A DNA stretch of 64,000 nt from positions 1,638,438-1,702,437 of the forward strand of contig CAJINV010000005.1 of the NCBI GenBank assembly GCA_905178155.1. The letters run 5' to 3'. The notes under the pieces were generated by a model that worked only from the letters and a program-made list of their open reading frames with translations, did not search any database and was not told the origin of the DNA. Source of the stretch: Amoebophrya sp. A120 (taxonomy: Eukaryota > Protista > Dinoflagellata). A program made the translations under genes and the position numbers. Within the stretch, counting starts at the first letter, position 1. Every line of letters begins with the position of its first letter. This document shows positions 1 to 64,000 of the stretch, one piece after another.

Positions 1-2082
1 GCGCCCACGTGAACCGCGGCGGCGCCCGCCATCGTGATGTGATTCTCGTTAATTGCCTCCACGTTTGGAAGCACGATGACGCCCACGTGGATCTGCTGGC
101 CGCATATCAAATGTAAAAGCGTCCCCACCCCATAGTCAAGTTGGGAACTTGGCAACACAAATCCAGAAGTTTTGGGAGGCATGCATGACAAGTTGCAGTC
201 CGTAGTGTGGTGCAGGTTAGCAACGGAAATCGCATCACAAATCCATCTGCTCATCCTGTTTCCAGCATTACAAATACCAAAACACGACTTAAAATACCTC
301 TCTTGGGTCTGCGCATGACAAATGTTCCTGTAGTCGCAAATCTGCATGACAACTCTGGGGTGGGGACGTTTTTACTAAGAATACCGCAGTGCTCCTTCCC
401 GAACTCTTTCCAGTACTCGTAGTCGCAGTGGATGCGGTCGCAGCCGCAGGTATTTTATCCTGTGCAAAAGTATCGTATTCGAGTCTCGCATTACAAATCT
501 TTTTATTAAGGCAAATCCGCACTACAAATTTTATTTCTCTTGCTGAAAAATTTGTAATGCATTTATACGAGTACGATACTTTTGCAATTCATATATTTTG
601 AGCGACCTGTTCCTCGGAACACAGCCGGGGATCGCATTCCCCCGCCGCGGTGTTCGACCCGATGGGCTGCTTCGTCCAGCACAGATCCGCTTTGCTCCCG
701 GGCTTCCGGAGGTCGGGACGTTTGCTGCTCGCCCACCACTCGTAGTCGACATACTTGCGGTTCGGGTCCGGCACGTCGGTCTCGGCCAGCGCATCCACGC
801 GCCAGATGTTCAGGTACTCGTTGCCCGTACCCGCGTCGTACATGGGGAAGTGCGTCAGGTGCCCGTCCTTCGAGTTGATCTGCTGTTCGTGCCCGTTGTT
901 GAAAATCCCCGTCGGTCCGTAAATCACCGTGTGTACGGCGTGGCGCCACGAGACCCAGTCGTCGTTCATGTGCCATTGGAACGGCACCAGGATCACGTTC
1001 AGCGCTTCGTGGCTGGGGCGGATGCCCGCAATCCGCCGGCACGTTGGTTTCCGGGGCGGCTCCGTGTCCCAGCCGAAACCCGGATTTTTCTTGCGCAAAA
1101 GTTGCTCGTGCGCCTCTGCAGCCTCCGGGGAGGGGTCGAGGTACTGAAAAATGTCTTCGGAATTGGGATTCGCGTAGTCGAAGAGTGGTCCAGGTGGGCC
1201 TTGGGACGGCGAGCCCTCCTCGCCGATCGTCTCGCTTCCGCCGCCGATCGCCCCGTCCGTTGCACCAGATCCCGACTCCGTGGACTCAGCGGCCACGGCG
1301 ACGGGTCTGTCGACGCACCGCTTCTTCCTTGCGAGAAACGTCTGTCGCAGTGTGGAAAACGAACCGGCCTTATAATTGGTCCTCGTGGACCTCGTTTTTC
1401 TGCTGCGTTCTTTTGTCGATGTAGTAGCTTCCTTGGTTCTTTCATGTTCCGTCGTGGATGTTGAGGAGACCGCGGAGAGCACAGATGACAAAGTAGAGCT
1501 GCGCGTGGACGAGGAGGGCTCATCTTCTACTTCGCGACGTGGTCTGACAACGTTTTTACTGGCGGACGTAGAAGCCGTAGAACTAGTGCTCCTGTTGGTC
1601 GAGGTGCTTGATGCTGGCGCTGGCCCGGAATTCTCCAATAGCTGACGCCGCCGAAGATCTCGAGCAGGACCACCATCCTCTACGTCGTGGTCTACTTCTT
1701 GCTGCAGGTTATCTTCTTCATCTGCTAGTGGCTCCGCTGCTAGAGGAGGCAAATCAACCTTGTTTTGAGGAGCATTGTCGTCGTCGTGTACGTGTTCCTC
1801 AGCTGTTCCTCGCTTGATGATTTTCGCCTTGACGATCTTCTTCGTGGTTTTCCTGCGCACCACGGTGAAGGCGGACGCCAGCTGCGTGATGTTAAGGAGC
1901 TGCTCAAGCTGCACGGAGAGACAAAGAAAGTGAATGTTGACAGCACTTCTCGAGCAGGAAACTGGACCGAGACCGACGATCGTGCGTAGTAGACCCGCAC
2001 TCGTGGTCCGTCTTCGTTGCCTCGCGTCGTTGTGAGCCCCGTCCATCTGACACACCGTCGTTCGTTTTAGAAACAACAACAA
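1..2082 (-). CDS. Hypothetical multi-exon protein, 3'-partial (runs off window start); low-complexity N-half, Cys/Trp-rich globular C-half
   Basis: 497-aa ORF 589-2082. Removing introners 456-593 and 105-383 (each plus one DR) extends the frame: ...EQVAQN|TCGCDRIHCDYEYWKEFGKEHCG|QQIHVGVIVLPNVEAINENHITMAGAAAVHVG. Start codon uncertain. Confidence 0.7.
105..383. mobile_element. Introner / non-canonical intron (family G)
   Basis: TAT...ATA ends; IR core AAAA.CGTCCCCACCCCA; perfect DR CCGCA (100-104 / 384-388); removal is in frame. Confidence 0.9.
456..593. mobile_element. Introner, family A (TGCAAAAGTATCGTACTCG IR)
   Basis: TAT...ATA; perfect DR TATTT; removal is in frame. Confidence 0.9.
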
Positions 2083-3300
2083 GACTGAAAGACTAACTTT
2101 TGAAGATGGTTCTTGCCATATGAATACAGGCTACTGAGCTCCTTGACGGCGAGTGGGGGGGCTCTTCTAGAGAAATTTGACGCTACACGACCGAATTCTA
2201 TCTAAGAAGTGGCTCATATAACAGCGAATTCTTATACTTGCAAAATAATCAACATGACTCACAGATACAACCGGCACAAGGAACATTTGTCATTGTTTAT
2301 TGTCTATGAGCAGGGGCGGGAAGTACAAGTAGCCTGTAGTTATGGGGTGCATCGCTAGGAAAATTGTACTGCGTCAATCTTTTGGACTACAGAAAACTTC
2401 TGATGAACCAAACAACGGAATAAAGATAAACATGATTGCATCGTTACTGTTATGCAAGCTGTCCGGAGAGGAAGCAAAAACCAACATACTTCTACGCAGC
2501 ACAGGCGAGCACGAGCAAATGTTCTTTTCATCTTTTTTCAGTTGTACGTAGCACATCAAAGAAATGGACGAGATGAAGGTGCCGCAATTTATTTTTAATG
2601 TCTCTATGTAAGGTAGGCGTACTCAACAAAACGCCCATAGAAGAGCACGACACGACAATGCGTTCATCTTCTTGCACGAAAGCTTCATTTCAAAATTAAC
2701 TTTTTTAATACTTGCAGAAGCAGTAGAACGACCAACAAGAGAAGCACGATTATTACACCGATAGACATGATGACGGACGATAAACCGAGTGCAAACGACG
2801 ATAAGCAGACGAGGGAAAAGGAATTCTTGTCGTGTTCAAGCAGGCTAATAGACATTCGACGGTTATTGTTTTTTTTTTACTTTTTTCTTTTTTGTTGTTG
2901 TTCAAGAACAACGAAGAAAAACACTAAACAACCAATACTTACAGCAGCGTGGAAGAAAAAAATGCTCGATATAAAGCGAAACCGACCACGAGACAAAGAA
3001 AACGCGTGCGGACGACGGACAGGAAACAATCACAATACGAATAAGTACACATCCAGATCGATGTTGCCACCGACGAGTGTCAATACTACAGATATCTTCG
3101 AGAACAGCTCAGCTTCTAATGCGACGCCGGCCCGGCGGCCGCGAGATGATGAATGAGGAACAATACAATCCTTAACCGTTGTACGATTTCACACCATCTT
3201 CATCTTGCGGCGCCAATGCCACAAGAAATAGGAACTCAAAGTATTCGTGAATTGATATTGATGGCCAACATCAATTTTAATAGCGCTGCGGTTCTTGCAA

Positions 3301-6300
3301 TCACAACAATGGCACGGTGCAAAACGGAATCTTGAGAGTCTGTACTTGATCTGAATCTTTCCCATTCCCACGATGCTCCTGCGCGGGGGCCGTTTTCATC
3401 CCTGCAGTTTCTGAGCTCGACGTCAACATTTCCGCCTCCTCCATCAGCTTCATCCTTACCGCCGTCGGGTCGAACACGACCCCCTGCCGTCCTCCACCTT
3501 GCTATGGATTGCAAAATGTCTGGGTCTGGAACAAGAGTGGAACTTGTAATGTTTGCGGATTCTGAAAATATCTGCGTTGCATGAGCAGCAAGAGGAGTCA
3601 GCTCTTGGCACGCGGAGAGGGCATTTCTCATGCGTAATTAGCATCAAGAGGCTCTCAAAAAATCAGTGATGCTAGCACCAGCATCACAGACCTCACGCGT
3701 CATGCAAAATGTGCATGACAAGCTCCGACTCTTCCAGACCCAGGCATTTTTGCATTTGATACTTGCCCGCCCTGCACCACCAGCACCTGCTTCAGAAAAG
3801 CCTGCCTGTACAGCGCTCGCTTATGAAAGCCTCAGGTTGGAAATCCTCAAAGTGAAAATAATTTGTAATGCAAAAAAAACGACTCCAGTTGAAGCACCAT
3901 TTATAGTCGGCGCATGACAAATTTCCCGGGCTGCACTCAAAACGTGTCTGTCATGCTAGTGAGGCAAAGGGGTGCGTTTCTGTCATGCTACTCAGCACTC
4001 CAATCCTTAACCCGTAGAAGCACAATAGTCGGCTTCCATTGCGTTCGCTGCAACACAGTCTTTTTGGTGGCGCATTCCATGCATCACAAATTATTTCCAC
4101 TTTGAGGATTTCCATTCTGAGGGTGTCATATCGCTGATCTTCCGCTTTTCGCCGCTCCACCTCTGCTGTCTTTCGCGCGGCTTCTATTAACTGCAAAAGT
4201 ATCGTACTCGTATAAATGCATTACAAATTTTCTCAGCATGAGAAATAAAATTTGTAATGCTGATTTGCCTTGAAAAAGAAATTTGTAATGCAAGATCTGC
4301 ATTTATACGAGTACGATACTTTTGCAGTTCATAGCTTCCAGCTCGGAGCAAAAATCAAGTAGCTGACTCCGGAGAAAGGAAGATTCTTTTTTTCTTGGTA
4401 TTTCATCTACTTTATCGTGTAGTTGTCCCGCCTCTCTGGAGGTTGTCTTTGGGCTACTACTACTAGTGTCAGGTCTTGCTTCTGGCGGTGTTTTTTTTAT
4501 CGAGAAAGGCTGTGGCTGGTCGTCGTTCGCTTTTTTTACTACAAATAGCTCCTTATTTCCTCCCATTTTTCCCTGGTTTGTTAGAGCTGGTGAACCACCA
4601 GGAGCTCGTGGATCATCAACAATGTCTCGACTAAGCACCGCTTCGACTTTATTTACAGGCAGCACTTTTAGCAGCGCAGATAACTCCTTTCGCAGCAACG
4701 TCCGGAAGTGCGGTAAGGGGGACAGACACCGGTTATGGATGTGTCAGAGTTGAAATCAACAAAGTTGAAATAATTTGTCATGCATAAAATGAATGCCAGT
4801 TGGAATCCAGTTTTCAAGTGGCGCATGACAAATTTCGGTGGTCCCTAGATCCAGTTTGTCATGCTGTTTAGGCAAAGAAGAGCGATTTTCTCATGCTACT
4901 TTAGCAGCTCGAGCTGTAACCCCGAACAGGCTTGCAATCGGCCTCACTTACCTGCTCTGCAACACACGTGCCTCGGGTCATGCATTTTATGCATTACAGA
5001 CTATTTCAACTTTGACGATTTCAAACCTGACGCTTCCATACCGGTAAATCTCAGGGTAGTGGTCGAGGTGGCACATCGCAAACTTGATCAGCTGTTCCTC
5101 TAGAGGACGGGTAGTTCTTTCAAGGACGGAGGTTGCACAGGAGGTGGTAACAGCAGTCATGATTGCACCTTCTTCACAGAAGTGGTCCACCATGTCCTGC
5201 TGCTCTTGAGTACTAGAAGAAAGCTCAACGTCACCATTCGACAGCGTGCTAGCACCAAGAACAGCTCCGGCTCCTTCCGACGTCCCGGCACTTGTTTCCC
5301 CCGCTGCTGCACCAGCCCAAGAGGCTGCGCTCTTTGTATGCAGCTGAAGGAGACACTGGCACAGGTGTTCGACATCCCCTGTTTTTTCCAAGACCAGCTG
5401 GAATAGCTGCTTGAGGTCGTCGGCATTACCTTCGAGAAAACAGTTCTTCACGTGGAAGTTGATTTCGCTAGCGAGTAAGCCAGAAGCGGAAGTAGACCAC
5501 GACCTGGGCGTAGTTGAAGATCCGGCCAAAGCTGATGATGTCCTTGTTATGCCTCCAGTAGTGGGACGAGGAGCACCACCTCCAGGAGCTCCTGACGCGA
5601 TGCCATGATCCAATGAAAAACGTCACACGGCAAGAAGGTCTGGCTTCGGATCATCGCATCATTAGCGCGCGGCACACTTTTTTGATTTTCGTTTTTCTGA
5701 GACCTAGTAATACTAGTACATGACCTTGATAAGATACATATAGTTCATTTGAGTACTCTAGGTTTGTTTCAGCTATGAACTCTTAATCTTCGTCCAGCTT
5801 GTTAATGCAAATTCTTTTTCCAGATCCACATCCAGTTTTACTTGCTGTGCGGTAGAAGCGAATTTGCAAAGCATATGACGAAGCCCCTGTAGTTACTCCT
5901 GTTCCTTCTGCATCACCATCCGGTGAATCCAGCGTAGCGAAGTGGTTTTCTTGTACCAAACTAGCGACGACGTCCTGATCTGTCTCGCCGAGCCGGTCTC
6001 GAAGCTGCTGCCGAAGTCCGGATGTTGAGGCACTGCTGCCAGAAGCGCCTGCAAAACTACACCAAGTGGCGACGAGGGTGTAGATGTCTTGAGTTCCACC
6101 ACGGTCGTGTGCAGGCAACGAATTCGAAGTACCATCCAGCAAAATAAAAGAAAAAGCTGCTTTCAAATTCTCTGCTGTTGTTTTCCTTGATCGCAATTTT
6201 GTCCTTCTCCAGAGATTCAGGACGAAGAAGCAACGCAAAGGGTCGGCCTGCGAATAAACCGCAAAGAGCTCCGCGTCGGATAGCAACGAGCGCAACCCGC

Positions 6301-9300
6301 CGGTCGTGCTGAAGCAAGAACTTGTTGTAGTTGCACTTTGTAACTGCTCGTCGTGGTGCGACTTTTTCACCAATGTCCAGAACGCTTTCTGGTCGCTACT
6401 GTAGAGCGAGCGAAGAACACTCTCCAGAAGAACGCTGGTGCTTGTAGATGAAGTAGTGATTTCTGTAGAAGTTGTTGCAGGTCCAGACCCTCCACCCATC
6501 AACGATTCGACAGTTTCATTCTGCTTCTCTTGCTCCCGCACGTCGAGCCACGCCGCGTGCACCACTGCTTGCGCCGCCCGGTGGCGATTCAGTTGAAACA
6601 GCACCCGGTGGTGTTGCCACAAGAAGCTCCGTACAAATCCCTGCTTGCTGTTGCTTATCTCCCGGCCGCTGCATCGTTGCAGCAAGTGGAAGACCCTGGT
6701 TGCGGTGACCTGCATGCAGTCCAGGTGAGAGAGCAGCAAGACCAGCGCTTCCGGCTCATTTTTCTCTACGGCGAGAAGAAAGTACATGATCCCATCGATC
6801 AGCAGCGCTCGCCGCCAGCCCAGAACATCCGGGAAACAGGTTTCTTGACTATGACCTTCAAGTTCATGATGATGGCCTGGTGTAGTGGGACGTGGTCGAG
6901 GAGATTCTGTTTTCCGATTCTCGAACAGCATCTCCTCGTCCGAGGAACTATTACTTCCGCCTGCCGCCGAAGACGTCTTATTCCTTGGAACTGCTCCTGC
7001 TGCAAACGCGGCGTTTTGGTTGTTTATCTGCCACGTCTTAGACGCGCTGCGGAGGGGAGATGAAGAACTGGGCCTCGAGTTCGACGCCGCTGTTGATCCT
7101 GGGTAGTTACACTTTTTTGTAGTTCTTGTCGACGCAAGAACTACGTCGACCCCAACTTCCGAAACTGATTTATTCATTTGCAACATCCGACAATGTTCGG
7201 TCGCCTTTTCCAGCTCTTTCATCAGGAACTCCTTCACAACCACCGTTCCCCCTTCCGGTATCTGCTTCAAAAAGTCGCGAAAATCTTGGAATCGCCCTGC
7301 GTTCGCGAGCTGGGCGTCGAAAAGACAAGCGAACCCACTGTCGGGCCAGATTGACAAGAACTTGCTGGTCGTTGTGCTTTTCGTCTCATCAGTTGATGTA
7401 GAAGTTTCGAAGGATATTATCGCGGGACTTGTTCTTTCCTCGTCGTGTGTTGTAGCAGCTCCTCGAGGTCCTCGATCGGTCGTCATGTTTGTTTCTGTTG
7501 TGGCGATTTGCAAGAGGAGGCGCAAGGCCTCGTCGGCAAGTGAGGAAGCGGGTGCGGGAGATGATGATGAAGGATTGACGGGGGCCTTAGAAACTGCAGG
7601 AGTTGTTCTGGTATTTCCTCGCGTTCCGTCGTGGTCCCGGTTTTTACTAGAGATCTTGGTAACGACACTGGAGCCAGAAGATGTGCCATTGCCAGCACAA
7701 GAAGAACTCTGCACAACATACGGCCCCTCCTCCGCTCCCAAACTCAGCCACAAGCAGTTCAATGCGGGTTTTGGAAACAGTCGCAGCACCGTCGCGGAAA
7801 GCAGATGCGTTGTCGTCAGCAACTGTTGCCGGAACTGTTGCAACGACGTCGTCGACCCCGCTGCTTTAATTTTCTCCGAACAAGTCTCGTTATCGTCGGC
7901 AGTTGGGGAAGACCACGACTCTGGTGCTTGTGGGTTGGAAGATTTGCCCTTGTTCATTCCACCCTCCGAAGTAGATGCTGAAAGAACTACTCCAGCAGGA
8001 ACGCCGCGGCCTGTTCGTGCACCAGCTGCCGAAACGGTTGACAAGGGCCTAGCTTTCAAAAACTCCAGATCGTCGCCGGATGAGGCGGAAGTAGTTGCGG
8101 ACACCGACAAAGCAGGAAGAGGAACACCAGCTTCAACCACTGCAGCGGAAGGACGAGTAGGAGTAGTTGTATCAAAATTGAAGGAATTCGAACTTGTGCT
8201 CTGCTGTTGTTCCGCTAAGAGTTTCCGGAACATCTGCGTGAAAAAGTGGAAAACCCGCAGATACGCGCCGTTCTGCTCTTCATCGCCGGCCGTCTGGCTT
8301 GCCTCATCCAACATCTGCGTGAGCACCTCGAGAAACCGACCCACCTGGATCTGCGAGCTGTGCAGAACCAAAAGCATGTGAGCCGCGTGGTGAAGCTGCT
8401 CTGGACTTGATGTCGCAGAGAAGGTTCTTGATGATCTTAAAGAACCCAAGGGAGGTCCTGCAGTGGTAGCAGGCCACGAGGTGGTCTTATCCAATGCGAT
8501 TGTTTCCGCGACGAGAGGACCCCCTGTCTCTGGTGCCGCGACAGGTAATGCTAGTTGCTCGTGCTCATGACTGTCCTCGTTGCCCTCGTGTAGTACTGGA
8601 TCCATCTGTGACGATTGAATCTTCTCTGAGGTAGATCCAAGAGAAATCACGCCAGATAATCCACCCGCTGTATTGGACGGGGTTTTCAGCAGCACATTGT
8701 CGCTAGTGCTGCTGCTTGCCGGCTTACTTCCAGGTAGAGTCCTAATCCTTGCAGGATCCCCAGCGGAAGACGAAGATGAAGTTGAAGACTCGGAGGCAAA
8801 AAACTCGTTCAACTTCTTTGGTCGCGCCTTCACAAGAGTGAGATAAGACGTCAAGCTGCTCGTGTTCGCTTTTGGTTTTGCTTTGCTTGTACTAGAACCA
8901 CCACCAGCATCAGGATCCGGGCGTCGTGCTGGCACGATGAAATTATCGAGTTCATCCTCCACCTCCTGTACTGAGCTTCGCTTTCTCGGAGCCAGAAACG
9001 AGAGGTCGACATCCACAGCTTTTTTGGCTGAGTTATTCGAGGATGGTTCAACCTCTTCGGCGCGCGAGGCAGGACCGGCCCCCGGGCCGCGAGAGCGAGA
9101 CGAGGTGGGCGATGCAGCTGCACTGCATGTTGCAGCACTTGTAGGTGGAAGGTTCTCAGCACAAAATTGCCTCAAATGCGGACGCAGAAGCGGCCTTGTT
9201 TGAGTCGTAGTTGTAGAGGCTGTCTTGTCCGAGAGAAGAGCCTCTTTTTCAATTCGCAGGAACGACGTCGGAGAGAGGAACAGAAACCTTGCAGCGCTTT

Positions 9301-11731
9301 CCCTCCTGGTCTGCGTGCTGGACCAGGTCCTCTCCTTCCTACTTTCATCCGCGTCCTGCAGTAATTGAGGACCATCAGCGTCTTGCTCATCTGCAAGCTC
9401 GTTCGCAAAAACAATTTTCGGCACAGCACCACTCCCTGGTTGCGAACCTATTCCGTTGCCTGACGAAACGCCAGTCTTGTTGCCTTTCTGGTCGCTCGGG
9501 CTGGTGCTCTGCACGCTGCGCGGACTGCTCGCCGAGGACATGCCGCTTTGCTGCTGCTCCCCCGCCGGGAAGAAGTGCAGCAAAGCAACCCCGAAATATT
9601 TTCCATCGCGGAGCAGACTGAAGTAGAGCGAGCCCGGGTTGTCGCCGGATGCTTCCAGTAGACCACCGATCTGATAGGGGCTGGGGAAACAATCATCTCT
9701 ATTGCCTCCTCCAGGTGCTGGATGTAGTCCTCGTTGCAGCCCAAGAACAGGTAACTCAAACCGCGCTTCTTGCTCTACGGTCAAAATTCGCTCCCCCGCT
9801 ATCTCACGGCTTACGCTACGGAAAAAACATAGCTCGCACGCAGTTGATGTAGTCGTGTCCACGACCAATGATGCTTCAGCTTCCGACCCTGGAGGTGGAC
9901 TGGCACAACCTGTGGTCCTGTTGTAAAAATAGTTTGTCGTTACCAGAAGCGTCTCCGGTTGATGTAGCAGGAGATTGTTCTTGTTCATCTCCTGCTCTCT
10001 CGTCTGCGTGCCGCCCTGCCGATCATACTCTGTGCTCGCGATCTGGTCCTCGTTCGAGAAGGACCATGATCTTTTACAAGAACCATTCGAGAAAAACATC
10101 AGCGTCTGCGAGGCGGAATGGAAGATGTCCGGAGCAGGTTCCAGCGATGATGAATTCGAGGACACTACACCTGCTGCCGGCCGGTTATTTGTTGTAGCAG
10201 CTCCAGCGTTGCTTGTGTGACTAGCGCCCCCGCTACTTGAAGGTCGTGGAGGACCAATAACACGTGGTGGAAGCGAAGTTGTGCAGAGAGGAATGAAAGC
10301 CAACTTCTGAAAGGTGACGGGACTGAGCAACTTCACTCCGCACCCCCGAATGGCAAACGCAAGAAGGGTGCCACTCGCATCGATCTCAACCTGCGTGGTC
10401 ACTGCGGCAGAGGAAGCAGATGAAGAACTTGAGATTGTTGATGCACTAGTACGCAAAAATGCCGCTGTACTAGTACCCCCCTTGGTTGTACTAGCAAACT
10501 CCACATCCTCGGCGCTACAAAGCAGGTTTTGCTGGGAAGAAAACCTCAACTTCCGAAAGTAAATCAACTCCCCCTTGCTCGTGCCGTAGAAAGCCACCTT
10601 TGGCGACAAGACGGCGGCAGCGGTCGGCACCCAGTTGCTGTCCTGAGGGTGTATTCGAAACAGGAGCTGCAGTTCTGCTCGGGTTGATGGAACGTTAATC
10701 TGTTGGGTCGCGCCGTGTCGACCCTGCTCGTCTCCGTGACGTTCCGGTTGACGACCATCACCACCATTAATATACTGTTGCGCCCCTTTATTGGCGGCGC
10801 GGTCGTGATGGTGCAAGAACCCCACCGAGGAAGAGGAGCCACCCGTTGTTCCAGAGGACCTCGAGCTGCCCCCTCCATTCATATTCTGTTGCGCCGCTGA
10901 CAATTGATCGCGACGAGTTCTACCTGATCCAGGCTGGGAATGATAGACCACCCGCCCGCCACACACCGCATCAGTGCTGACGCTGCAGAAAAGGGGCCCC
11001 GGCTCGTTTTTATAGCCGATGTGCGTGCTGCAGCTGCTGGTGCTACTGCTGGCGGGGCCGTCCGCATTCATATTCAACAATATTTTTCCGCTACGACTAC
11101 TGCTTCTTGCTGGATGAACCATATCCGAAGAGGACAAGAGATTCTTGCCCACGTGGTCGTGATGATGTCTCCTGACATTTATCGTCTGCACCGCCGAGCC
11201 ATGCCAATTATAGTAGTACCCATAATTATTTCCGTGGCAGTACAACCTGCTGGTTGCCTTGTAGCTCATATCTTCTTTCCCTTGATCTGATGAGGATGAC
11301 GTAGAGGAACAAGATGACGCAGGCGCGCGGCTGCGGCTGCCACTTCCTCCCGAGGTGCTTGTCGCTCCTTGTTGCGCATTCTCGTGGAGGTCCTGCGCCG
11401 CATGATTAGGAGCCTCGACGGGTAACAGCACGAGGCTTCCCTTCTCTGTCCCAACGAGTAGGTGGTCTTCCTGTCCTCGAAAGGATGAGTCTTCTGCTGT
11501 GGTACTTGTCCTGGTACGGGGATGGGTCTTCGAATAAAACGAAGGTGAAGTGGAACCACTAGCACAACTATTTTTTCCACTTGCACCGCTCCGCCTTTGA
11601 AGATGCCCAGAAGTGGTCGGTCTTGTGACGAGCGCTGCACACGTGGCAGACGTATGCCGGTCGTCGTGATGTTCAACATCGCAAGGAAAAGTGCCGAAAG
11701 GGACGCGAGACGGAAAATAATTCATCTTCAC
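3301..11731 (-). CDS. VPS41: Vps41-like HOPS complex subunit, greatly expanded by low-complexity inserts, multi-exon
   Basis: 1982-aa ORF plus 3' exons. Motifs HGSAVQTINV, FYGTSKGELIYF and TLLAFAIRGCGVKLL...QKLAFI resemble the Vps41 WD40 region; the helical C-term includes LEEQLIKFAM. Four introners splice in frame (EIYR|CLSP..., ELEA|ARK..., DQR|ALY..., GGQ|GGG...) to TGA at 3301-3303. One further intron near 5614-5830 is not resolved. Assignment is from recalled motifs only. Confidence 0.5.
3503..3761. mobile_element. Introner, family C (TGTCTGGGTCTGGAA IR)
   Basis: TAT...ATA; perfect DR CTTGC; in frame. Confidence 0.9.
3822..4130. mobile_element. Introner, family B (GGAAATCCTCAAAGTG IR, ~50 bp)
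   Basis: TAT...ATA; perfect DR TCGCT; in frame. Confidence 0.9.
4185..4333. mobile_element. Introner, family A (reverse orientation relative to 456-593)
   Basis: ~36-bp near-perfect IR; perfect DR GCTTC; removal gives ELEA|ARKTAE. Confidence 0.92.
4734..5040. mobile_element. Introner, divergent family B
   Basis: TAT...ATA; perfect DR CCGGT; removal gives EIYR|CLSPLPHFRTLLRKEL. Confidence 0.88.
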
Positions 11732-14700
11732 CTTTATATATTATTTTAGTTTTTCCGGAACGATAAACATAAAGAAGAAGATTGATTCAACATCGCACAG
11801 ATGAAGTAGAAGGTCCTACTTCATTGAACTTCACCTTGATTCAGTAGAGAAAAGAAAATGAGTAGCTAGTCGTGCGCCGTGCTAAGAGGCCTACTTCCTT
11901 AGATTCATCCGTTCGAGTATTTAGTTCGTCGTGCGAGGATAGAATTAGAAATAGTTCTTGTAGTAGCATCGTCAATGCTCCATTAGTAGCTGCTGCCTGT
12001 CGGCGTCATGCTTCCACATCCGCAACGAGGCAATGTATAGGACAATAATCCTTTATTTCGGTTCAATGTGCTTATACGCGGGAACGACAGATGAGATCGA
12101 TCTGGGAGATACGAGGACCACATCAACAAATAATTCTTTTGATGCACGGATCACGGATTACTTCGGCTTCCACGATGGCAAAGCAAACAAATCGCTTTAT
12201 TCAAAATCAAACCAGCAATGCAAAGATGGAGATGAACATGAAAAGATAAAAACACCTCAAGCATTACGGCACCACAAAAAGCGAGTATATTCACAGCCCG
12301 AACCCCCGTTGCGGGCGCTGGCGCTTCCGCATGATGGAGTCGAGTAGGAAAATATGCTGATGATTGATCTCGAAGAACTCGTAATGCTTATCCTTATTTG
12401 TTCTCATCTCCTGCTGAATCGAATCGGAGCAGGGTCTCCGAGCGCAGTGGACAAGAGTTCACTGCCGTGGTTTTATTTCATCATGATCGTCCATACTCTT
12501 CAAAAACGGTTCTGCTTGTTTACTGTTCAGTGGCATTTGTTCAGCTTCATTCATTTCATCGATCTTCATCGCGGTACTGGTACAGTATATTTTGTCAATT
12601 ACCTCCACAAGTTCTTGGCCGCGACGAGCATTGTGATTATACACCAGATTCATAGCCATTAAGGGTTCATAAACGGTGTCTTATTAAAGGCAATCGCAAC
12701 GGAAACTGTCGTACAAAGGAACAATCTAAGCACGGGTAGGGGTATATTTCAAGGTGCATTTTACTTTTCTATATTTCATGTTGATGCAAAAATTGGCATT
12801 GTAGTTGTCAACAAATTCGATGGGTTTCTCCGGGTGGGGATATTCAGAAATATCTACTTCCTGCCAACATTTGGTACGTTTTTGGTACATGATTGGTTCC
12901 ATCACAGCTCTAGGTCTAGCTGCGGGCCGTGATGAAAGGGCGACAATTAGAATTATGTTGAAGACAAGATGGCTGGGTGCAAATTATCTATTACAACAAG
13001 AATGTGCGAAGAGTTGTGTTGGCCTCGTCTTCCTAGCTGCAACTCGTAGTGCTAGTGGCTTAGAAGTTCATCATCGCAGTGGATGTGGACTTCCTTCCTG
13101 GCCAGAAAAATACGTTTCAGGGGGGCCTGTTGCGGTAGTCGTGAACGGGCAGGGCTGAAGATACAGAAAGACAAAGATGTACTTAGATGATAAGGGAACC
13201 TAGTATTTGTGTTCCAAGGAGGTGTGTCGGTGGTGTCGGGGGAAAGTTAGAAACAAGAAATAAATCAAGTAACTCTACTAGGAGAAGCAACCCGCATCCG
13301 CAGTTCGGCGTCCTCATGCCTGCTGATGAGCGAATTTTTTTCTCGGGAAAACAGCAACGTGCAAACCAATGGGGCGGACGGAGAATGCTTATGCTATATT
13401 ATTTTGACGTTTGACGTTTAGGTTTTGCACGAGCTGCATCTTTATATGTGAAGTCTAAGTTACGTATAGTTACATTCGCGAAAATGGTGCATTAGCAGGC
13501 CCCAGCTTGGCAACATTTTTCGTCGTAGTAAGCTCCACCCGCAACCGCATCCATACCCAAGAGTAACGCTCTTCTCTTGCTATTACTTCATATTAAATGG
13601 CGAAAGGCAAAGACATCTACGTTTTGCAGCAGCTCTATCAATAGCAACATGTTGATAAAGCTTCGCGGAGTAAGCATAAGCGAGGCATCAAGGCACCACG
13701 CTGCTGCATCAACACAGGCGTCGAAACGAAACCTGTTGCAGCTTGGTACTTAAACTAGTCATGTCGCAACAAATCTTGTTCTATCGGAGCGAGAGCGAGG
13801 ACCGGAGATTCTGCATTGCGATCACTACCATCAATCATCTTGCTTCAATGTCCAAAGAAAAACGTAGTAGTTCTTGCCACATATTTTTACCAAGAGCTAT
13901 GTAGTATCTTCTCCTTCTGCAGGTGCGAAACTACCCGAACGCTGTCGATGATGGAGAGCGCTAGAAGGCTTTCCACAAATTCTTAACTTTCATAGGGCAA
14001 CAAGTAGTATAATTAGTTCACGAGGGCCGCGGTGCCTATGTCTATGGGTTTCATCTGGTGGTATATTTTTTTTTCTTAATTTTTGACTTTGCTTTCCTGT
14101 ATTCTTGAAAAAATAAAAAACTTCAAGAGCCCCCTCCAGGAGACAGAATGAAAGAGTCCTCGACAAAAAACGCACCTTACATATCCATTTTTTGCAATAG
14201 AATTATGTGGCTGCGTTCATCTTCTTGCTGCTGCTGCAATCTCTTTTCCAGAAGTTTTGCCCGATCTCTTTCGACGTCTCCTGATAGAAGTTCTCCGATG
14301 AATTTACAAATGCTACACAATGTTCCGTATGACGAAAAATGGGACAACGACCCGATGGTTTATCGATCTCCCGATAAAATGCGGCGTTGTAGAGCTTGCC
14401 GGACCGCCGCTGGGGAACTACACAGCAAGGTCACTAAAACAAAATTCTCACGAACATGGTGAGTGTGAGGATCATAAGATGACCAGAAAATGAAACAAAC
14501 CACACGCGCCGTCGTCGTCCCATAATTTTCGCAAGCGATGAAACCTTCTGCTCTGACCTAGAAGTACATTCTCTTTTATAATTTTTGTCGTAAATACGGA
14601 CTTAACCACAGGTGGTGGCTGGGCCCTCCCCAGCAAGCGTGGATCTTGAAACTTCTCAATGAGATAGAGATATAGCTAGTAACAAGCCACCACGTGAAAA

Positions 14701-15001
14701 TATCGATGGTTTCGGGTTAGGGTTTTTTCTATCGACATAAAAAATGCAAATTTCGTAATTTGTGTTATAATCTTTTCTATCTTCGTGAAGAGCGTGAAAC
14801 AACTTATGATCCATGTACGTCGTTCAGGGTCGTTCGTTGATAGAAGTACGTCGAATGAACATGAAGAGTTCTTGTAGTTTGCATTTAATTTTAATTGGTG
14901 AAGCCGCGTTGGAGGTCCTCCTCGTCTTCATCTTATCTCTTTAATTATGGTTGCAGTTGCAAAATAAGCTTGAGCAGCTCGTTGTAGAGCTACAAAACTG
15001 C

Positions 15002-18000
15002 TCAAAAGTTGTCGTCCCAGCCGGTGCCTGGGTCTCGGTACGGAATCTGGGGTGGCAAGTCGGCTTCCTGCGCTCGGAAGTTGCTCATGTCCGTGTTTCC
15101 CCGCACTTCCGGGATGTAGGGCGGGCGCGCGGTGTGGCTCTCGAGCGCGACAAAGTCAAACGCCCGGTACCACAGGTGCTCCTTCAAATTCTTCGTGCCC
15201 CCACTTCGCATTGGTAACCGCTCCGAGGGGCAGTGCTTCAGGAGCTGTTTCACGAGGTCCATCGCGTCGGGGTCGCGCTCGCGGTACGAAAAGTTCACGC
15301 CGTTCACACCACGGACGATTTTCTGGTATAGATTCGAAGTACGAGAGTCAAAGGAAGTTGTCAGGCAACCACTGAACAAACATCCATCAACAAAGTACCA
15401 CAACAAACACGGACAAATGCAAATGCACGACACGAAACATCTAAAAATTGTAATCCATCTTCACGACGTAGCATCAAGTTTATTCCTGGTTCTCGATCTT
15501 GGTATTGATCTGGTTGACAACCGTGTAGCTTCTACAAGTACAACTAGTACGTCAACATGAGAAGAAAAAATCTTCCTTTCGGAGTTGTAGTCTGATTGTT
15601 ATAAAAATATCAAAAAAAAATAAAATTATTCGTAAATACCTGGTATGTTTCCATGGGATCCTTTGCGTCGAACGGTGCGTGCCCGGAAAGCAGCTCGTGA
15701 ATTAAAATTCCCATATGAAAGCCTCAGGTTGGAAATCCTCAAAGTGGAAATAATTTGTAATGCAAAAAAACGACTCCAGTTGAAGCGCCATTTGTAGTCG
15801 GCGCATGACAAATTTCCCGGGCACTTAAAGCATGTCTGTCATGGCATGACAGACAAGGCAAAGGGGTCGTGCCCCTCTCGTCTCATGCTAAACAGCACTC
15901 CAATTCGTCACCCCTAGCAGGACAATGGTCGGCCTCCCTTGCGTCCTCTGCTATACAGTCTTTTTCATATCGCATTCCATGCATCACAAATTATTTCCAC
16001 TTTGAGGATTTCCATTCTGAGGCCTTCATATCCCAGTGTCCACCAGTCCACAGCCTTGTTCATGCCGGTCTGCTGAATCACTTTATCGCAAGAAAAAAGT
16101 GTTACAGTTACACACTGCGTTGCAAGACCGGCAACACAGACAACCTTTCTCATGTAGGAAATGCTTGGGAGCCTCGTTTCCTTCCTGTTTTCCCGTATGA
16201 TCTTCGCATCACAAGTTTTCTGTGCCACACAGAGAAAATTTGTGATGCAGAAACTCCAACAAATGTGTAACTGTAACACTTTTTTCTCGTGATACACTTC
16301 CGGTGCGAAGTAATCCGGTGTTCCGCAGGTCGTGTAAGTTTTCCCAGAAGTTAGGATCTATGATCCAGTTTTTTTTTTTCATCTAAATTGCTGACTACAT
16401 CAAAAAGTCGGACGATATTGAAGATGTTGATGTTGTAGATGCTACTGATACAACCAAAGACAAAGTTAGTACTAGTTCTAGTAGACATGCTAGTTGTATA
16501 ATATCACGAAATTGTCGATGTCAACACTGTAAATGCAGCTATCCAAGACGACGAAATGTACCTTTGCCAGACCCATGTCGGTGAGTTTGCAGAAGCCCTT
16601 CACGTCGAGCAGTAAATTTTCCGGCTTCAGGTCTCGGAACACGATGTTGCGCTCGTGCAAGTGCTCGAAGGCAAGCACGACCGACGCGGAGTAAAAGCGG
16701 GCCTTGGAGACCGACCCGTGAAACCGTCTCTTGTGGTAGGTCGCGAACAGCTCGCCGCCCATTGCGGGTTCAAGCAGGAAAAAGAGGCGTATCGAGAATA
16801 AATTCGCCGTACTACACGACGTACAAATGATCTTCGCAAATTGAAATTATATGCATGACAAAGGTCTAGTATAATTTGTTCTGTTAACACTTGTTCAGCA
16901 TTGCAAATTTATGCTTATTGAGCCGTCAAAATAATTTGTCATGCATTTCGTCCCTATGTACGGTAAATTTGTATTGCTTAAGGTGCTCCTTCGACTTGAA
17001 TGTCTGGTACAGAGCGATGATGAACTTCGATTGGCTATGAAAAGGAAAAAACCCCCCTCCCCATATCAAAAAGGAAATCTGTGATGCTGGATTTGCGTAC
17101 ACAAATCAGATTTGTATTGCAGGAAGGCATTGCGGCCAGATCCCCAGGCTAGGTAGGGGCGTATGGGTTTAGTTGCTCAGCATTGCAAACGGCTGACCTT
17201 TAGGCCCAGCAGCATGACAAATCGCTTCCATAATGGGGCGGAAGCTCTGCCCGTGTCTTCTTGCAAGACAAATGTGATTTGTGACCTCAAATCAGCAGCG
17301 CAAATTTTCGGAAAGATACCTTTTCGATATGGGGAGGGGGGATTTTTCCTCTCAATATTGGCACAGCAGGAGAATCTATGCATCGAAATTTTGTCTGGGT
17401 CTGAATTTACTCGGAAGACGCGAGCTTTGAAGGAAAGGGAGGACAGCAAAATTTGCAGTGCATGAATCGGATTGGCGGGTTTTCTACTTGCTGTGTGCAT
17501 TCATGCAGAACTTCCCGAATTACGAATACTAAATTCGAGAGGAACAAGGAACAAGCCCCCGCTCGGAGGAAAAATTTGTCATGCTCGCATGCTGGATCGA
17601 ACAGAGGACCTCCACCTTGACTCTGGCATGCTAAACTCAGCAACAGATGAAACTATCCGCTCCGTCTTTCCAGACCCAGATCGTTGATCTTTGCATTTGA
17701 TAGAATCTCCTTTTCCCGCATCACGCCTTTCTGCATCTTCATCTTCACGATGTACCCCTTGGACAAGGCCTTCAACGCATACACGTCCCCGGTTCGCTTG
17801 TGTTTTTCCAGCGTGACGGCACCGAAGCCCCCGCAACCGAGCAGCCCAAGCCGCTTCAGGTCGTTCAGGTCCACCTTCGGTCGCGTGCGGAGAATGGCGT
17901 TGTCAAAAGCTCTTACATCAGTTGTGATCGCTGTTGTTCTTGCATGGATTTTTTGTGATGCAAGGACAATGTTGAGAGCAAACCAAGAAAGCGGTTTGTG

Positions 18001-21000
18001 CGTATTGCATTTCAACTCCACGTTTCAATGCGGATGACCATGGGCGCGGCGTCGAAAACAGAACTTGCACAAGCTCCTTCGCATGATATGCGAAGGAGCT
18101 TGATCGCACGGGCACGACGCAGAAAGTGTGATGAAGATCATAGTAATTCTGCATGGCATCAAATTCAAATCCGAAAAATCATGCGACGGCGATATTGGTC
18201 TAAGAACGCTTGAGAACGCCATACCCAGCATGGCCGGGGTCTGCTTCGGGGCTGCTTTCTCGTCGATCTTCTTCCAAATATGCACGGAACAAAACCACGA
18301 GTATCGCGGTCGCGCACCGACGAGGTATAAAATGCTGCACCGCGATTATCATTGAAGCTTCCATTTCATACTGAACCAACTTACTTCGGACGATTCCCTG
18401 TGCTCGCAAGTAGATTGTCATCTACAAGTGCAAAAATCAAAAAGAAAAATTCGTGCGCGTCTGTCATCCACGCGAGCGATACTTTCAAACTTCACAGGAT
18501 ACTGCATTAATTCCTGCAACGGTCCGAGCAGGTGGTCGAAACGGGTGCGGGTCAATGCGAGACAAGAACAGGAAGCAGACGTGACCTTTTGTGTAGTTGC
18601 GTTTGTCATGATTAAGTAAGAAGCTACGGCTACCTCATAGATAAGTCATTCTACTTATAGTGCGGGAGCAGTACTAGATCTAGGTGTCGGTGCATATAGA
18701 ATGACAAGGTGGACATTAAAATTAACAACACGCGCACGGTTGTGAACTCAACATTCTTGATACATTATACCACTGCTGTAGCTTCTCTTGTCGCACTTTT
18801 TAACAGCGCCCGTTCCCCGAACCAGTGCGCTTCACCGCCCGGCGACGCTGTGATCGAGGCGACTTTCTTTCCACCCTTCAGGAAGTCGATAGAACCTGGT
18901 GCATTTATCGAAAATTCATCCAGCGTTTCATGTTACTTATAATATACCGAATGCAGCTGTCATGCTTAATATCGCACGCACACGCGAAGGACGTCGAATG
19001 GGTGTCACGCAATCTTTTTTTTTCGTCTAAATGTTGAAAACCAAGTACCTTCTGTGAGGATGTAAAAAGCGTCGCCATGCTCCCCTTCCACGACAATTTT
19101 GTCCTTTTCTACGTATCTGACCTCCGTGAGAGCCTCCGCCAGCGAGACCTTTTCGTCGAGTGTGAGCACGTTAAACAGGTCCACGTTGTCGAACACCTTC
19201 ATGTAGGTGGCCATCTTGCTGTCGTTCGCCTGCATCAGCGTGTGCTTGAAGTCCTGTATCGTGCGGAAAAATCCCCCCTCCCCATATCAAACAGGTATGT
19301 TTTGTTGCTGATTTGTGGCCACAAATCAGATTTGTCTTGCAAGAAGACAAGCGCAGGGGCTTCCATGCCCTTTTCGGAGGGATTTGTCATGCTGTTGGGT
19401 CTAGAGGGCAGCCGTTTACAACAATGCTAAACAACTAGACCCAAACGCCCCTACCTAGGCTGAAGATCTGGCTGCGATGCAGTATTGCAAGACAGCGCGC
19501 ATTTGTGTACGGAAATCCAGCATCAGAAACCTCGTCTCGATATGGGGAGGGGGGATTTTTCCTTTTGATATCCTGCCGCTCAATCACCCACACGCTCGCT
19601 TCCTCGGACACGCAGGTCACCGTCGCGGCCCGCGGCGCGTGGTACAGCAGGGCCAGTTCGCCAAACGACATCCCCGGCGTGGCCTGCCCGACGATGCCCG
19701 ACCGGTCGATCTCGTTCCCCGCCCTGCCTGGCCGTTCCGCGATGGAGAACTCAAACGTCCCCTTATGAGAGTGCACAACCGGTGCTCCCCCTCGTTCTCA
19801 TTTCTCGTGCAAAACACCAACTCCACACTTGTTTCCCTCCTCTCATTATTATGCATCACAAGTTCTGGTAGGAGCCCAAATAGCACTACACTCCAGTGCA
19901 GCAAATTTGTCACGCAAAACTACCGTACCGGCACTATTGCTGATGCTTGTATTGCCGTTCATGCTATACATATGAGGGGGAGGGGGAGTTGTGCACCCTC
20001 ATACCCCTCGGCCACGATGTAGAATTTCTCCGCAAAGAGCTCGCCCTGCTTGATCAGCGTTTCGCCCTTGGCGATCCCGGACTTTTTGTACGCGCACTGC
20101 GTCTATCAAATGCAAAAGTGTCTGGGTCTGGAAGATTCTGAGATTTGTCATGCATATTTTGCATGACCCAGGATGTCTGTAATGCACGACCTAGCATCAC
20201 AGATCTTTAGAGGGCTTCCTGATGCCTACTCCGCATGACAAATGCCGCCCTCCCCGCCTAGCACAAACGAGACCTCTCTTGCTGGTCATGCAATAAAGAT
20301 TTTTTTAGAGTGTAAAGTTAGCATCACAAGTTCCAACCTTCCAGACCCAGGCATTTTTACATTTGATAGCGTCAGCGCGTCCATTTGCTCGCCGTTGATC
20401 TGCATCACGGCCCGCAGATTCGAGTTCGCCCGCAGTCCCTCTTTGATCTGCTCCTTCTCCGCGTCCGTTTTTGGCAGCAGCGGTTCCCGTGGCTTCGAGC
20501 TGCCGCTTCCGTCTTCCTCGCCGCTCCCCTCACCGGAGGGCGGTGCAACGACGGCTTTTCGCTTCGCGAAGTGGAGTTTCGAAGACAGGTTGAACTGCCG
20601 AAACTTGTCGCGCGTGAGGCAAAAAGTCGTAACATCGCCCTTCGTGCGCACCGTGGCCGCCCGCGCGGCGCCCTTTAGGAGGGACTGCTCCCCAAAGTAG
20701 TCGCCTTCGCGGAGCGTTGCGACTGACTTGTCGGGCGGCGGACCCGCGACTGGCTCGACCTTTCGTTTTGAATTTGATACTTATGCGTGTTTATTGATGT
20801 AGTCCTTGGGGTCGTCGATGGTGCCGCGGGAGACCAATTGAAGAACAACACAAAGAACTTTGAAACAGTGGAGAAGATGATGATCCCTATACCTATTATC
20901 GCCACCACGATTATAAATTGCCATTGCCAGAAGTTTTTTAAATCTTTTCATCCAGCAAAAGTGACAGAGTTACTAGTCCGACCTCCTCGGGCAGCACACG

Positions 21001-22350
21001 TCCCCGGTACCCACTCTCGGCTACCCTGATCGTGTAGGGAAATTCTCGACTGGCGTCAAACTTGTCCACGGTGGCCAAGCTGCCTTTGTTGATCTTTCGC
21101 CCGCCAAAGTGCAGGTCTTTCAGACACTTTACCTTGTCGCCCACGTTCAGGTAATTTTGGGGGTGCACCAGAACTTCCACCTCACCCTTCTGAATCACGT
21201 AGAACGCGTCGCCCTTGTCTCCTTGCCGGAAGATAATGTGATCTGTTTTGATATACGTGAACAGGTGTCGAATCAAAAACAAAGAAAACATGCATAAACC
21301 ATGACAATGTATTGGATTTTATTTATTTTGACATCTTACACTGGAGTGGTGTCAACACGCATGACAACTTTACCTGCAGGAAAATTCTTGAGCTGCATCG
21401 CTTCCGCCAGCACCGGCATGTCCTCCTTGGGAAACCTGCTAAAGAGCGGCACGCCCTTGAGCGTCGATGCGCCGTATACATTGCAAATGTGTCTGGTACG
21501 TGGTGGTGGTCTCCTGCAACATTGCAAGACATGTGATCATGTTGCTGGTGGGGTACAACTAGCTATTAGCAAGACAATGAAACCTGTGACAACACATGCT
21601 GCGCAACAGTTCTGCTCGTTTGTGATACGAAAATGAAAATGCGACTTCTCATCCAGGGTAGGCAGCAGATGGAAGTAGATGGAGCAAAACTTGGTACATG
21701 GCTCCGTACCGCCTGTGCTCGATCTTGACAACTTTGTTCCACAGGACCCAGATGACATATTTGCACTTGATACGCTGCTCGACGACACAAAAGTTCTGCG
21801 AATGAGGGCATCTGCGGGAAGTAAATCGCGAGCGGTACGTTCCTATGCATTGCAAAAGTGTCTGGGTCTGGAAGGATGCAACGTGTAATGCTAATTCTGG
21901 ATCGTGCAAAAATCTGTGTTGCATGAATGCCAAAAGCTGTTCACTTTTGACCAAGTTGAGAGAAAGTTTCTCATGCAGGATAGGCATGGTAGGGATCTCG
22001 CAGAATCTGTCATGCTAGGTCCTGCATTCCAGACGACGTGGATCATGGAAAATCTGCATGACAAGTCTCGGAATCTTTATCTTCCAGACCCAGACATTTT
22101 TGCAGTTGATAGTTCGTTGTCGGCAGCCGCTGCGGCTGTTGACGCGGACGACAAACTATGAATTGCAAAAGTATCGTACTCGTATCGCAGTCATGCATTA
22201 CAAATCCTTTTCTTAAGGTCAATCCGCATTACAACTTTTATTTCTCACGCTGAGGAAATTTGTAATGCATTTATACGAGTACGATACTTTTGCACAGGAT
22301 ACGAACAGGCCACATCGGAGGATGAGGTATGGCCTCCGCAGCTGGAACTA
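15002..22350 (-). CDS. PKG: cGMP-dependent protein kinase (three cNMP-binding domains plus AGC kinase), >15 exons; 5' end uncertain
   Basis: cNMP motifs FGEQSLL..RAATV, SFGELALLYHAPRAATV and WFGERALL. Kinase motifs GCGGFG, YALKAL, FRDLKPEN, DMGLAK, CGTPDYFAPE and DWWTLG. AGC tail ends GWDDNF*. Contains both GT-AG introns (e.g. 15323-15639) and introners. Confidence 0.92.
15714..16030. mobile_element. Introner, family B, in PKG kinase domain
   Basis: Perfect DR TCCCA; removal gives DWWTLG|ILIHELLSGHAPF. Confidence 0.93.
16084..16294. mobile_element. Introner, family F (GAAAAAAGTGTTACAGTTACACA IR)
   Basis: Perfect DR CACTT; removal gives APEV|IQQTG. Confidence 0.93.
16790..16980. mobile_element. 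Degenerate introner in PKG
   Basis: DR AGGCG/AGGTG; eroded IR; removal gives KEHL|FFLLEP. Confidence 0.75.
17036..17357. mobile_element. Introner, family E (CCCCCTCCCCATATC IR)
   Basis: Perfect DR TTGGC; in frame (LLCQ|SKFII). Confidence 0.92.
17377..17702. mobile_element. Introner, family C
   Basis: Perfect DR GAATC; in frame (REKEI|LLLCQ). Confidence 0.9.
19257..19570. mobile_element. Introner, family E (opposite orientation to 17036-17357)
   Basis: Perfect DR TCCTG; removal gives IERQD|FKHTLM. Confidence 0.92.
19764..20003. mobile_element. Introner, family D (TATGAGAGTGCACAAC IR)
   Basis: Perfect DR CCCCT; removal gives IVAEG|TFEF. Confidence 0.92.
20104..20368. mobile_element. Introner, family C
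   Basis: Perfect DR GCGTC; removal gives MDALT|QCAYKK. Confidence 0.92.
21475..21772. mobile_element. Degenerate introner (family C-like)
   Basis: TAT...ATA; DR CGCCG/CGCTG; eroded IR. Confidence 0.7.
21844..22111. mobile_element. Introner, family C
   Basis: TAT...ATA; DR GTTCC/GTTCG. Confidence 0.85.
22157..22301. mobile_element. Introner, family A
   Basis: TAT...ATA; DR CAAAC/CGAAC. Confidence 0.87.
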
Positions 22351-24531
22351 TTAGCTCAACTGGAACTGTTCTTGGTGATGCCAAATGCGGATGTTCTGCT
22401 TGTTCCGCACGACCAACATGAACTACATGGAGGTTTCTAGCATAATGAAATCTGCGGCACTCCAAACGATCCCATTGAAATGCATACCCCCATACCAACT
22501 GTGTCATCCAAAGCTGCAGCCCATAGACTAGTCTGTGCTTTTGCCGTCTAGGCACGACAAGTTTGAATTTCAATTTAGAAGGGTCGACATTGTTCCAGTT
22601 CAGACCACTGTTCCACCTGAACAGGCCATATGAGGTGGAAGTCGGTTCTGATGTTGTTCTTTTTCTCAGGTCGATATCAAAAATTATAGAAGAGCTACAA
22701 GACTTAAACATCAGTCAAAAAAGGTTGTGGTCAACAGAATGAGCATCTTCAGAAGGAGTTGTAGGACGACATCACTAGTGCTAGTGGTGCTAGTGCATGG
22801 TACACATACCAGCTTCCTAAACTGAATACGAGAGAGCTGAACATCAACGGCGTGAGCACACAAAAATGTCGCACCTGATCTTGGGGAGGTAGGTTGTGAT
22901 TGGTCGGCCATCTTGATTTTGGGTTCGCTTCGCTTTTCAAAAAGTCGGCGGAGTTGGTTCATAGATCATGAACCAAGTGGACTGTTCTACACAGCACGGC
23001 AGCAGGAGGTTCTTGCGATATTAATACCCGCGGGGCTGGTCCTCCTTTGATGTTGTAGTACTTAAAGCTGCACGTCGAGGAGCAGAAGCAGTCGCAATCG
23101 AGCAGCAACAGACGGTCGTGGTGAATAGTCTGCTCAGGAGCAGATGCAGATCATCTAATTCCAGAACGCGAGCCGATCTTCTGCTGCCGACTTCTGGGCG
23201 AAGATATGCAGGCCGAGCGACGTGGTGGCAGGTGGAGCTGCTGAGACTAGAACTTTTTGAACTGTCCGGGGGTTCTTGTTCCGAATCTTCTTCTTCGTGG
23301 TGGAGCTGTATCTTCTCGATGGTGCTTTCGTCCACGCCCTGCTTGCCTCGTCTTTATTCGTCCTACCGACAGGGCTCTTTGGTTTCTCTTTTTTACCCCG
23401 CCGCTTTGGTGACCAGATCAGGTCGTTTCGGAGGTCCTCGCCGGAGTAGTACTCACGGAAGTTGTATCTCTACTACTATCTCTAGCCGCGACCACGGCTG
23501 TAACTAAAAATCATACAAGTTCTCGCGCGTCGAGCACGGGTAAAAAAGCTCTTCGCGGCAGAGAACGTCGGCTAAAAAAGGACAAAAGAGGTTTCATTAA
23601 TTTTTCCAGCTTCATGATTCACCGAAGGTTCTTTTGATTTTGTTCCACCCCGCCCTCGTGGTCCCCTTGGATGTTAATTAATTATAATTTCAGAAAAAGA
23701 TGTTGATATTTCGATTTGACCACACGACAACTTGTCGTGGTGTGTTTCTTTTTGATGTGCGCTTCTGTAGTGAACCTCTCATCAAACTCAAAAAAATTTT
23801 TTGTAAAGAGCAAAGCCGACTAAAATGATTTATGTCAGTATTTTTATAGTACACGCTCCTCGCCTACGTATCGCTTACTTCTACACTCGACCGACGACCC
23901 CACACCAGCTCGCTCAAGCTGCTAGTGCTAGCGAGGGCTAAGCAAGATAGGACCGAACATCGTCTTATGCTTTAACCTATTAGGTTAAAGCATAAGACGA
24001 TGTTCGTTACACATTCTCTTTCTTTCGTGAAAAGAATTCGCACCTGAACCTCTCAGTTTAAGTGCCTCGTTTTTGCGTTTCCGAGAGTGAAGTGGTAAAG
24101 TAACTTTTAGTGCGCCTCGTGCAGCTGGCCGCGTGGTCTGACACAATTGTATGGCAGAGCGATGACCCGCTGCGCACCATTGCATGACAGATGTCAACAG
24201 CTACTGTGCTTCTTTTGCAGGTGTTATTCTTGAAACAAAAAGCTATCAGACCAAAAACCAGCGGGAGACGAAAGATCGCTGAAATGCAGATGATGGCTCC
24301 TCGGTCGGAGGGAAGTAGTATCGGTTTAAACAGTGTTTTGACCCGAAAGAAACTACTGGACAAAGATGAAGGTAAGAACTGCTAGACAAACATGGTCAAC
24401 ATGAACTACATGCGTCTTTTAATAACAGGTAGAATTTGAGTCTTATGTAAATTTCAGACTAACAATCTACCTCGGACACCTTGGACATGTAGGCTGGTTG
24501 GAAGACACGACGACGTCGACATCCTTACCAT

Positions 24532-24847
24532 TATGAAAGCCTCAGAATGGAAATCCTCAGCGTGGAAATAATTTGTGATGCATGAAATGCGACGCAAAAA
24601 AGACTGTACTCCAGAGGACGCAATGACGGCCGCCTATTGTCCTTCTACGCGTTAAGAATTGGAGTGCTGATAAGCACCAAAGGAGGGCACCCATTTGCGT
24701 TAACCAGCATGACAGACCTGCTTTGAATGCAAGAGAGATTTGTCGTGGTGCGCCGCCTAGAAGTGGCGCTTCAACTGGAATGCTTTTCTGCATATACAAA
24801 CTATATACTATTTCCACTTTGAGGATTTCCAGCCTGAAGCTTTCATA
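24532..24847. mobile_element. Introner, family B (reverse orientation); host exon not identified
   Basis: TAT...ATA; long IR; DR ACCAT/ACAAT. Confidence 0.88.
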
Positions 24848-25457
24848 ACAATCAGCCCTGCTGTACTAACTAGGCAGGCACGACACGAGGTTGACTTTCT
24901 TAATATATAATTATCTCGTTCTTGTGAGGCGCGTCACTACATCACTCATCACATTCCTATCTATGTTGAAGTTTTGGCAAGAAACACACTTCAATGAATT
25001 CAAATTGATTCCCATCTCCATGGATGCCATGTGCATGAATATTCAAGATGAACGATAAAACGAAACGACTGCAGCTCCTCGGCCGCAACAAACCGTAGAA
25101 AAAAAACGACACATCTCGCAGACGACGAGGAACAGCAACAGAAAAGCAAACGCACGCAAAAGGAACAACTACATCAAGGCGCACCGCAATCGATCATAAA
25201 AATTGACATTTCGAATCATCAACTTGAAAATATATCGTTTTCCTTTGTTGAGCTGAGCGCCAAGAATAGGCTGCATTCGCTGGTTTTGCTTACAACAGAA
25301 AAAAAAACGAGGAGAACACGGACACGCTGTCAACATTAAGCTGGAGCACGGAATACTTGACAAACTGGCAGTTGCATAGCACGCGACCTATCTCCTTATA
25401 TTAATTGTAAATGTAATCGCTTAAAGTAAAAGTATGAGCATCTTCATTTTAAGATAG

Positions 25458-25942
25458 TGCTTCTAAGGTGATCCAAGATCTGAATGCTCTTGATCAGCGC
25501 CGAAGATCTTTGCGCACTCCGCTCGTGATTCGCCGCAGGAACAGGCTTTGTTTTGAGAGGAAGAGAAAACTCACCCAAGGCGAATTGGAGACATTTACTT
25601 TTGATTCTTTTCAGACTTGTCAACTTACAGCTTGCAACAAGTTAGTGGCTTGAGCCACGAATACCATCACACGCACACGCACACGAGGCTGGGTGAAAAG
25701 AGGGCTCATTGATGTGCTTTGGTGAAGAGAAGCAAAACGATTGAAGACGAAAGCAAAGCTCTCTTTTTATTTGCACTCGTGATGAAACGTAAAACCTTAA
25801 ACAAACGAATCCGATTTGTGCTGTTTGCAACCCACAAAAACTTTGTCCGAGTTATTCCGTTTCCTCTCGTCGTGCGGCGAGTCTCTCACTTCATTTCAAA
25901 TCTCTCCGGCACTGAAACGAACATCCAACGAGGATACTCACA
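25458..25942 (-). repeat. 3' LTR
   Basis: Direct repeat of 37654-38138; TG...CA termini. Confidence 0.95.
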
Positions 25943-26833
25943 GTGCCGGGGGGGGAGAAAAGAAAGAAGTGTGGAGAGATTTGCTCTCCTCCGTCCGGGT
26001 ACTCGTCGGGGCCCCCTGGTACACGCCTCTCCAGTAGGGTGACTCTTCTCACGTGACGGCTCCACCCTGACTTCGCTGTGGTTACGGTAGGTATCCACGA
26101 CATTTGGCTCATCTAACATTCCAGCTGCGAAACCCGCTGCACAAACGCAAAAAATTCCCGTATTCCTCTTCTTCGAAGATGGGTTTGCTGTCCGCAAAAG
26201 AAGCAACCGTCAATCGCAACTGATCGGCGAAAGGAATCGGCTTTGCGCTAGAGGTAACTCCGTACCGTTCTCCGTTTCGAAGTAACCAGGTCGGAGTCTT
26301 CTTTCTAACACCGTTCCGCAAGAAACAAAATCGCGTCGTTCAGAAACAAATTCAAAATTTTCGAAACACTCAACTTGCTCGCGTGAAAATCGGCAAAAAC
26401 AAGAGGAAACAAAAAGAGTTCGCTTTGAATGTTGCTTACTGCTGGCGGCATGGTCAACTTCCGAGTCCCCAGAACTCGCGTCGAGATTACTGCTGATAGG
26501 ACTGGACAAAACTGGTTGTTGACTTACTCATCGCCCATGTCGGGAAGAAAACGGCTAGTAGTACTCGCGGTCGTTTTCCTGATTTCTAAACGTGCTGGCT
26601 CATTTTATGCGAAACGAGACCTGTAGAATCTGCGCCGCCCGTTTCAAGAAAAATTCGGTCGCAGAAGCAGAGGTAGAGAAAAGGTTGCACACGTTCACAG
26701 CTCGGCTTTTTGTGAAGACTGGTCCTTGTTCCAGGAGGTTGCTCCGTTTCCGCAGCGTCGGGTAGGTGACCATAGGCCCGCCTCCTAGTTCTCGTTCCAG
26801 CTTCGGCTGTTGTTTTTGTCGAAGAAGCAGTTT

Positions 26834-29569
26834 TCAGATCATCGTCTCCGTCTGCTTGAGGGGCTTCTCCCAAGTGTATTTTCTGTCGAAGACGTACATC
26901 TGCGCGATTGGCACGTTGAAACGCCCGGAAAGCAGGGACAGGAATTCCTGCATCTTGTATCCCGTGGCCGTTTTTGTCAGCACATCACTAGGATTGGCCC
27001 GATCGGTAATTGACCCGATTTGCCATTCCGAGCGGAAAAAGGCGTCTTTTACCTTCGCTAACGGTTTGAACACGTCCGCATCCGCGTTGGAAGTCACTGA
27101 CTTCGACAAAATCCTGGTGATTGCGCTTTTGCTGTCAGAGAGGATGAAGGAGCGAGCAGAGATCCGCCAAGCGAAATATTTCCTCAGCACCATCTCCAGG
27201 ATGGGGAAACACTCAGCGATCGCCTCCACCTCAGCCGCGTATGACGAGCCCTTCGCTGTAGAGAAGAAAATCGCATCTGATCCCAGATAACTACAGCGGA
27301 TGGACACCTTCTCTAGTCCATCGCACTCGCGCAGCGTCGGCACCCTCTTCACCGCTTTTTGCTTCTTGAGATAATTTTCAAAATCATCAGCGGAGAGAGA
27401 CGCGAGGAGATGCCCGAGAACCGGCCGCATGCGGATCGCAGCTGCTGTTGTTTTGTCGTCTTCATTGGTAGGAATGACGACGGCAGCATACCGCTTGCGT
27501 TTTCTCCTCTCGGTTTCGGACTTCTGCATCATGGCAAACGCCTGCTCGAGCGAGTCAGCGCGCGCGATGCCCTCGGTCAGCCCTGCAGCAAATTCTCGTC
27601 GTTCTTGCAGCTCTTCGTTGGAAAACACCCACTCCGGTCGAGCGTCGAACTCATCAGCAGCGCGTGCTTCCTGCTCTTTCGCCAAAGCTGCAGCTTCCTT
27701 CGCGGTCGGGTGTTGCAAAGAAGCGCCTGGCATCATCGCCAGCGCTTCTTTTTCGTATGACAAATCGAACACTATTCCGCTGGTCTCGTCTTTCAGCCTC
27801 TGGATAATGCCGCTGGTTCCCGTTATCCACTCGTAGGCTTTCAACTCGTCCGCCCCGAGCGCCATCGACCTGGTGGGAAACTTGCACTCGACGTGCCTTC
27901 GGGCGATGAAAAGCAAACTTCCCCTTGCGCCCTTGAGCTTCGTCACAAACTCCGGCGAGAGTTGCTCTGTCGGCGTGGCACTGAAGTTGATCTCGGCCAA
28001 CTCGTCGATCTTGTGCTGCGTGTCGGTTTTTACTTTCTGACTTTCGGCGTCGTGTTTCACGTGAGTGCCCGTGTAAATCAGTCCCGCTTCAGCATCATTC
28101 CACGTTTCCAATTCGAAACGCTTGCGGAGGTGTTCCGCCAGTCGCTTCCATTCGGATTCCTCCCGCCCCTCCGAACAAAAGGTCGCCAACGTGCAGACAC
28201 ACTTTGTTCCGGCCGCGAACAAAAACACAGGGACTGTCCGGACTCATCTTGTACCCGATGCTCTCCAAAAGCTGGCTTATCGTCCGGCACCAGAGCAACG
28301 CCGCCTCCCACAGCCCATACAGGCTGATCCTCATTACGAAGATGGTTTCCTTTCCTATTCCGAATTCGCTGCGGAGAGTTTGTTTTCAAAACTTCTTCGG
28401 AATGGAGGTTCTGGGGAAACTGGAGGCGCGGTCTGTTTTCCTCGCGAAGTTTCAAATTCCGCAAGAATGCCCGTGGTACGTCGCCACTTTTCAAAACCCG
28501 CTTGCCACGCACGTATCGCAGCGAATTGATCATGAGGCTCAGATCATATTCGCCGATCGTGGGGCTTTCTGCGCTTGCTGACACGGAGGATTTGTGTCCC
28601 CCGGGTACCAGCCGGATTGCAGTTTTGAAGTGAAACGGTGTAACTAGTTTCAAATCAACAATCGCGCGGCTCGGCAGTACGCGTTCGTCAGCACACAGCA
28701 TCCCAGGCTTGTTTGTAGGTAGCAGTCAGGTCCTGTTTGAAGAGTCCCGCCCACTCCTTCACGTGCGCCTTCACCAATACCGCTGGCACTCCGAGTCCGG
28801 TAGGACTTTCGATAAAGGTGGGATCGCAATCCGCGAATTTGAGCGCAGCAATAATCTTTCGGATGACTTCCGAATGCCGGGATGCTCGTTTGTCAAGCAT
28901 GCTTATCAGCCCGAGAGACTCGTAAGACTCGAGAGGTAGCAGTCGCCACATTACTACTCTCAAGATCTTTCCTCGTCCGAGTTTCTCCCACTTCTCCTTG
29001 CTGTCGACAAAATCAACCTTCTCGCTGTTCCAGACGATCAGATGCTCGCTCTGCGCTTCCGGGTGCTGCAGTCCAGTACGGAAGACAGGATCCACGAATT
29101 CATCGTAGACCTCAAGCGCAGCAGGTGTTAGCCGCACGCCTTCGCACTTCGGGAAAAGCGTATGCTCGATCATCTGCTGGATCACTTGCGCATCCTTCAG
29201 CACTCCCGCTGGTGTCTGCTGCAAGACCTTGCTGATGGTTCTCCGATTCTTTCTCGACGGGAATTTCAGAAACTCGCGCAGTTCTTCGAACTCCTTGGGA
29301 ATTTCTTCTGGTTCACTGTCGGTGGGAAGAGTAGGCTCGGCGCTGAAGAGGTTACTCCAAGTTGTGTTGCGGATGAAGTCTCCTCGTTTCTCGTTAGCAG
29401 CATGCACCATCTCGGTGAGTTCTTGGCTTGCGCCAACAAAAAGACCATCCTCTTCTTCCGCCGGTCCCTCATCTTCCTTAACATCATCAGCAGGATTGAG
29501 ATTCAAACTCCCCTCGGCGTCCTGGAGCTGATCCATCTCTTCTCCTTCGTCCTCAATCTGCTCGCGCAT
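26834..29569 (-). pseudogene. Copia reverse transcriptase plus RNase H, frameshifted
   Basis: KAHVKEWAGL; AIRLVPGGH; GDVPRAFL; SLYGLWEAALLW..GY..SPCVF..HVGDLL (the YVDD box has D>G); RNase H SSYAAE, SDSKSAI and NPSDVLTK. Spread over four overlapping ORFs. Confidence 0.9.
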
Positions 29570-29725
29570 GATGTCCAGTTTTCGGCTTTTCGAACGGTCC
29601 CCACCCGGGGGGATGGATGAAGGAACCCAGAAAGGTTCACCGCCTTCATGCGTAGACGCCTGCGTCGGAACTCGTAGCTCCGCTTCGTACTCTTCTCTTT
29701 CGGTTTCGTACTTACGCTGTGCATC

Positions 29726-32146
29726 CTACATCTTACCTCCAACTTGGAAATCTTCACGCTGCAGAGGAGAAATTCGATCAAGAATCGGATCAAGGTACTG
29801 GCCGTAGTGGATTATTGGAGTGATCATATTTGGGCTCACGGTGCTAAAACCCTTCTTGCCTTTCACGGTAAAAACAACGCCCCCAGCTCCTTTACTGACC
29901 TCCTTATCGACGACTGTAACCGCCGCGCCCTCTTTCATTTTCGGTTGATACATGTTTGCTCGCCTGCCGATGTCGAAGCTTTCATCGTTGTCGATTCTAG
30001 CCCGTGCTGCACATCCGGCTAAAATCTTCTCAACCGCATTGATGAAAGCGGGACCAGACAACAAAGCCAGCGCTCCCGACCAAATGCGGATACGTGCCTC
30101 GCTAAGGCGCTGGATGTTGTAAAAGCCCTGATCTCCGCCGAAGCCGCGAACAGCCACGTCATCAGGATGGCAGATCATTTCCGGACTACTTTCCTCGATC
30201 CCCCAGAGCTCCATGCTCGCTGTCCTTCCTTGCTTTCCCGCACTGGGCAAATTTGCCAAGCACTCATGAATCTCGTTCAAGAGAATCTCCAGCGGGAGGT
30301 GCATGAAAGCAGGAATGCGGCGCAGCCTTTTGCGCAACATCTTGATCGTCAGGAAGCGACGCTCAAGCATGTACACAGGTGCTCCGGTCGGCAGGATGGT
30401 GACAACCCGCCCGGACTTCTGCAAGCAAGTCCACTCCTCCAGGGACAAGTTTTCCAGGCCGGAATCAGCATAGATCTTCCGCCGTACTAACTTCTTGTCG
30501 AGGAGCCAGCACATTGCTCGCGTCACGTCATCCTTGGATGGTGATCCTCGTCCGGCCATGAGTCTAGCACCTAGTCCTTGATGCAGCTGCAGCATAATTC
30601 CGTCGCAGACCTCCTGCTTGTCTGCGTCGCTCAGGTTCTGGCCTTGCATCATGCGGGACAGTTTCCATTTAGTCCCGCATACAAACGACCCCGAGCGTTT
30701 GTCCGGAAGAGACATGATGCCGATTACTGTATAAATCACATCACTTTCAGTCATGAAGGTAGTGTCTACCAAACTGATGCCTCCTTCTGCTGCAGCAACA
30801 CACATGTCATAGCCATCATGACTCTTGTTTCGTGCTTTTAGACCGTAACGCAACTGCGCGCGGCTGTCTCGTCTCATCAGCAGGACCAGTTCCTTGAGCT
30901 TGTCCTCTGGAATGTTCTTAAGACGGTGCCGGCTCTGTTCCAGACAGGCCTTCTCGCTGGCTATTTTCCCACTCAAACACAGCACTTCCTGCAGAGCTCG
31001 CACTTTGCGTCGGTCCTCTTCGCTGATGTCCGCAAGGCAGGAGATGGTCGCATCCACTCTCGTCTGTTCCTCGTCGGTGTACCTCATGGCCTCACCGTTC
31101 GGAGACAACTTGCACTTCTGAACGTATAGCTCTCGCACTGCGCTCGAGTGGTATGCCTCGTTGCCGTGTCCAGCCAAGCGCAACCGCTCGCCGACAGAAA
31201 CCGCTAGACCAAAACCCGTCCCGTCAATCAGCGCCAGCTTCTTTTTCGGTTCTAGCCGCATTGCTTTGGCGATCCGCTTCACAAATTCCTCAGGAATCGC
31301 ATCGATGAGTTCTTGGTGAAATCCGGTTCGAATTCTTTTCGACTGCGTATCGATCCGCAGGTCCGGACTCTCCTCCAGCATCGCTTGGATTTCTTCCTCC
31401 TCATCCACGCGGATCCTCTTTCCCGCGTGTCTCATCGGTGCCGGCAGGTCGTTGGTGTGCCTACACGTGTAGACTTTCACCCTATCCAGTCGCTCCGGTA
31501 TTTGGAGTCTGTCCTTGATCAAAACCTCACCTGGTTTATTCCTCTGGTGCGCTCCGGACTTCATAACTCCTCTCCCGATGGATCCGTAGTTAATTTCCCC
31601 TACAACCGGTTTAACTACGGGACGCGATTCATTCGACAAAGCGCCGCGGAGTCGAAAACTTCGCTCCTTTTGCTGTATTGTTTCCTGGTTGGCTGCATCA
31701 TCTGCCAGATGGAAATAATAATCGACGCTGATGCACCTGTCCTTCCCGTTGGGAATAACAGGTCGACTGTCCAGCAGCTCCTGCTTGCTCCAGTCGTTTC
31801 GTAAATCAGCAACTACTCGCGTTTGTCTTCTCACGTCGATGACTCGCCTCAAGCGTACTCGGTTGCGGAGAAACTCGGGCGTCGCCGGCACACGGTCAAG
31901 ACCGAAGTCTATAACTCGGCACACTCCGTACCCGCCGTTGTCGCCAGTTCGCCGCAAAGATTCTTCGCTCACGGTCCACAAATCGGCTTGCTCCGATTCG
32001 TCCGGGTTCAAGAAGTGATCTACTAGGCTGCTCGTCTTCTTCTTCTTTGCTGCCCCCGCTGCAGCACTGCTGCTGGAACCTCCATCGCGGAGAGCCAGCC
32101 CCGGCGGGCGACTGCCTAAGTTCCCGCTATTTTTTGAACCGCCCAA
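29726..32146 (-). CDS. Integrase-containing pol segment (806 aa)
   Basis: Candidate DDE triad LVDTTF / YADSGLE / MLERRFLTIK, lying upstream of RT as in copia. Confidence 0.75.
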   Translation of the reverse strand: MGGSKNSGNLGSRPPGLALRDGGSSSSAAAGAAKKKKTSSLVDHFLNPDESEQADLWTVSEESLRRTGDNGGYGVCRVIDFGLDRVPATPEFLRNRVRLRRVIDVRRQTRVVADLRNDWSKQELLDSRPVIPNGKDRCISVDYYFHLADDAANQETIQQKERSFRLRGALSNESRPVVKPVVGEINYGSIGRGVMKSGAHQRNKPGEVLIKDRLQIPERLDRVKVYTCRHTNDLPAPMRHAGKRIRVDEEEEIQAMLEESPDLRIDTQSKRIRTGFHQELIDAIPEEFVKRIAKAMRLEPKKKLALIDGTGFGLAVSVGERLRLAGHGNEAYHSSAVRELYVQKCKLSPNGEAMRYTDEEQTRVDATISCLADISEEDRRKVRALQEVLCLSGKIASEKACLEQSRHRLKNIPEDKLKELVLLMRRDSRAQLRYGLKARNKSHDGYDMCVAAAEGGISLVDTTFMTESDVIYTVIGIMSLPDKRSGSFVCGTKWKLSRMMQGQNLSDADKQEVCDGIMLQLHQGLGARLMAGRGSPSKDDVTRAMCWLLDKKLVRRKIYADSGLENLSLEEWTCLQKSGRVVTILPTGAPVYMLERRFLTIKMLRKRLRRIPAFMHLPLEILLNEIHECLANLPSAGKQGRTASMELWGIEESSPEMICHPDDVAVRGFGGDQGFYNIQRLSEARIRIWSGALALLSGPAFINAVEKILAGCAARARIDNDESFDIGRRANMYQPKMKEGAAVTVVDKEVSKGAGGVVFTVKGKKGFSTVSPNMITPIIHYGQYLDPILDRISPLQREDFQVGGKM

Positions 32147-32465
32147 GCCCTAGCCTGGGCGAGCAAGCCCGCCCCGGGCAATAGGCCGAGGCGGGCCGCC
32201 TTTGCTGGGGACACAGGCGGGGCGCGGGCGACTTGCAGAACGCAGACGCTTGAGCCCATCGCCGGCGACCCGCCTGAAAGGCGCAGTGACGAAGCAATTG
32301 CGCCGCCGGCCCTTTCAACCGTTCTTGACCACGTCCCGAAATTTTCTAAGTTTGCGCCTAAATTTCAGAGCAACGGCCGACATAGGCAAAATCGCACGCA
32401 AATTGCAAAGCTGGGCAAATTAGACAAAAAATAGACAGCAGCCGAAGCTGCCAAGGCCGCTTTTT

Positions 32466-32620
32466 GGACAGAAATTAGACAGGAAAATAAAAAGAAAAAT
32501 AGACAGGAAAATAGACAGAAAAATAGACAGGAAAATAGACAGGAAAATAGACAAAAAGTTAGACAAAAACTGAGACAGGAAATTAGACACGAACTTAGAC
32601 AAAAACTGAAACAGGAAACA
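32466..32620. repeat. Imperfect 12-bp tandem repeat (AGACAGGAAAAT), ~12-13 copies, inside pol
   Basis: Directly visible array. Confidence 0.9.
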
Positions 32621-32692
32621 CACGCCCCCGCAAGAGCGCCGACTGTAGGAAAAATAGCGGGAAAATAAAAAGCCTGGCGCCGGGGGCGGCTC

Positions 32693-34186
32693 TCAGTGAC
32701 CTCCACCAACTTGCGTTGGCGCTGCTTGTTCTTTTTCTATTTCTTCCACGAGCACGCTCCCGCGGCATTCTTTCGGCCAGCACCAGCATCCCAGAACCTT
32801 ACCGGGCAGAAGAAGGCGGGCTTCTGCCACCATCCCGGATTCGTGCAGCCAGGTTCTGCACTTTTCGCAGACTTCGCGTCGGTTGCCGTCGATTCCGATT
32901 CGGTATGGATTCCCGAATTTTGATCCGCGTCCGATGTAGAAGTGCAAGGGATTCTTCTCTTCCCACCTCTTCACGCTGCGCCGGTCGACCCAGGAGCGCT
33001 GGCGATTGTTGAGATTAATCACTGTTGTTCGCGCCTCAGGGCAAACAGCCTCGGGCTCCGGCTCTTGCTGCATGGCAGCACGCCGCTCTTTCTCGCGTTC
33101 GAGCTGCACAATTGCCATCACGGTTTCCACATCTAGCGGCTCTTCTACCTCTCGGACCTGCGTGGCAGCTTCATTTTCTTCCAGTACATTTGCTGCTTCT
33201 CGTTTCACTTCTCCTTCGTTCGCGAGCCGCTCGCGCTGCTTGATGGTGAGTGGGTCAAAATCATACTTGTTTTCTCGCGTATCGGTTTTCTTCTTCTTGA
33301 TTTCTTTCGCAAACACTGGCCGGCACCACAATTCTTGTGGTGCTCTCTTCTGGATTTCCCGCAAAATGAAAATGCGGCAGTCCCGTGCATCAAAATCACA
33401 GACGCCCTTGTAGATCTGAAGTTCTTCGGAAAAATCACAGATAGCGCTTCCGTCGTGTCCTTGGATCACGTCGGGCTGTCCAGGACGGCAGAGCTGCGAA
33501 AGAAAGCACTTCTTCTGGGTTTCTAAACCAATCAAATTCGGACCATGATCCGTAACGGTATCTTTCTCGAACCCGATGCAGTACAGCTCCCCCGTTTTCG
33601 TGGTAAACTTGTAGGGAAGCGCCACCCTCTTCAGGATCTTCTTTTTCGACCCCCCAACTCCTTGTGCCTTTTGTTGCTGACAGTCCTCCTCGGGCACCAG
33701 CAGATTGCTCTCCTTGGCCTTTTCGGAGTTGGTTTCTGCTGTCTGCTCGGTAATGTACATCTTCCTGTTGTAACCGTTATCGATCTGGCCCATCCGTGTT
33801 GCGGTCGTGAACAAAGCTTCCTCGTTATGTTTCGTCGTAACTTGAAAAGCCGCCGCGCCGGTCGAGGAATTCTTCACCGGGTCGGCCATGGGAAAGCTGT
33901 CGCGCGTGTGTAGTTCTGGCACTTCTCGGAATTCGAGTTTGATAGAAGGACTATTCAAAATTTCCGTTGCCGCCGTGATAGTTTCAAAACTGGTCGGCTC
34001 AACGGAGTTGCAGGCGTAGGAAGCTCGATTCAAAACATGACTGACGAAATTGCTTACACAAAATTGGTTCTTCTCGGTCGTCTCCCCTGACGTCGAAGAG
34101 AAATTTTCATTTTCAGATTTTCGATTAGTCGACGAGTTTTCCTGCGGGTTCCGGGCCCCTAGGCTTGGAAACTCCCGTCCACGCAC
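32693..34186 (-). CDS. Pol N-terminal segment: putative aspartic protease plus C-terminal DUF4326-like domain
   Basis: GQIDNGY...PNLIGL is protease-like, with an atypical DNG. YIGRGSKFGNPY...LPGKVLGCWCWPKECRG matches the recalled DUF4326 pattern. Confidence 0.7.
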   Translation of the reverse strand: MRGREFPSLGARNPQENSSTNRKSENENFSSTSGETTEKNQFCVSNFVSHVLNRASYACNSVEPTSFETITAATEILNSPSIKLEFREVPELHTRDSFPMADPVKNSSTGAAAFQVTTKHNEEALFTTATRMGQIDNGYNRKMYITEQTAETNSEKAKESNLLVPEEDCQQQKAQGVGGSKKKILKRVALPYKFTTKTGELYCIGFEKDTVTDHGPNLIGLETQKKCFLSQLCRPGQPDVIQGHDGSAICDFSEELQIYKGVCDFDARDCRIFILREIQKRAPQELWCRPVFAKEIKKKKTDTRENKYDFDPLTIKQRERLANEGEVKREAANVLEENEAATQVREVEEPLDVETVMAIVQLEREKERRAAMQQEPEPEAVCPEARTTVINLNNRQRSWVDRRSVKRWEEKNPLHFYIGRGSKFGNPYRIGIDGNRREVCEKCRTWLHESGMVAEARLLLPGKVLGCWCWPKECRGSVLVEEIEKEQAAPTQVGGGH

Positions 34187-37100
34187 GGGAAGCAGATCTC
34201 GTTGCCATCGTCATGCCCGCGGGAGAAGATCTCGGCGTTGCACAAGCAGGCTTCCTTTTCCCGGTTCTCATCGTGCTCATTCAGGATGAAGGACCGCTCC
34301 TGATCATTCTTGTTCACCACGCTGAGCAACAGAGTGCCCGCGTCCTCCCCACACTGCGCCAACATTTCGAGGATCAAGCTGACCTTTTCCCCAAAGCTCT
34401 GTTTCTTGAAATCCTCGCTGTCCACCAGCACCGACAACTTGTCTGTCGGCTTCTGCTTGCACTGGTCGCGCATGTGGTCCGGAGAAAAACAAATCGAGCA
34501 GACGCTGGCTTCGTAGACGCAGTCCTCGGTCTTATGCTTGGTTGACAAGCACTTCCTGCACCGGATCTGCTTCTTCCCGAAGTTGGTTCGTTTGCGGGTA
34601 AACGTCTTACCACCCTTGTTGGTGTTGCCTTTTCCACTGCCCCAGCTCCCTTTTCCCCTTTTCGGGACTGGCCACTTTCCGGTCTGCTTGGCGGGATCCC
34701 ACTTGTAACTGGATCCTCCACCTCCGACCTTGGCAGCGAAAGCTTCTTCATCAGCATCAGATCCGTCTTTTTCGGAGTCCTTGTCGCTGTCTTCGGCTGT
34801 AGGCAGAACGCGCTCACCCAGCCCGATCCCCTTTTCGGTGTCATCCCCGGCGAGGTAGTGGAGAACGTCGGCTTCCTCCTTGTGCTCGAGGTATTCCAGC
34901 AGTCGCTCCAGGTACGGCACGAAAGGAGTCCGGTATTCGGGATCAAACATGAGCTCCGCCGTGATCTTCTTCGGCCAGTTCTTACCCGTCTTCATCTGGA
35001 ACTGCTGCCAGGTGTGCTTCCTCGCGGCGACGGTTCTTCCGATGAGACTCACACCAACGTCATCCGCCGCCTGGAAGTACCGTTGCAAACACTCCCGGGC
35101 GGATTCGTCCTTTTTCATGGTGAAGCTGTAGAAGCGCGCGCTTTCCTCTTTTCCTTTGATGAAGCCCGACTTGTACTTTGAGTACATCACCTCGATCAAA
35201 TTCCGGAACGTCAAGGCTTCCCGCTTGCTTCTGTTCAGCTTCCACCGTCGCAAATTCGCCTTCATCCCTTCCTTCATGCACCGGGCAAACTTCGATGCCT
35301 TTTTCGCATCTTCATCGAGTTTGTACACCAACTCCTCGATGAACTGGGACTCGTACTCGAATGGAAACAGTCGGCGCGTCCCGTCCGACTCCTTGGCCAG
35401 CTTCTTCAAGTGCGATTCCATCGCCCGGAACCATGAGAAGAGGCTCGAGTGGCTCTCGATGGTTGGCGGCGGGAAGTCCGGCATCCGGTCCTTCATCAAC
35501 AGCACATAGTGCGCCGGCGCGGATTCACCGGCCGCGATGTTGATGTTGTGCTCGATGGCGTAGTCGCTCTCGAGCACCATCCTGGTGAAGCGGAATTTGT
35601 CATTTTCCATAACTCCCTTGAACTCGTCATCGGGATCTCCACCAAAAGGACTTCCACCGGAGGGACCACCGGATCCACCTCCGCCACCGCCCGGATTTCC
35701 ACCATAGCTGCTCTGTCCGTCATCGCCACCCTCGGATCCGCCATTGGACCCGCCATACCCGTTTCCACCGTTACCGTTACCCCCATTACCGTTTCCACCG
35801 TTACCGCCATTTCCACCGCTAGATCCTCCATTGGATCCTCCACCGTGGTTTCCACCGCGGTTTCCGGTAAGTTTCTGGCTGTCCTCTTCGTTCGGGTCGT
35901 CACGGAAACGAGAAAAAGGGTTGGCGTCGGACAGCTGCTTTCCACCGAGCTTTTGCAAGTTGTTGGAAGTTAGTTGTCCGCCGAGTGCGATTCGATTTGC
36001 TCCGGTGACGAAATTCGGAATTCCCGTCTTTTCCTTCAAAGTTTTCTTCCTCGGAGGGAGATTCAACTTGGTGCCCGCGAAGCTGTTGCTCTTGATGTTT
36101 CCATCATTATCCCGCTTTTCGTTCAGAAATCCGCCGCGGCACATCCGCGGCGTCAGCTTTTGCGCGGCTTTCTTCGTGGAGCTGATTTCGTATCCTTCCG
36201 GAGCCTTGTTGTTGAATCCTTTGTCAGCACCCAGGGCTTTGTTGGTCATTTCGTCGATCAGGATTTTTGGCAGGGAGTCTCCGCGCCAGGGCTGTTCTTC
36301 TTCCTTGATCCGCTGCTGTTCGCTGACGCGCGCGATGTGCATGCTCGCCCATGACCTCGACTGTTTTCTCTAAAGATTCTTCCATCTTCTTCGTTATTTC
36401 GAGCCGCAGCTTTTTCTCGATGTTCTCGCTAATCTGTTTCACATCAACAGCATTAGCATTGGCGGAAGAAGAAGCACTCTGCGTCAATGGCCGCGCCTCT
36501 TCGAGGATGTTCGTCCTATTTACTTCCTCGCTCCGCAGTTCCTCCATCTGCCGGCGGAATTCCTCGCTGTCACTGGACATTTCCGCCTTAGTCTCATCCT
36601 GACTATTTTTCAGCTCCCCGACCAGTCCGGTGAACTTCCGTTCCATCGCGACAAATTCCTCGCGCACGGACTGCTGCTGCTGCCTGGTTAAGCTGATTGG
36701 CAAAATTTGCACCCATCGTCGCCATGTCGTTTTCGATCTTCTTAAACGACTCGGCGATTTGCTCGCCATCCCGTCGCAAGGCACTGGTGCTGTTCGCCAA
36801 GTGCTTCTGCTGGGATTCCTGCATCTGCTGCAAAAACTGCATCATTTGTTCATGCTGTTTTGCCTGTTGTTGCGACTGATGGCTCAGCTCTGTTCCAGCT
36901 TTGACGATGCGACTGATCGCTCCCTCTTGCTGTTGCTGCTGCTGGTTCAAGTGGATAGCAGCTCCTGCAACCTGATCAATCTTCTCACCCTGCAAATTGT
37001 CGGCTTCGTGCAGCTCGTGGACCGCACCGGCGACCGAGGACGTTGGCTCGGTTGCGCAGCATCCTTCCTTCCGGTGTTCATGATCAACTCGCGGTCCGTC

Positions 37101-37546
37101 ACTCCATTTTTCGAGGAGTTTTGCTGATTGTTCTTTCCCCCATTGTTATTGGCGAGATTGTTGCTCTTTCCTCTGCGATTTCCCTTTCCGTTCTGCGCGC
37201 CCCAATTCCCGTTCTGCACGCTGGGATCGTACGCGTAGTCCGTCCGCGGCCGCTTAGAAGTGACTACCTTCCACCCGTCGGCGTCGCTCTTGCCACTGCT
37301 GGACGTCGCCATGCTGTATTGTTCCGGCGGTCCCGGTGGCGACGGCGGAACGTTCTGGACTTTCACAATCGCGAAAGAGGAAGAGGCCGTTTTTCCGGAT
37401 CCTGCGGCTCCAGCGGAGGGCTCCGGTTCCTCTGCGGTTCCCGGACTCCCCTGGAACACGGGTTCGATTTCCGACGTCATCATGACTTCATCCAGACCCG
37501 GCGGACTGCTTCCGCCCATAGACTCGCCAGAAGACGAGATCGCCAC
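34159..37546 (-). pseudogene. Gag-like region (coiled-coil N-part split by frameshifts; 727-aa ORF with two CCHC zinc knuckles)
   Basis: CRKCLSTKHKTEDC and CSICFSPDHMRDQC; Gly/Asn-rich linker; overlapping ORFs 37546-36947, 36995-36603, 36784-36224 and 36342-34159. Confidence 0.8.
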
Positions 37547-37620
37547 TTCCCCGGATCACCGTCGAAGCTCGCTTGGGCTCCTTGGCTAACTCGAAGGCGA
37601 AGACCGCTCCGAGTGATAAA

Positions 37621-37653
37621 GAGTAGCAAGCCTGCTACTCCGCTACCTACCAC
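37621..37653 (-). promoter_or_regulatory. Putative primer-binding site with adjacent hairpin
   Basis: The minus strand reads G-TGGTAGGTAGCGGAG immediately after the 5' LTR. Overlapping 8-bp stem GAGTAGCA-agcc-TGCTACTC (37621-37640). Confidence 0.6.
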
Positions 37654-38138
37654 TGTTTTTAAGGTGATCCAAGATCTGGATGCTCTTGATCAGCGCCGAA
37701 GATCTTTGCGCACTCCGCTCGTGATTCGCCGCAGGAACAGGTTTTGTTTTGAGAGGAAGAGAAAACTCACCCAAGGTGAATTGGAGACATTTGCTTTTGA
37801 TTCTTTTCAGACTTGTCAACTTACAGCTTGCAGCAAGTTAGTGGCTTGAGCCACGAATACCATCACACGCACACGCGCACGAGGCTGGGTGAAAAGAGGG
37901 CTCATTGATGTGTTTTGGTGAAGAGAAGCAAAACGATTGAAGATGAAAGCAAAGCTCTCTTTTTATTTGCACTCGTGATGAAACGGAAAACCTTAAGCAA
38001 ACGAATCCGATTTGTGCTGTTTGCAACCCACAAAAACTTTGCCCGAGTTATTCCGTTTCCTCTCGTCGTGCGGCGAGTCTCTCACTTCATTTCAAATCTC
38101 TCCGGCACTGAAGCGAACATCTAAAGAGGATATTCACA
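37654..38138 (-). repeat. 5' LTR
   Basis: Direct repeat of 25458-25942. Confidence 0.95.
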
Positions 38139-38488
38139 ATAGGCACTGCTCATTAGATGTGATTGTCGTCTTCGTTTCGACGTCTTCATTTCATTGTGGT
38201 TTCGATTTCATCAACGTCCGAGTAACGAAGACCGGGAGTTGTTCACTTTCAGCATCGTCCTCTCCAAGTGTTCCGGCTGCGCTTTCGCGAGCACGAGAGA
38301 TACTTTTAGCGTCATGCTCATGCGCTTTTGTAAACTACAAGCGGTCGCCTGCACCTGCTCGTCCCTCGAAATTGTTCATTTGAAGATGTTCTCCTTTTAC
38401 GTCGAGGTTGCACTACTTCCTTGCACATACACATTCATCCTGAATTTTCATAAATGAACTTTCTATCCACTGTCCTCGTCACAGTCTA

Positions 38489-41400
38489 CTACACGACGAC
38501 CTCCGCGCAGTACGTGACATCCTCTGCCTCGTCCCCAGGACGAGCACCACGATCAGAAACCACCAAAACTTCCTATGCAATGCAAAAGGAAAAGCATCGT
38601 ACTACTATAAATTGCATTACAAATTAGCCCAGCGTTACAAAATGAATCAGCATGCTGATTTGCCTTGAGAAAGAGATTTGTAATGGTGCATGAATGCAAT
38701 TACTACGAGTACGATACTTTTGCACGGGCTACTTCCCGCTCCTCGGCGATGTCGCGCAGCAACCGCAGGGGCGCGCTCGTATCCTGTGCAAAAGTATCGC
38801 ACTCCTACTCGTATAAGTGCAAGTCTTGCATTACAAATCTTGTTCCCAAGGCAAATCAGCATCACAGATTATATTTCTCATGCTGAGTAAATTTGTAATG
38901 CATTTATACGAGTACGATACTTTTGCACTTCATAGCTCGACACCGTGCCCAACTTCGGCGCGTCCTTCCGCAGAACCAAAATCTTATCAAATGTAAAAAT
39001 GTCTGGGTCTGGAAATTTGTGATGCTGAGTGGCGTAGCATGAGGAGGCCACAAGTGCTGGCTCAGCATGACAAATTTCTGAGCTCGTAGGCGTTGCCTAT
39101 TCTGCATGACAAACTGCGTCTCCGCATGACAGAGAAAAAGATCTCTTGGGCAATGTGCATGACAGATTTAAGAGTCATGCCAGACAAGCATGACAAACAT
39201 GCATTCTTCCAGACCCAGACACTTTTACATTTGATAAATCTGCGTGTACAGCAAATTTGCCGGCAGGTCGCGCAGCAAGGACACCGTGAACTCCTGCACT
39301 TTTTGCCGCAATTTCGGGTACACGGGATTGCAGACGACGAAGCACTCGAAAGCGGACAGAGCGTCCACGATAGAAACCGGAAGTCGATTCCGAATCGACC
39401 GCTCCACGCCCAAGGCCGCTAGGTAGAGCAGCCCGCTGTTCTTGATAAAATCAACTCTTTTAGATTTGGAGGAAGGTACAAATGATGTTGTTCTACTGCT
39501 AGAAGTAGTTCTAGTAGTTGTGCCACTGCTAGTACTAGCAGCCGAAGTAGACGTACTAGAGTAGTTTTGGTTATAATTTTCTCTGTCCTCTTTCAGTTTC
39601 ATCGTCGGCCCCCAAGCGGCCGGATTCAACAGTAGCCAGGCGTGGGCGATTATCGCAAGAAAAAACTGCTTCACTGTGAACTTGTGATGCAGAAAATGGA
39701 TCGCATAAGTGTGTATCATGCCCCACATGCAAGACAATGGATTTTTAGCTGTGTTTTCCCTTAGGAACCCCGCATGACAGATTTTTAGTGTCACGCGTAA
39801 CAAACTTGTGATGCAGATTTTGCAAAATCACCACAGTGAAACAGTTTTTTCGTGCGATAGCGATGGAAAAACACGCGCGGGGATCCACGGTCTTCTCAAA
39901 CCGGAGTCGCGCGGCCAACGACTCCGTCCAGTTCTGGACCAGAATGTTCGTGTGGTTGTGGGTGTGGGCACTTCTGCGCGCGATGGTTTTGTAGACAAAA
40001 CAGAGCTGGGAAAAATCCAGGCGTATGCAGCAGTGCAAAAATCCAGGCGTAAAGTTTACTGTATTTTCGAATTCGTTTGCAAAAATAATGCGTACTAGCT
40101 GAACCAGCATCACAATCAACATGACTAATCCGATTAGACCGAGGACACTTTATTTCTTTGCATTTTTCATAAAGCGGTTCATTTTTCCCGGGTACTCCAT
40201 GTTCTCCACTGCGTTTTTGCCTCGTTTGCGCCGGAGCAGCACCGTCTGCGGTCGCTTCATGTACTCGAACCGCGTAATGTCAGCTTCCTCCGAAAGGTCG
40301 AGCCGATCGTATGAGAGTGCACAACTTGAGCCTCCACCCTCATTTGTGGTGCCTGAACTCGCCGTCAAAAAGCGGCCTTAGCCTGCAGGTTTTGAAATTC
40401 AGAAACTGACGCGAGATTGTACTGCCGTTCGGGCTGCGAAATAAACCGGTCGTCCTGCAAACAGTGCCAAGAAGGAGCAAGCACTGGGTGTGGGTCCGGC
40501 TTTTGGCATGAAAAATGAAGATGAGTAGGAGTCAGTTGTGCACTCTCATAGGTCGCCGAGCAGTTGCACGACCGCACCCTGGATTTGCGTGATTTTGTCC
40601 AGGTGTTCCGACGTTTGCCGCCAATGCATTGAAAAAGTAACGCACTTGTACAAAAAGTAAGACTGCATTGCAAATCCCTTTCACTTTCTTAAACCTAAAC
40701 GTCAATTCGCCTATACATCAAACTCCGGCTCTCATGCTTTAGAAAATAATTTGTGTTTATTGTCATACGATTTCTACAATTAGTACAGTACAACTTTTGC
40801 ACAGGATAACCCAGTTTTTCGAGCAAATCTGCGGTGATCAGTAAGTGGGCCGCCGTCCGGACCGACGTGATGTGCGCGGCGTTCGTCGCCAGCGATTCCA
40901 GCGCTTTCTGCAGCACCGCCCGGGCGAGCGGGAGGTCGAGGTACGTTTTGCTCAGCGCCAGCCGCTTCGCCCGCCGGGTTGCGCGCCGTTCCTTCAGCGT
41001 CCTGGCGCCGTCGCGCAGGAGTTTTTCCGGGATCGAGTCCGGAATGTGCCACGTCGCCATGCTGTGCCGGTACCGCCGGACCATGGTGAAGTCCTCCGTG
41101 GTCGTACCTCTGCTGTTGGTGCTGTTGCTGTCGGCACGAGCATTATCGTCTTTACGAGCATGATTTGCATTATCGTCTTCGATAGTTCTTCTCTTTCCCT
41201 CCGGCTTTATTTTCGTCGTGCCACTGCATGCTGCATAGGACTCGTTGAGGTCAGCATGCCTTGGTGCAGCTGCTGCGTCATCTATTTCAGGTTTTTCAAC
41301 ATAATTCTCGGCTTCTGTATCTCCCTCCGTTTGCTCCTCCTGCTGCGGGGATTTATTTTTTACAACTTCTACGCTCAACAAATCTACTTCTGGCCTCGCG

Positions 41401-43289
41401 ACACTGCGACCATCATCGGCGTCAAAATGTGTTGCAGTTCCATTCTTTTTGCTTTTCCGCCCGCGTGGCTGAGTAGGAGCTCCTCCGCGGCCGCTATTGT
41501 TGTAACTCCTTCCCTGCTGCGATGAAGACGCCGCGTTCATCCTGTGCTCTGGCAACTCGTACCATGTGAACCTGGAACCTTTTACCTGCTTTCGGCTCTT
41601 GTCCTTGATTTTGAATTCAAAGTCATCCGCATCGGCCGCGGTCGCGAGCGGCGCATCGGCAATACTGGCCTTATCAAAAAGGATCTGTGCGTTGTCATCT
41701 AGTACTGCACCATCCTGGTCGTAGTTCCAGGGATTGTAGAGCGACGCCGCGGACTTTTCCGCGGCCTCCACCCACTGCTCGCCTTCAACATTTGGTGCAT
41801 CTGTTGGGTGAAAATTTGTCGTGGAACAGAACGCGGCTGACGCGACCGTCACTCTGTCATTGTTCTCCTCGGTCTTCAATATGGTGCCGTCTAGTACTTC
41901 TGGAGCGGACGTCAAGTTTGAGTCTGAAGACATACTGGATGAAAAAGTACAAGATCCCGGGGGCGCTCTAGCAGTGCAAGCTGGTGTAGAAGCTGTAAAA
42001 ACCTGTTTCACACTGTCAACTCCCTCTTTTGATGTTGTCGCGAGCTGCTTTAGCTTTTCTTCACCGGCACTTGTTGCACTTCCCAACGGCGTGGTCGCCA
42101 TCGCAACGCCACTACTCAGCAGTTGCCTCTCATCCACATCGTAAACGTACTCCACGACTGCCTTCAGCACGTGCGCCCAATCCTGGGCCACCAAGCCCTC
42201 CCGGTCCCGCCACGTCTGCAGCATCAGGTCGTTCCACGCGTGACAGGCAGGCTTCGTGTGCCACGTTTCCGTCCCGCGGATCCCCGATCGGTCCCGGTCC
42301 TCCAGGAAATACCACAGTTTCTTCACGACCGGGCGGGGCCTGTACCCGAAAGCCGGGCAGGAGGTCGTTTTCAGGTCCAACAACGCCGAAGTTGTACTAC
42401 TGTGGCCTCCATTCGCGGCGTCCTGCCGGTTCGCCTCTTTCACCTGGTACTTGTGCATGAACTGCTTCCGCACCTGCCACGGCAACCGTCTCTGCACAAT
42501 CAAGGATTCCGGTTCGTCGGTGTTCATGTTATCGTCGTCCTCAGCCTCATGTACCAAGTGCTCGGGAACTTCTTCGTCGTACCCGCCGAGAATGGCTTCG
42601 GTAGTCAAATGGGATCCAGTGCCCGCCATCGGGTGCTCTTCGTACTGGTCAATTTCGTCCGGACTGATCGCATCGGCGCGGGTAAACGATAATGAAACGC
42701 CCTCGTCCTCGACCTCCTGATGTTTTTCTCTCTCCTCGACGTCGCAGGTCATGCTCCTCTTCCTGTCCGAGCGTGTTCTTTCCGCCACTTGTTGGGACGA
42801 CGAGGGCGACGACGTCCCTTCTGCTGCTCTCGAACTCGAACTATGAAGCGGAGTAGAACTACTGTACCCTCGTACTACAACCTGGTGGCGGAGAAACAAG
42901 TCTGATGAAGATGAGAGGACAAGAGGATCATTATGATCCGCATGCGACCACGGTGGACGGGGACAGGACGCCGAACTTGTTCTTCCCCGCGGCGCGGCTA
43001 AAAAACGTGCTGCTGCTGCCACAGTACTTCTACAACAAGTAGAACTCGTTGAAGACGAGGCAGGGACGAGCGTGGAGGTGCTGCTGCGCTTGATATTTCT
43101 ATCGGTAACTACACAGCCTTCTGGAAAATGTTGTCCGTGTCCTGTCTTGTGCAAAGAAACCACACGACTGAGCTTCGTCTTCATCAGGGGACCCGCGTCC
43201 ACGGAGCCGGCCTTAACGCCGGGCGCCGACCGCGCGCCTCCAACAAGCTGCACGCTGGTATTATTCACCTTCAACATCTTCTTCTTCAT
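38489..43289 (-). CDS. Hypothetical multi-exon protein (possible organellar targeting N-terminus)
   Basis: 864-aa ORF 40695-43289 plus 3' exons joined in frame by removal of six introners (LLGD|RLDL, MNR|LDFS, FSIA|HAWL, TQI|LVLR, VSS|APLR, ERE|VLVV...EVVV*). One junction near 40624-40808 is unresolved. Confidence 0.7.
38574..38731. mobile_element. Introner, family A (degenerate)
   Basis: TAT...CTA; perfect DR CTTCC; in frame. Confidence 0.82.
38780..38934. mobile_element. Introner, family A
   Basis: Perfect DR GCTCG; in frame. Confidence 0.9.
38985..39236. mobile_element. Introner, family C
   Basis: Perfect DR AATCT; in frame. Confidence 0.9.
39651..39859. mobile_element. Introner, family F-like
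   Basis: TATCGCAAGAAAAAACTG IR; perfect DR GCGAT; in frame. Confidence 0.9.
40024..40171. mobile_element. Degenerate introner
   Basis: TAT...ATA; DR AGGCG/AAGCG; in frame. Confidence 0.7.
40310..40550. mobile_element. Introner, family D
   Basis: Perfect 17-bp IR TATGAGAGTGCACAACT; DR GATCG/GGTCG. Confidence 0.9.
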
Positions 43290-45476
43290 GCAGCAGGGAC
43301 GTCGTCGTGTGGAGAAAGTTGCATACTCATCTTCATCTTTCGGCCTCGTCTAGAAGTAGTACTTGGGATGTCCGTCGCCTCTAGCGCGAAACGCGACTTC
43401 CAGCACGAACTTGGTGTGCTGACAGAAAAAGCGCCACTAGAGACCGACGACCTCCACGAAACACGAAGAACGACACCAGTGATCATGAAAACGCGAACCA
43501 CAACCTCTTTGAAGACCTTCTGCGTTCTACTTGATGAGGACGATCTGGCGAGATCTTCTTACTAGAAATACACGAGAGGCGAACATTAACGGATAGGGCA
43601 AGAAGCATGTCTCCCAGTTGAGACCGGGAGACGGGCGTCAGTCTTTCTGTTGAGCGCCGCTCCGCCAATGAATCGCTAGTCCTGGTGGTACTTACTTCTT
43701 TCCTATGGCAGCAACAAGACACAGACTTCTCGCTGCTAGCGCGGTCTTCACGTCGATTCATTATACCACACGGTTTTTCGATGCGGCACGTCGTCAGCTG
43801 CAAGCTGAAAGCGCACCACTTCGCGCATCCTGATGGTGCCCTCTGGCGGATGCAAAACGCTTTCGAAAGTGAAATCTAGACGATGACTTATGAAAAGCGG
43901 AAGCATTTCTGATCATCATCATGATATTTGTAGCAATGTGTAAAAATCATACATTAGACTTGGAACAAGAACCACACCGATGAACCTCTGCACATCATGT
44001 TGCGGCCTTTTCTCTAGATGCTCTAGCTTTTCCTCTCGTCCAAATCCGTAATGGTAATGCTAATAGTAAACAACTACAAACATGACATTCAATGTGTACC
44101 GGATGAGCATGCTCGTCTTCCTGCCGGAGAGGTCCAGTCTCAGTGACAAGAAAAAAAAAAGTTCTTTTCAAAGAAAAAAAAAGAATTAGAGCTAAGAATA
44201 CAACACTGTGATCAGACGTAAAAAAATGAGGCGTCGAAAACGACGTACCACGTACGACAAAGAAACCTCTACCGCAACCAAGGCACGGCGTAACTACAAC
44301 TTCAAATTATCGTTTTCTAATCACGAGCGAGTAAAACAGCTATAAAACATAAAGAGGTAAAACTTTAGTACGTAAGACCACGTTGTATCAGTTTGCAAGT
44401 TTTGCAAACCCACGAAGAAAGCTTGTTGGGGGGTTCGTCCCGTCACTTCTACGACTGAGAATTGAGCGACTGAGAATTACTTTCCCGTCTGTTTTTTTTT
44501 TTCACTTTCACTAATAGTTTTAGAATTAGCATAATTTGAATAAGTAACATAAGAACGCTGGAAAGCAAAAGCTGCAGTCAACTGCTCAATTGTTTGCTGA
44601 ACTCTTCAGTTACAGTTAATACAGTCAAATTGTAGTTCAGACATTGACATTATATAGTTCTCGATTGAGGTACGGCATCCTTGTGGATTTCTTGTCCCAC
44701 TTAGTCTTAGTAGAACCAATAAAACGAAATGCTTTTGCTTTAATACGTTTGATCTTTCCTCGTCGTCCTAGGTAATCAATAAAACTGCTCTGCTGGCCCT
44801 CCGCCCTGGCTGCAGCGTAAAAAACGCTCTCTGCATTTCTGTAGTACGATGAATTGGCCTCATTTCTTCTTCGCCTTCGACTTGGTGGCCGTGCTCGTTT
44901 CCGGAAACATCTATGACAGTGCACACCTCGCCCTCCCCCTCCTAATCTCGTTGTAGGACATCAAAAACAGCAATGCAAGCGTCGGGAACGAGAACTTCTA
45001 CAACCCAGGTTTGGCATGACAAGTTTCTTTGCAGCGCAAGGTTTGGATAGATTTCTAAGTTTTTGGGTGGCTGCAACACGACAATGTGGTCATGCAAAAA
45101 GTCAAAGTGCAACCGAGTTGTCGAAGTGAGGCACAGTGTGGATTTGATTAAAAATTAATTTTGCATTCCAAGTATTTGGACGGGTGACGCCGAGTTGTGC
45201 ACTCCCGTAACAACACCGATCCTGGGAATAAGACCGCTGCCATAAACGCAAACGTATGAAAGCGCCAAGCTAGACCCATGAACTCGGCACAGTTTAAATG
45301 ATAACGATTCCTAGCGCATAGGATGCAACCAACATCAAAGTGCTGCCCGCCTTGCAGAGGCAGAGGAGAAGGCAAGTGAGGGCGATTGAAGTACTGCCAA
45401 TCGTCCAAGTTTTAAAACATAGAAGAAAGATCCACCTATGGACGCATAGCAACCAAAAATTTCAACTGTCTTGATT

Positions 45477-45893
45477 TCAATGACCTGACGCTTCGCTTCC
45501 ATAAAACGCTATCGGCGCGTTGTACTGCTTCGGAAACATGGGATGGTCCGGCTGGTCGTCATAATTGAAACGCAGCAGGTTCACCAGAATCGCGTACACC
45601 GGGATGTTCAGCATCCGGCACCAGAACACGCGATTTTCCGGATTTTTGTCCCACAAAGACGAAAACGCAAGCACGGCCAGGGACAACGCGCACGCTTCGT
45701 AGGCGCAGACGAACCGGCCCATCAGGACGTGAAATTTCTTCGAGGGAGCCAAAGCGGAGTGTCCGCGCGCATACGCCTCCGGGTCGTAGAGAAGCTGCGT
45801 GCTCACGACGAAAGAAATCAGGGAGCAGATAGTGATGCTTGCCTTCGTGGCGTAGCGCTGCAGGAGATGAGAGGTCAATGAAAGGGACGACAT
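45477..45893 (-). CDS. Small hypothetical membrane protein (3 hydrophobic segments; 3' end may be spliced)
   Basis: 138-aa ATG-initiated ORF with GC3-rich codons typical of real exons here. Confidence 0.6.
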   Translation of the reverse strand: MSSLSLTSHLLQRYATKASITICSLISFVVSTQLLYDPEAYARGHSALAPSKKFHVLMGRFVCAYEACALSLAVLAFSSLWDKNPENRVFWCRMLNIPVYAILVNLLRFNYDDQPDHPMFPKQYNAPIAFYGSEASGH

Positions 45894-47259
45894 CTTTTTA
45901 GTTCTTATTTCACCTGCGTACTGCTGGACTTAAAAAAATATGGTGGCTCTGAGGCGATATGCGAGAGGCGCAGAGTAGGCAAAGGGGTTGCAACAATGTT
46001 ACAACAGCTTTGTTCTATCAATATTGATTCCTGTGTTTCAATATTCTTGTTTTTCGAGTTGGTTGGAGGCTGGCATGTCTCCAACCTTGTCAGGATCGTG
46101 ATCATCTTGCTTCTGATCCACGTCTGCGGTAACTCGATCTTGATCTCTAACTTTGTTGCTCGTGTTGCTTACTTGGAACATTTTCGTTTTCTTTGATTTT
46201 TCTTTTTGCTTTTACGTGCGCCTGGCAGACCGTGACCGATGAGAGGGTGCTCAATTGCGGTGGTGAATCTTTAAGTGTCATCACCGGCATAATGTTCGAT
46301 CCCGTCCAAATGAAGATCTTTCTCCGAGCGACCAATCGATCTCCGGATGCTGATCGATCTCCATATATTTCGATCCTACAGCGGAAGAAAAAGTTTCCTC
46401 GTCAATAATTATATAAAGGTCAACACCTAATATAGGCGTCACAGCGTGCTGCGAAATAACATCGGGATCTGGCCGTGCCGGTTGTGTGATAACAATGGGC
46501 AGAATTCGTTGCCTCGGAAGATCACGTGGTCGTCCCGTCGGATGATGAAACTTATTCTCCTGCTTTTGGTAGGTTCTCTGCGTGTGCATTACGTAACAAG
46601 ACAAGACCAAGAGGAATGCCAATATTTGCGATCGAAAATTCATATCACCAGTTGCATCTTCCGGGGGATAGAGATAGACTTTGATTTATCATGAAACAAA
46701 ACACGAAACGCTGTCGAAAAATCAATTGAAATTCAAATAAACGAGTGCCATATAAACAAAAACAGCTTTGTACAATAGTTGAGGAAAGGCAACTAATTTT
46801 ATGGTCTTTACCAGGCAGAAGTCTCTTTGGAGGTTGTATCCCTTCTCATTTTGTTGTTTTACTTCTTCTTTCGCCAGGCGTAGTTATTTTGGATGCTAAA
46901 TCAAGAAATCCAATGTGAGACTGAGCTATTCCTATTGGCTGAAACAATGAATAATTATACAGTGCTGGTGTACCTGCGGCATTCATCCAACAGAAAATAG
47001 GTGCTCGCTAAACAAATAAAGCTAACCTATTCTGATAGAAGTTAGAGTCATCGTACATGATCTTCATCTGCATACTAATTTTCTGCGAATTATAGTAAAC
47101 CCAATTATCCTCGCATCATGACACAAGTATTTGTTTTTCTTTCGATGGTCGGGGGGCCGAAGACGAATCTCTCCACAGCAGCGCGAGGATTATGTTTATG
47201 CACGTGTCCTTCACGATCGCTCTACTAGAGTGGTCCTGGACAAAGACGCGACACTCTTT

Positions 47260-49486
47260 TTACATCCAACTCCATTCCGCGAGCAGTTCCTCGTCGTCGG
47301 AGAACAGGTCCTCGCTGTCCAGAGTGCACCACCCGTCGTCCAGAAGAAAATAGTCGTCTACCTCCTGCTCGTCGTCTTGTTCTACTTCTGCGGAGGGTCT
47401 TGATGACGAGGATCCTTCGACCTCCTGCCTGCTCTTCTGCTCCAGAAGTTCAGCTCCGGCAGCTGCATGTAGTCCATTTAGTGCATCACCAAGATCTTCG
47501 GTTGTCTTTTTAGTTCCTCTTGCAGCAGGAGCAGCTCCATCTTCCTCCTGAACCATCAACCCCTCGTCGTCCGCGTCGTGGTCTGCCGGCGCAGCAGTTA
47601 GAGCTTTAACACGCGTTAGCATGAGACGTGGTGAGTCTCTAGTGAATTTTGCATGACAAATAGCAGAGGAGACTGCCGGGACATTGTCCCTCTCGCCCTT
47701 CTGGGAAGAGCGCTCTGCACACCGCAGAAGGAACTTGCAGGTTATGCGGCGCGCGGGCAGCTGGACATGGCCTGGGCGTCGTTCTTTGGCCATGTCTTTT
47801 CGTCTTCCTGTGCTTGCAAAAGAGCAAGCACTGCAGCACCCGCGGCAAAGACGCCAAAAACAAGAGCCGCGAAGCACATACAGTTTAGGCAAGATGAAGG
47901 CGCGAAGGCAAGGGTGAAATGACCAGACCGGGAGCTTTGACGCGTCTATCCGGCAGGCGCGTGAACTCTCCCGGCCTTTTCGGCAGAATATAGCTGGGCT
48001 GAGGGCAACAGAGGGCGCCTGTCTTTTCCCCTCGGCCCCACTTCCCAGGGCCTATTTGCGGACTTTCTTGAGCACTTTTCTGCGCTAAACTTTGCTTATC
48101 ACGGTCGAAAAGTGGCGCTCGGTGACTTTTGGGGTGAATTTTGAAAAGGGCGCCGGTGAGTTTTGTCCTCCGGCTCCTGTTCAAAATTCGCTAGCGCGCG
48201 AGAAACTCCGGGTTTTGGGGCTTCAAAGAAGTGTCGCAAAAACAACAAGCCGCAAAATTCACCAAGAGAATTCTTGACCTAGGAGCCACGTCGAAAGAGA
48301 CTTGCTCCGGAGGCAAAAACACACCTGGGGAGCTGTAAGCCGAGCACAGCAGGCGAAGCAAGCTAGTGCCCGCGACCGAGTCGCGACTTCCCTTCCACGC
48401 GAGGCTACTCCCAGATATCCAATTATTTTAAGCCACGATCACAGCTCATGAGAGCGCACGCGTTGAACTAGTGCCCCTGTGTTCAGGCGTCGCCCTCCCT
48501 TTCGACCATTCCGGAGAGGAACTTCTGAGGCAGACGCGCAGATGAACAAGAGCCCCACAACCCACCCTCTTTGGTTACATATGCACTACACAGTCCGGGC
48601 GGCGGGCCCCATCAAGACCTACCACTACTTCTTTCGGTGCTGCAAGTGCCACCTGGCGCCGAGCAGCCCTTCACGCTGCGTGAGCTGCTTGGGCTCGTGT
48701 CCAGCCCTTTACGCAGCGCACTTCTCTTTTGAAGTAAATGCAAGTCATGCAATACAAATTCACTGGAAATTCATCCCTCTGTATGCTAACGACCGTCCAA
48801 GGCATCAACCCCTCGTCGTCCGCGTCGTGGTCTGCCGGCGCAGCAGGAGATGCAACTCGACTAGTTCTTGTAGTACGACCGCTGTTTTCTTCTTCATCGC
48901 CGGGTGCGCGTCCTTCACCTTCCGCAGTAGTATCAGCAGCTATCTCTTCCGGAAGGTTCATCTTCGCGCACGCAGCGGCATTGACAACAGGGTAGTCATG
49001 ATTCTCGTCCGTCGCAGCAGTTGCCGCTACTCCCGCCTTCGAGCAGAATGCTCGACTTATTGTTGAACTAGTACGCCTACAATCTTCACAGCGATCCCGT
49101 TCTTGATCATGCTCGGGCGCTACATGATCTTGGTCCACCTGGTCGGCTTTATCTTCACACATGCTGGTCTTGTCGGTCTCCGCGGCTCCACCTCCTACTT
49201 TCTGCTTCTCCTGCTGGACACCCACGGACTGTGCGCTTGTTTGTGTCGCTGCAACTTCGCTCGAGGCATTATCACTATCTCCCTTCACTCCCGGACCGAA
49301 CGGTTTCCACCGCGGACAGAACAGCTTCCAACAGATCGGCGTGTTCTCTTCGAACAACGGCTCCCCACTGGCACTGAGCAGCTTCGGCTTCGCCTCGCGC
49401 GACTCCGATTTCCAGGAGCAGCCCGGGCACGGACGGAGGTGTTTGAACCGGCACTGTTCATTTTCCCCTTCGTCGAACGAGGTCAT
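47260..49486 (-). CDS. Hypothetical 325-aa acidic protein with Cys-rich N-terminus, interrupted by a 1.2-kb insertion
   Basis: Deleting 47598-48802 plus one copy of the 44-bp repeat fuses ORFs 48671-49486 and 47260-47892 in frame (978 nt). Confidence 0.55.
47598..48802. mobile_element. 1,205-bp insertion with degenerate TIRs, flanked by a perfect 44-bp direct repeat
   Basis: Repeat at 47554-47597 = 48803-48846. Both ends carry CGTTAGCAT-N18-AGTGAATTT...TGCATGAC in inverted orientation. Confidence 0.65.
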
Positions 49487-50873
49487 GGATCCTGGTTTGT
49501 TTGAGATGAGAATATTGCAGAAAAATCGAAATAATATTTATATGTTGGCAGCGTTGCTCTGCATTCGTATCACTTATGTATGATGCAGTAGTTGCAGTCA
49601 ACTCAACGTCGATCTCGATATGTCAGAAGTATAAATGAAACTGAGAAACAAGATCCACTTAGTTAGTACCGTCGTTGTCGTCCTCTCCTTGTTCCTCATC
49701 CTTCACATCCCCGTTCTGTTGCTGCTTCACATCAACATCTTCCACATTTTCTTGTTTGACAAGAGCTGCGCCGCACAGCGGTTGCGTGAGCCAGACCGGC
49801 TGCTTGCTGCAGTCCACGCCAGGCATTCTCTTGGGCTTGATTGGTGACGATACGGCCTGTGACGTATTTTTACCTAGTAAAGAAGAACTACCTTGCAACG
49901 GGAGTACCAGATGCCATGTCACAGATTTCGATGCGGAGGAGCATGGTTGCTTTATCAAAACTGTTGCAAGCAGGCACTCGGACTCGCGTATCTTCGAGCT
50001 TTTCAAAAAATCGGTATCAGGACCGCGTCCACTAATGAAACTAAACAAAGAATTTCAACATCGCACATGAATTTCTGTTTCTATTTCTTGTTCTGGTGGC
50101 CAAAGAGATCCTCGTCTTCCAGTTAATAGAGAATGCTGATTTTTACCGCCGCTGTCGATCGACGATGTTGGTTTTTAGGCATCAAAGACAAGACGAAATC
50201 GAGCAAAAAGCGCATTTTCTTTCCAATTCCATGTCCGAAGAGGAAAGAAATCAACACATATACAAACATATACAGAAAACGAAGCGATCGACGACATGGC
50301 TCCTCAGGGGACGAACGACGACAAGCGAATCCTTGATCTAAAACGATATTACTACTAGTAGACTAAATAACTGGAGTTGTTCGACTACGACTTATTCCTT
50401 GTTTTATAATAATTAGGACCGTCCTGAAGAACCGAGGCTTTCGGGAATAAATCAAGAAAAACTTGCACAGCACCCGCAGAGCTACGTACTCGACTACTTA
50501 CTAGAAGTAGCTGCTTTGTCAACATGTACCACTACTACATAGATGAGCCAGATGAAACTGCCTACGAAATAAAACAAGCGCTGAAAGTGGCACTACTATG
50601 AGCGCTGCACTTTCTCAGCCGTGGGGAAGATATCATGATGTACCGTGGGGAATTTGTTATTTTCCAATGGTGTGCCACTTGTTCGCTCTGGGTGATGCTG
50701 CGCGTTCAATCATGATCAGGCGAAAGAATTCACCTGTGAAAAATCACCGACCCGTGGTCTTCGAGCGTCTCTATCTTTACTAGGCCGCAGATCATCATGC
50801 TGCAGCTCTACCTCAGTACGCGTAGGATTGCTCCACATAACTCCGCAACTCCCCCAGTCGTTGCTCGTACGTC

Positions 50874-53800
50874 TCAGTACGCGTAGGTATGGCAGTGGGA
50901 AATACTTTTTTCCGAAAAACTTTTTTTTTTTGCTACATATGGGTCACCCACCGCGGTTAGGAGATAGCTTGTTGGCGGCGGAAATCAATTGCGTAGCAAC
51001 AACGCCCGCCACGGTGTTCTGAGCTCGGTAGCCTGAAGGCAGAAAGATGGCCGCATTGGTGGCGCACTGCGTCACGGCTTTGGGTCCGTCATGGCCGGCG
51101 TAGATGTCGAGCAGCCAGCCCCTGCAAAGCTGCCGGCTTAATGACAGCAATACGCGGCCACCCCAAAGCCAGAGCGAGGTGCTGCGGGCTGGAGCCAACA
51201 ATAGGCCCACGCCCCAACAGGCGAAACAGGCGCCCGCGCGTAGCCTTTGAGTATATTCAAAGCCATGCGCGGCATTGCCGGTGAAATTGATGCCGCGGCC
51301 GCGGCGCTCTTCCGGCCTTGGATCTCCGGGGGCATTTCTTCGCGCCGGCTGTTTTGCACGGAGGCCAGCAGAGTTCCCTCCTGGGCTGCAAAGCGATATC
51401 CTCTTGGGGTGCCCCCGAGGGGTCCCCCAAACCCCCCCTCCTTTGGGGCCTCTTCAGAGAGCTACTCCCCCTTGATATCTCCACGAAAGGGGGTCCCCCA
51501 AACCCCCCCCCTCAAGGGGGGGGGGGGCCGACCCCGCTTTTCGTTTGCGCAAGTTTGCAGATTTTCATAAGATAGTTCTTGAACAGCCACAGCGCGAATC
51601 CGGGCAAGGCGGAGACTTGCACTGCCTGGCCGGGAATAAATTCAAGGGCGCCGAAGGTGTCAGCCTATCCTGTATTTGCCGCGGGGGGCGCTTCCAAAGC
51701 TAGGGCGGGCCATGCCTCGAGGCCGTCCGCGTTTCAAACTGTCGCTTCTAGGCGAACCAGTCAGAATGTCGCTGACTTACCCTGAAACCCCTGCCCATAC
51801 ACCAAAGCCGCGGCAGAGGCCTCGCGTGTCACGTACCTTGAGGCCACACCGCCAAGGACTGAATCCATGGCCGCGGCTGCTCCTGAGGCCACCTCTCTCC
51901 TGCCTTCCGGGTAGCTAGCTAAGTTCTAGGCGGCATCTCTACGCCTATGCAGATCTGTTCTGCGCGTGCCGGCTTGTGTACGTATGAAGTGCCGTAAAAT
52001 CATATGTAGCGAAAAAAAAAAGTTTTTTTGAAAAAAGGATTTCCCATTGCCATAGTAGGATTGCTCCACATAACTCCGCAACTCCCCCAGTCGTTGCTCG
52101 TACGTCTGCGCAATGTGCAAGGCTAAATGGTCGCAGACGTCTGCTTATGCATCGCAAAAGCAGGTCTGGGGCTGCAAGGAAGTCGTGGTGCGCAAATCTC
52201 GTGAATGTTGATGAACGCACTAGTACCATATCCATAGTCATCTTCAAGCATGACGAGAAAGTTATTTCATGATAATGCGACTTCGTCTTTGCATCACACG
52301 CAGAAGGACCTATTTTTTTTCATGTTGGAGCACATCGATCATGGCGCATCATTGAGAGTGAAGCTTAAGATAAGGTGTGGGTGTCTGTGAGACGAAGTGG
52401 TAAGACTGACAATTCCTGCAATCTTTCAGACCCAGACATGTTTACGCTCGCTACCGCCAGACCACTGTTATCCATGGCGGAGATTCCGAACGTATCCGGT
52501 GCAAAAGCATCGTACTGCAACTTGGAACTGCAGAACAGCAATACAAAATCAAAGCTACTGTCAGACTCAGACGCCTTCATCCTGCTCCAGCATTTCAAAA
52601 AAATTTATGATCCGCTTTTCTCACTGACGTAGAAATTCTCGTGATGCAAACAAGAGGAAGTCGTACGATATCATATTACTTTTGCAGTGCATAGAAGGGG
52701 ATCAGCTGCAAGTCCGGGCGGTTGCGCATAAAATCACTCTGGTCCTCCTCTGAAACTCGCCTGCAGGTAGACGAGTCGTTCTTGTTCGCGACGAGGCAGA
52801 TACAGCAGGGTATTTGGCCCTCGACGGCCTTGTCGATGGAGGGAAGGAACTGATCAGGAATGCATTGCAAGCACGTCTGGCTCTGCCTTTCGGAAGAAGC
52901 TCATGCATCCAGCGGGACATACAAAAATCCTTGCTGCGTGAGCAGGAGCGAAAGAAACCCTCAATACACCCTGCTCACGAAATCTGTGATGCAAATGCTG
53001 AGACTTTTTGTAAGCAAGAAATTGTGGGGCTGCAAACTGCTCTGCAAGGCAAACATCTTTCTAAGTACTTCATCTGCACTGCTCCACCAGACGCAGACCC
53101 AGACACATTTACCTTTGATATGAAGTTCCCTCAAACTATCCGGATCGGAGACGTCGTACGTTATCCACTGCAAATATCGATCTGGGTCTGGAAATTTGTT
53201 GATTCTTGGATGAGTGAAACACTTTCAAGTGCGCCTAAGCATGGGAAAACGCTTCCTCACATGTAGCTCGCATACGGGATGGAATTACAAAAAGAACGAC
53301 AAACTTCTAGAAGAACAACTGCGATTTATTTGCATGGCAAAGAAAGCTTCGCGTTTGATTTCGGTTAGATTTTGATTTTTTTCCGGAAGAAATCAACCGG
53401 GTGCTCGCTTCTTTAGGCGAGCGAGTGACTGTTGTACGTGCTAATTGAGTTCCTGAGAGTAAGTGGCAGGCAAGCTGTGTTTCAACAATTTGCCACCAGA
53501 ACTTGACTAAAAAACACCCGTTTTGATGTCGAACAGCCAAGACTGGGGAGTTGCCTCGGAAAAATTGCACCGGGATGCTCTTAGTCCTTGGCTTCAGGCG
53601 GGACTTGCACTACCTCCTCATCCGTGCTAGTCCTACCAACCTCCGCGCAGCCACGAGGTCCAAAACAAGCCGCCTCTGCTTGCCCTTCCTCGTGTCCAAC
53701 AGGCTCCTCAAAGCTGGCAGGTCCTAAGAGAGCCTCCTCTGCTCTCCCTTCCTGTCAACACCGCCGCAGCCGAGGCTTTAGCGATGGCACGCAAACGCCA

Positions 53801-54938
53801 CCGGGAAACACTGGAAAACACGAAGTTACACCCAGCATCGCCCAGTTGCCTTGCCCCTAAACCCTTTACCCTACCCTGAAACCCTTGCCCCCCCCCGACC
53901 GAGATTTTTAATAAAAAAAAAACCCAAAAGCTATTGACCCTTTTTCCCTGCTCTCCCCCCCCAAATGATTTCCCTTAGCCGGCTCCAGAGCACAGAGCGG
54001 TTAGGGCAGAGATTGTTGTGATTCTGTAGGAGGAAAAGCGCTAATCTAATCTACTTGCGTCTGTCGAATATCTTTATCTTAGATGCTGACGAAGTGCATC
54101 TCTCAGCGATAAAGAAAAACTATAGCTTTTCTATCTCTCAAGCGAAAACTATAGCTATTTCCGGAAGAAATCAAATACAAGGCAGGCATCTCAACTCGCA
54201 CTTTCCAGACGACCCAGACACATATGCAATGCGTATACATCAGGACAAAGCAACTTGTGCCCTTGCAGACCGAGTCCACCGTTTGCGAGTGTGCGACAGT
54301 GTTCGTTTGTGTATCCGTTGCGCCAGCGATGTTTCTGTGAAATCCAGTGGTAGAACTAGAAGTAATTTCGCAAAGCAGAAGTACTAGGTACATGCCTTCA
54401 GCTTCTTGTCAGGACGTAGATCAGCGTCGAGATACTTATTTCCTTCCAATTGCATGCGCCATGTATCATCTTGAGTCCTCTGTCATGCAAATCCTCGATG
54501 TGGTTGACATTAGCAGCACTACAGACGAAAATACCCGCCACACTCCTGCAGGTGCAGTTCGACCTGAATATTCCGGTCCGGAAACGGAACGACCTTCACC
54601 GTGTTCCTTATCCTGATGAAAAAAGTATACTCACCCAAAAGTTAAAATCCTCAAGATGAAAACAAATACAAAACTGATGTGCGTGACAAAAATATAAAAC
54701 ATTTACTTTTACATTTTGTGCATGCAGACTCTGATTCGCATCATGGCAAGAATCATTGAGTGCAGGAGGTGGGTACATTTTTACAAAGGATAGTCTCTCG
54801 CCCCAGAGTGACGTTGTACGATCTCGGAAAGCTCCCGTCGCCGAGCACTTCTCGGAAGGCGGTTTTCCCGACTTTTGACTTGCCCAGAATCGCCACTTTG
54901 CCACGAAGGACCAGAGGCGGACCGAATTGCGCGGCCAT
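50874..54938 (-). CDS. IFT27: IFT27/RABL4-like small GTPase (intraflagellar transport), multi-exon
   Basis: LRGKVAILGKSKVGKTA; VVPFPDRNIQVELHLQECGG; CFVLMYDVSDPDSL; CLVANKND; C-term HIAQTYEQRL with no CAAX. These match recalled IFT27 features. Confidence 0.78.
50888..52054. mobile_element. 1,167-bp TIR element with introner-type termini (non-coding)
   Basis: TAT...ATA; ~55-bp TIR (TATGGCA.TGGGAAAT...GCTACATATG); perfect DR GTAGG; GC-rich interior with G/C runs; no transposase ORF seen. Confidence 0.88.
52146..52453. mobile_element. Degenerate introner, family C
   Basis: DR CTGCT/CCGCC; removal gives SGLA|DVCDHL. Confidence 0.72.
52493..52693. mobile_element. Degenerate introner, family A-like
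   Basis: DR GAACG/GAAGG; removal gives LIPF|GISA. Confidence 0.75.
52859..53120. mobile_element. Degenerate introner, family C
   Basis: DR TCAGG/TGAAG; removal gives LREL|DQFLP. Confidence 0.68.
53162..54235. mobile_element. Expanded (1,074-bp) family C introner
   Basis: Family C ends; DR TACGT/TACAT; removal gives CFVLMY|DVSD. Confidence 0.75.
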
Positions 54939-56055
54939 CTTCTTGAGGGTTTATTTTCTGTCAGAGTTGTCAGTAGAGTGAGGACATGTTGAAAAATTCC
55001 ATCATGTGCCTTGCTTTTTAAAGTGTAAACTTCACTTCTTTCAAAGGAGCGCTCTTTCTCTCGTATGTTATGTATGTTGAGGCTCCTGAGGAGCTTGAAA
55101 TCGGATAGAATATTTGCATTTCATTCTCCACAATAAATCAGCACCACGCAACCAGTTGACAATGATAGCGGCCGCAGTACAGCTTTCGCATGCGCTTTTT
55201 CTTTTTGTTTCTCCTTACATTATCCCTCGCACAAACGACATCAACACAGTACTTACTCACTCTCGCTCTGCTTCGGACCATTAATATCATAGATAGTACA
55301 AGTTCAAGCACTCTGCTCTGGAGCAGATTGCGGTCGATCTAAAAGAAAAACTAAAACACCAAATAGCGCGTAGCCCAATAAAGAACTGTAGGTCGGGGAC
55401 CCAGGCGACCTCGCCTGTTGCGGTTTGCAGCTTTCGCTGCAGAGATGATCCGTTGTTCTTCCGTATTCTTTGTTTCTTTCCAAATCCAACACGGGTAGTT
55501 GTGTGCCAGTTCAGTAGTTTACAGTTTAAGAAAAAAGCTCAAGCGATCATTTTCCAAAAGGGTGCATTTGCTAGATGATACTTCATGCCGCCCGGGTGCG
55601 TTTCCAGCTCTAACGATTCGCGAAGCGGCACGGTGATGAGAAGGGCTACACGACGCCTGCGTTGCTCCTCCTCGCCGCATCCACTGAGTACACCAGCCGG
55701 AACTGGCTGCTGAATCGGCGGTGCATACCGTCATTTTCAACGCACCAGAAGCAATTTGTTGCAAGAATCATAATCAAACGGTTAAAAGATTAAAGGTTCA
55801 TCTCTTCACCACACTGAGAAGTGGGTTGGGTTTCGTCCTTCGATTTTGCTAATAAATGGTTAAGAAGTTGATGAAGTTTAATGGTTCATTTTCTTTCTGT
55901 TTCTGTTTCATTTAAATTCATCCTACAAACAGTAGATAATAAATAGAAATAGGAATAAGCAGCCAGAAGACGTCGAGTTTTCTTTTCCACAACATATCAA
56001 TATCAAATGATAAGCTGCGAAACAAGAAAAGCTGCACGACCAAGCATGCCTATCT

Positions 56056-59000
56056 TCACGAGTACTTGAACGGGTGCACGTATGCATTGCAAATATGTCT
56101 GGGTCTCGGAAGATGCAGACCTGTGATGCTGGTCCTGGTGCGCATTCCAGTTCACATCAAAATGAATCTCCCATGCCTGGCGGGCACATCAAAAGACAAA
56201 AGTTATAGACTTTTTGCCGCCTAAAGAGGATACTTCTAAGTATATGCGGGTTAGGCGTTGACCACCAGTACTTAAGAACCTTCTCAGGGCCCATGGTGCT
56301 AGGGTTTTCATGCCAGGCCTTGTGTTGCGCGCAAAAACTGCATGGAAATGGCAAACGTCTGCACTCATCCAGACCCAGAGATATTTGCAATCCATAGCAC
56401 CACGTTGTTCACAATGTCGTACTTCACTGACGGGTTTGTGATGGCTAGCCTGGGTTCCCTATCAGAGTGCACTATTCCCCTTGGTTCCCCTCATTTGCGA
56501 TGCAAAAGGCAAAGTCCACCAGGCCTTGCATTGTTCTCCTAGTTGATTTTGAATTAAATAAAAAAATTTGCCAGCAGTGTTTGCATGACAAGCTTTTGCG
56601 GCATAGCCCAGACACGACAGTGGCACTGCAGTTATGTCATGTCACACAAAGCCTTTATGGAAACTGCTGGTGTTCTTAGTCTTAATTGCATTGCTATTCA
56701 TGCCCTGCAATGATTAAAGGGGAGAAGGGGAAAGTTGTGCACTCTCATATTTCCGGTAATAGCTGTCGTGCCGGAAGAGCTTGTCTTCGGACGAGTAATT
56801 ATTGTTTTTTCTCTGCTATGCATCGCAAAAGTATCGCAGTCGCAATAGTACGAAAAGTTGCATTGTGCATCATACGAATTTTCTCAAAATGATATCCGCC
56901 ATTTCTAATGCTGCTTTCGGTTTATTGTTATTGTTCCCATATGAAGTGGAAGATTTGTCATGCAGTAAGAAGTATTGCAATTGCAATTGACAACATTCCG
57001 AGTGCGATACTTTCTCTTTCGCGCAGGATAACAGCACTGAGAAATCGTAGTTCGGTATCCTGTTGTAGATGTAGTGGCGATTCTCAATCGAGAATGATGT
57101 CGTGTCGCCGTGCCGTATGCAGATTCAGTAAAGAGGTTCTTCATTTTCATCAAGCATCATCCTGGGCATGGAACATCTTCAGACCTAATTTCCCGGATCG
57201 ATTCATCTTGCTTTTCATATTTATTCATTAATCAACATCGAATGACAGTGTGGCTATCGTAGTAGGTGCTTACTTACCTTTGTTTTGACTTGTAGATCTG
57301 CTGGCTAATGAGGTCTTGTCCCGCTGCAGTCGTGTGCACCGATTGCGAATACGTGTTGGCCGTCTTGCACTTCGAAAACGCTGCGGACTGTAAAAAATTC
57401 AAGCATCACGAAAGAGATTTACGATTTTCTTCCCTAGGTGTGGTTTGCTGTGGATTTGTGCTTTAGCTTTTGTTGAGAGCATGAATGAATAACAATCAGA
57501 ATAAACTGTGTCAGACACTAGTAGCATCATCTCATTCTCAACTTCCTCGTCTTTTCGTCCTGATACAATTCATTCTAGCGCATTGTATTTGTAGCTGTTG
57601 TCGTTGTGCTCCTATACCTACGAAAAAAATCCATAGGTACCTCATTCTGCACTTGCCTCCAGTCGGGATACCTCACTCTAGGTTGTATGGACAGAAAAGT
57701 TGCGGTTGGTGTTGGTCACAATCAAAACTAATTACTGCAGCTTTTGCATCAGAACTTTTTCCAGCGCAAAAATTTTTTCTCGTATTGATTGCAGGAGAAA
57801 CACAAAGGAATGAATCTTCGCGTTCTTCATCCTATAGGACTATACTGCTCTGTTGATGCATTTACTCTATGCATGGCAGACATTCACATTTTTCTAGTGC
57901 GAAAATGCCAACGAGTGACCGTGACAAACTTTAAACTTTTTTTGTTGGATACGTTGTGTTCGCGCACTACTTCTCGCCGATGAAGCATCGGACCTTGTTG
58001 ATATGGACGCCTCAACTGGAGCATCAATCTCATCCATGTGGAACAAACTGTGATGCAAACAGCGGATAAAAATCTGTCTGGCTTGTACTTGTTCCAGGGG
58101 GTAGGTGTTCCGCATGACAAATGTAACAATGCAGCAGCTCATCATCTTCTTCTTCATCATCAAGCCGCATTACAATTATCCGCACAAGTACAAGCTTTGT
58201 CATGCAAATCGGGACCGAGCAGGCTCGGCTTTTTTTACCGTTTATGCCGCTAGTAGACAGGTCTGGACGTTTTGAATTGGTTGTAACAACTTCGGCTCAC
58301 ACAATGTTTAGCCCTACCTTGTTCCAGTTGTGCGACTGTTCTAGCTGAGTAGCAGGGCATAAATGAGTACATCACCTTTTCCAAGTACTCGCTCTTTGAC
58401 CGCGTCCGCGTTGCATTCACTTTGTCGTCCTGATAGAAAAGCGGTATGAATCAATCTTTTTATTCGATCTCCCACAACCACATCATGATGCAAATATGAA
58501 TACACGATCCACTATCTCATGCGCCGAATGCGAAGCAAAAGCAGGTAAGCAAGACTTTAATCCTGCACATCAACAACAACATGCACAGTTAGAGAATTTT
58601 GCCATTTCGCGGCGAGTTCGTTTTAGATGTCGACCTCGTGGCTCAACAAGCGGAACTAGATGCAATACAAAGTGAAAGTTCAAGAATTGCGGTATAATGA
58701 AGAATCAGACCCCTGCAGTAGCCGGGGCTGCGAAGAAATAAGCAGAGTTGTAATGCGAATACCACGTCAGTTAAATTTCTCCTGTTCGGCCTGGGTGAGC
58801 CGTCAGGCCTGAGTTCGTGCCTTCTGCGCTGAAAATCCCCGAAGTTCTGGTGGTTCTCCAACTGCGCCAGATGGAGCTCCAGCCTGCGGCACTCCTTGTC
58901 GGCGACTTTTGGATGCTCGTCCAGTATCGAATGCAAATATCGATCTGGCTCTGGAAATTTCTGATGAAATTGTCGTGTGGGTGGAAAAAAGCAGCCGCAG

Positions 59001-59929
59001 CCCTCTCTCGAACTCGTAGAGAGTCACGCATGGAAAATGTTTTGAACGGCTAAGCATGTCGTACGCGAACACGACTAAGTAAACGGCATGACGAGCAATT
59101 ATAGCATTTTATCATGACAAATCAAACAGGCGGGGCTTGAATCGCCATAGATCATAGGCAAGATGGGTTTTTCTCTCCTCCTGTTAGTGTTAGCCCAGCC
59201 TGACAGACCTTGCTTTCTATCTACTTCCAGGCGCAAACATATTTGCGATGCATATCCAGAGCGGTGAGGCAGTGCTTCACCGGCTCACGCGGGTCCCTTT
59301 TGAAGAATGAGTTGTTGATGTGTCTTAGTTGTTCATCATGTCCTTTGAAGATGCCACAGAGAGACAACGTGCGAGCATCCGCCTGCAACATGAGAAAGTC
59401 TGGCTCTAGTACAACTTCTACCCCTGCCCAACAAGAAGGTCGTGGTCAAGAACACGCATCAGCGAAAATAAACTCTGTACTTACCTTGGAAAGGCCCGTC
59501 TCCTCTGAAACCATTTGTTCGTCGTTCGATTGCCCTTATGAATTGCAAATATGTAGTCTGGTGGTGGCTCGAGGAACGGCGACGAGCAAATTTATTGTGT
59601 TCGATTTCACGCATTCAAAGATCTGGCAAGCATGAGCATGACCGGATAAAATTTGCAGGACAAAGTGTTATCTTGTTCCCATCCCCGACATCACGATACA
59701 TTTTGCATCTTCGTTGATAGCTCTTGTCTACAAAGTGGTCGTTGTTCCGCAGCTGCCGGAGGTAAATCTCGTCGGACTCGCCGTTGTTGACTATGTTCCA
59801 GTTGTGCCCACCCAGTCGCGCCGCGATCGCCTTGTCGTTGGCCGTTCCCACACATCGCTGCTCGTCGTAGTGATTCAAACTACCCTCCAGCGTCCGCTCC
59901 CGCAGCGCGTCGTTTTTCGCGGACGCCAT
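56056..59929 (-). CDS. Hypothetical multi-exon protein
   Basis: First exon MASAKNDALRER...; exons joined via introners (TAL|DEHPK; YYRK|PRLAITNPSVKYDIVNNVV|HPFKYS*). The middle exons are not resolved. Confidence 0.55.
56081..56396. mobile_element. Introner, family C
   Basis: TAT...ATA; DR GCACG/GCACC. Confidence 0.85.
56460..56749. mobile_element. Introner, family D
   Basis: TAT...ATA; DR TTCCC/TTTCC. Confidence 0.82.
56817..57030. mobile_element. Degenerate introner, family A-like
   Basis: TAT...ATA; AAAGTATCGCA IR; DR matches at 3 of 5 positions. Confidence 0.65.
58925..59254. mobile_element. Introner, family C
   Basis: Perfect DR TCCAG; in frame. Confidence 0.85.
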
Positions 59930-60930
59930 CTTTCGATACTTGAATTAGAATTGATTTTCTTGTTAAATGCACTTCTTCCTCAAATAATTATGGTGGTTGC
60001 ATCGGGTGCTCGTGGTTCAGGTGTTGGCTCAGAAGGCTAGTGGTACCTCTCCAGTACTTCCATGCACCCAGTACTTGATCTTCAACACTAGCTGCTCGTC
60101 TTCAAGCCTAATAAATATTATCCCGCTACTTTTGCAGCTTTTCTGCCTGTCACGACTGTCTTCAACATTTTTTGAGTGACACTATTTTTTTGAGCGACCA
60201 CGAACTGCTCTGGTCTTGTTTGCGATTCATTGCACCGGTAATTTACTATAATCCAATGGAGGAAATTATAGAGAGCGAGTAGAGAGAACCAAGAACGAAC
60301 GACCAGCGTGACGCGAGGACAAGCAAAAGCGGCTGCTCAGATGGTGCTCCGACGATCGCGTCCTCCAGTGTCAACGACCTTAGCGGAGCTCCGACTCCGA
60401 TGGCGTCGGTCACTCTACTTCTACTTCTCTCCCTGCCATGTGCGTATTCGCTCGAGAAATCGTGATGCTCACTCCGCTAAAAATGCGCTAATCGTAAGCA
60501 CTTACTCGACGAGAACCTCTACTCGCTCTTTTTTTGCAACGCTCGTACGTGCTAAAAACACGAACACTTCCACAAAACCATCGATCTAATTTGCAAAAGA
60601 AACCCTTCTTCCTTGCCACGGACGGCTGCTTCAATCATGTTTGATTGCTTTCTGCTCGTTTTTATTACTTATTGATTCTTTTCATTTGTTTCAGGATAAC
60701 CAAGCCGAAGCCGCGTTGTAGAATACAAATACGTTCTGACAACTCCAGTTCCCTCTCATATGTTTATGTCCTTCGTATGCTTAGATTCCTATGCGTTGCA
60801 TGTCCGGAAGTACACAAAGAGCAGGCCGCACCTCTTCTCCGGTTCGTTTACTAGAGAAGCACGTTGACCTCCACATGGCTCAACGCTACAGTGTCGCTTT
60901 TCACGAGCAAGTTGCACCCCCACTCGATCT

Positions 60931-63900
60931 TCAATTTAGAAAGTTCAGCAGCAGCTTTATCTTCTCATCCGCCTGGGCCAGTTGCGTCAAACTTTGTTTG
61001 TGCGGCAAGAGCTGCTGCTTCACATGCTGTTTGTAATCCGGGATCTCGCGAATCATGTAGTCTCCACCGTCCGCGCCGTTATGCATCACAAAAGTACAAT
61101 CGCACTATCATGACCATATTGAGGTTGAGAAATTGCATCACATATTTTTTTAGCAACAAACTGGAATTCATGCTGCTGCAGCAGCAGGAGCAGCTTTATC
61201 ACGTAATGAAAAAGAAACTCTGGTAGTTGTACCAACATGCAGTGTATCGATAAATGCAATCTACACGAGTACTAGAAGTCCGATACAACTTTTGTACAAC
61301 AGGATAAGCGTCGGCGTTCGACAGTTTGGAGTTATCCACAGAAAAAAACCCATCCACATCCATTTTTTGCATGACAAACGCAGGATTTTATGTATGTTTT
61401 GCATGACAAATTGGATGTGGATGGGTGTTTTTTCCTGGATAGGAGTACGTGCCTTCGTACACCGTTTGTCCGAAGGTTGGGTCCTCGGCCGCGCCCGGGC
61501 CGTATCCTGTGCAAAAGTGTCTGGGTCTGGAAGATTCTGCGACTTGTCATGCACGTTTTGCATGGGCCATGATGTCTGTGATACATGCCCTAGCATCACA
61601 GACTTTTTGAGGGCTCTGTGATGGCTATTCCGCATGGCAAATGCCCTCTCCGCGTAGCCAAAATTGCATCCCCTTTGCTGCTTATGCAATACAGATTCTT
61701 TTGGAATCCAAATGCAGCATCACAAGTTCGGATTCTTCCAGACCCAGACATTTTTACATTTGATAGGCCGCCCGCCAGGCTGATGTCGGGGATGCCGGGT
61801 ATGCTGACCGCGGGCGTGAGGAGCTGCTGCGCGGACACGACCGAGGAGCTACTCAAGCTGGCGACGCCGAGGAGTTGCGCGAGCTTCACGCACGCAACTT
61901 TCCCGTCCACCCCCTGCTGGAAGAGCAGCTGAGTCAGGGCCACCGCAGCGATTTTACGTTCCGGCGGGGTCTGCATCAAGTCCAGCGCCGCCATCCACAC
62001 GTTCGTCATGATCTGCTGAAACAACCCAGGTTGCATGCGTTCGAGGATGTCGCGGAGGCTCGCCGCGCCACGCTTCCACTGTTTTTTCGTTTATTTTCAT
62101 GTGAAAAAGACCTTCGAAGATCTTCATTTTTATCCGGGTCGTGACTGAGTAGAAGTCCTGCTAGCGTGGTCGCTTGTTGTGCATGTGTTTGCATAATATG
62201 ACGTATACTTTGAATCGCATCTATGGGTCTACGTCAATCTCTATTACTTCTATTTGCTCAAAAAAATCATAAACTTGTCTCCATGATGTTGATACCACGA
62301 AAATACTGGCCGCCAGCACGAAGTGCTTCTTCATCCGGACGTCGCTTTTCCTTGACATCAGTGCGGTTAGTGCAACCTTGAAAATGACGTCCACTGTGGA
62401 GGAATACATTTCGAAGGGGAGGTACGCGAACACCGCACCGAGCAGGTCGAAGGCCATGCCCTCCGTTTTTCGGTTGTTCAAGGTTCCTTCGAACCTCTTC
62501 AGAATCTCCCCCATGTTCTGCTGCAACAGCGCGCGGAAGTGCTCGTGCCGCGAGAGGTAGCTTTTCAGAAACCGAACCAAGGCGGGGATGTTCGGGTGCT
62601 TCGTCCAAAACTCGAGATGCATCAAAGTTTGGAACAGCTGGGAGTACACGGGTTTCACCTGGAGTAGGTGGGGTTGTAAAAATAACATCGGGATAGTGGG
62701 TCATAATTATTTTGGTGTTGACGGTGATGTTCATCCTGGCACATGGAAACCCTGTTCCTGTTCCCAACGCCACCAAAGCTTCAACCGTGCGGCGGTCTAG
62801 GTCTTCATCAAGCGAAAAAAATAATTCAAAAAAAGTTGTAGTTAAAAACCGTATCGGGCAAAACATCAGAAACAGAATCCCACATCGTATAATTTGGTTT
62901 TGCTTTTTACCTCCTTCGTCGAGTCCAGTAGCAATCCGAGCACCTGGAAGACGTACGGTAGGAAATCTTTCATCACCTCCCCCTGAAGGATGAACCCGCA
63001 CACCTTCAGCATCTGCCCCTCGACCTCGTCTAGCTTGCCCGTCGGTTGTGTATGCACCGCAACTACAACCATGTCTTTGTGTGTCCCCCGGGTCTGGAAA
63101 ATAATGAAAATGATCCTCATAATCAATCAATGCAAGGTTTAGGTTTGTCATGGTTTTTATGCTCCGCGCGTATAACAACAATTCTACTGAAGCGGTCTGT
63201 CACGTACAGTACCCAAAGGCCCCATCATGATGCCTCTGTCAAGCCCAAACGCACTTATAATGGAGATGCGAAACAGACAAACCCTGCCACAAGAAACTCA
63301 AAAATTTGTCATGCTTGTCCGTCAATTGCGGCGTGCGCGCGCTGCTCGTGGTCGTGGTCAACCAGCAGCACAATTTTCCAGATATTGACCCAGACTACAT
63401 GATGATAGTTGCGATGCATAATGTGCGACCTTGATGATGACCGCCACGCCCTCGAAGAGAAAGTGGGCGAACGACGGGTGTTTCGGATTTGCCGCAATTT
63501 GTTCCAGGAGCTGCGTCGACTTCTGCAGCATGGGCACCGCGATATCGCCGGCCGAGTGTTTGAGGAACAGAAAAATGCGGACGATGCACCGCATCAAATA
63601 CTCGTTCTGTTCGATTCCCCTTTTCTCCGTCAAGATGTTCACCATGGGCTCGAGCGCGGTTCTGAGCAAGGCGGACAGCTGCTGGGGCTGGAACTTCAGG
63701 TTCCCAACAATAGTTTGCGGTGTTTGCGTTTGGTTCGCCCCACCACTGCTCACGTTGCTGTTTGCCGTGCCCATTTCCCTCACCATGATGATCTTCTCGA
63801 TCGCGTGCGCGGCGCATCACGGTGCACAACTGTCCCTCACGACGGAGCCCCCTCATTTGTCATGCTTAACAGACTTCTGCGCTACCTAGCCCGGGCAGCA

Positions 63901-64000
63901 GGTTCGGGTTTAATTATAGGGAGACCTCCCTTTGGTTTTCATGCAAAATGTCCAACACGCGACCCTTTTCTTCTTGGCAGGGCGTGCATGGCAAGTTCAT
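60931..64000 (-). CDS. CSE1: Exportin-2 / CSE1 (CAS), 3' part; 5' end lies beyond the window
   Basis: NEYLMRCIVR, NPKHPSFAHFLFE, FLPYVFQVLGLLL, NIPALVRFL and ERKIAAVALTQLL match the CAS_CSE1 domain. After introner removal the frame ends ...KLLLNFLN*. Confidence 0.92.
61080..61306. mobile_element. Degenerate introner, family A-like
   Basis: TAT...ATA; DR GCCGT/AGCGT; in frame. Confidence 0.7.
61333..61441. mobile_element. Minimal 109-bp introner (AAAAAA.CCCATCCACATCCA IR)
   Basis: Perfect DR GGAGT; removal gives GTYS|KLSN. Confidence 0.9.
61503..61765. mobile_element. Introner, family C
   Basis: Perfect DR GGCCG; in frame. Confidence 0.92.
63051..63420. mobile_element. Introner (TATGCA.CGCAACTA..A.CATG IR)
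   Basis: TAT...ATA; DR TTGTG/ATGTG; in frame. Confidence 0.8.

What the first reader, a model, noticed from the sequence alone, without database searches (positions are those of the whole stretch)
105..63420. One architectural rule for at least 37 non-GT-AG introns: [5-bp DR] TAT-TIR ... TIR-ATA [5-bp DR]
Seen: six or seven sequence-unrelated families share TAT/ATA termini and a 5-bp DR of free sequence. Removing element plus one DR restores conserved motifs in PKG, CSE1 and IFT27 (e.g. DWWTLG|ILI, APEV|IQ). Sliding the junction through the DR gave no GT-AG pair in the cases checked, although normal GT-AG introns occur in the same genes. Known: IR/DR-bearing introner elements were reported in Amoebophrya, and to my knowledge their splicing and mobilisation mechanisms are unresolved. 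Inference: a second, structure-guided excision system acts on MITE-like insertions with a 5-bp TSD.
Basis: partly seen in the sequence, partly recalled or inferred. Interest (0 to 1): 0.9.

Follow-up and report, generated by a model that had tools for sequence, protein, structure and literature searches.

The report
Splice code of Amoebophrya hairpin introns
These are the already-described transposon-like hairpin introns of the marine parasite Amoebophrya A120; transcript data indicate they are cut out without GT-AG at one fixed position (one base before TAT, four after ATA), likely by a loosened spliceosome, which makes an open splicing question testable.

Summary
The window is Amoebophrya sp. 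A120, and these are its introner elements (Farhat 2021: TAT-starting inverted repeats, 3-5 nt direct repeats). I count 47 complete elements; 22 have perfect TAT/ATA ends and a perfect DR, and none gives GT-AG by sliding. All 10 element joints shown in RNA-type contigs remove element plus 5 nt. Not found in print: mismatched DRs fix one register, intron = N-TAT...ATA-NNNN. Two crossovers fall between two mismatches, which argues against RT template switching. DRs decayed to 2/5 still fit the annotated proteins, so the DR looks dispensable. Families insert in both orientations, yet U+2, A+3 and A-7 are conserved in transcript direction while the paired partners A-5 and U+4 drift. This replicated in 330 oriented metagenome copies (15 vs 1; 17 vs 5 with unoriented cases). 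A DNA-type run keeps the elements. Best reading: a relaxed spliceosome reading N|NUA with a fixed-distance acceptor (0.5); rival: a separate Euglena-like system (0.35). One annotated junction (38574) breaks the rule. No transposase was found.

The parts
105..383 (-). introner core TAT..ATA (for all elements the excised intron on this minus-strand gene set is core start-4 to core end+1); perfect DR
   Evidence: open frame after removal; no RNA test
456..593 (-). introner, ~150-nt family, perfect DR
   Evidence: no RNA test
3503..3761 (-). introner, ~260-nt family, perfect DR
   Evidence: no RNA test
3822..4130 (-). introner, ~310-nt family, perfect DR
   Evidence: no RNA test
4185..4333 (-). 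introner, ~150-nt family, opposite orientation to 456
   Evidence: no RNA test
4734..5040 (-). introner, ~310-nt family, perfect DR
   Evidence: no RNA test
15714..16030 (-). introner in PKG (DWWTLG|ILI)
   Evidence: RNA contig length fit
16084..16294 (-). introner in PKG (APEV|IQ)
   Evidence: RNA contig length fit
16790..16980 (-). introner in PKG, 5' end TAA, DR 1 mismatch (k>=2)
17036..17357 (-). introner in PKG, same family as 19257 but opposite orientation
17377..17702 (-). introner in PKG, perfect DR, weak TIR
17893..18223 (-). introner in PKG, 3' end ATT, DR 3/5 (k>=4)
18279..18501 (-). introner in PKG, DR decayed to 2/5, no predicted end pairing (k 4-5)
19257..19570 (-). introner in PKG
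19764..20003 (-). introner in PKG
20104..20368 (-). introner in PKG, ~260-nt family
21475..21772 (-). introner in PKG, DR 1 mismatch (k>=2)
21844..22111 (-). introner in PKG, opposite orientation to 20104 (k>=1)
22157..22301 (-). introner in PKG, DR 1 mismatch (k>=4)
22328..22630 (-). introner in PKG
24532..24847 (.). introner of the ~310-nt family; host gene and strand unknown
38574..38731 (-). introner, 5' end TAG; EXCEPTION: annotated protein removes 158 nt (core length), not core+5
38780..38934 (-). introner in P0007 gene
38985..39236 (-). introner in P0007 gene
39651..39859 (-). introner in P0007 gene
40024..40171 (-). introner in P0007 gene, DR 1 mismatch
40310..40550 (-). introner in P0007 gene, DR 1 mismatch
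40623..40808 (-). introner in P0007 gene, 3' end ATT, DR 2/5 (k 3-5)
44912..45209 (-). introner, 5' end TAC, DR 1 mismatch
   Evidence: no RNA test
45255..45503 (-). introner, perfect DR
   Evidence: no RNA test
50814..50874 (-). empty-site copy: 61-nt tandem duplicate identical to the neighbouring filled copy after removing element+5; shows a 5-bp TSD
50888..52054 (-). 1167-nt introner in last exon of the Ras-family gene; internal 169-aa ORF has no Pfam hit
52146..52453 (-). introner, 5' end TAG, DR 3/5
52493..52693 (-). introner, DR 1 mismatch
52859..53120 (-). introner, 3' end ATT, DR 3/5 (k>=4)
53162..54235 (-). 1074-nt introner, 5' end TAC, with a nested insertion (k>=2)
54609..54792 (-). 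introner, DR 2/5 (k 2-4)
56081..56396 (-). introner; RNA joint skips 321 (k>=1)
56460..56749 (-). introner; RNA joint skips 295 (k>=3)
56817..57030 (-). introner; RNA joint skips 219 (k 3-4)
57686..57951 (-). introner; RNA joint skips 271 (k<=4)
58002..58361 (-). introner; RNA joint skips 365, unambiguous k=4; weak predicted end pairing
58925..59254 (-). introner; RNA joint skips 335 (perfect DR)
59537..59719 (-). introner; RNA joint skips 188 (k>=3)
61080..61306 (-). introner in CSE1; RNA joint skips 232, unambiguous k=4
61333..61441 (-). introner in CSE1; RNA joint skips 114
61503..61765 (-). introner in CSE1; RNA joint skips 268
63051..63420 (-). introner in CSE1; RNA contig pieces start at 63422 (k<=4)
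   Evidence: table 8
63815..64000 (-). probable 48th element cut by the window end (RNA contigs leave the window sequence at 63814); not counted
   Evidence: table 7
15323..15639 (-). GT-AG intron of PKG that also fits the element register (G-TAT...ATA-CCAG, 4/5 DR): possible old introner

Best explanation
These are Amoebophrya A120 introners, MITE-like insertions flanked by a 5-bp repeat that are removed from the transcript at one register (N-TAT...ATA-NNNN, element plus 5 nt), likely by a relaxed spliceosome that would read U+2/A+3 at the donor and would set the acceptor by distance from A-7. SHOWN: removal of element+5 from RNA; the 1+4 register in transcript direction; no G+1 or AG preference; both orientations occur. 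Shown from the annotated proteins: DRs decayed to 2/5 still fit. INFERRED, in order: (1) an unidentified DDE transposase binds the shared TIR core and the GCAT[GCT]ACA repeats and inserts with a 5-nt stagger. (2) After transcription the TIR stem brings the ends together, standing in for U1 (not detected in A120) and for AG recognition. (3) The U2/U6/U5 core cuts at N|NUA, possibly branching at A-7, and ligates to the base 7 nt after that A. Because 1+4 equals the TSD length and both ends carry TAT/ATA, insertion at any sequence in either orientation restores the mRNA exactly, which would explain the invasion.
For: RNA-type contigs X3, X4, X6: 10 of 10 element joints shown skip core+5; the 7 informative ones intersect only at k=4, two exactly; 63051 gives k<=4. 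PKG contig lengths fit +5 in all three multi-element gaps: 358=227+131 and 521=204+317, and 2590 (intron lengths). 25 of 26 element junctions in three annotated A120 proteins fit core+5 and allow k=4. Published top A120 site pairs are all NT-NN and A25's all TT-NN (PMC7789003 Table S4), so U sits at +2 in both strains. In the window U+2, A+3, A-7 and U-6 are 47/47, while +4 varies 5 times and -5 three times. In 330 oriented metagenome copies the variants are +2:0, +3:1, +4:9, -5:6, -6:4, -7:1; predicted class 15 vs 1, p=2.6e-4; substitution spectrum elsewhere in the TIR is strand-symmetric (A>G 81, T>C 78). 11 of 13 ordinary GT-AG introns here start GTA. A120 keeps nearly all spliceosomal proteins and U2, U4, U5, U6, including U2AF and PRP8. 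A spliceosome handling mostly non-GT-AG introns has a precedent in Fritillaria (PMC13326754).
Against: No preference for G+1 (12 of 47) or for AG; GT-AG in 9 of 330, about chance, whereas spliceosomal catalysis normally uses a +1/-1 pair. The donor is usually buried in a stem (median 16 bp vs 1.9 in canonical introns). Six nt from branch to acceptor is very short, and the sequence before A-7 is a poor YUNAY match (T at -9 in 15 of 47). U-6 varied 4 times in the metagenome set. Per-position asymmetry is modest (p 0.04-0.06). Of 6 terminal variants dropped for unclear strand, about 4 would go against the pattern (worst case 17 vs 5, p about 0.009 by hand). Strand calls come from a codon model that is about 90% right. 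Element 38574 is annotated with 158 nt removed, against the rule. All RNA contigs come from one study and may underlie the annotation. Every window gene tested is on the minus strand. A fixed offset from a paired triplet is also the Euglena rule, which its authors think is non-spliceosomal.
Confidence: 0.5

Rival explanations
1. A second, non-spliceosomal excision system: a nuclease/ligase or dedicated complex recognises the end of the TIR stem, cuts 1 nt before and 4 nt after it, and ligates the exons, releasing a linear or circular intron.
For: Strong predicted end pairing in most elements (median 16 bp); complete indifference to +1, -1 and -2; orientation independence; formal likeness to Euglena N3-CDG...CH'G-N5-6|R (PMC12501133); no hybrid junction (element donor with a distant AG acceptor, or the reverse) among the 10 element RNA joints shown.
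Against: Terminal bases are conserved singly rather than as pairs. The register coincides with GUA at +2/+3 in both strains (1 in 6 by chance for A120). 18279 and 58002 are removed with 0-1 predicted terminal bp. One GT-AG intron sits exactly in the element register (15323).
Confidence: 0.35
2. DNA-level, IES-like excision in some life stage; transcripts come from empty alleles.
For: TA-bounded, TIR-bearing, transposon-like ends (IES resemblance recalled from memory); only one DNA-type short-read sample examined, and Logan contigs drop rare variants.
Against: DNA-type run X1: unitigs run from flank into elements or across whole elements at single-copy depth 21-41, with no empty-site branch among the 8 pieces shown. 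X8 spans 57678-58379 with both elements. The register follows transcription direction, and crossovers fall between mismatches rather than inside homology. A minor RNA-type contig retains element 58002 (depth 5.8 vs 462), as others retain GT-AG introns.
Confidence: 0.04
3. Junctions are reverse-transcriptase template-switch artefacts across hairpins at the DRs.
For: Hairpin plus DR is the classic substrate, and all RNA data here are cDNA contigs.
Against: At 58002 and 61080 the crossover lies between two mismatched DR positions (both=0), where homology-driven switching cannot land. The joined form dominates and restores conserved frames matching the A25 orthologue. Elements with decayed DR and weak stem are removed too.
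Confidence: 0.02

Closest known systems
Amoebophrya A120 introner elements (Farhat et al. 2021, PMC7789003)
   Same: Same organism and same elements: IR starting TAT, seven variable nt, then an A-run; 3-5 nt DRs (5-bp example in the Fig. S19 legend); repeated families; non-canonical RNA-supported junctions; MITE-like, no transposase in A120.
   Different: [quoted passage not shown] 3 legend). Here one register (1+4), a uniform 5-bp TSD with an empty site, a dispensable DR, strand-specific U+2/A+3/A-7 conservation and a shared internal motif are added.
Euglenid nonconventional introns (PMC12501133; review PMC11282704)
   Same: MITE-like, ends paired, splice sites at fixed offsets from a terminal triplet pair, longer 3' overhang, DRs make junctions slidable, coexist with GT-AG introns.
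   Different: Triplets CDG/CH'G at offsets N3 and N5-6 with a purine-first exon, against TAT/ATA at N1 and N4 with no exon preference; Euglena introns are reported as circles; unrelated lineage.
Fritillaria borealis non-canonical spliceosomal introns (PMC13326754)
   Same: Mostly non-GT-AG, transposon-derived introns handled by a modified U2 spliceosome.
   Different: Preferred dinucleotides remain, U1 is kept and U2AF is duplicated; A120 shows no preference at +1/-1 and U1 was not detected.
Micromonas/Aureococcus introners (review PMC11282704)
   Same: Non-autonomous TIR transposons whose TSD is used so that splicing restores the mRNA.
   Different: They use canonical GT-AG, with one site co-opted from the TSD; these need neither dinucleotide.
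IS3EU/GingerRoot DNA transposons (PMC10045372)
   Same: TA..TA termini; integrase-like DDE transposase, in line with an A120 introner family showing Copia/Gypsy homology (PMC12130899).
   Different: Their TSD is usually 6 bp, here 5 bp; no transposase found here.

Membership tests
A120 introner elements | Genome is Amoebophrya sp. A120 | tested here: met
   three window exons 100% identical to A120 proteins
A120 introner elements | Terminal IR starting TAT, ~7 variable nt, then >=3 A | tested here: met
   logo: TAT at +2..+4, A-rich +12..+16
A120 introner elements | 3-5 nt DR at the exon/intron border | tested here: met
   5-nt DR with 0-1 mismatch in 38 of 47
A120 introner elements | Repeated families | tested here: met
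   8 families with window members; summed contig depth over element bins in the thousands to >100,000 vs ~30 single-copy
A120 introner elements | Spliced at non-GT-AG sites in RNA | tested here: met
   10 of 10 element joints shown
MITE / non-autonomous TIR DNA transposon | TIRs and a fixed-length TSD absent from the empty site | tested here: met
MITE / non-autonomous TIR DNA transposon | Cognate autonomous element with the same ends | not testable with these tools
   no genome held; the one ORF tested, in the 1167-nt element, has no Pfam hit
IS3EU/GingerRoot | TA..TA termini | tested here: met
   5' TA in 47/47; 3' TA in 44/47
IS3EU/GingerRoot | 6-bp TSD | tested here: not met
   5 bp vs usually 6
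IS3EU/GingerRoot | IS3-like DDE transposase | not testable with these tools
   no autonomous copy found
U2-type spliceosomal intron | GT-AG termini | tested here: not met
   0 of 47; 9 of 330
U2-type spliceosomal intron | Conserved U+2 (and A+3) at the donor | tested here: met
   47/47; 0 variants at +2 and 1 at +3 in 330 oriented copies
U2-type spliceosomal intron | Branch-point adenosine in a U2-pairing context | tested here: inconclusive
   A-7 conserved (47/47; 1 variant in 330) but weak YUNAY context; A120 U2 sequence not available as text
U2-type spliceosomal intron | Lariat intermediate, snRNP dependence | not testable with these tools
   contigs only
Euglenid nonconventional introns | Cut sites at fixed offset from paired terminal triplets | tested here: met
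   1+4 register; works alike
Euglenid nonconventional introns | CDG/CH'G triplets, N3/N5-6 offsets, purine-first exon | tested here: not met
   TAT/ATA, N1/N4; first exon base purine in 25 of 47
Euglenid nonconventional introns | Excision as full-length circles | not testable with these tools
   no raw reads of this locus
Ciliate-type IES (definition recalled) | Absent from expressed-stage DNA | tested here: not met
   present in DNA-type runs X1 and X8; other life stages not examined

The most novel reading that the evidence does not exclude
A120 runs a spliceosome without detectable U1 that ignores both G+1 and the 3' AG, reads only N|NUA at the donor, and branches at an adenosine 7 nt from the 3' end (a group II intron-like spacing). 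A single transposon superfamily has palindromic TAT/ATA ends and a 5-bp stagger tuned to that 1+4 geometry, so any insertion, at any sequence and in either orientation, is a perfect intron.
Probability: 0.35. Interest if true: 0.85.

Novelty: already known. Interest (0 to 1): 0.58.

Why it matters
About 65% of RNA-supported A120 introns are non-canonical and their borders were published as variable or unknown. A single register collapses that diversity into one code (N|NTA...AT(A)NNNN|). This lets thousands of gene models be corrected and gives point predictions (U+2, A-7, the 4-nt spacer) that separate a relaxed spliceosome from a new excision enzyme. Either outcome bears on how transposons become introns. 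The elements themselves are not new. The register, the dispensable DR, the strand-specific conservation and the shared internal motif were not found in what I could read: searches. Roy et al. 2023 was not held, and the figures of Farhat 2021 could not be seen.

Tried and rejected
(1) '+3' model, where the intron is N-TAT...ATA-N and three nt are added: frame-preserving, but it fits no RNA joint and none of 13 PKG junctions tested. (2) Raw RNA runs X9 and X10 (2026) held no spliced reads of this locus, only reads of other element copies: no verdict. The joint table was swamped by the DNA run's paralogues (869 rows not shown), so no empty-site joint could be read there. In one search, 3 joints were not shown. 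(3) My first reading, that all four of U+2, A+3, A-7 and U-6 are invariant, failed for U-6 in the metagenome set. (4) One search used two out-of-frame training blocks; it was redone, whose numbers are the ones reported. (5) Selection toward GT or AG in decayed DRs: no trend. (6) Transposase search: no Pfam hit in the 1167-nt element ORF, and no integrase or RT hit in the LTR element's ORFs. (7) Rfam: 0 matches in the window, no snRNA. (8) No tblastn hit of the fetched proteins and no long blastn hit outside elements in the metagenome loci, so no filled/empty comparison was possible. (9) Two relaxed-scan candidates (11569, 12743) were dropped for weak TIRs. (10) No whole genome held. Earlier scan notes: none. 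Supplements: Gozashti 2025 files 13-14 were not searched and only 22 of 58 A120 rows were seen; figure images in Farhat's supplement could bear on the register.


Full report
IDENTITY. Three window exons are 100% identical to Amoebophrya sp. A120 proteins: PKG-like P0001 (kinase plus cNMP domains), the Ras-family P0006 and P0007. All genes I could test lie on the minus strand. Farhat et al. 2021 (PMC7789003) describe introner elements in this genome. They have 8-20 nt inverted repeats and 3-5 nt direct repeats; the IR starts TAT, then seven variable nt, then an A-run; there are 29,850 copies in 1,954 families; no transposase was found in A120; and U1 was not detected. I read the abstract, passages, sections 10, 11 and 16 and supplement text, but not the figures. 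Their Fig. S19 legend shows 5-bp DRs. Their Fig. [quoted passage not shown]

OBSERVATION. The strict scan gave 42 hits, 21 with TIRs, against 0-4 with TIRs in 20 shuffles. With relaxed scans, RNA joints and proteins, the catalogue is 47 complete elements (median 263 nt). Of these, 39 end TAT..ATA, DR mismatches are 0/1/2/3 in 23/15/6/3, 22 are fully perfect, and 0 give GT-AG by sliding. Eight families hold 22 of them and 25 are unclustered. Families occur in both orientations relative to the gene, for example 17036 and 19257, or 20104 and 21844, inside PKG. They are related: a shared TIR core and an internal motif GCAT[GCT]ACA (80 copies in 13,531 element bases, 7 in the other 50,469). In metagenome copies the motif is in 329 of 330. 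It shows no strand bias to the gene overall (470 vs 520) but points oppositely near the two ends, as a DNA-level binding site would (inference). Element 50888 sits in one copy of a 61-nt tandem duplication, and removing element+5 makes the two copies identical: an empty site showing a 5-bp target duplication.

RNA REMOVAL. Runs X3, X4 and X6 are not on record as RNA but splice out GT-AG introns; they come from one study and two samples. In 55900-64000, 15 of 18 joints were shown: 5 canonical and 10 at elements, and all 10 skip core+5. In PKG, the offsets of one X4 contig fit core+5 in all three multi-element gaps (358=227+131, 521=204+317, and 2590). In three annotated proteins, 25 of 26 element junctions fit core+5. 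The exception is 38574, annotated with 158 nt removed; I could not re-map it. These annotations may rest on the same RNA data, but the A25 orthologue independently matches PKG junction residues. Nine elements have no expression test.

REGISTER. Let k be the number of DR bases kept from the upstream copy. RNA joints give k>=1, >=3, 3-4, <=4, exactly 4, >=3 and exactly 4; element 63051 gives <=4. Proteins add k>=4 four times and k<=4 once. Only k=4 satisfies all, so the intron is N-TAT...ATA-NNNN. This accounts for the published table, whose nine top A120 site pairs all have T at +2; automated TSD calls in Gozashti 2025 range from 2 to 5 nt (22 of 58 rows seen). The DR looks dispensable: 18279, 40623 and 54609 match at 2 of 5 positions and fit the rule in the annotated proteins. 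At 58002 and 61080 the crossover lies between two mismatched bases, which homology-driven RT switching or microhomology repair cannot give. The DNA-type run X1 passes through element borders at single-copy depth, and X8 spans two elements.

WHAT IS READ. In the window U+2, A+3, A-7 and U-6 are 47/47, while U+4 varies five times and A-5 three times; +1, -1 and -2 are flat. A symmetric TIR should decay symmetrically, so I tested this on independent DNA. One metagenome scan returned 146 loci from JACKZZ01 contigs (strain relation unknown) with the same families. A strand-symmetric scan found 370 elements (0 in 30 shuffled loci vs 124 real). A codon model oriented 330 and dropped 40; it was right in 31 of 34 confident leave-gene-out window calls and agreed with the rest of the locus in 216 of 238. 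Terminal variants were +2:0, +3:1, +4:9, -5:6, -6:4, -7:1. The class predicted from the window (+4 or -5) outnumbers the opposite (+2 or -7) 15 to 1 (p=2.6e-4). Six variants fell in the dropped set, and about four would oppose the pattern (17 vs 5, p about 0.009 by hand). Substitutions further into the TIR are strand-symmetric, and families insert both ways (85:66, 21:32), so this follows transcription. GT-AG occurs in 9 of 330, about chance. Predicted end pairing is strong in most elements (median 16 bp vs 1.9 for 13 canonical introns) but near zero for 18279 and 58002.

MECHANISM. Shown: RNA-level removal, the 1+4 register, indifference to G+1 and AG, and both orientations. Inferred: the machinery. 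I favour a relaxed spliceosome (0.5) for four reasons. The bases kept are those of this organism's GUA donors (11 of 13 canonical introns start GTA). A25's top sites also have U+2. Conservation is by single base rather than by pair. And the snRNP core is present, with a Fritillaria precedent (PMC13326754; abstract and one discussion section). A-7 as branch point is a guess with a weak consensus. A separate Euglena-like system (0.35) is a serious rival: Euglena also cuts at fixed offsets from paired triplets, and its authors suspect non-spliceosomal factors (PMC12501133; passages and Discussion). DNA excision (0.04) and RT artefact (0.02) are unlikely. The mobiliser is unknown. TA..TA ends resemble IS3EU/GingerRoot, but those usually make 6-bp TSDs (PMC10045372 passages). 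An A120 introner family with integrase-like homology is reported (PMC12130899 passages). A uniform 5-bp TSD, shared ends and a shared internal motif argue for one transposase type (inference), against the original paper's dismissal of transposase mobilisation.

NOVELTY. The element class and its architecture are known in this very genome; later papers repeat the description without a register (PMC11282704, PMC11453091 and PMC12005148 passages; PMC12621601 abstract). The register, dispensable DR, strand-specific conservation and internal motif were not found in searches, but Roy et al. 2023 was not held and figures could not be viewed. Verdict: already known as a kind; interest 0.58, because the splice code turns an acknowledged open question into point-testable predictions.

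Noticed in passing
window 25458-38138, minus strand: 12.7-kb LTR retrotransposon: 485-bp LTRs differing at 17 positions, TG...CA ends, 4-bp TSD, gag-like zinc knuckle, Copia-like RNase H motifs by eye, pol interrupted; no RT or integrase Pfam hit, one DUF4326 hit. It contains no TAT/ATA element.
   Followed up: partly
window 50814-50874 and 50875-52107: The last 61 nt of the Ras-family CDS are tandemly duplicated into the 3' UTR; one copy carries the 1167-nt element and the other is an exact empty site.
   Followed up: yes
window 53381-54174: Inside element 53162 a ~760-nt insert is flanked by a 16-bp direct repeat (53381, 54159) and contains telomere-like CCCTAAA-type repeats near 53856.
   Followed up: no
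window 3822-4130 family, run X9: 564 raw RNA reads leave the end of another copy of this family into a different flank; 159 carry a template-switch oligo at position 4017, i.e. a cDNA end inside an element (possibly few molecules).
   Followed up: no
window 15323-15639: A GT-AG intron that also fits the introner register (G-TAT...ATA-CCAG, DR 4/5): possibly an old introner turned canonical. Four other canonical introns carry the internal GCAT[GCT]ACA motif.
   Followed up: partly
window 5783-11740 and 40830-43300: Long low-complexity ORFs (1985 aa and ~830 aa exon) have no element, while conserved GC-rich exons of PKG and CSE1 are densely hit; suggests a target preference.
   Followed up: no
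window 32447-32614: 12-nt tandem repeat array inside the LTR element between its ORFs.
   Followed up: no
loci L001-L146 (JACKZZ01 contigs): A metagenome assembly holds an A120-like genome with the same introner families, up to 96% identical to window copies; about 420 matching stretches estimated.
   Followed up: partly

Follow-up and report, generated by a model that had tools for sequence, protein, structure and literature searches.

A spaced internal motif shared by the introner families of Amoebophrya sp. A120, a probable DNA site for their mobilization

Introduction

Amoebophrya sp. A120 carries tens of thousands of non-canonical introns, and its genome report, in the sections on introners, distributes the underlying elements over 1,954 families (Farhat et al. 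2021, PMC7789003). The locus studied here, a window of 64,000 nucleotides, raises the question of why introners with non-aligning interiors share one short motif, and at which stage, DNA or RNA, that motif acts. A first-pass annotation of the sequence had proposed that GCAT[G/T/C]ACAA(A)T recurs in unrelated introner families as a common protein-binding code, either a subterminal transposase site or a recognition tag of the splicing machinery.

Results

Motif definition and enrichment

The motif was present at all 15 positions previously listed, to within 2 bp, with slightly different exact starts (182 is 183, and the minus-strand sites begin at 3863, 16240 and 20145). The 9-mer core GCAT[G/T/C]ACAA (GCATBACAA) held up, with 63 strict matches in the window (38 on the plus and 25 on the minus strand), whereas 100 dinucleotide shuffles gave 2.14 on average and never more than 8; the longer version with a terminal (A)T accounts for just 39 of the 63 and fails at 183, 344, 16206 and 19853, which had been listed in its support. 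Forty-eight strict matches lie inside called elements, three in remnants detected with motif-masked profiles and five in old copies detected with unmasked profiles, leaving seven that were assigned to no element (21359, 40107, 47651, 58112, 58167, 58197 and 58748). A position matrix gave the consensus GCAW-N-ACARR with AT-rich, loosely palindromic flanks, and its sites reach 20.6 per kb within elements versus 1.76 outside and 0.42 in shuffles. As had been noticed for the retrotransposon and the long exons, strict matches are absent from the 12.7-kb LTR-flanked element and from three long exons; they are also absent from intergenic stretches, and three GT-AG introns lack even matrix matches. 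No published description of the motif was found in the literature searched, and its strings do not occur in the searched supplements of PMC12130899 and PMC9860276.

The elements share ends and target duplications

The element survey covered the window plus 524 kb of related contigs and called 414 elements, comprising 13 families and 38 singletons; seven loci lying within others, the portions of three loci that overlapped, and L043, L055 and L124 (from other assemblies, without the motif and of different GC) were left out before counting. Family letters correspond to numbers as follows: A is 1, B is 7, C is 0, D is 6, E is 4 and F is 2. The elements have TAT...ATA ends, terminal inverted repeats (TIRs) and a 5-bp target-site duplication (TSD), which was exact in 284 of the 377 elements called from TIRs alone (4 bp in two, 6 bp in none); no insertion-target preference was detected. 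The family-weighted end consensus (T 1.00, A 1.00, T 0.98; A 0.67-0.88 at positions 11-15) agrees with the A120-type pattern TAT-N7-AAA followed by inverted repeats, the A-run being poorer in families 5, 6, 7 and 12. TIR blocks at positions 16-30 are conserved, yet family-specific. The families described as unrelated are therefore so in their interiors, but have TAT ends, the A-run at positions 11-15 and the 5-bp TSD in common, and three pairs are related (4/10, 5/12 and 3/6). Short length (109-322 bp), absence of coding capacity, TIRs, a fixed 5-bp TSD and high copy number are all traits of miniature inverted-repeat elements (MITEs); the summed contig depth in run X1, a rough guide, was 10^3-10^5 on element bins versus about 30 elsewhere.

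The strict motif was found in 357 of 376 family members, with all 13 families represented; overall, 407 of the 414 elements carry the motif, usually at four to six copies each. Representative features of the window are listed below, elements without strand and sites with their orientation.

105..383, family 3 introner with TAT...ATA ends, TSD CCGCA; six sites, all +, at 152, 183, 232, 265, 313 and 344 (pair gaps 31, 33 and 31 bp)
456..593, family A introner, TSD TATTT; sites 488+, 519+, 535-, 552-
3503..3761, family C introner, TSD CTTGC; sites 3572-, 3625-, 3681+, 3713+
3822..4130, family B introner, TSD TCGCT; sites 3863-, 3912+, 3948-, 3980-, 4081+
4185..4333, family A introner, TSD GCTTC; sites 4218+, 4236+, 4252-, 4283-
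4734..5040, family B introner, TSD CCGGT; sites 4775-, 4823+, 4856-, 4888-, 4991+
15714..16030, family B introner, TSD TCCCA; sites 15755-, 15803+, 15981+; host is the cNMP-dependent kinase gene (- strand), and loss with one TSD fits the RNA-contig arithmetic
16084..16294, family F introner, TSD CACTT; sites 16206+, 16240-
17036..17357, family E introner, TSD TTGGC; six sites forming three pairs, 17079/17112-, 17180/17212+, 17263/17295+
17377..17702, old family C copy; site 17576-
19257..19570, family E introner, TSD TCCTG; in the RNA contig 19571 abuts 19251, so that 314+5 nt are missing
19764..20003, family D introner, TSD CCCCT; sites 19802-, 19853+, 19907-
20104..20368, family C introner, TSD GCGTC; seven sites including 20145/20177- and 20290/20321+
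21844..22111, family C introner, TSD matching at 4/5; five sites
22157..22301, family A introner, TSD matching at 4/5; sites 22195+, 22226+, 22260-
24532..24847, family B copy, TSD matching at 4/5; sites 24573-, 24707+, 24729+
38780..38934, family A introner, TSD GCTCG; four sites
38985..39236, family C introner, TSD AATCT; six sites, of which the leftmost lies 32 bp in from the left end (short-end variant)
39651..39859, family F introner, TSD GCGAT; three sites
40310..40550, older copy resembling family D, within coding sequence; no site scoring at least 10 (exception)
50888..52054, TAT...ATA element of 1,167 bp, 54-bp TIR, TSD GTAGG; no motif site (exception to universality)
61333..61441, family 8 introner of 109 bp, TSD GGAGT; little more than its two TIRs and a single 32-bp site pair (61369+, 61401+)
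61503..61765, family C introner in the CAS/CSE1 gene, TSD GGCCG; five sites
63815..63904, family D-like remnant, left part; site 63857-

The end consensus, the family lengths and the co-oriented genes are consistent with the A120 type. A CSE1 exon of the window had no homologue among longer proteins in a weak search, and the best named match of a protein from a related locus was to Amoebophrya sp. A25 (50%). The family C TIR had no match in viral contigs.

Sites are paired at a fixed spacing

Copies in the same orientation lie 31-33 bp apart in 17 pairs, compared with 2.1 expected (maximum of 8 in 5,000 permutations). This pairing was seen in 10 of 12 families with unrelated spacer sequences, and the same spacing recurs in 11 of the 25 close pairs that lie beyond every called element and remnant. 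The distance of the first site from the element end clusters at 31-32, 39-43 or 52-54 bp, in steps of about 9 and then 12 bp rather than exactly 10.5; all 26 consensus ends have a site at most 54 bp away, so the motif recurs close to either end. In several families the two outer sites are turned towards one another, each about 41 bp inside its end. The number and orientation of sites vary between families. An origin of the motif as a TIR copy was considered and dropped, since just one of the 26 consensus ends exceeded a matrix score of 3. A single motif, its fixed spacing, the TAT ends and the 5-bp TSD together fold the A120 families into what is likely one superfamily of TA-ended MITEs.

Cores are constrained while elements propagate

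The rate of change of motif cores relative to the element interior was 0.21 on internal and 0.35 on terminal branches; it was below 0.4 in each of eight families, cores changing three to five times more slowly than the adjacent interior. These rates largely refute the reading that the motif is a functionless product of shared descent or of modules shuffled between families, which we consider extremely improbable: the families do have end features in common and some are related, but spacer length is fixed while spacer sequence is not shared, and site number and orientation differ. The motif thus neither occurs at background frequency nor decays as fast as its flanks, the two outcomes named beforehand as fatal to a functional reading, because it is far above background, is much more conserved than its flanks and keeps its spacing across non-aligning interiors.

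After insertion, the motif decays at the rate of the TIR core. Terminal change was 2.55% in invariant core columns versus 2.62% in invariant TIR columns, terminal core change (about 2.6-3%) was not below the TSD-mismatch yardstick, and site counts in 63 old copies agree with the outcome of a neutral simulation for which the TIR core set the scale. No additional retention was seen in old introns; the motif does persist in decayed elements, as had been claimed, but no more than the TIR core does. Copies in coding regions did not differ from others in core change (p = 0.50) or in sites kept (0.78 vs 0.74, p = 0.19), comparisons in which the 'non-coding' class is impure, as it takes in 17036-17357 inside the kinase gene. 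Because splicing may itself preserve the TIR core that served as yardstick, equal decay is no proof of neutrality. Strong constraint in propagating lineages, followed by decay at the TIR-core rate, supports a site used at the transposition stage.

Orientation and removal from RNA

Several observations indicate that the elements leave RNA without canonical splice sites. An RNA-like contig contains one direct join and two exact length sums, together covering five elements, although the RNA nature of its run is a guess (the run also skips GT-AG introns); in the raw RNA run X9 the kinase exons had no coverage. Removing the element restores the reading frame in 213 of 414 cases, compared with 47-56 for shifted cuts, and a GT/GC-AG register was available in just 11 of 175.

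Such removal without GT-AG would suit a strand-specific pre-mRNA tag, read by an RNA-binding protein or small RNA, or an extension of the terminal hairpin, for which the facing outer sites also speak. Among the family 3 copies in coding regions, however, eight carry GCAU-sense sites only and eight UUGU-sense sites only, which argues against a strand-specific tag because the sites of this family all have one orientation. More widely, 183 of 217 coding copies have sites in both orientations, 17 in only one, 16 in only the other and one in neither; a slight sense bias across elements (646 vs 720 sites, p = 0.048) involves non-independent sites. The hairpin role is contradicted by the absence of pairing covariation: within the facing pair, the variable bases match in 27% of 149 copies of family C versus 44% expected, and in families 3 and 8 all sites run in the same direction and cannot pair. 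No Rfam matches were found in the window. We consider either RNA-level role very unlikely, and the question of how these introns are spliced is narrowed to that extent.

The motif might also play a part in splicing at the DNA level. A host protein on the motif might mark the DNA template and recruit the machinery that removes the element from nascent RNA, possibly also aiding mobilization. A mark carried by duplex DNA would work in either orientation, as observed; at least one site is kept in 216 of the 217 coding-region copies; the rarity of a GT/GC-AG register means that something else must define the elements; one motif covers many TIR types; pairs at 31-33 bp survive where no family profile matches; and U1 snRNA was not detected in A120 according to the relevant section of PMC7789003. 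Against this stand the lack of extra retention in old copies, the similarity of coding and other copies (with the impure control), the site-less coding copy at 40310-40550, and terminal core change no lower than the TSD-mismatch yardstick, and we regard this role as rather unlikely. Its fuller form, in which one host DNA-binding protein reads the 32-bp-spaced code, licenses amplification and marks the template for exact removal of the element plus one TSD, appears unlikely too; if true, introns would be defined on DNA rather than RNA, without U1 and without GT-AG.

Discussion

A DNA site for the mobilizing protein

Taken together, the data suggest that the motif is a repeated site on duplex DNA, probably bound by the mobilizing transposase or integrase, or by a helper. 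Enrichment, conservation and the fixed 31-33 bp spacing support the proposed protein-binding code; of the two options originally offered, the transposition-stage site is the better fit and the RNA tag is disfavoured because of orientation symmetry, the lack of pairing covariation and decay at the TIR-core rate. The mobilizing protein would be an integrase-type transposase or its helper factor, forming an oligomer on paired sites about three helical turns apart on the same DNA face, which may help to bring both ends together for cutting. Elements that lose their sites would cease to multiply, so the motif would be retained across all families even as TIR blocks and interiors diverge. What cuts the element and one TSD out of RNA would rely on the ends rather than the motif.

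The paired sites could instead be an internal promoter or enhancer through which source copies are transcribed or made accessible to a copy-out step. Pairing at a fixed distance is reminiscent of sites bound by transcription-factor dimers. In run X9, 159 reads start with a template-switch adaptor at the equivalent of 4017 in a copy of family B, and a site pair follows 33 bp further on; this signal is confined to one locus and one run. TIRs and a sharp 5-bp TSD point to DNA transposition, however, site orientation varies freely among families and intergenic stretches lack strict matches, making this role quite unlikely.

Some results weigh on the mobilizing-protein explanation itself. No transposase or integrase domain was found in 23 window ORFs or 117 locus ORFs, and a search of about 0.59 Mb revealed no cognate autonomous element. 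Long TAT...ATA elements flanked by a perfect TSD numbered only two, L020 (a family B copy with a GC-rich insert) and the 1,167-bp element, and the longest ORF of each had no Pfam match. The latter, with TAT ends and a 5-bp TSD but no site, is counter-evidence. Conserved family-specific TIR blocks usually indicate that each family has its own transposase, and a single binder common to all therefore requires a further assumption. Farhat et al. ruled out transposase mobilization because they found no transposase in A120 (PMC7789003, section 16). The motif pair offers a defined DNA bait for seeking the mobilizing protein, and the motif a marker for old introners with eroded ends.

Comparison with known systems

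The A120 introners treated in the introner sections of Farhat et al. (2021, PMC7789003) likewise begin with TAT, followed by seven variable bases and then an A-run, and they too have inverted repeats, leave RNA in a non-canonical way and reach very high copy number; their direct repeats are given as 3-5 nt at variable positions, in contrast to the sharp 5 bp outside TAT...ATA found here, and those sections describe no internal motif, whereas here a spaced one unites families. For the A120 family fam38, a TIR element with ORFs similar to those of Copia/Gypsy elements, the entry reads '5-bp TSD, TA/TA Termini' (Gozashti et al. 2025, PMC12130899, supplementary file 8), as here; compared through this table entry, fam38 differs in length (about 808 bp) and in its 49-53 bp TIRs. 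The lengths of other A120 families in the same listing (about 107, 149, 209, 234, 260, 278 and 305-321 bp) match those of our families. In Stowaway Ost35/Osmar14, short cis sites inside the TIRs raise transposition (PMC3660474), and the elements here likewise carry short internal sites. Ginger2/Tdd elements have TIRs and are moved by an integrase-like protein, TDD-4 and TDD-5 giving 5-bp TSDs as here, but Ginger ends are TGTNR and Ginger2 favours RTATAY targets (Bao et al. 2010, PMC2836005), unlike the TAT ends and lack of target preference in our elements.

Subterminal repeats are also known from hAT and CACTA elements, and multi-site ends from Tn7 and Mu, both of which give 5-bp TSDs with several sites per end. 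The subterminal sites of Stowaway, hAT, CACTA, Tn7 and Mu are mostly family-specific and close to the ends, whereas here one motif spans about ten TIR types over the whole element length in 32-bp pairs, and, unlike such MITE and TIR systems, the elements double as non-canonical introns.

The motif and its distribution

The window contains 63 copies of the 9-mer GCAT[G/T/C]ACAA (38 on the plus and 25 on the minus strand), against 2.14 expected and a maximum of 8 in 100 shuffles; this is far above background frequency, and all 15 positions listed by the first-pass annotation were correct to within 2 bp. That annotation had not noticed the motif in the retrotransposon or the long exons, and strict matches are indeed absent from three long exons and from the following element:

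Window 25458-38138: 12.7-kb element flanked by 485-bp LTR-like repeats (96.5% identity)

The long ORFs of this element gave no Pfam match to reverse transcriptase or integrase, DUF4326 being the only hit. The strict motif was likewise missing from six stretches between or beside genes of the window, and a matrix scan of three GT-AG introns returned no match.

A scan with the terminal inverted repeat (TIR) of family C yielded 147 loci that contain the same families as the window at up to 95% identity; almost all of them belong to a single assembly (JACKZZ01 contigs). A protein from one related locus had its best named match in Amoebophrya sp. A25 (50%). Redundant loci and three unrelated loci were dropped, leaving 524 kb plus the window, a sample in which, given the query used, family C is over-represented by design. 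A wider call gave 414 elements (376 copies in 13 families, and 38 singletons), with one false call per 516 kb of shuffled sequence. The strict 9-mer was found in 357 of the 376 family members, with every family represented. Sites matching the derived matrix (about 16 bits; consensus GCAW-N-ACARR between T-rich flanks) numbered 20.6 per kb within elements versus 1.76 outside and 0.42 in shuffled sequence, and 407 of the 414 elements carried at least one that scored 10 or more, mostly four to six.

Structure of the elements and their removal from RNA

The motif-bearing elements are 109-322 bp long, start with TAT, end with ATA, have inverted repeats of ~30 bp and are flanked by a 5-bp target duplication (TSD); their ends agree with the A120 introner ends (TAT, seven variable bases, As) given by Farhat et al. 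(PMC7789003), and the source is probably an Amoebophrya of the A120 type. Among 377 elements called by TIR only, 284 had an exact 5-bp duplication, two a 4-bp and none a 6-bp one. Elements interrupt minus-strand genes, including those for a cNMP-dependent kinase and CAS/CSE1. The kinase exons are tracked by a 5,939-nt contig of sequencing run X5, presumed to be RNA, which joins 19571 to 19251 (gap 319 = 314 + 5), lacks 515 nt in the gap 19758-20369 ((240+5) + (265+5)) and lacks 1,059 nt in the gap 15322-16562 (GT-AG introns of 317 and 204, plus (317+5) and (211+5)). On this arithmetic, five elements were each removed with exactly one TSD. After excision of the element plus 5 bp, the reading frame stayed open and coding-like in 213 of the 414 cases versus 47-56 for frame-shifting cuts; of the 175 copies in coding regions whose TSD is perfect, only 11 offered GT/GC-AG borders.

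The families had been described as unrelated. Once the motifs and the outer 16 bp are masked, alignment fails for most pairs (z below 5 against 40 shuffles), which upholds the description for the interiors, but the pairs 4/10, 5/12, 3/6 and 6/10 do align, TAT is common to all families and the A-run to most. The most fitting view is of a single superfamily that comprises about ten TIR types and has unrelated interiors. The outer 15-bp ends of families 0 (C), 1 (A) and 3 (for example at window 456, 38780 and 61503) come from a common pool. Mismatches between left and right ends are frequent at positions 4-7 (identity of 0.41-0.74), suggesting that the families exchange ends.

Spacing of the sites

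Same-orientation sites lay 31-33 bp apart in 17 pairs across 12 consensus sequences (family 10, a relative of family 4, being excluded), compared with 2.1 expected and at most 8 in 5,000 permutations. This spacing was present in 10 of the 12 families, and 11 of the 25 close pairs lying clear of every called element and remnant also show it; spacings of 9-30 bp were depleted (5 versus 15.9 expected), and the 22-24-bp spacers differ in sequence. The first inward-reading site clusters 31-32, 39-43 or 52-54 bp from the element end; in family C, 48 ends had it at 32, 232 at 39-41 and 8 at 33-37. A period of 10-12 fits the end distances (R about 0.8), although the values are non-independent and successive clusters are about 9 and 12 apart. 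The 32-bp spacing would correspond to three helical turns.

Evolution of the motif

Motif and flank conservation, a comparison outlined in the first-pass annotation, differed: in trees of eight families, core columns changed at 0.21 (internal branches) and 0.35 (terminal branches) of the interior rate, so the motif does not decay as its flanks do. Its reported persistence in decayed elements was borne out in 123 older copies by core identity of 93.1% against 64.7% for interiors, but TIR cores were alike at 91.7%. Among columns invariant on internal branches, terminal change in motif cores (130/5,089) equalled that in TIRs (220/8,393); both lie near the mismatch rate of the TSDs, 3.2-4.8% per site. 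In 63 old copies located with motif-masked profiles, the three main age bins held 133, 38 and 25 sites versus 130, 40 and 21 in a simulation of neutral decay that took the TIR core as its scale. Coding and other copies were alike in core change (p = 0.50) and in the share of sites kept (p = 0.19), the 'other' class being impure. The pattern fits selection acting as the elements multiply; the data may also accommodate a post-insertion constraint common to motif and TIR, which the four to six redundant sites could mask.

A predicted DNA-binding code

The first-pass annotation had proposed a common protein-binding code, either a transposase site or a recognition tag of the splicing machinery. A strand-specific RNA tag is unlikely given family 3, whose six sites are uniformly oriented: among 16 coding-region copies, with splicing judged from frames and one strand call (locus L030) doubtful, the pre-mRNA would carry only GCAU-type sites in eight and only UUGU-type sites in eight. 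Strand calls matched Pfam-labelled ORFs in all by-eye comparisons. Facing outer sites of family C showed no pairing covariation, which argues the same way, while the loosely palindromic flanks weaken this case a little.

The DNA-site half of the proposal fares better. Most likely, and with reasonable probability, the protein that mobilises the elements, or a helper of it, would bind the sites on duplex DNA. The main rival, in which a host protein marks the elements on DNA and so targets them for removal from RNA, appears improbable. For the putative mobiliser, an integrase-type protein is the leading candidate, on the strength of the random 5-bp TSD and TA ends shared with fam38, a published A120 family of TIR elements carrying Copia/Gypsy-like ORFs (PMC12130899). 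Against this reading count the absence of an integrase-type ORF among 140 ORFs, the statement of Farhat et al. (PMC7789003) that no transposase was found in A120, the family-specific TIR blocks, and a motif-less 1,167-bp element with TAT ends and a 5-bp TSD.

Further elements

Window 22328-22630 and 45255-45503: two TAT...ATA elements, each with a perfect 5-bp TSD and lacking any motif site, either old or of another group
Window 23954-24006: almost perfect palindrome of 53 bp, lying outside genes
Window 47554-48846: 1.2-kb insert lacking TAT ends, flanked by direct repeats (44 bp) of coding sequence
Window 53161-54236: two ends resembling those of family C, about 1.07 kb apart around a different interior; these may be nested insertions
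Related locus L020, 505-1608: family B copy with perfect TSD, holding a GC-rich repetitive insert of about 780 bp
Related locus L017, 2624-6079: C-5 cytosine DNA methyltransferase gene (related assembly)

The 1.2-kb insert has same-orientation sites 53 bp from its left and 45 bp from its right end, and 60 bp of it match the related locus L066. The motif-less 1,167-bp TAT...ATA element (window 50822-52107) has a 54-bp TIR and a flanking duplication of at least 53 bp of host sequence; no further copy was found among the loci, and it is near the A120 family fam103 in length (about 1,190 bp) and fam38 in TIR length. Raw RNA run X9 contributes 592 reads that fall almost entirely at window 4017-4130, the right end of a family B element, where they differ in letters and extend into sequence absent from the window; 159 begin with the template-switch adaptor at 4017, 33 bp ahead of the site pair 4050/4081. 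A family B copy elsewhere may provide an abundant transcript with its 5' end.

Comparison with known systems

Membership of the Ginger superfamily fails on its termini, which differ from those of these elements (PMC2836005); internal enhancers of MITE transposition are already known (PMC3660474). In the literature surveyed, including passages of the reviews PMC11282704 and PMC11453091, the motif, its spacing and the 5-bp TSD common to the families are undescribed; the Farhat figures (for example S19-S25) and the study of Roy et al. 2023 (Curr Biol), both outside this survey, may bear on the point. The motif is a real cis code, apparently undescribed so far. Comparable sites are present in hAT, CACTA, Tn7 and Mu.
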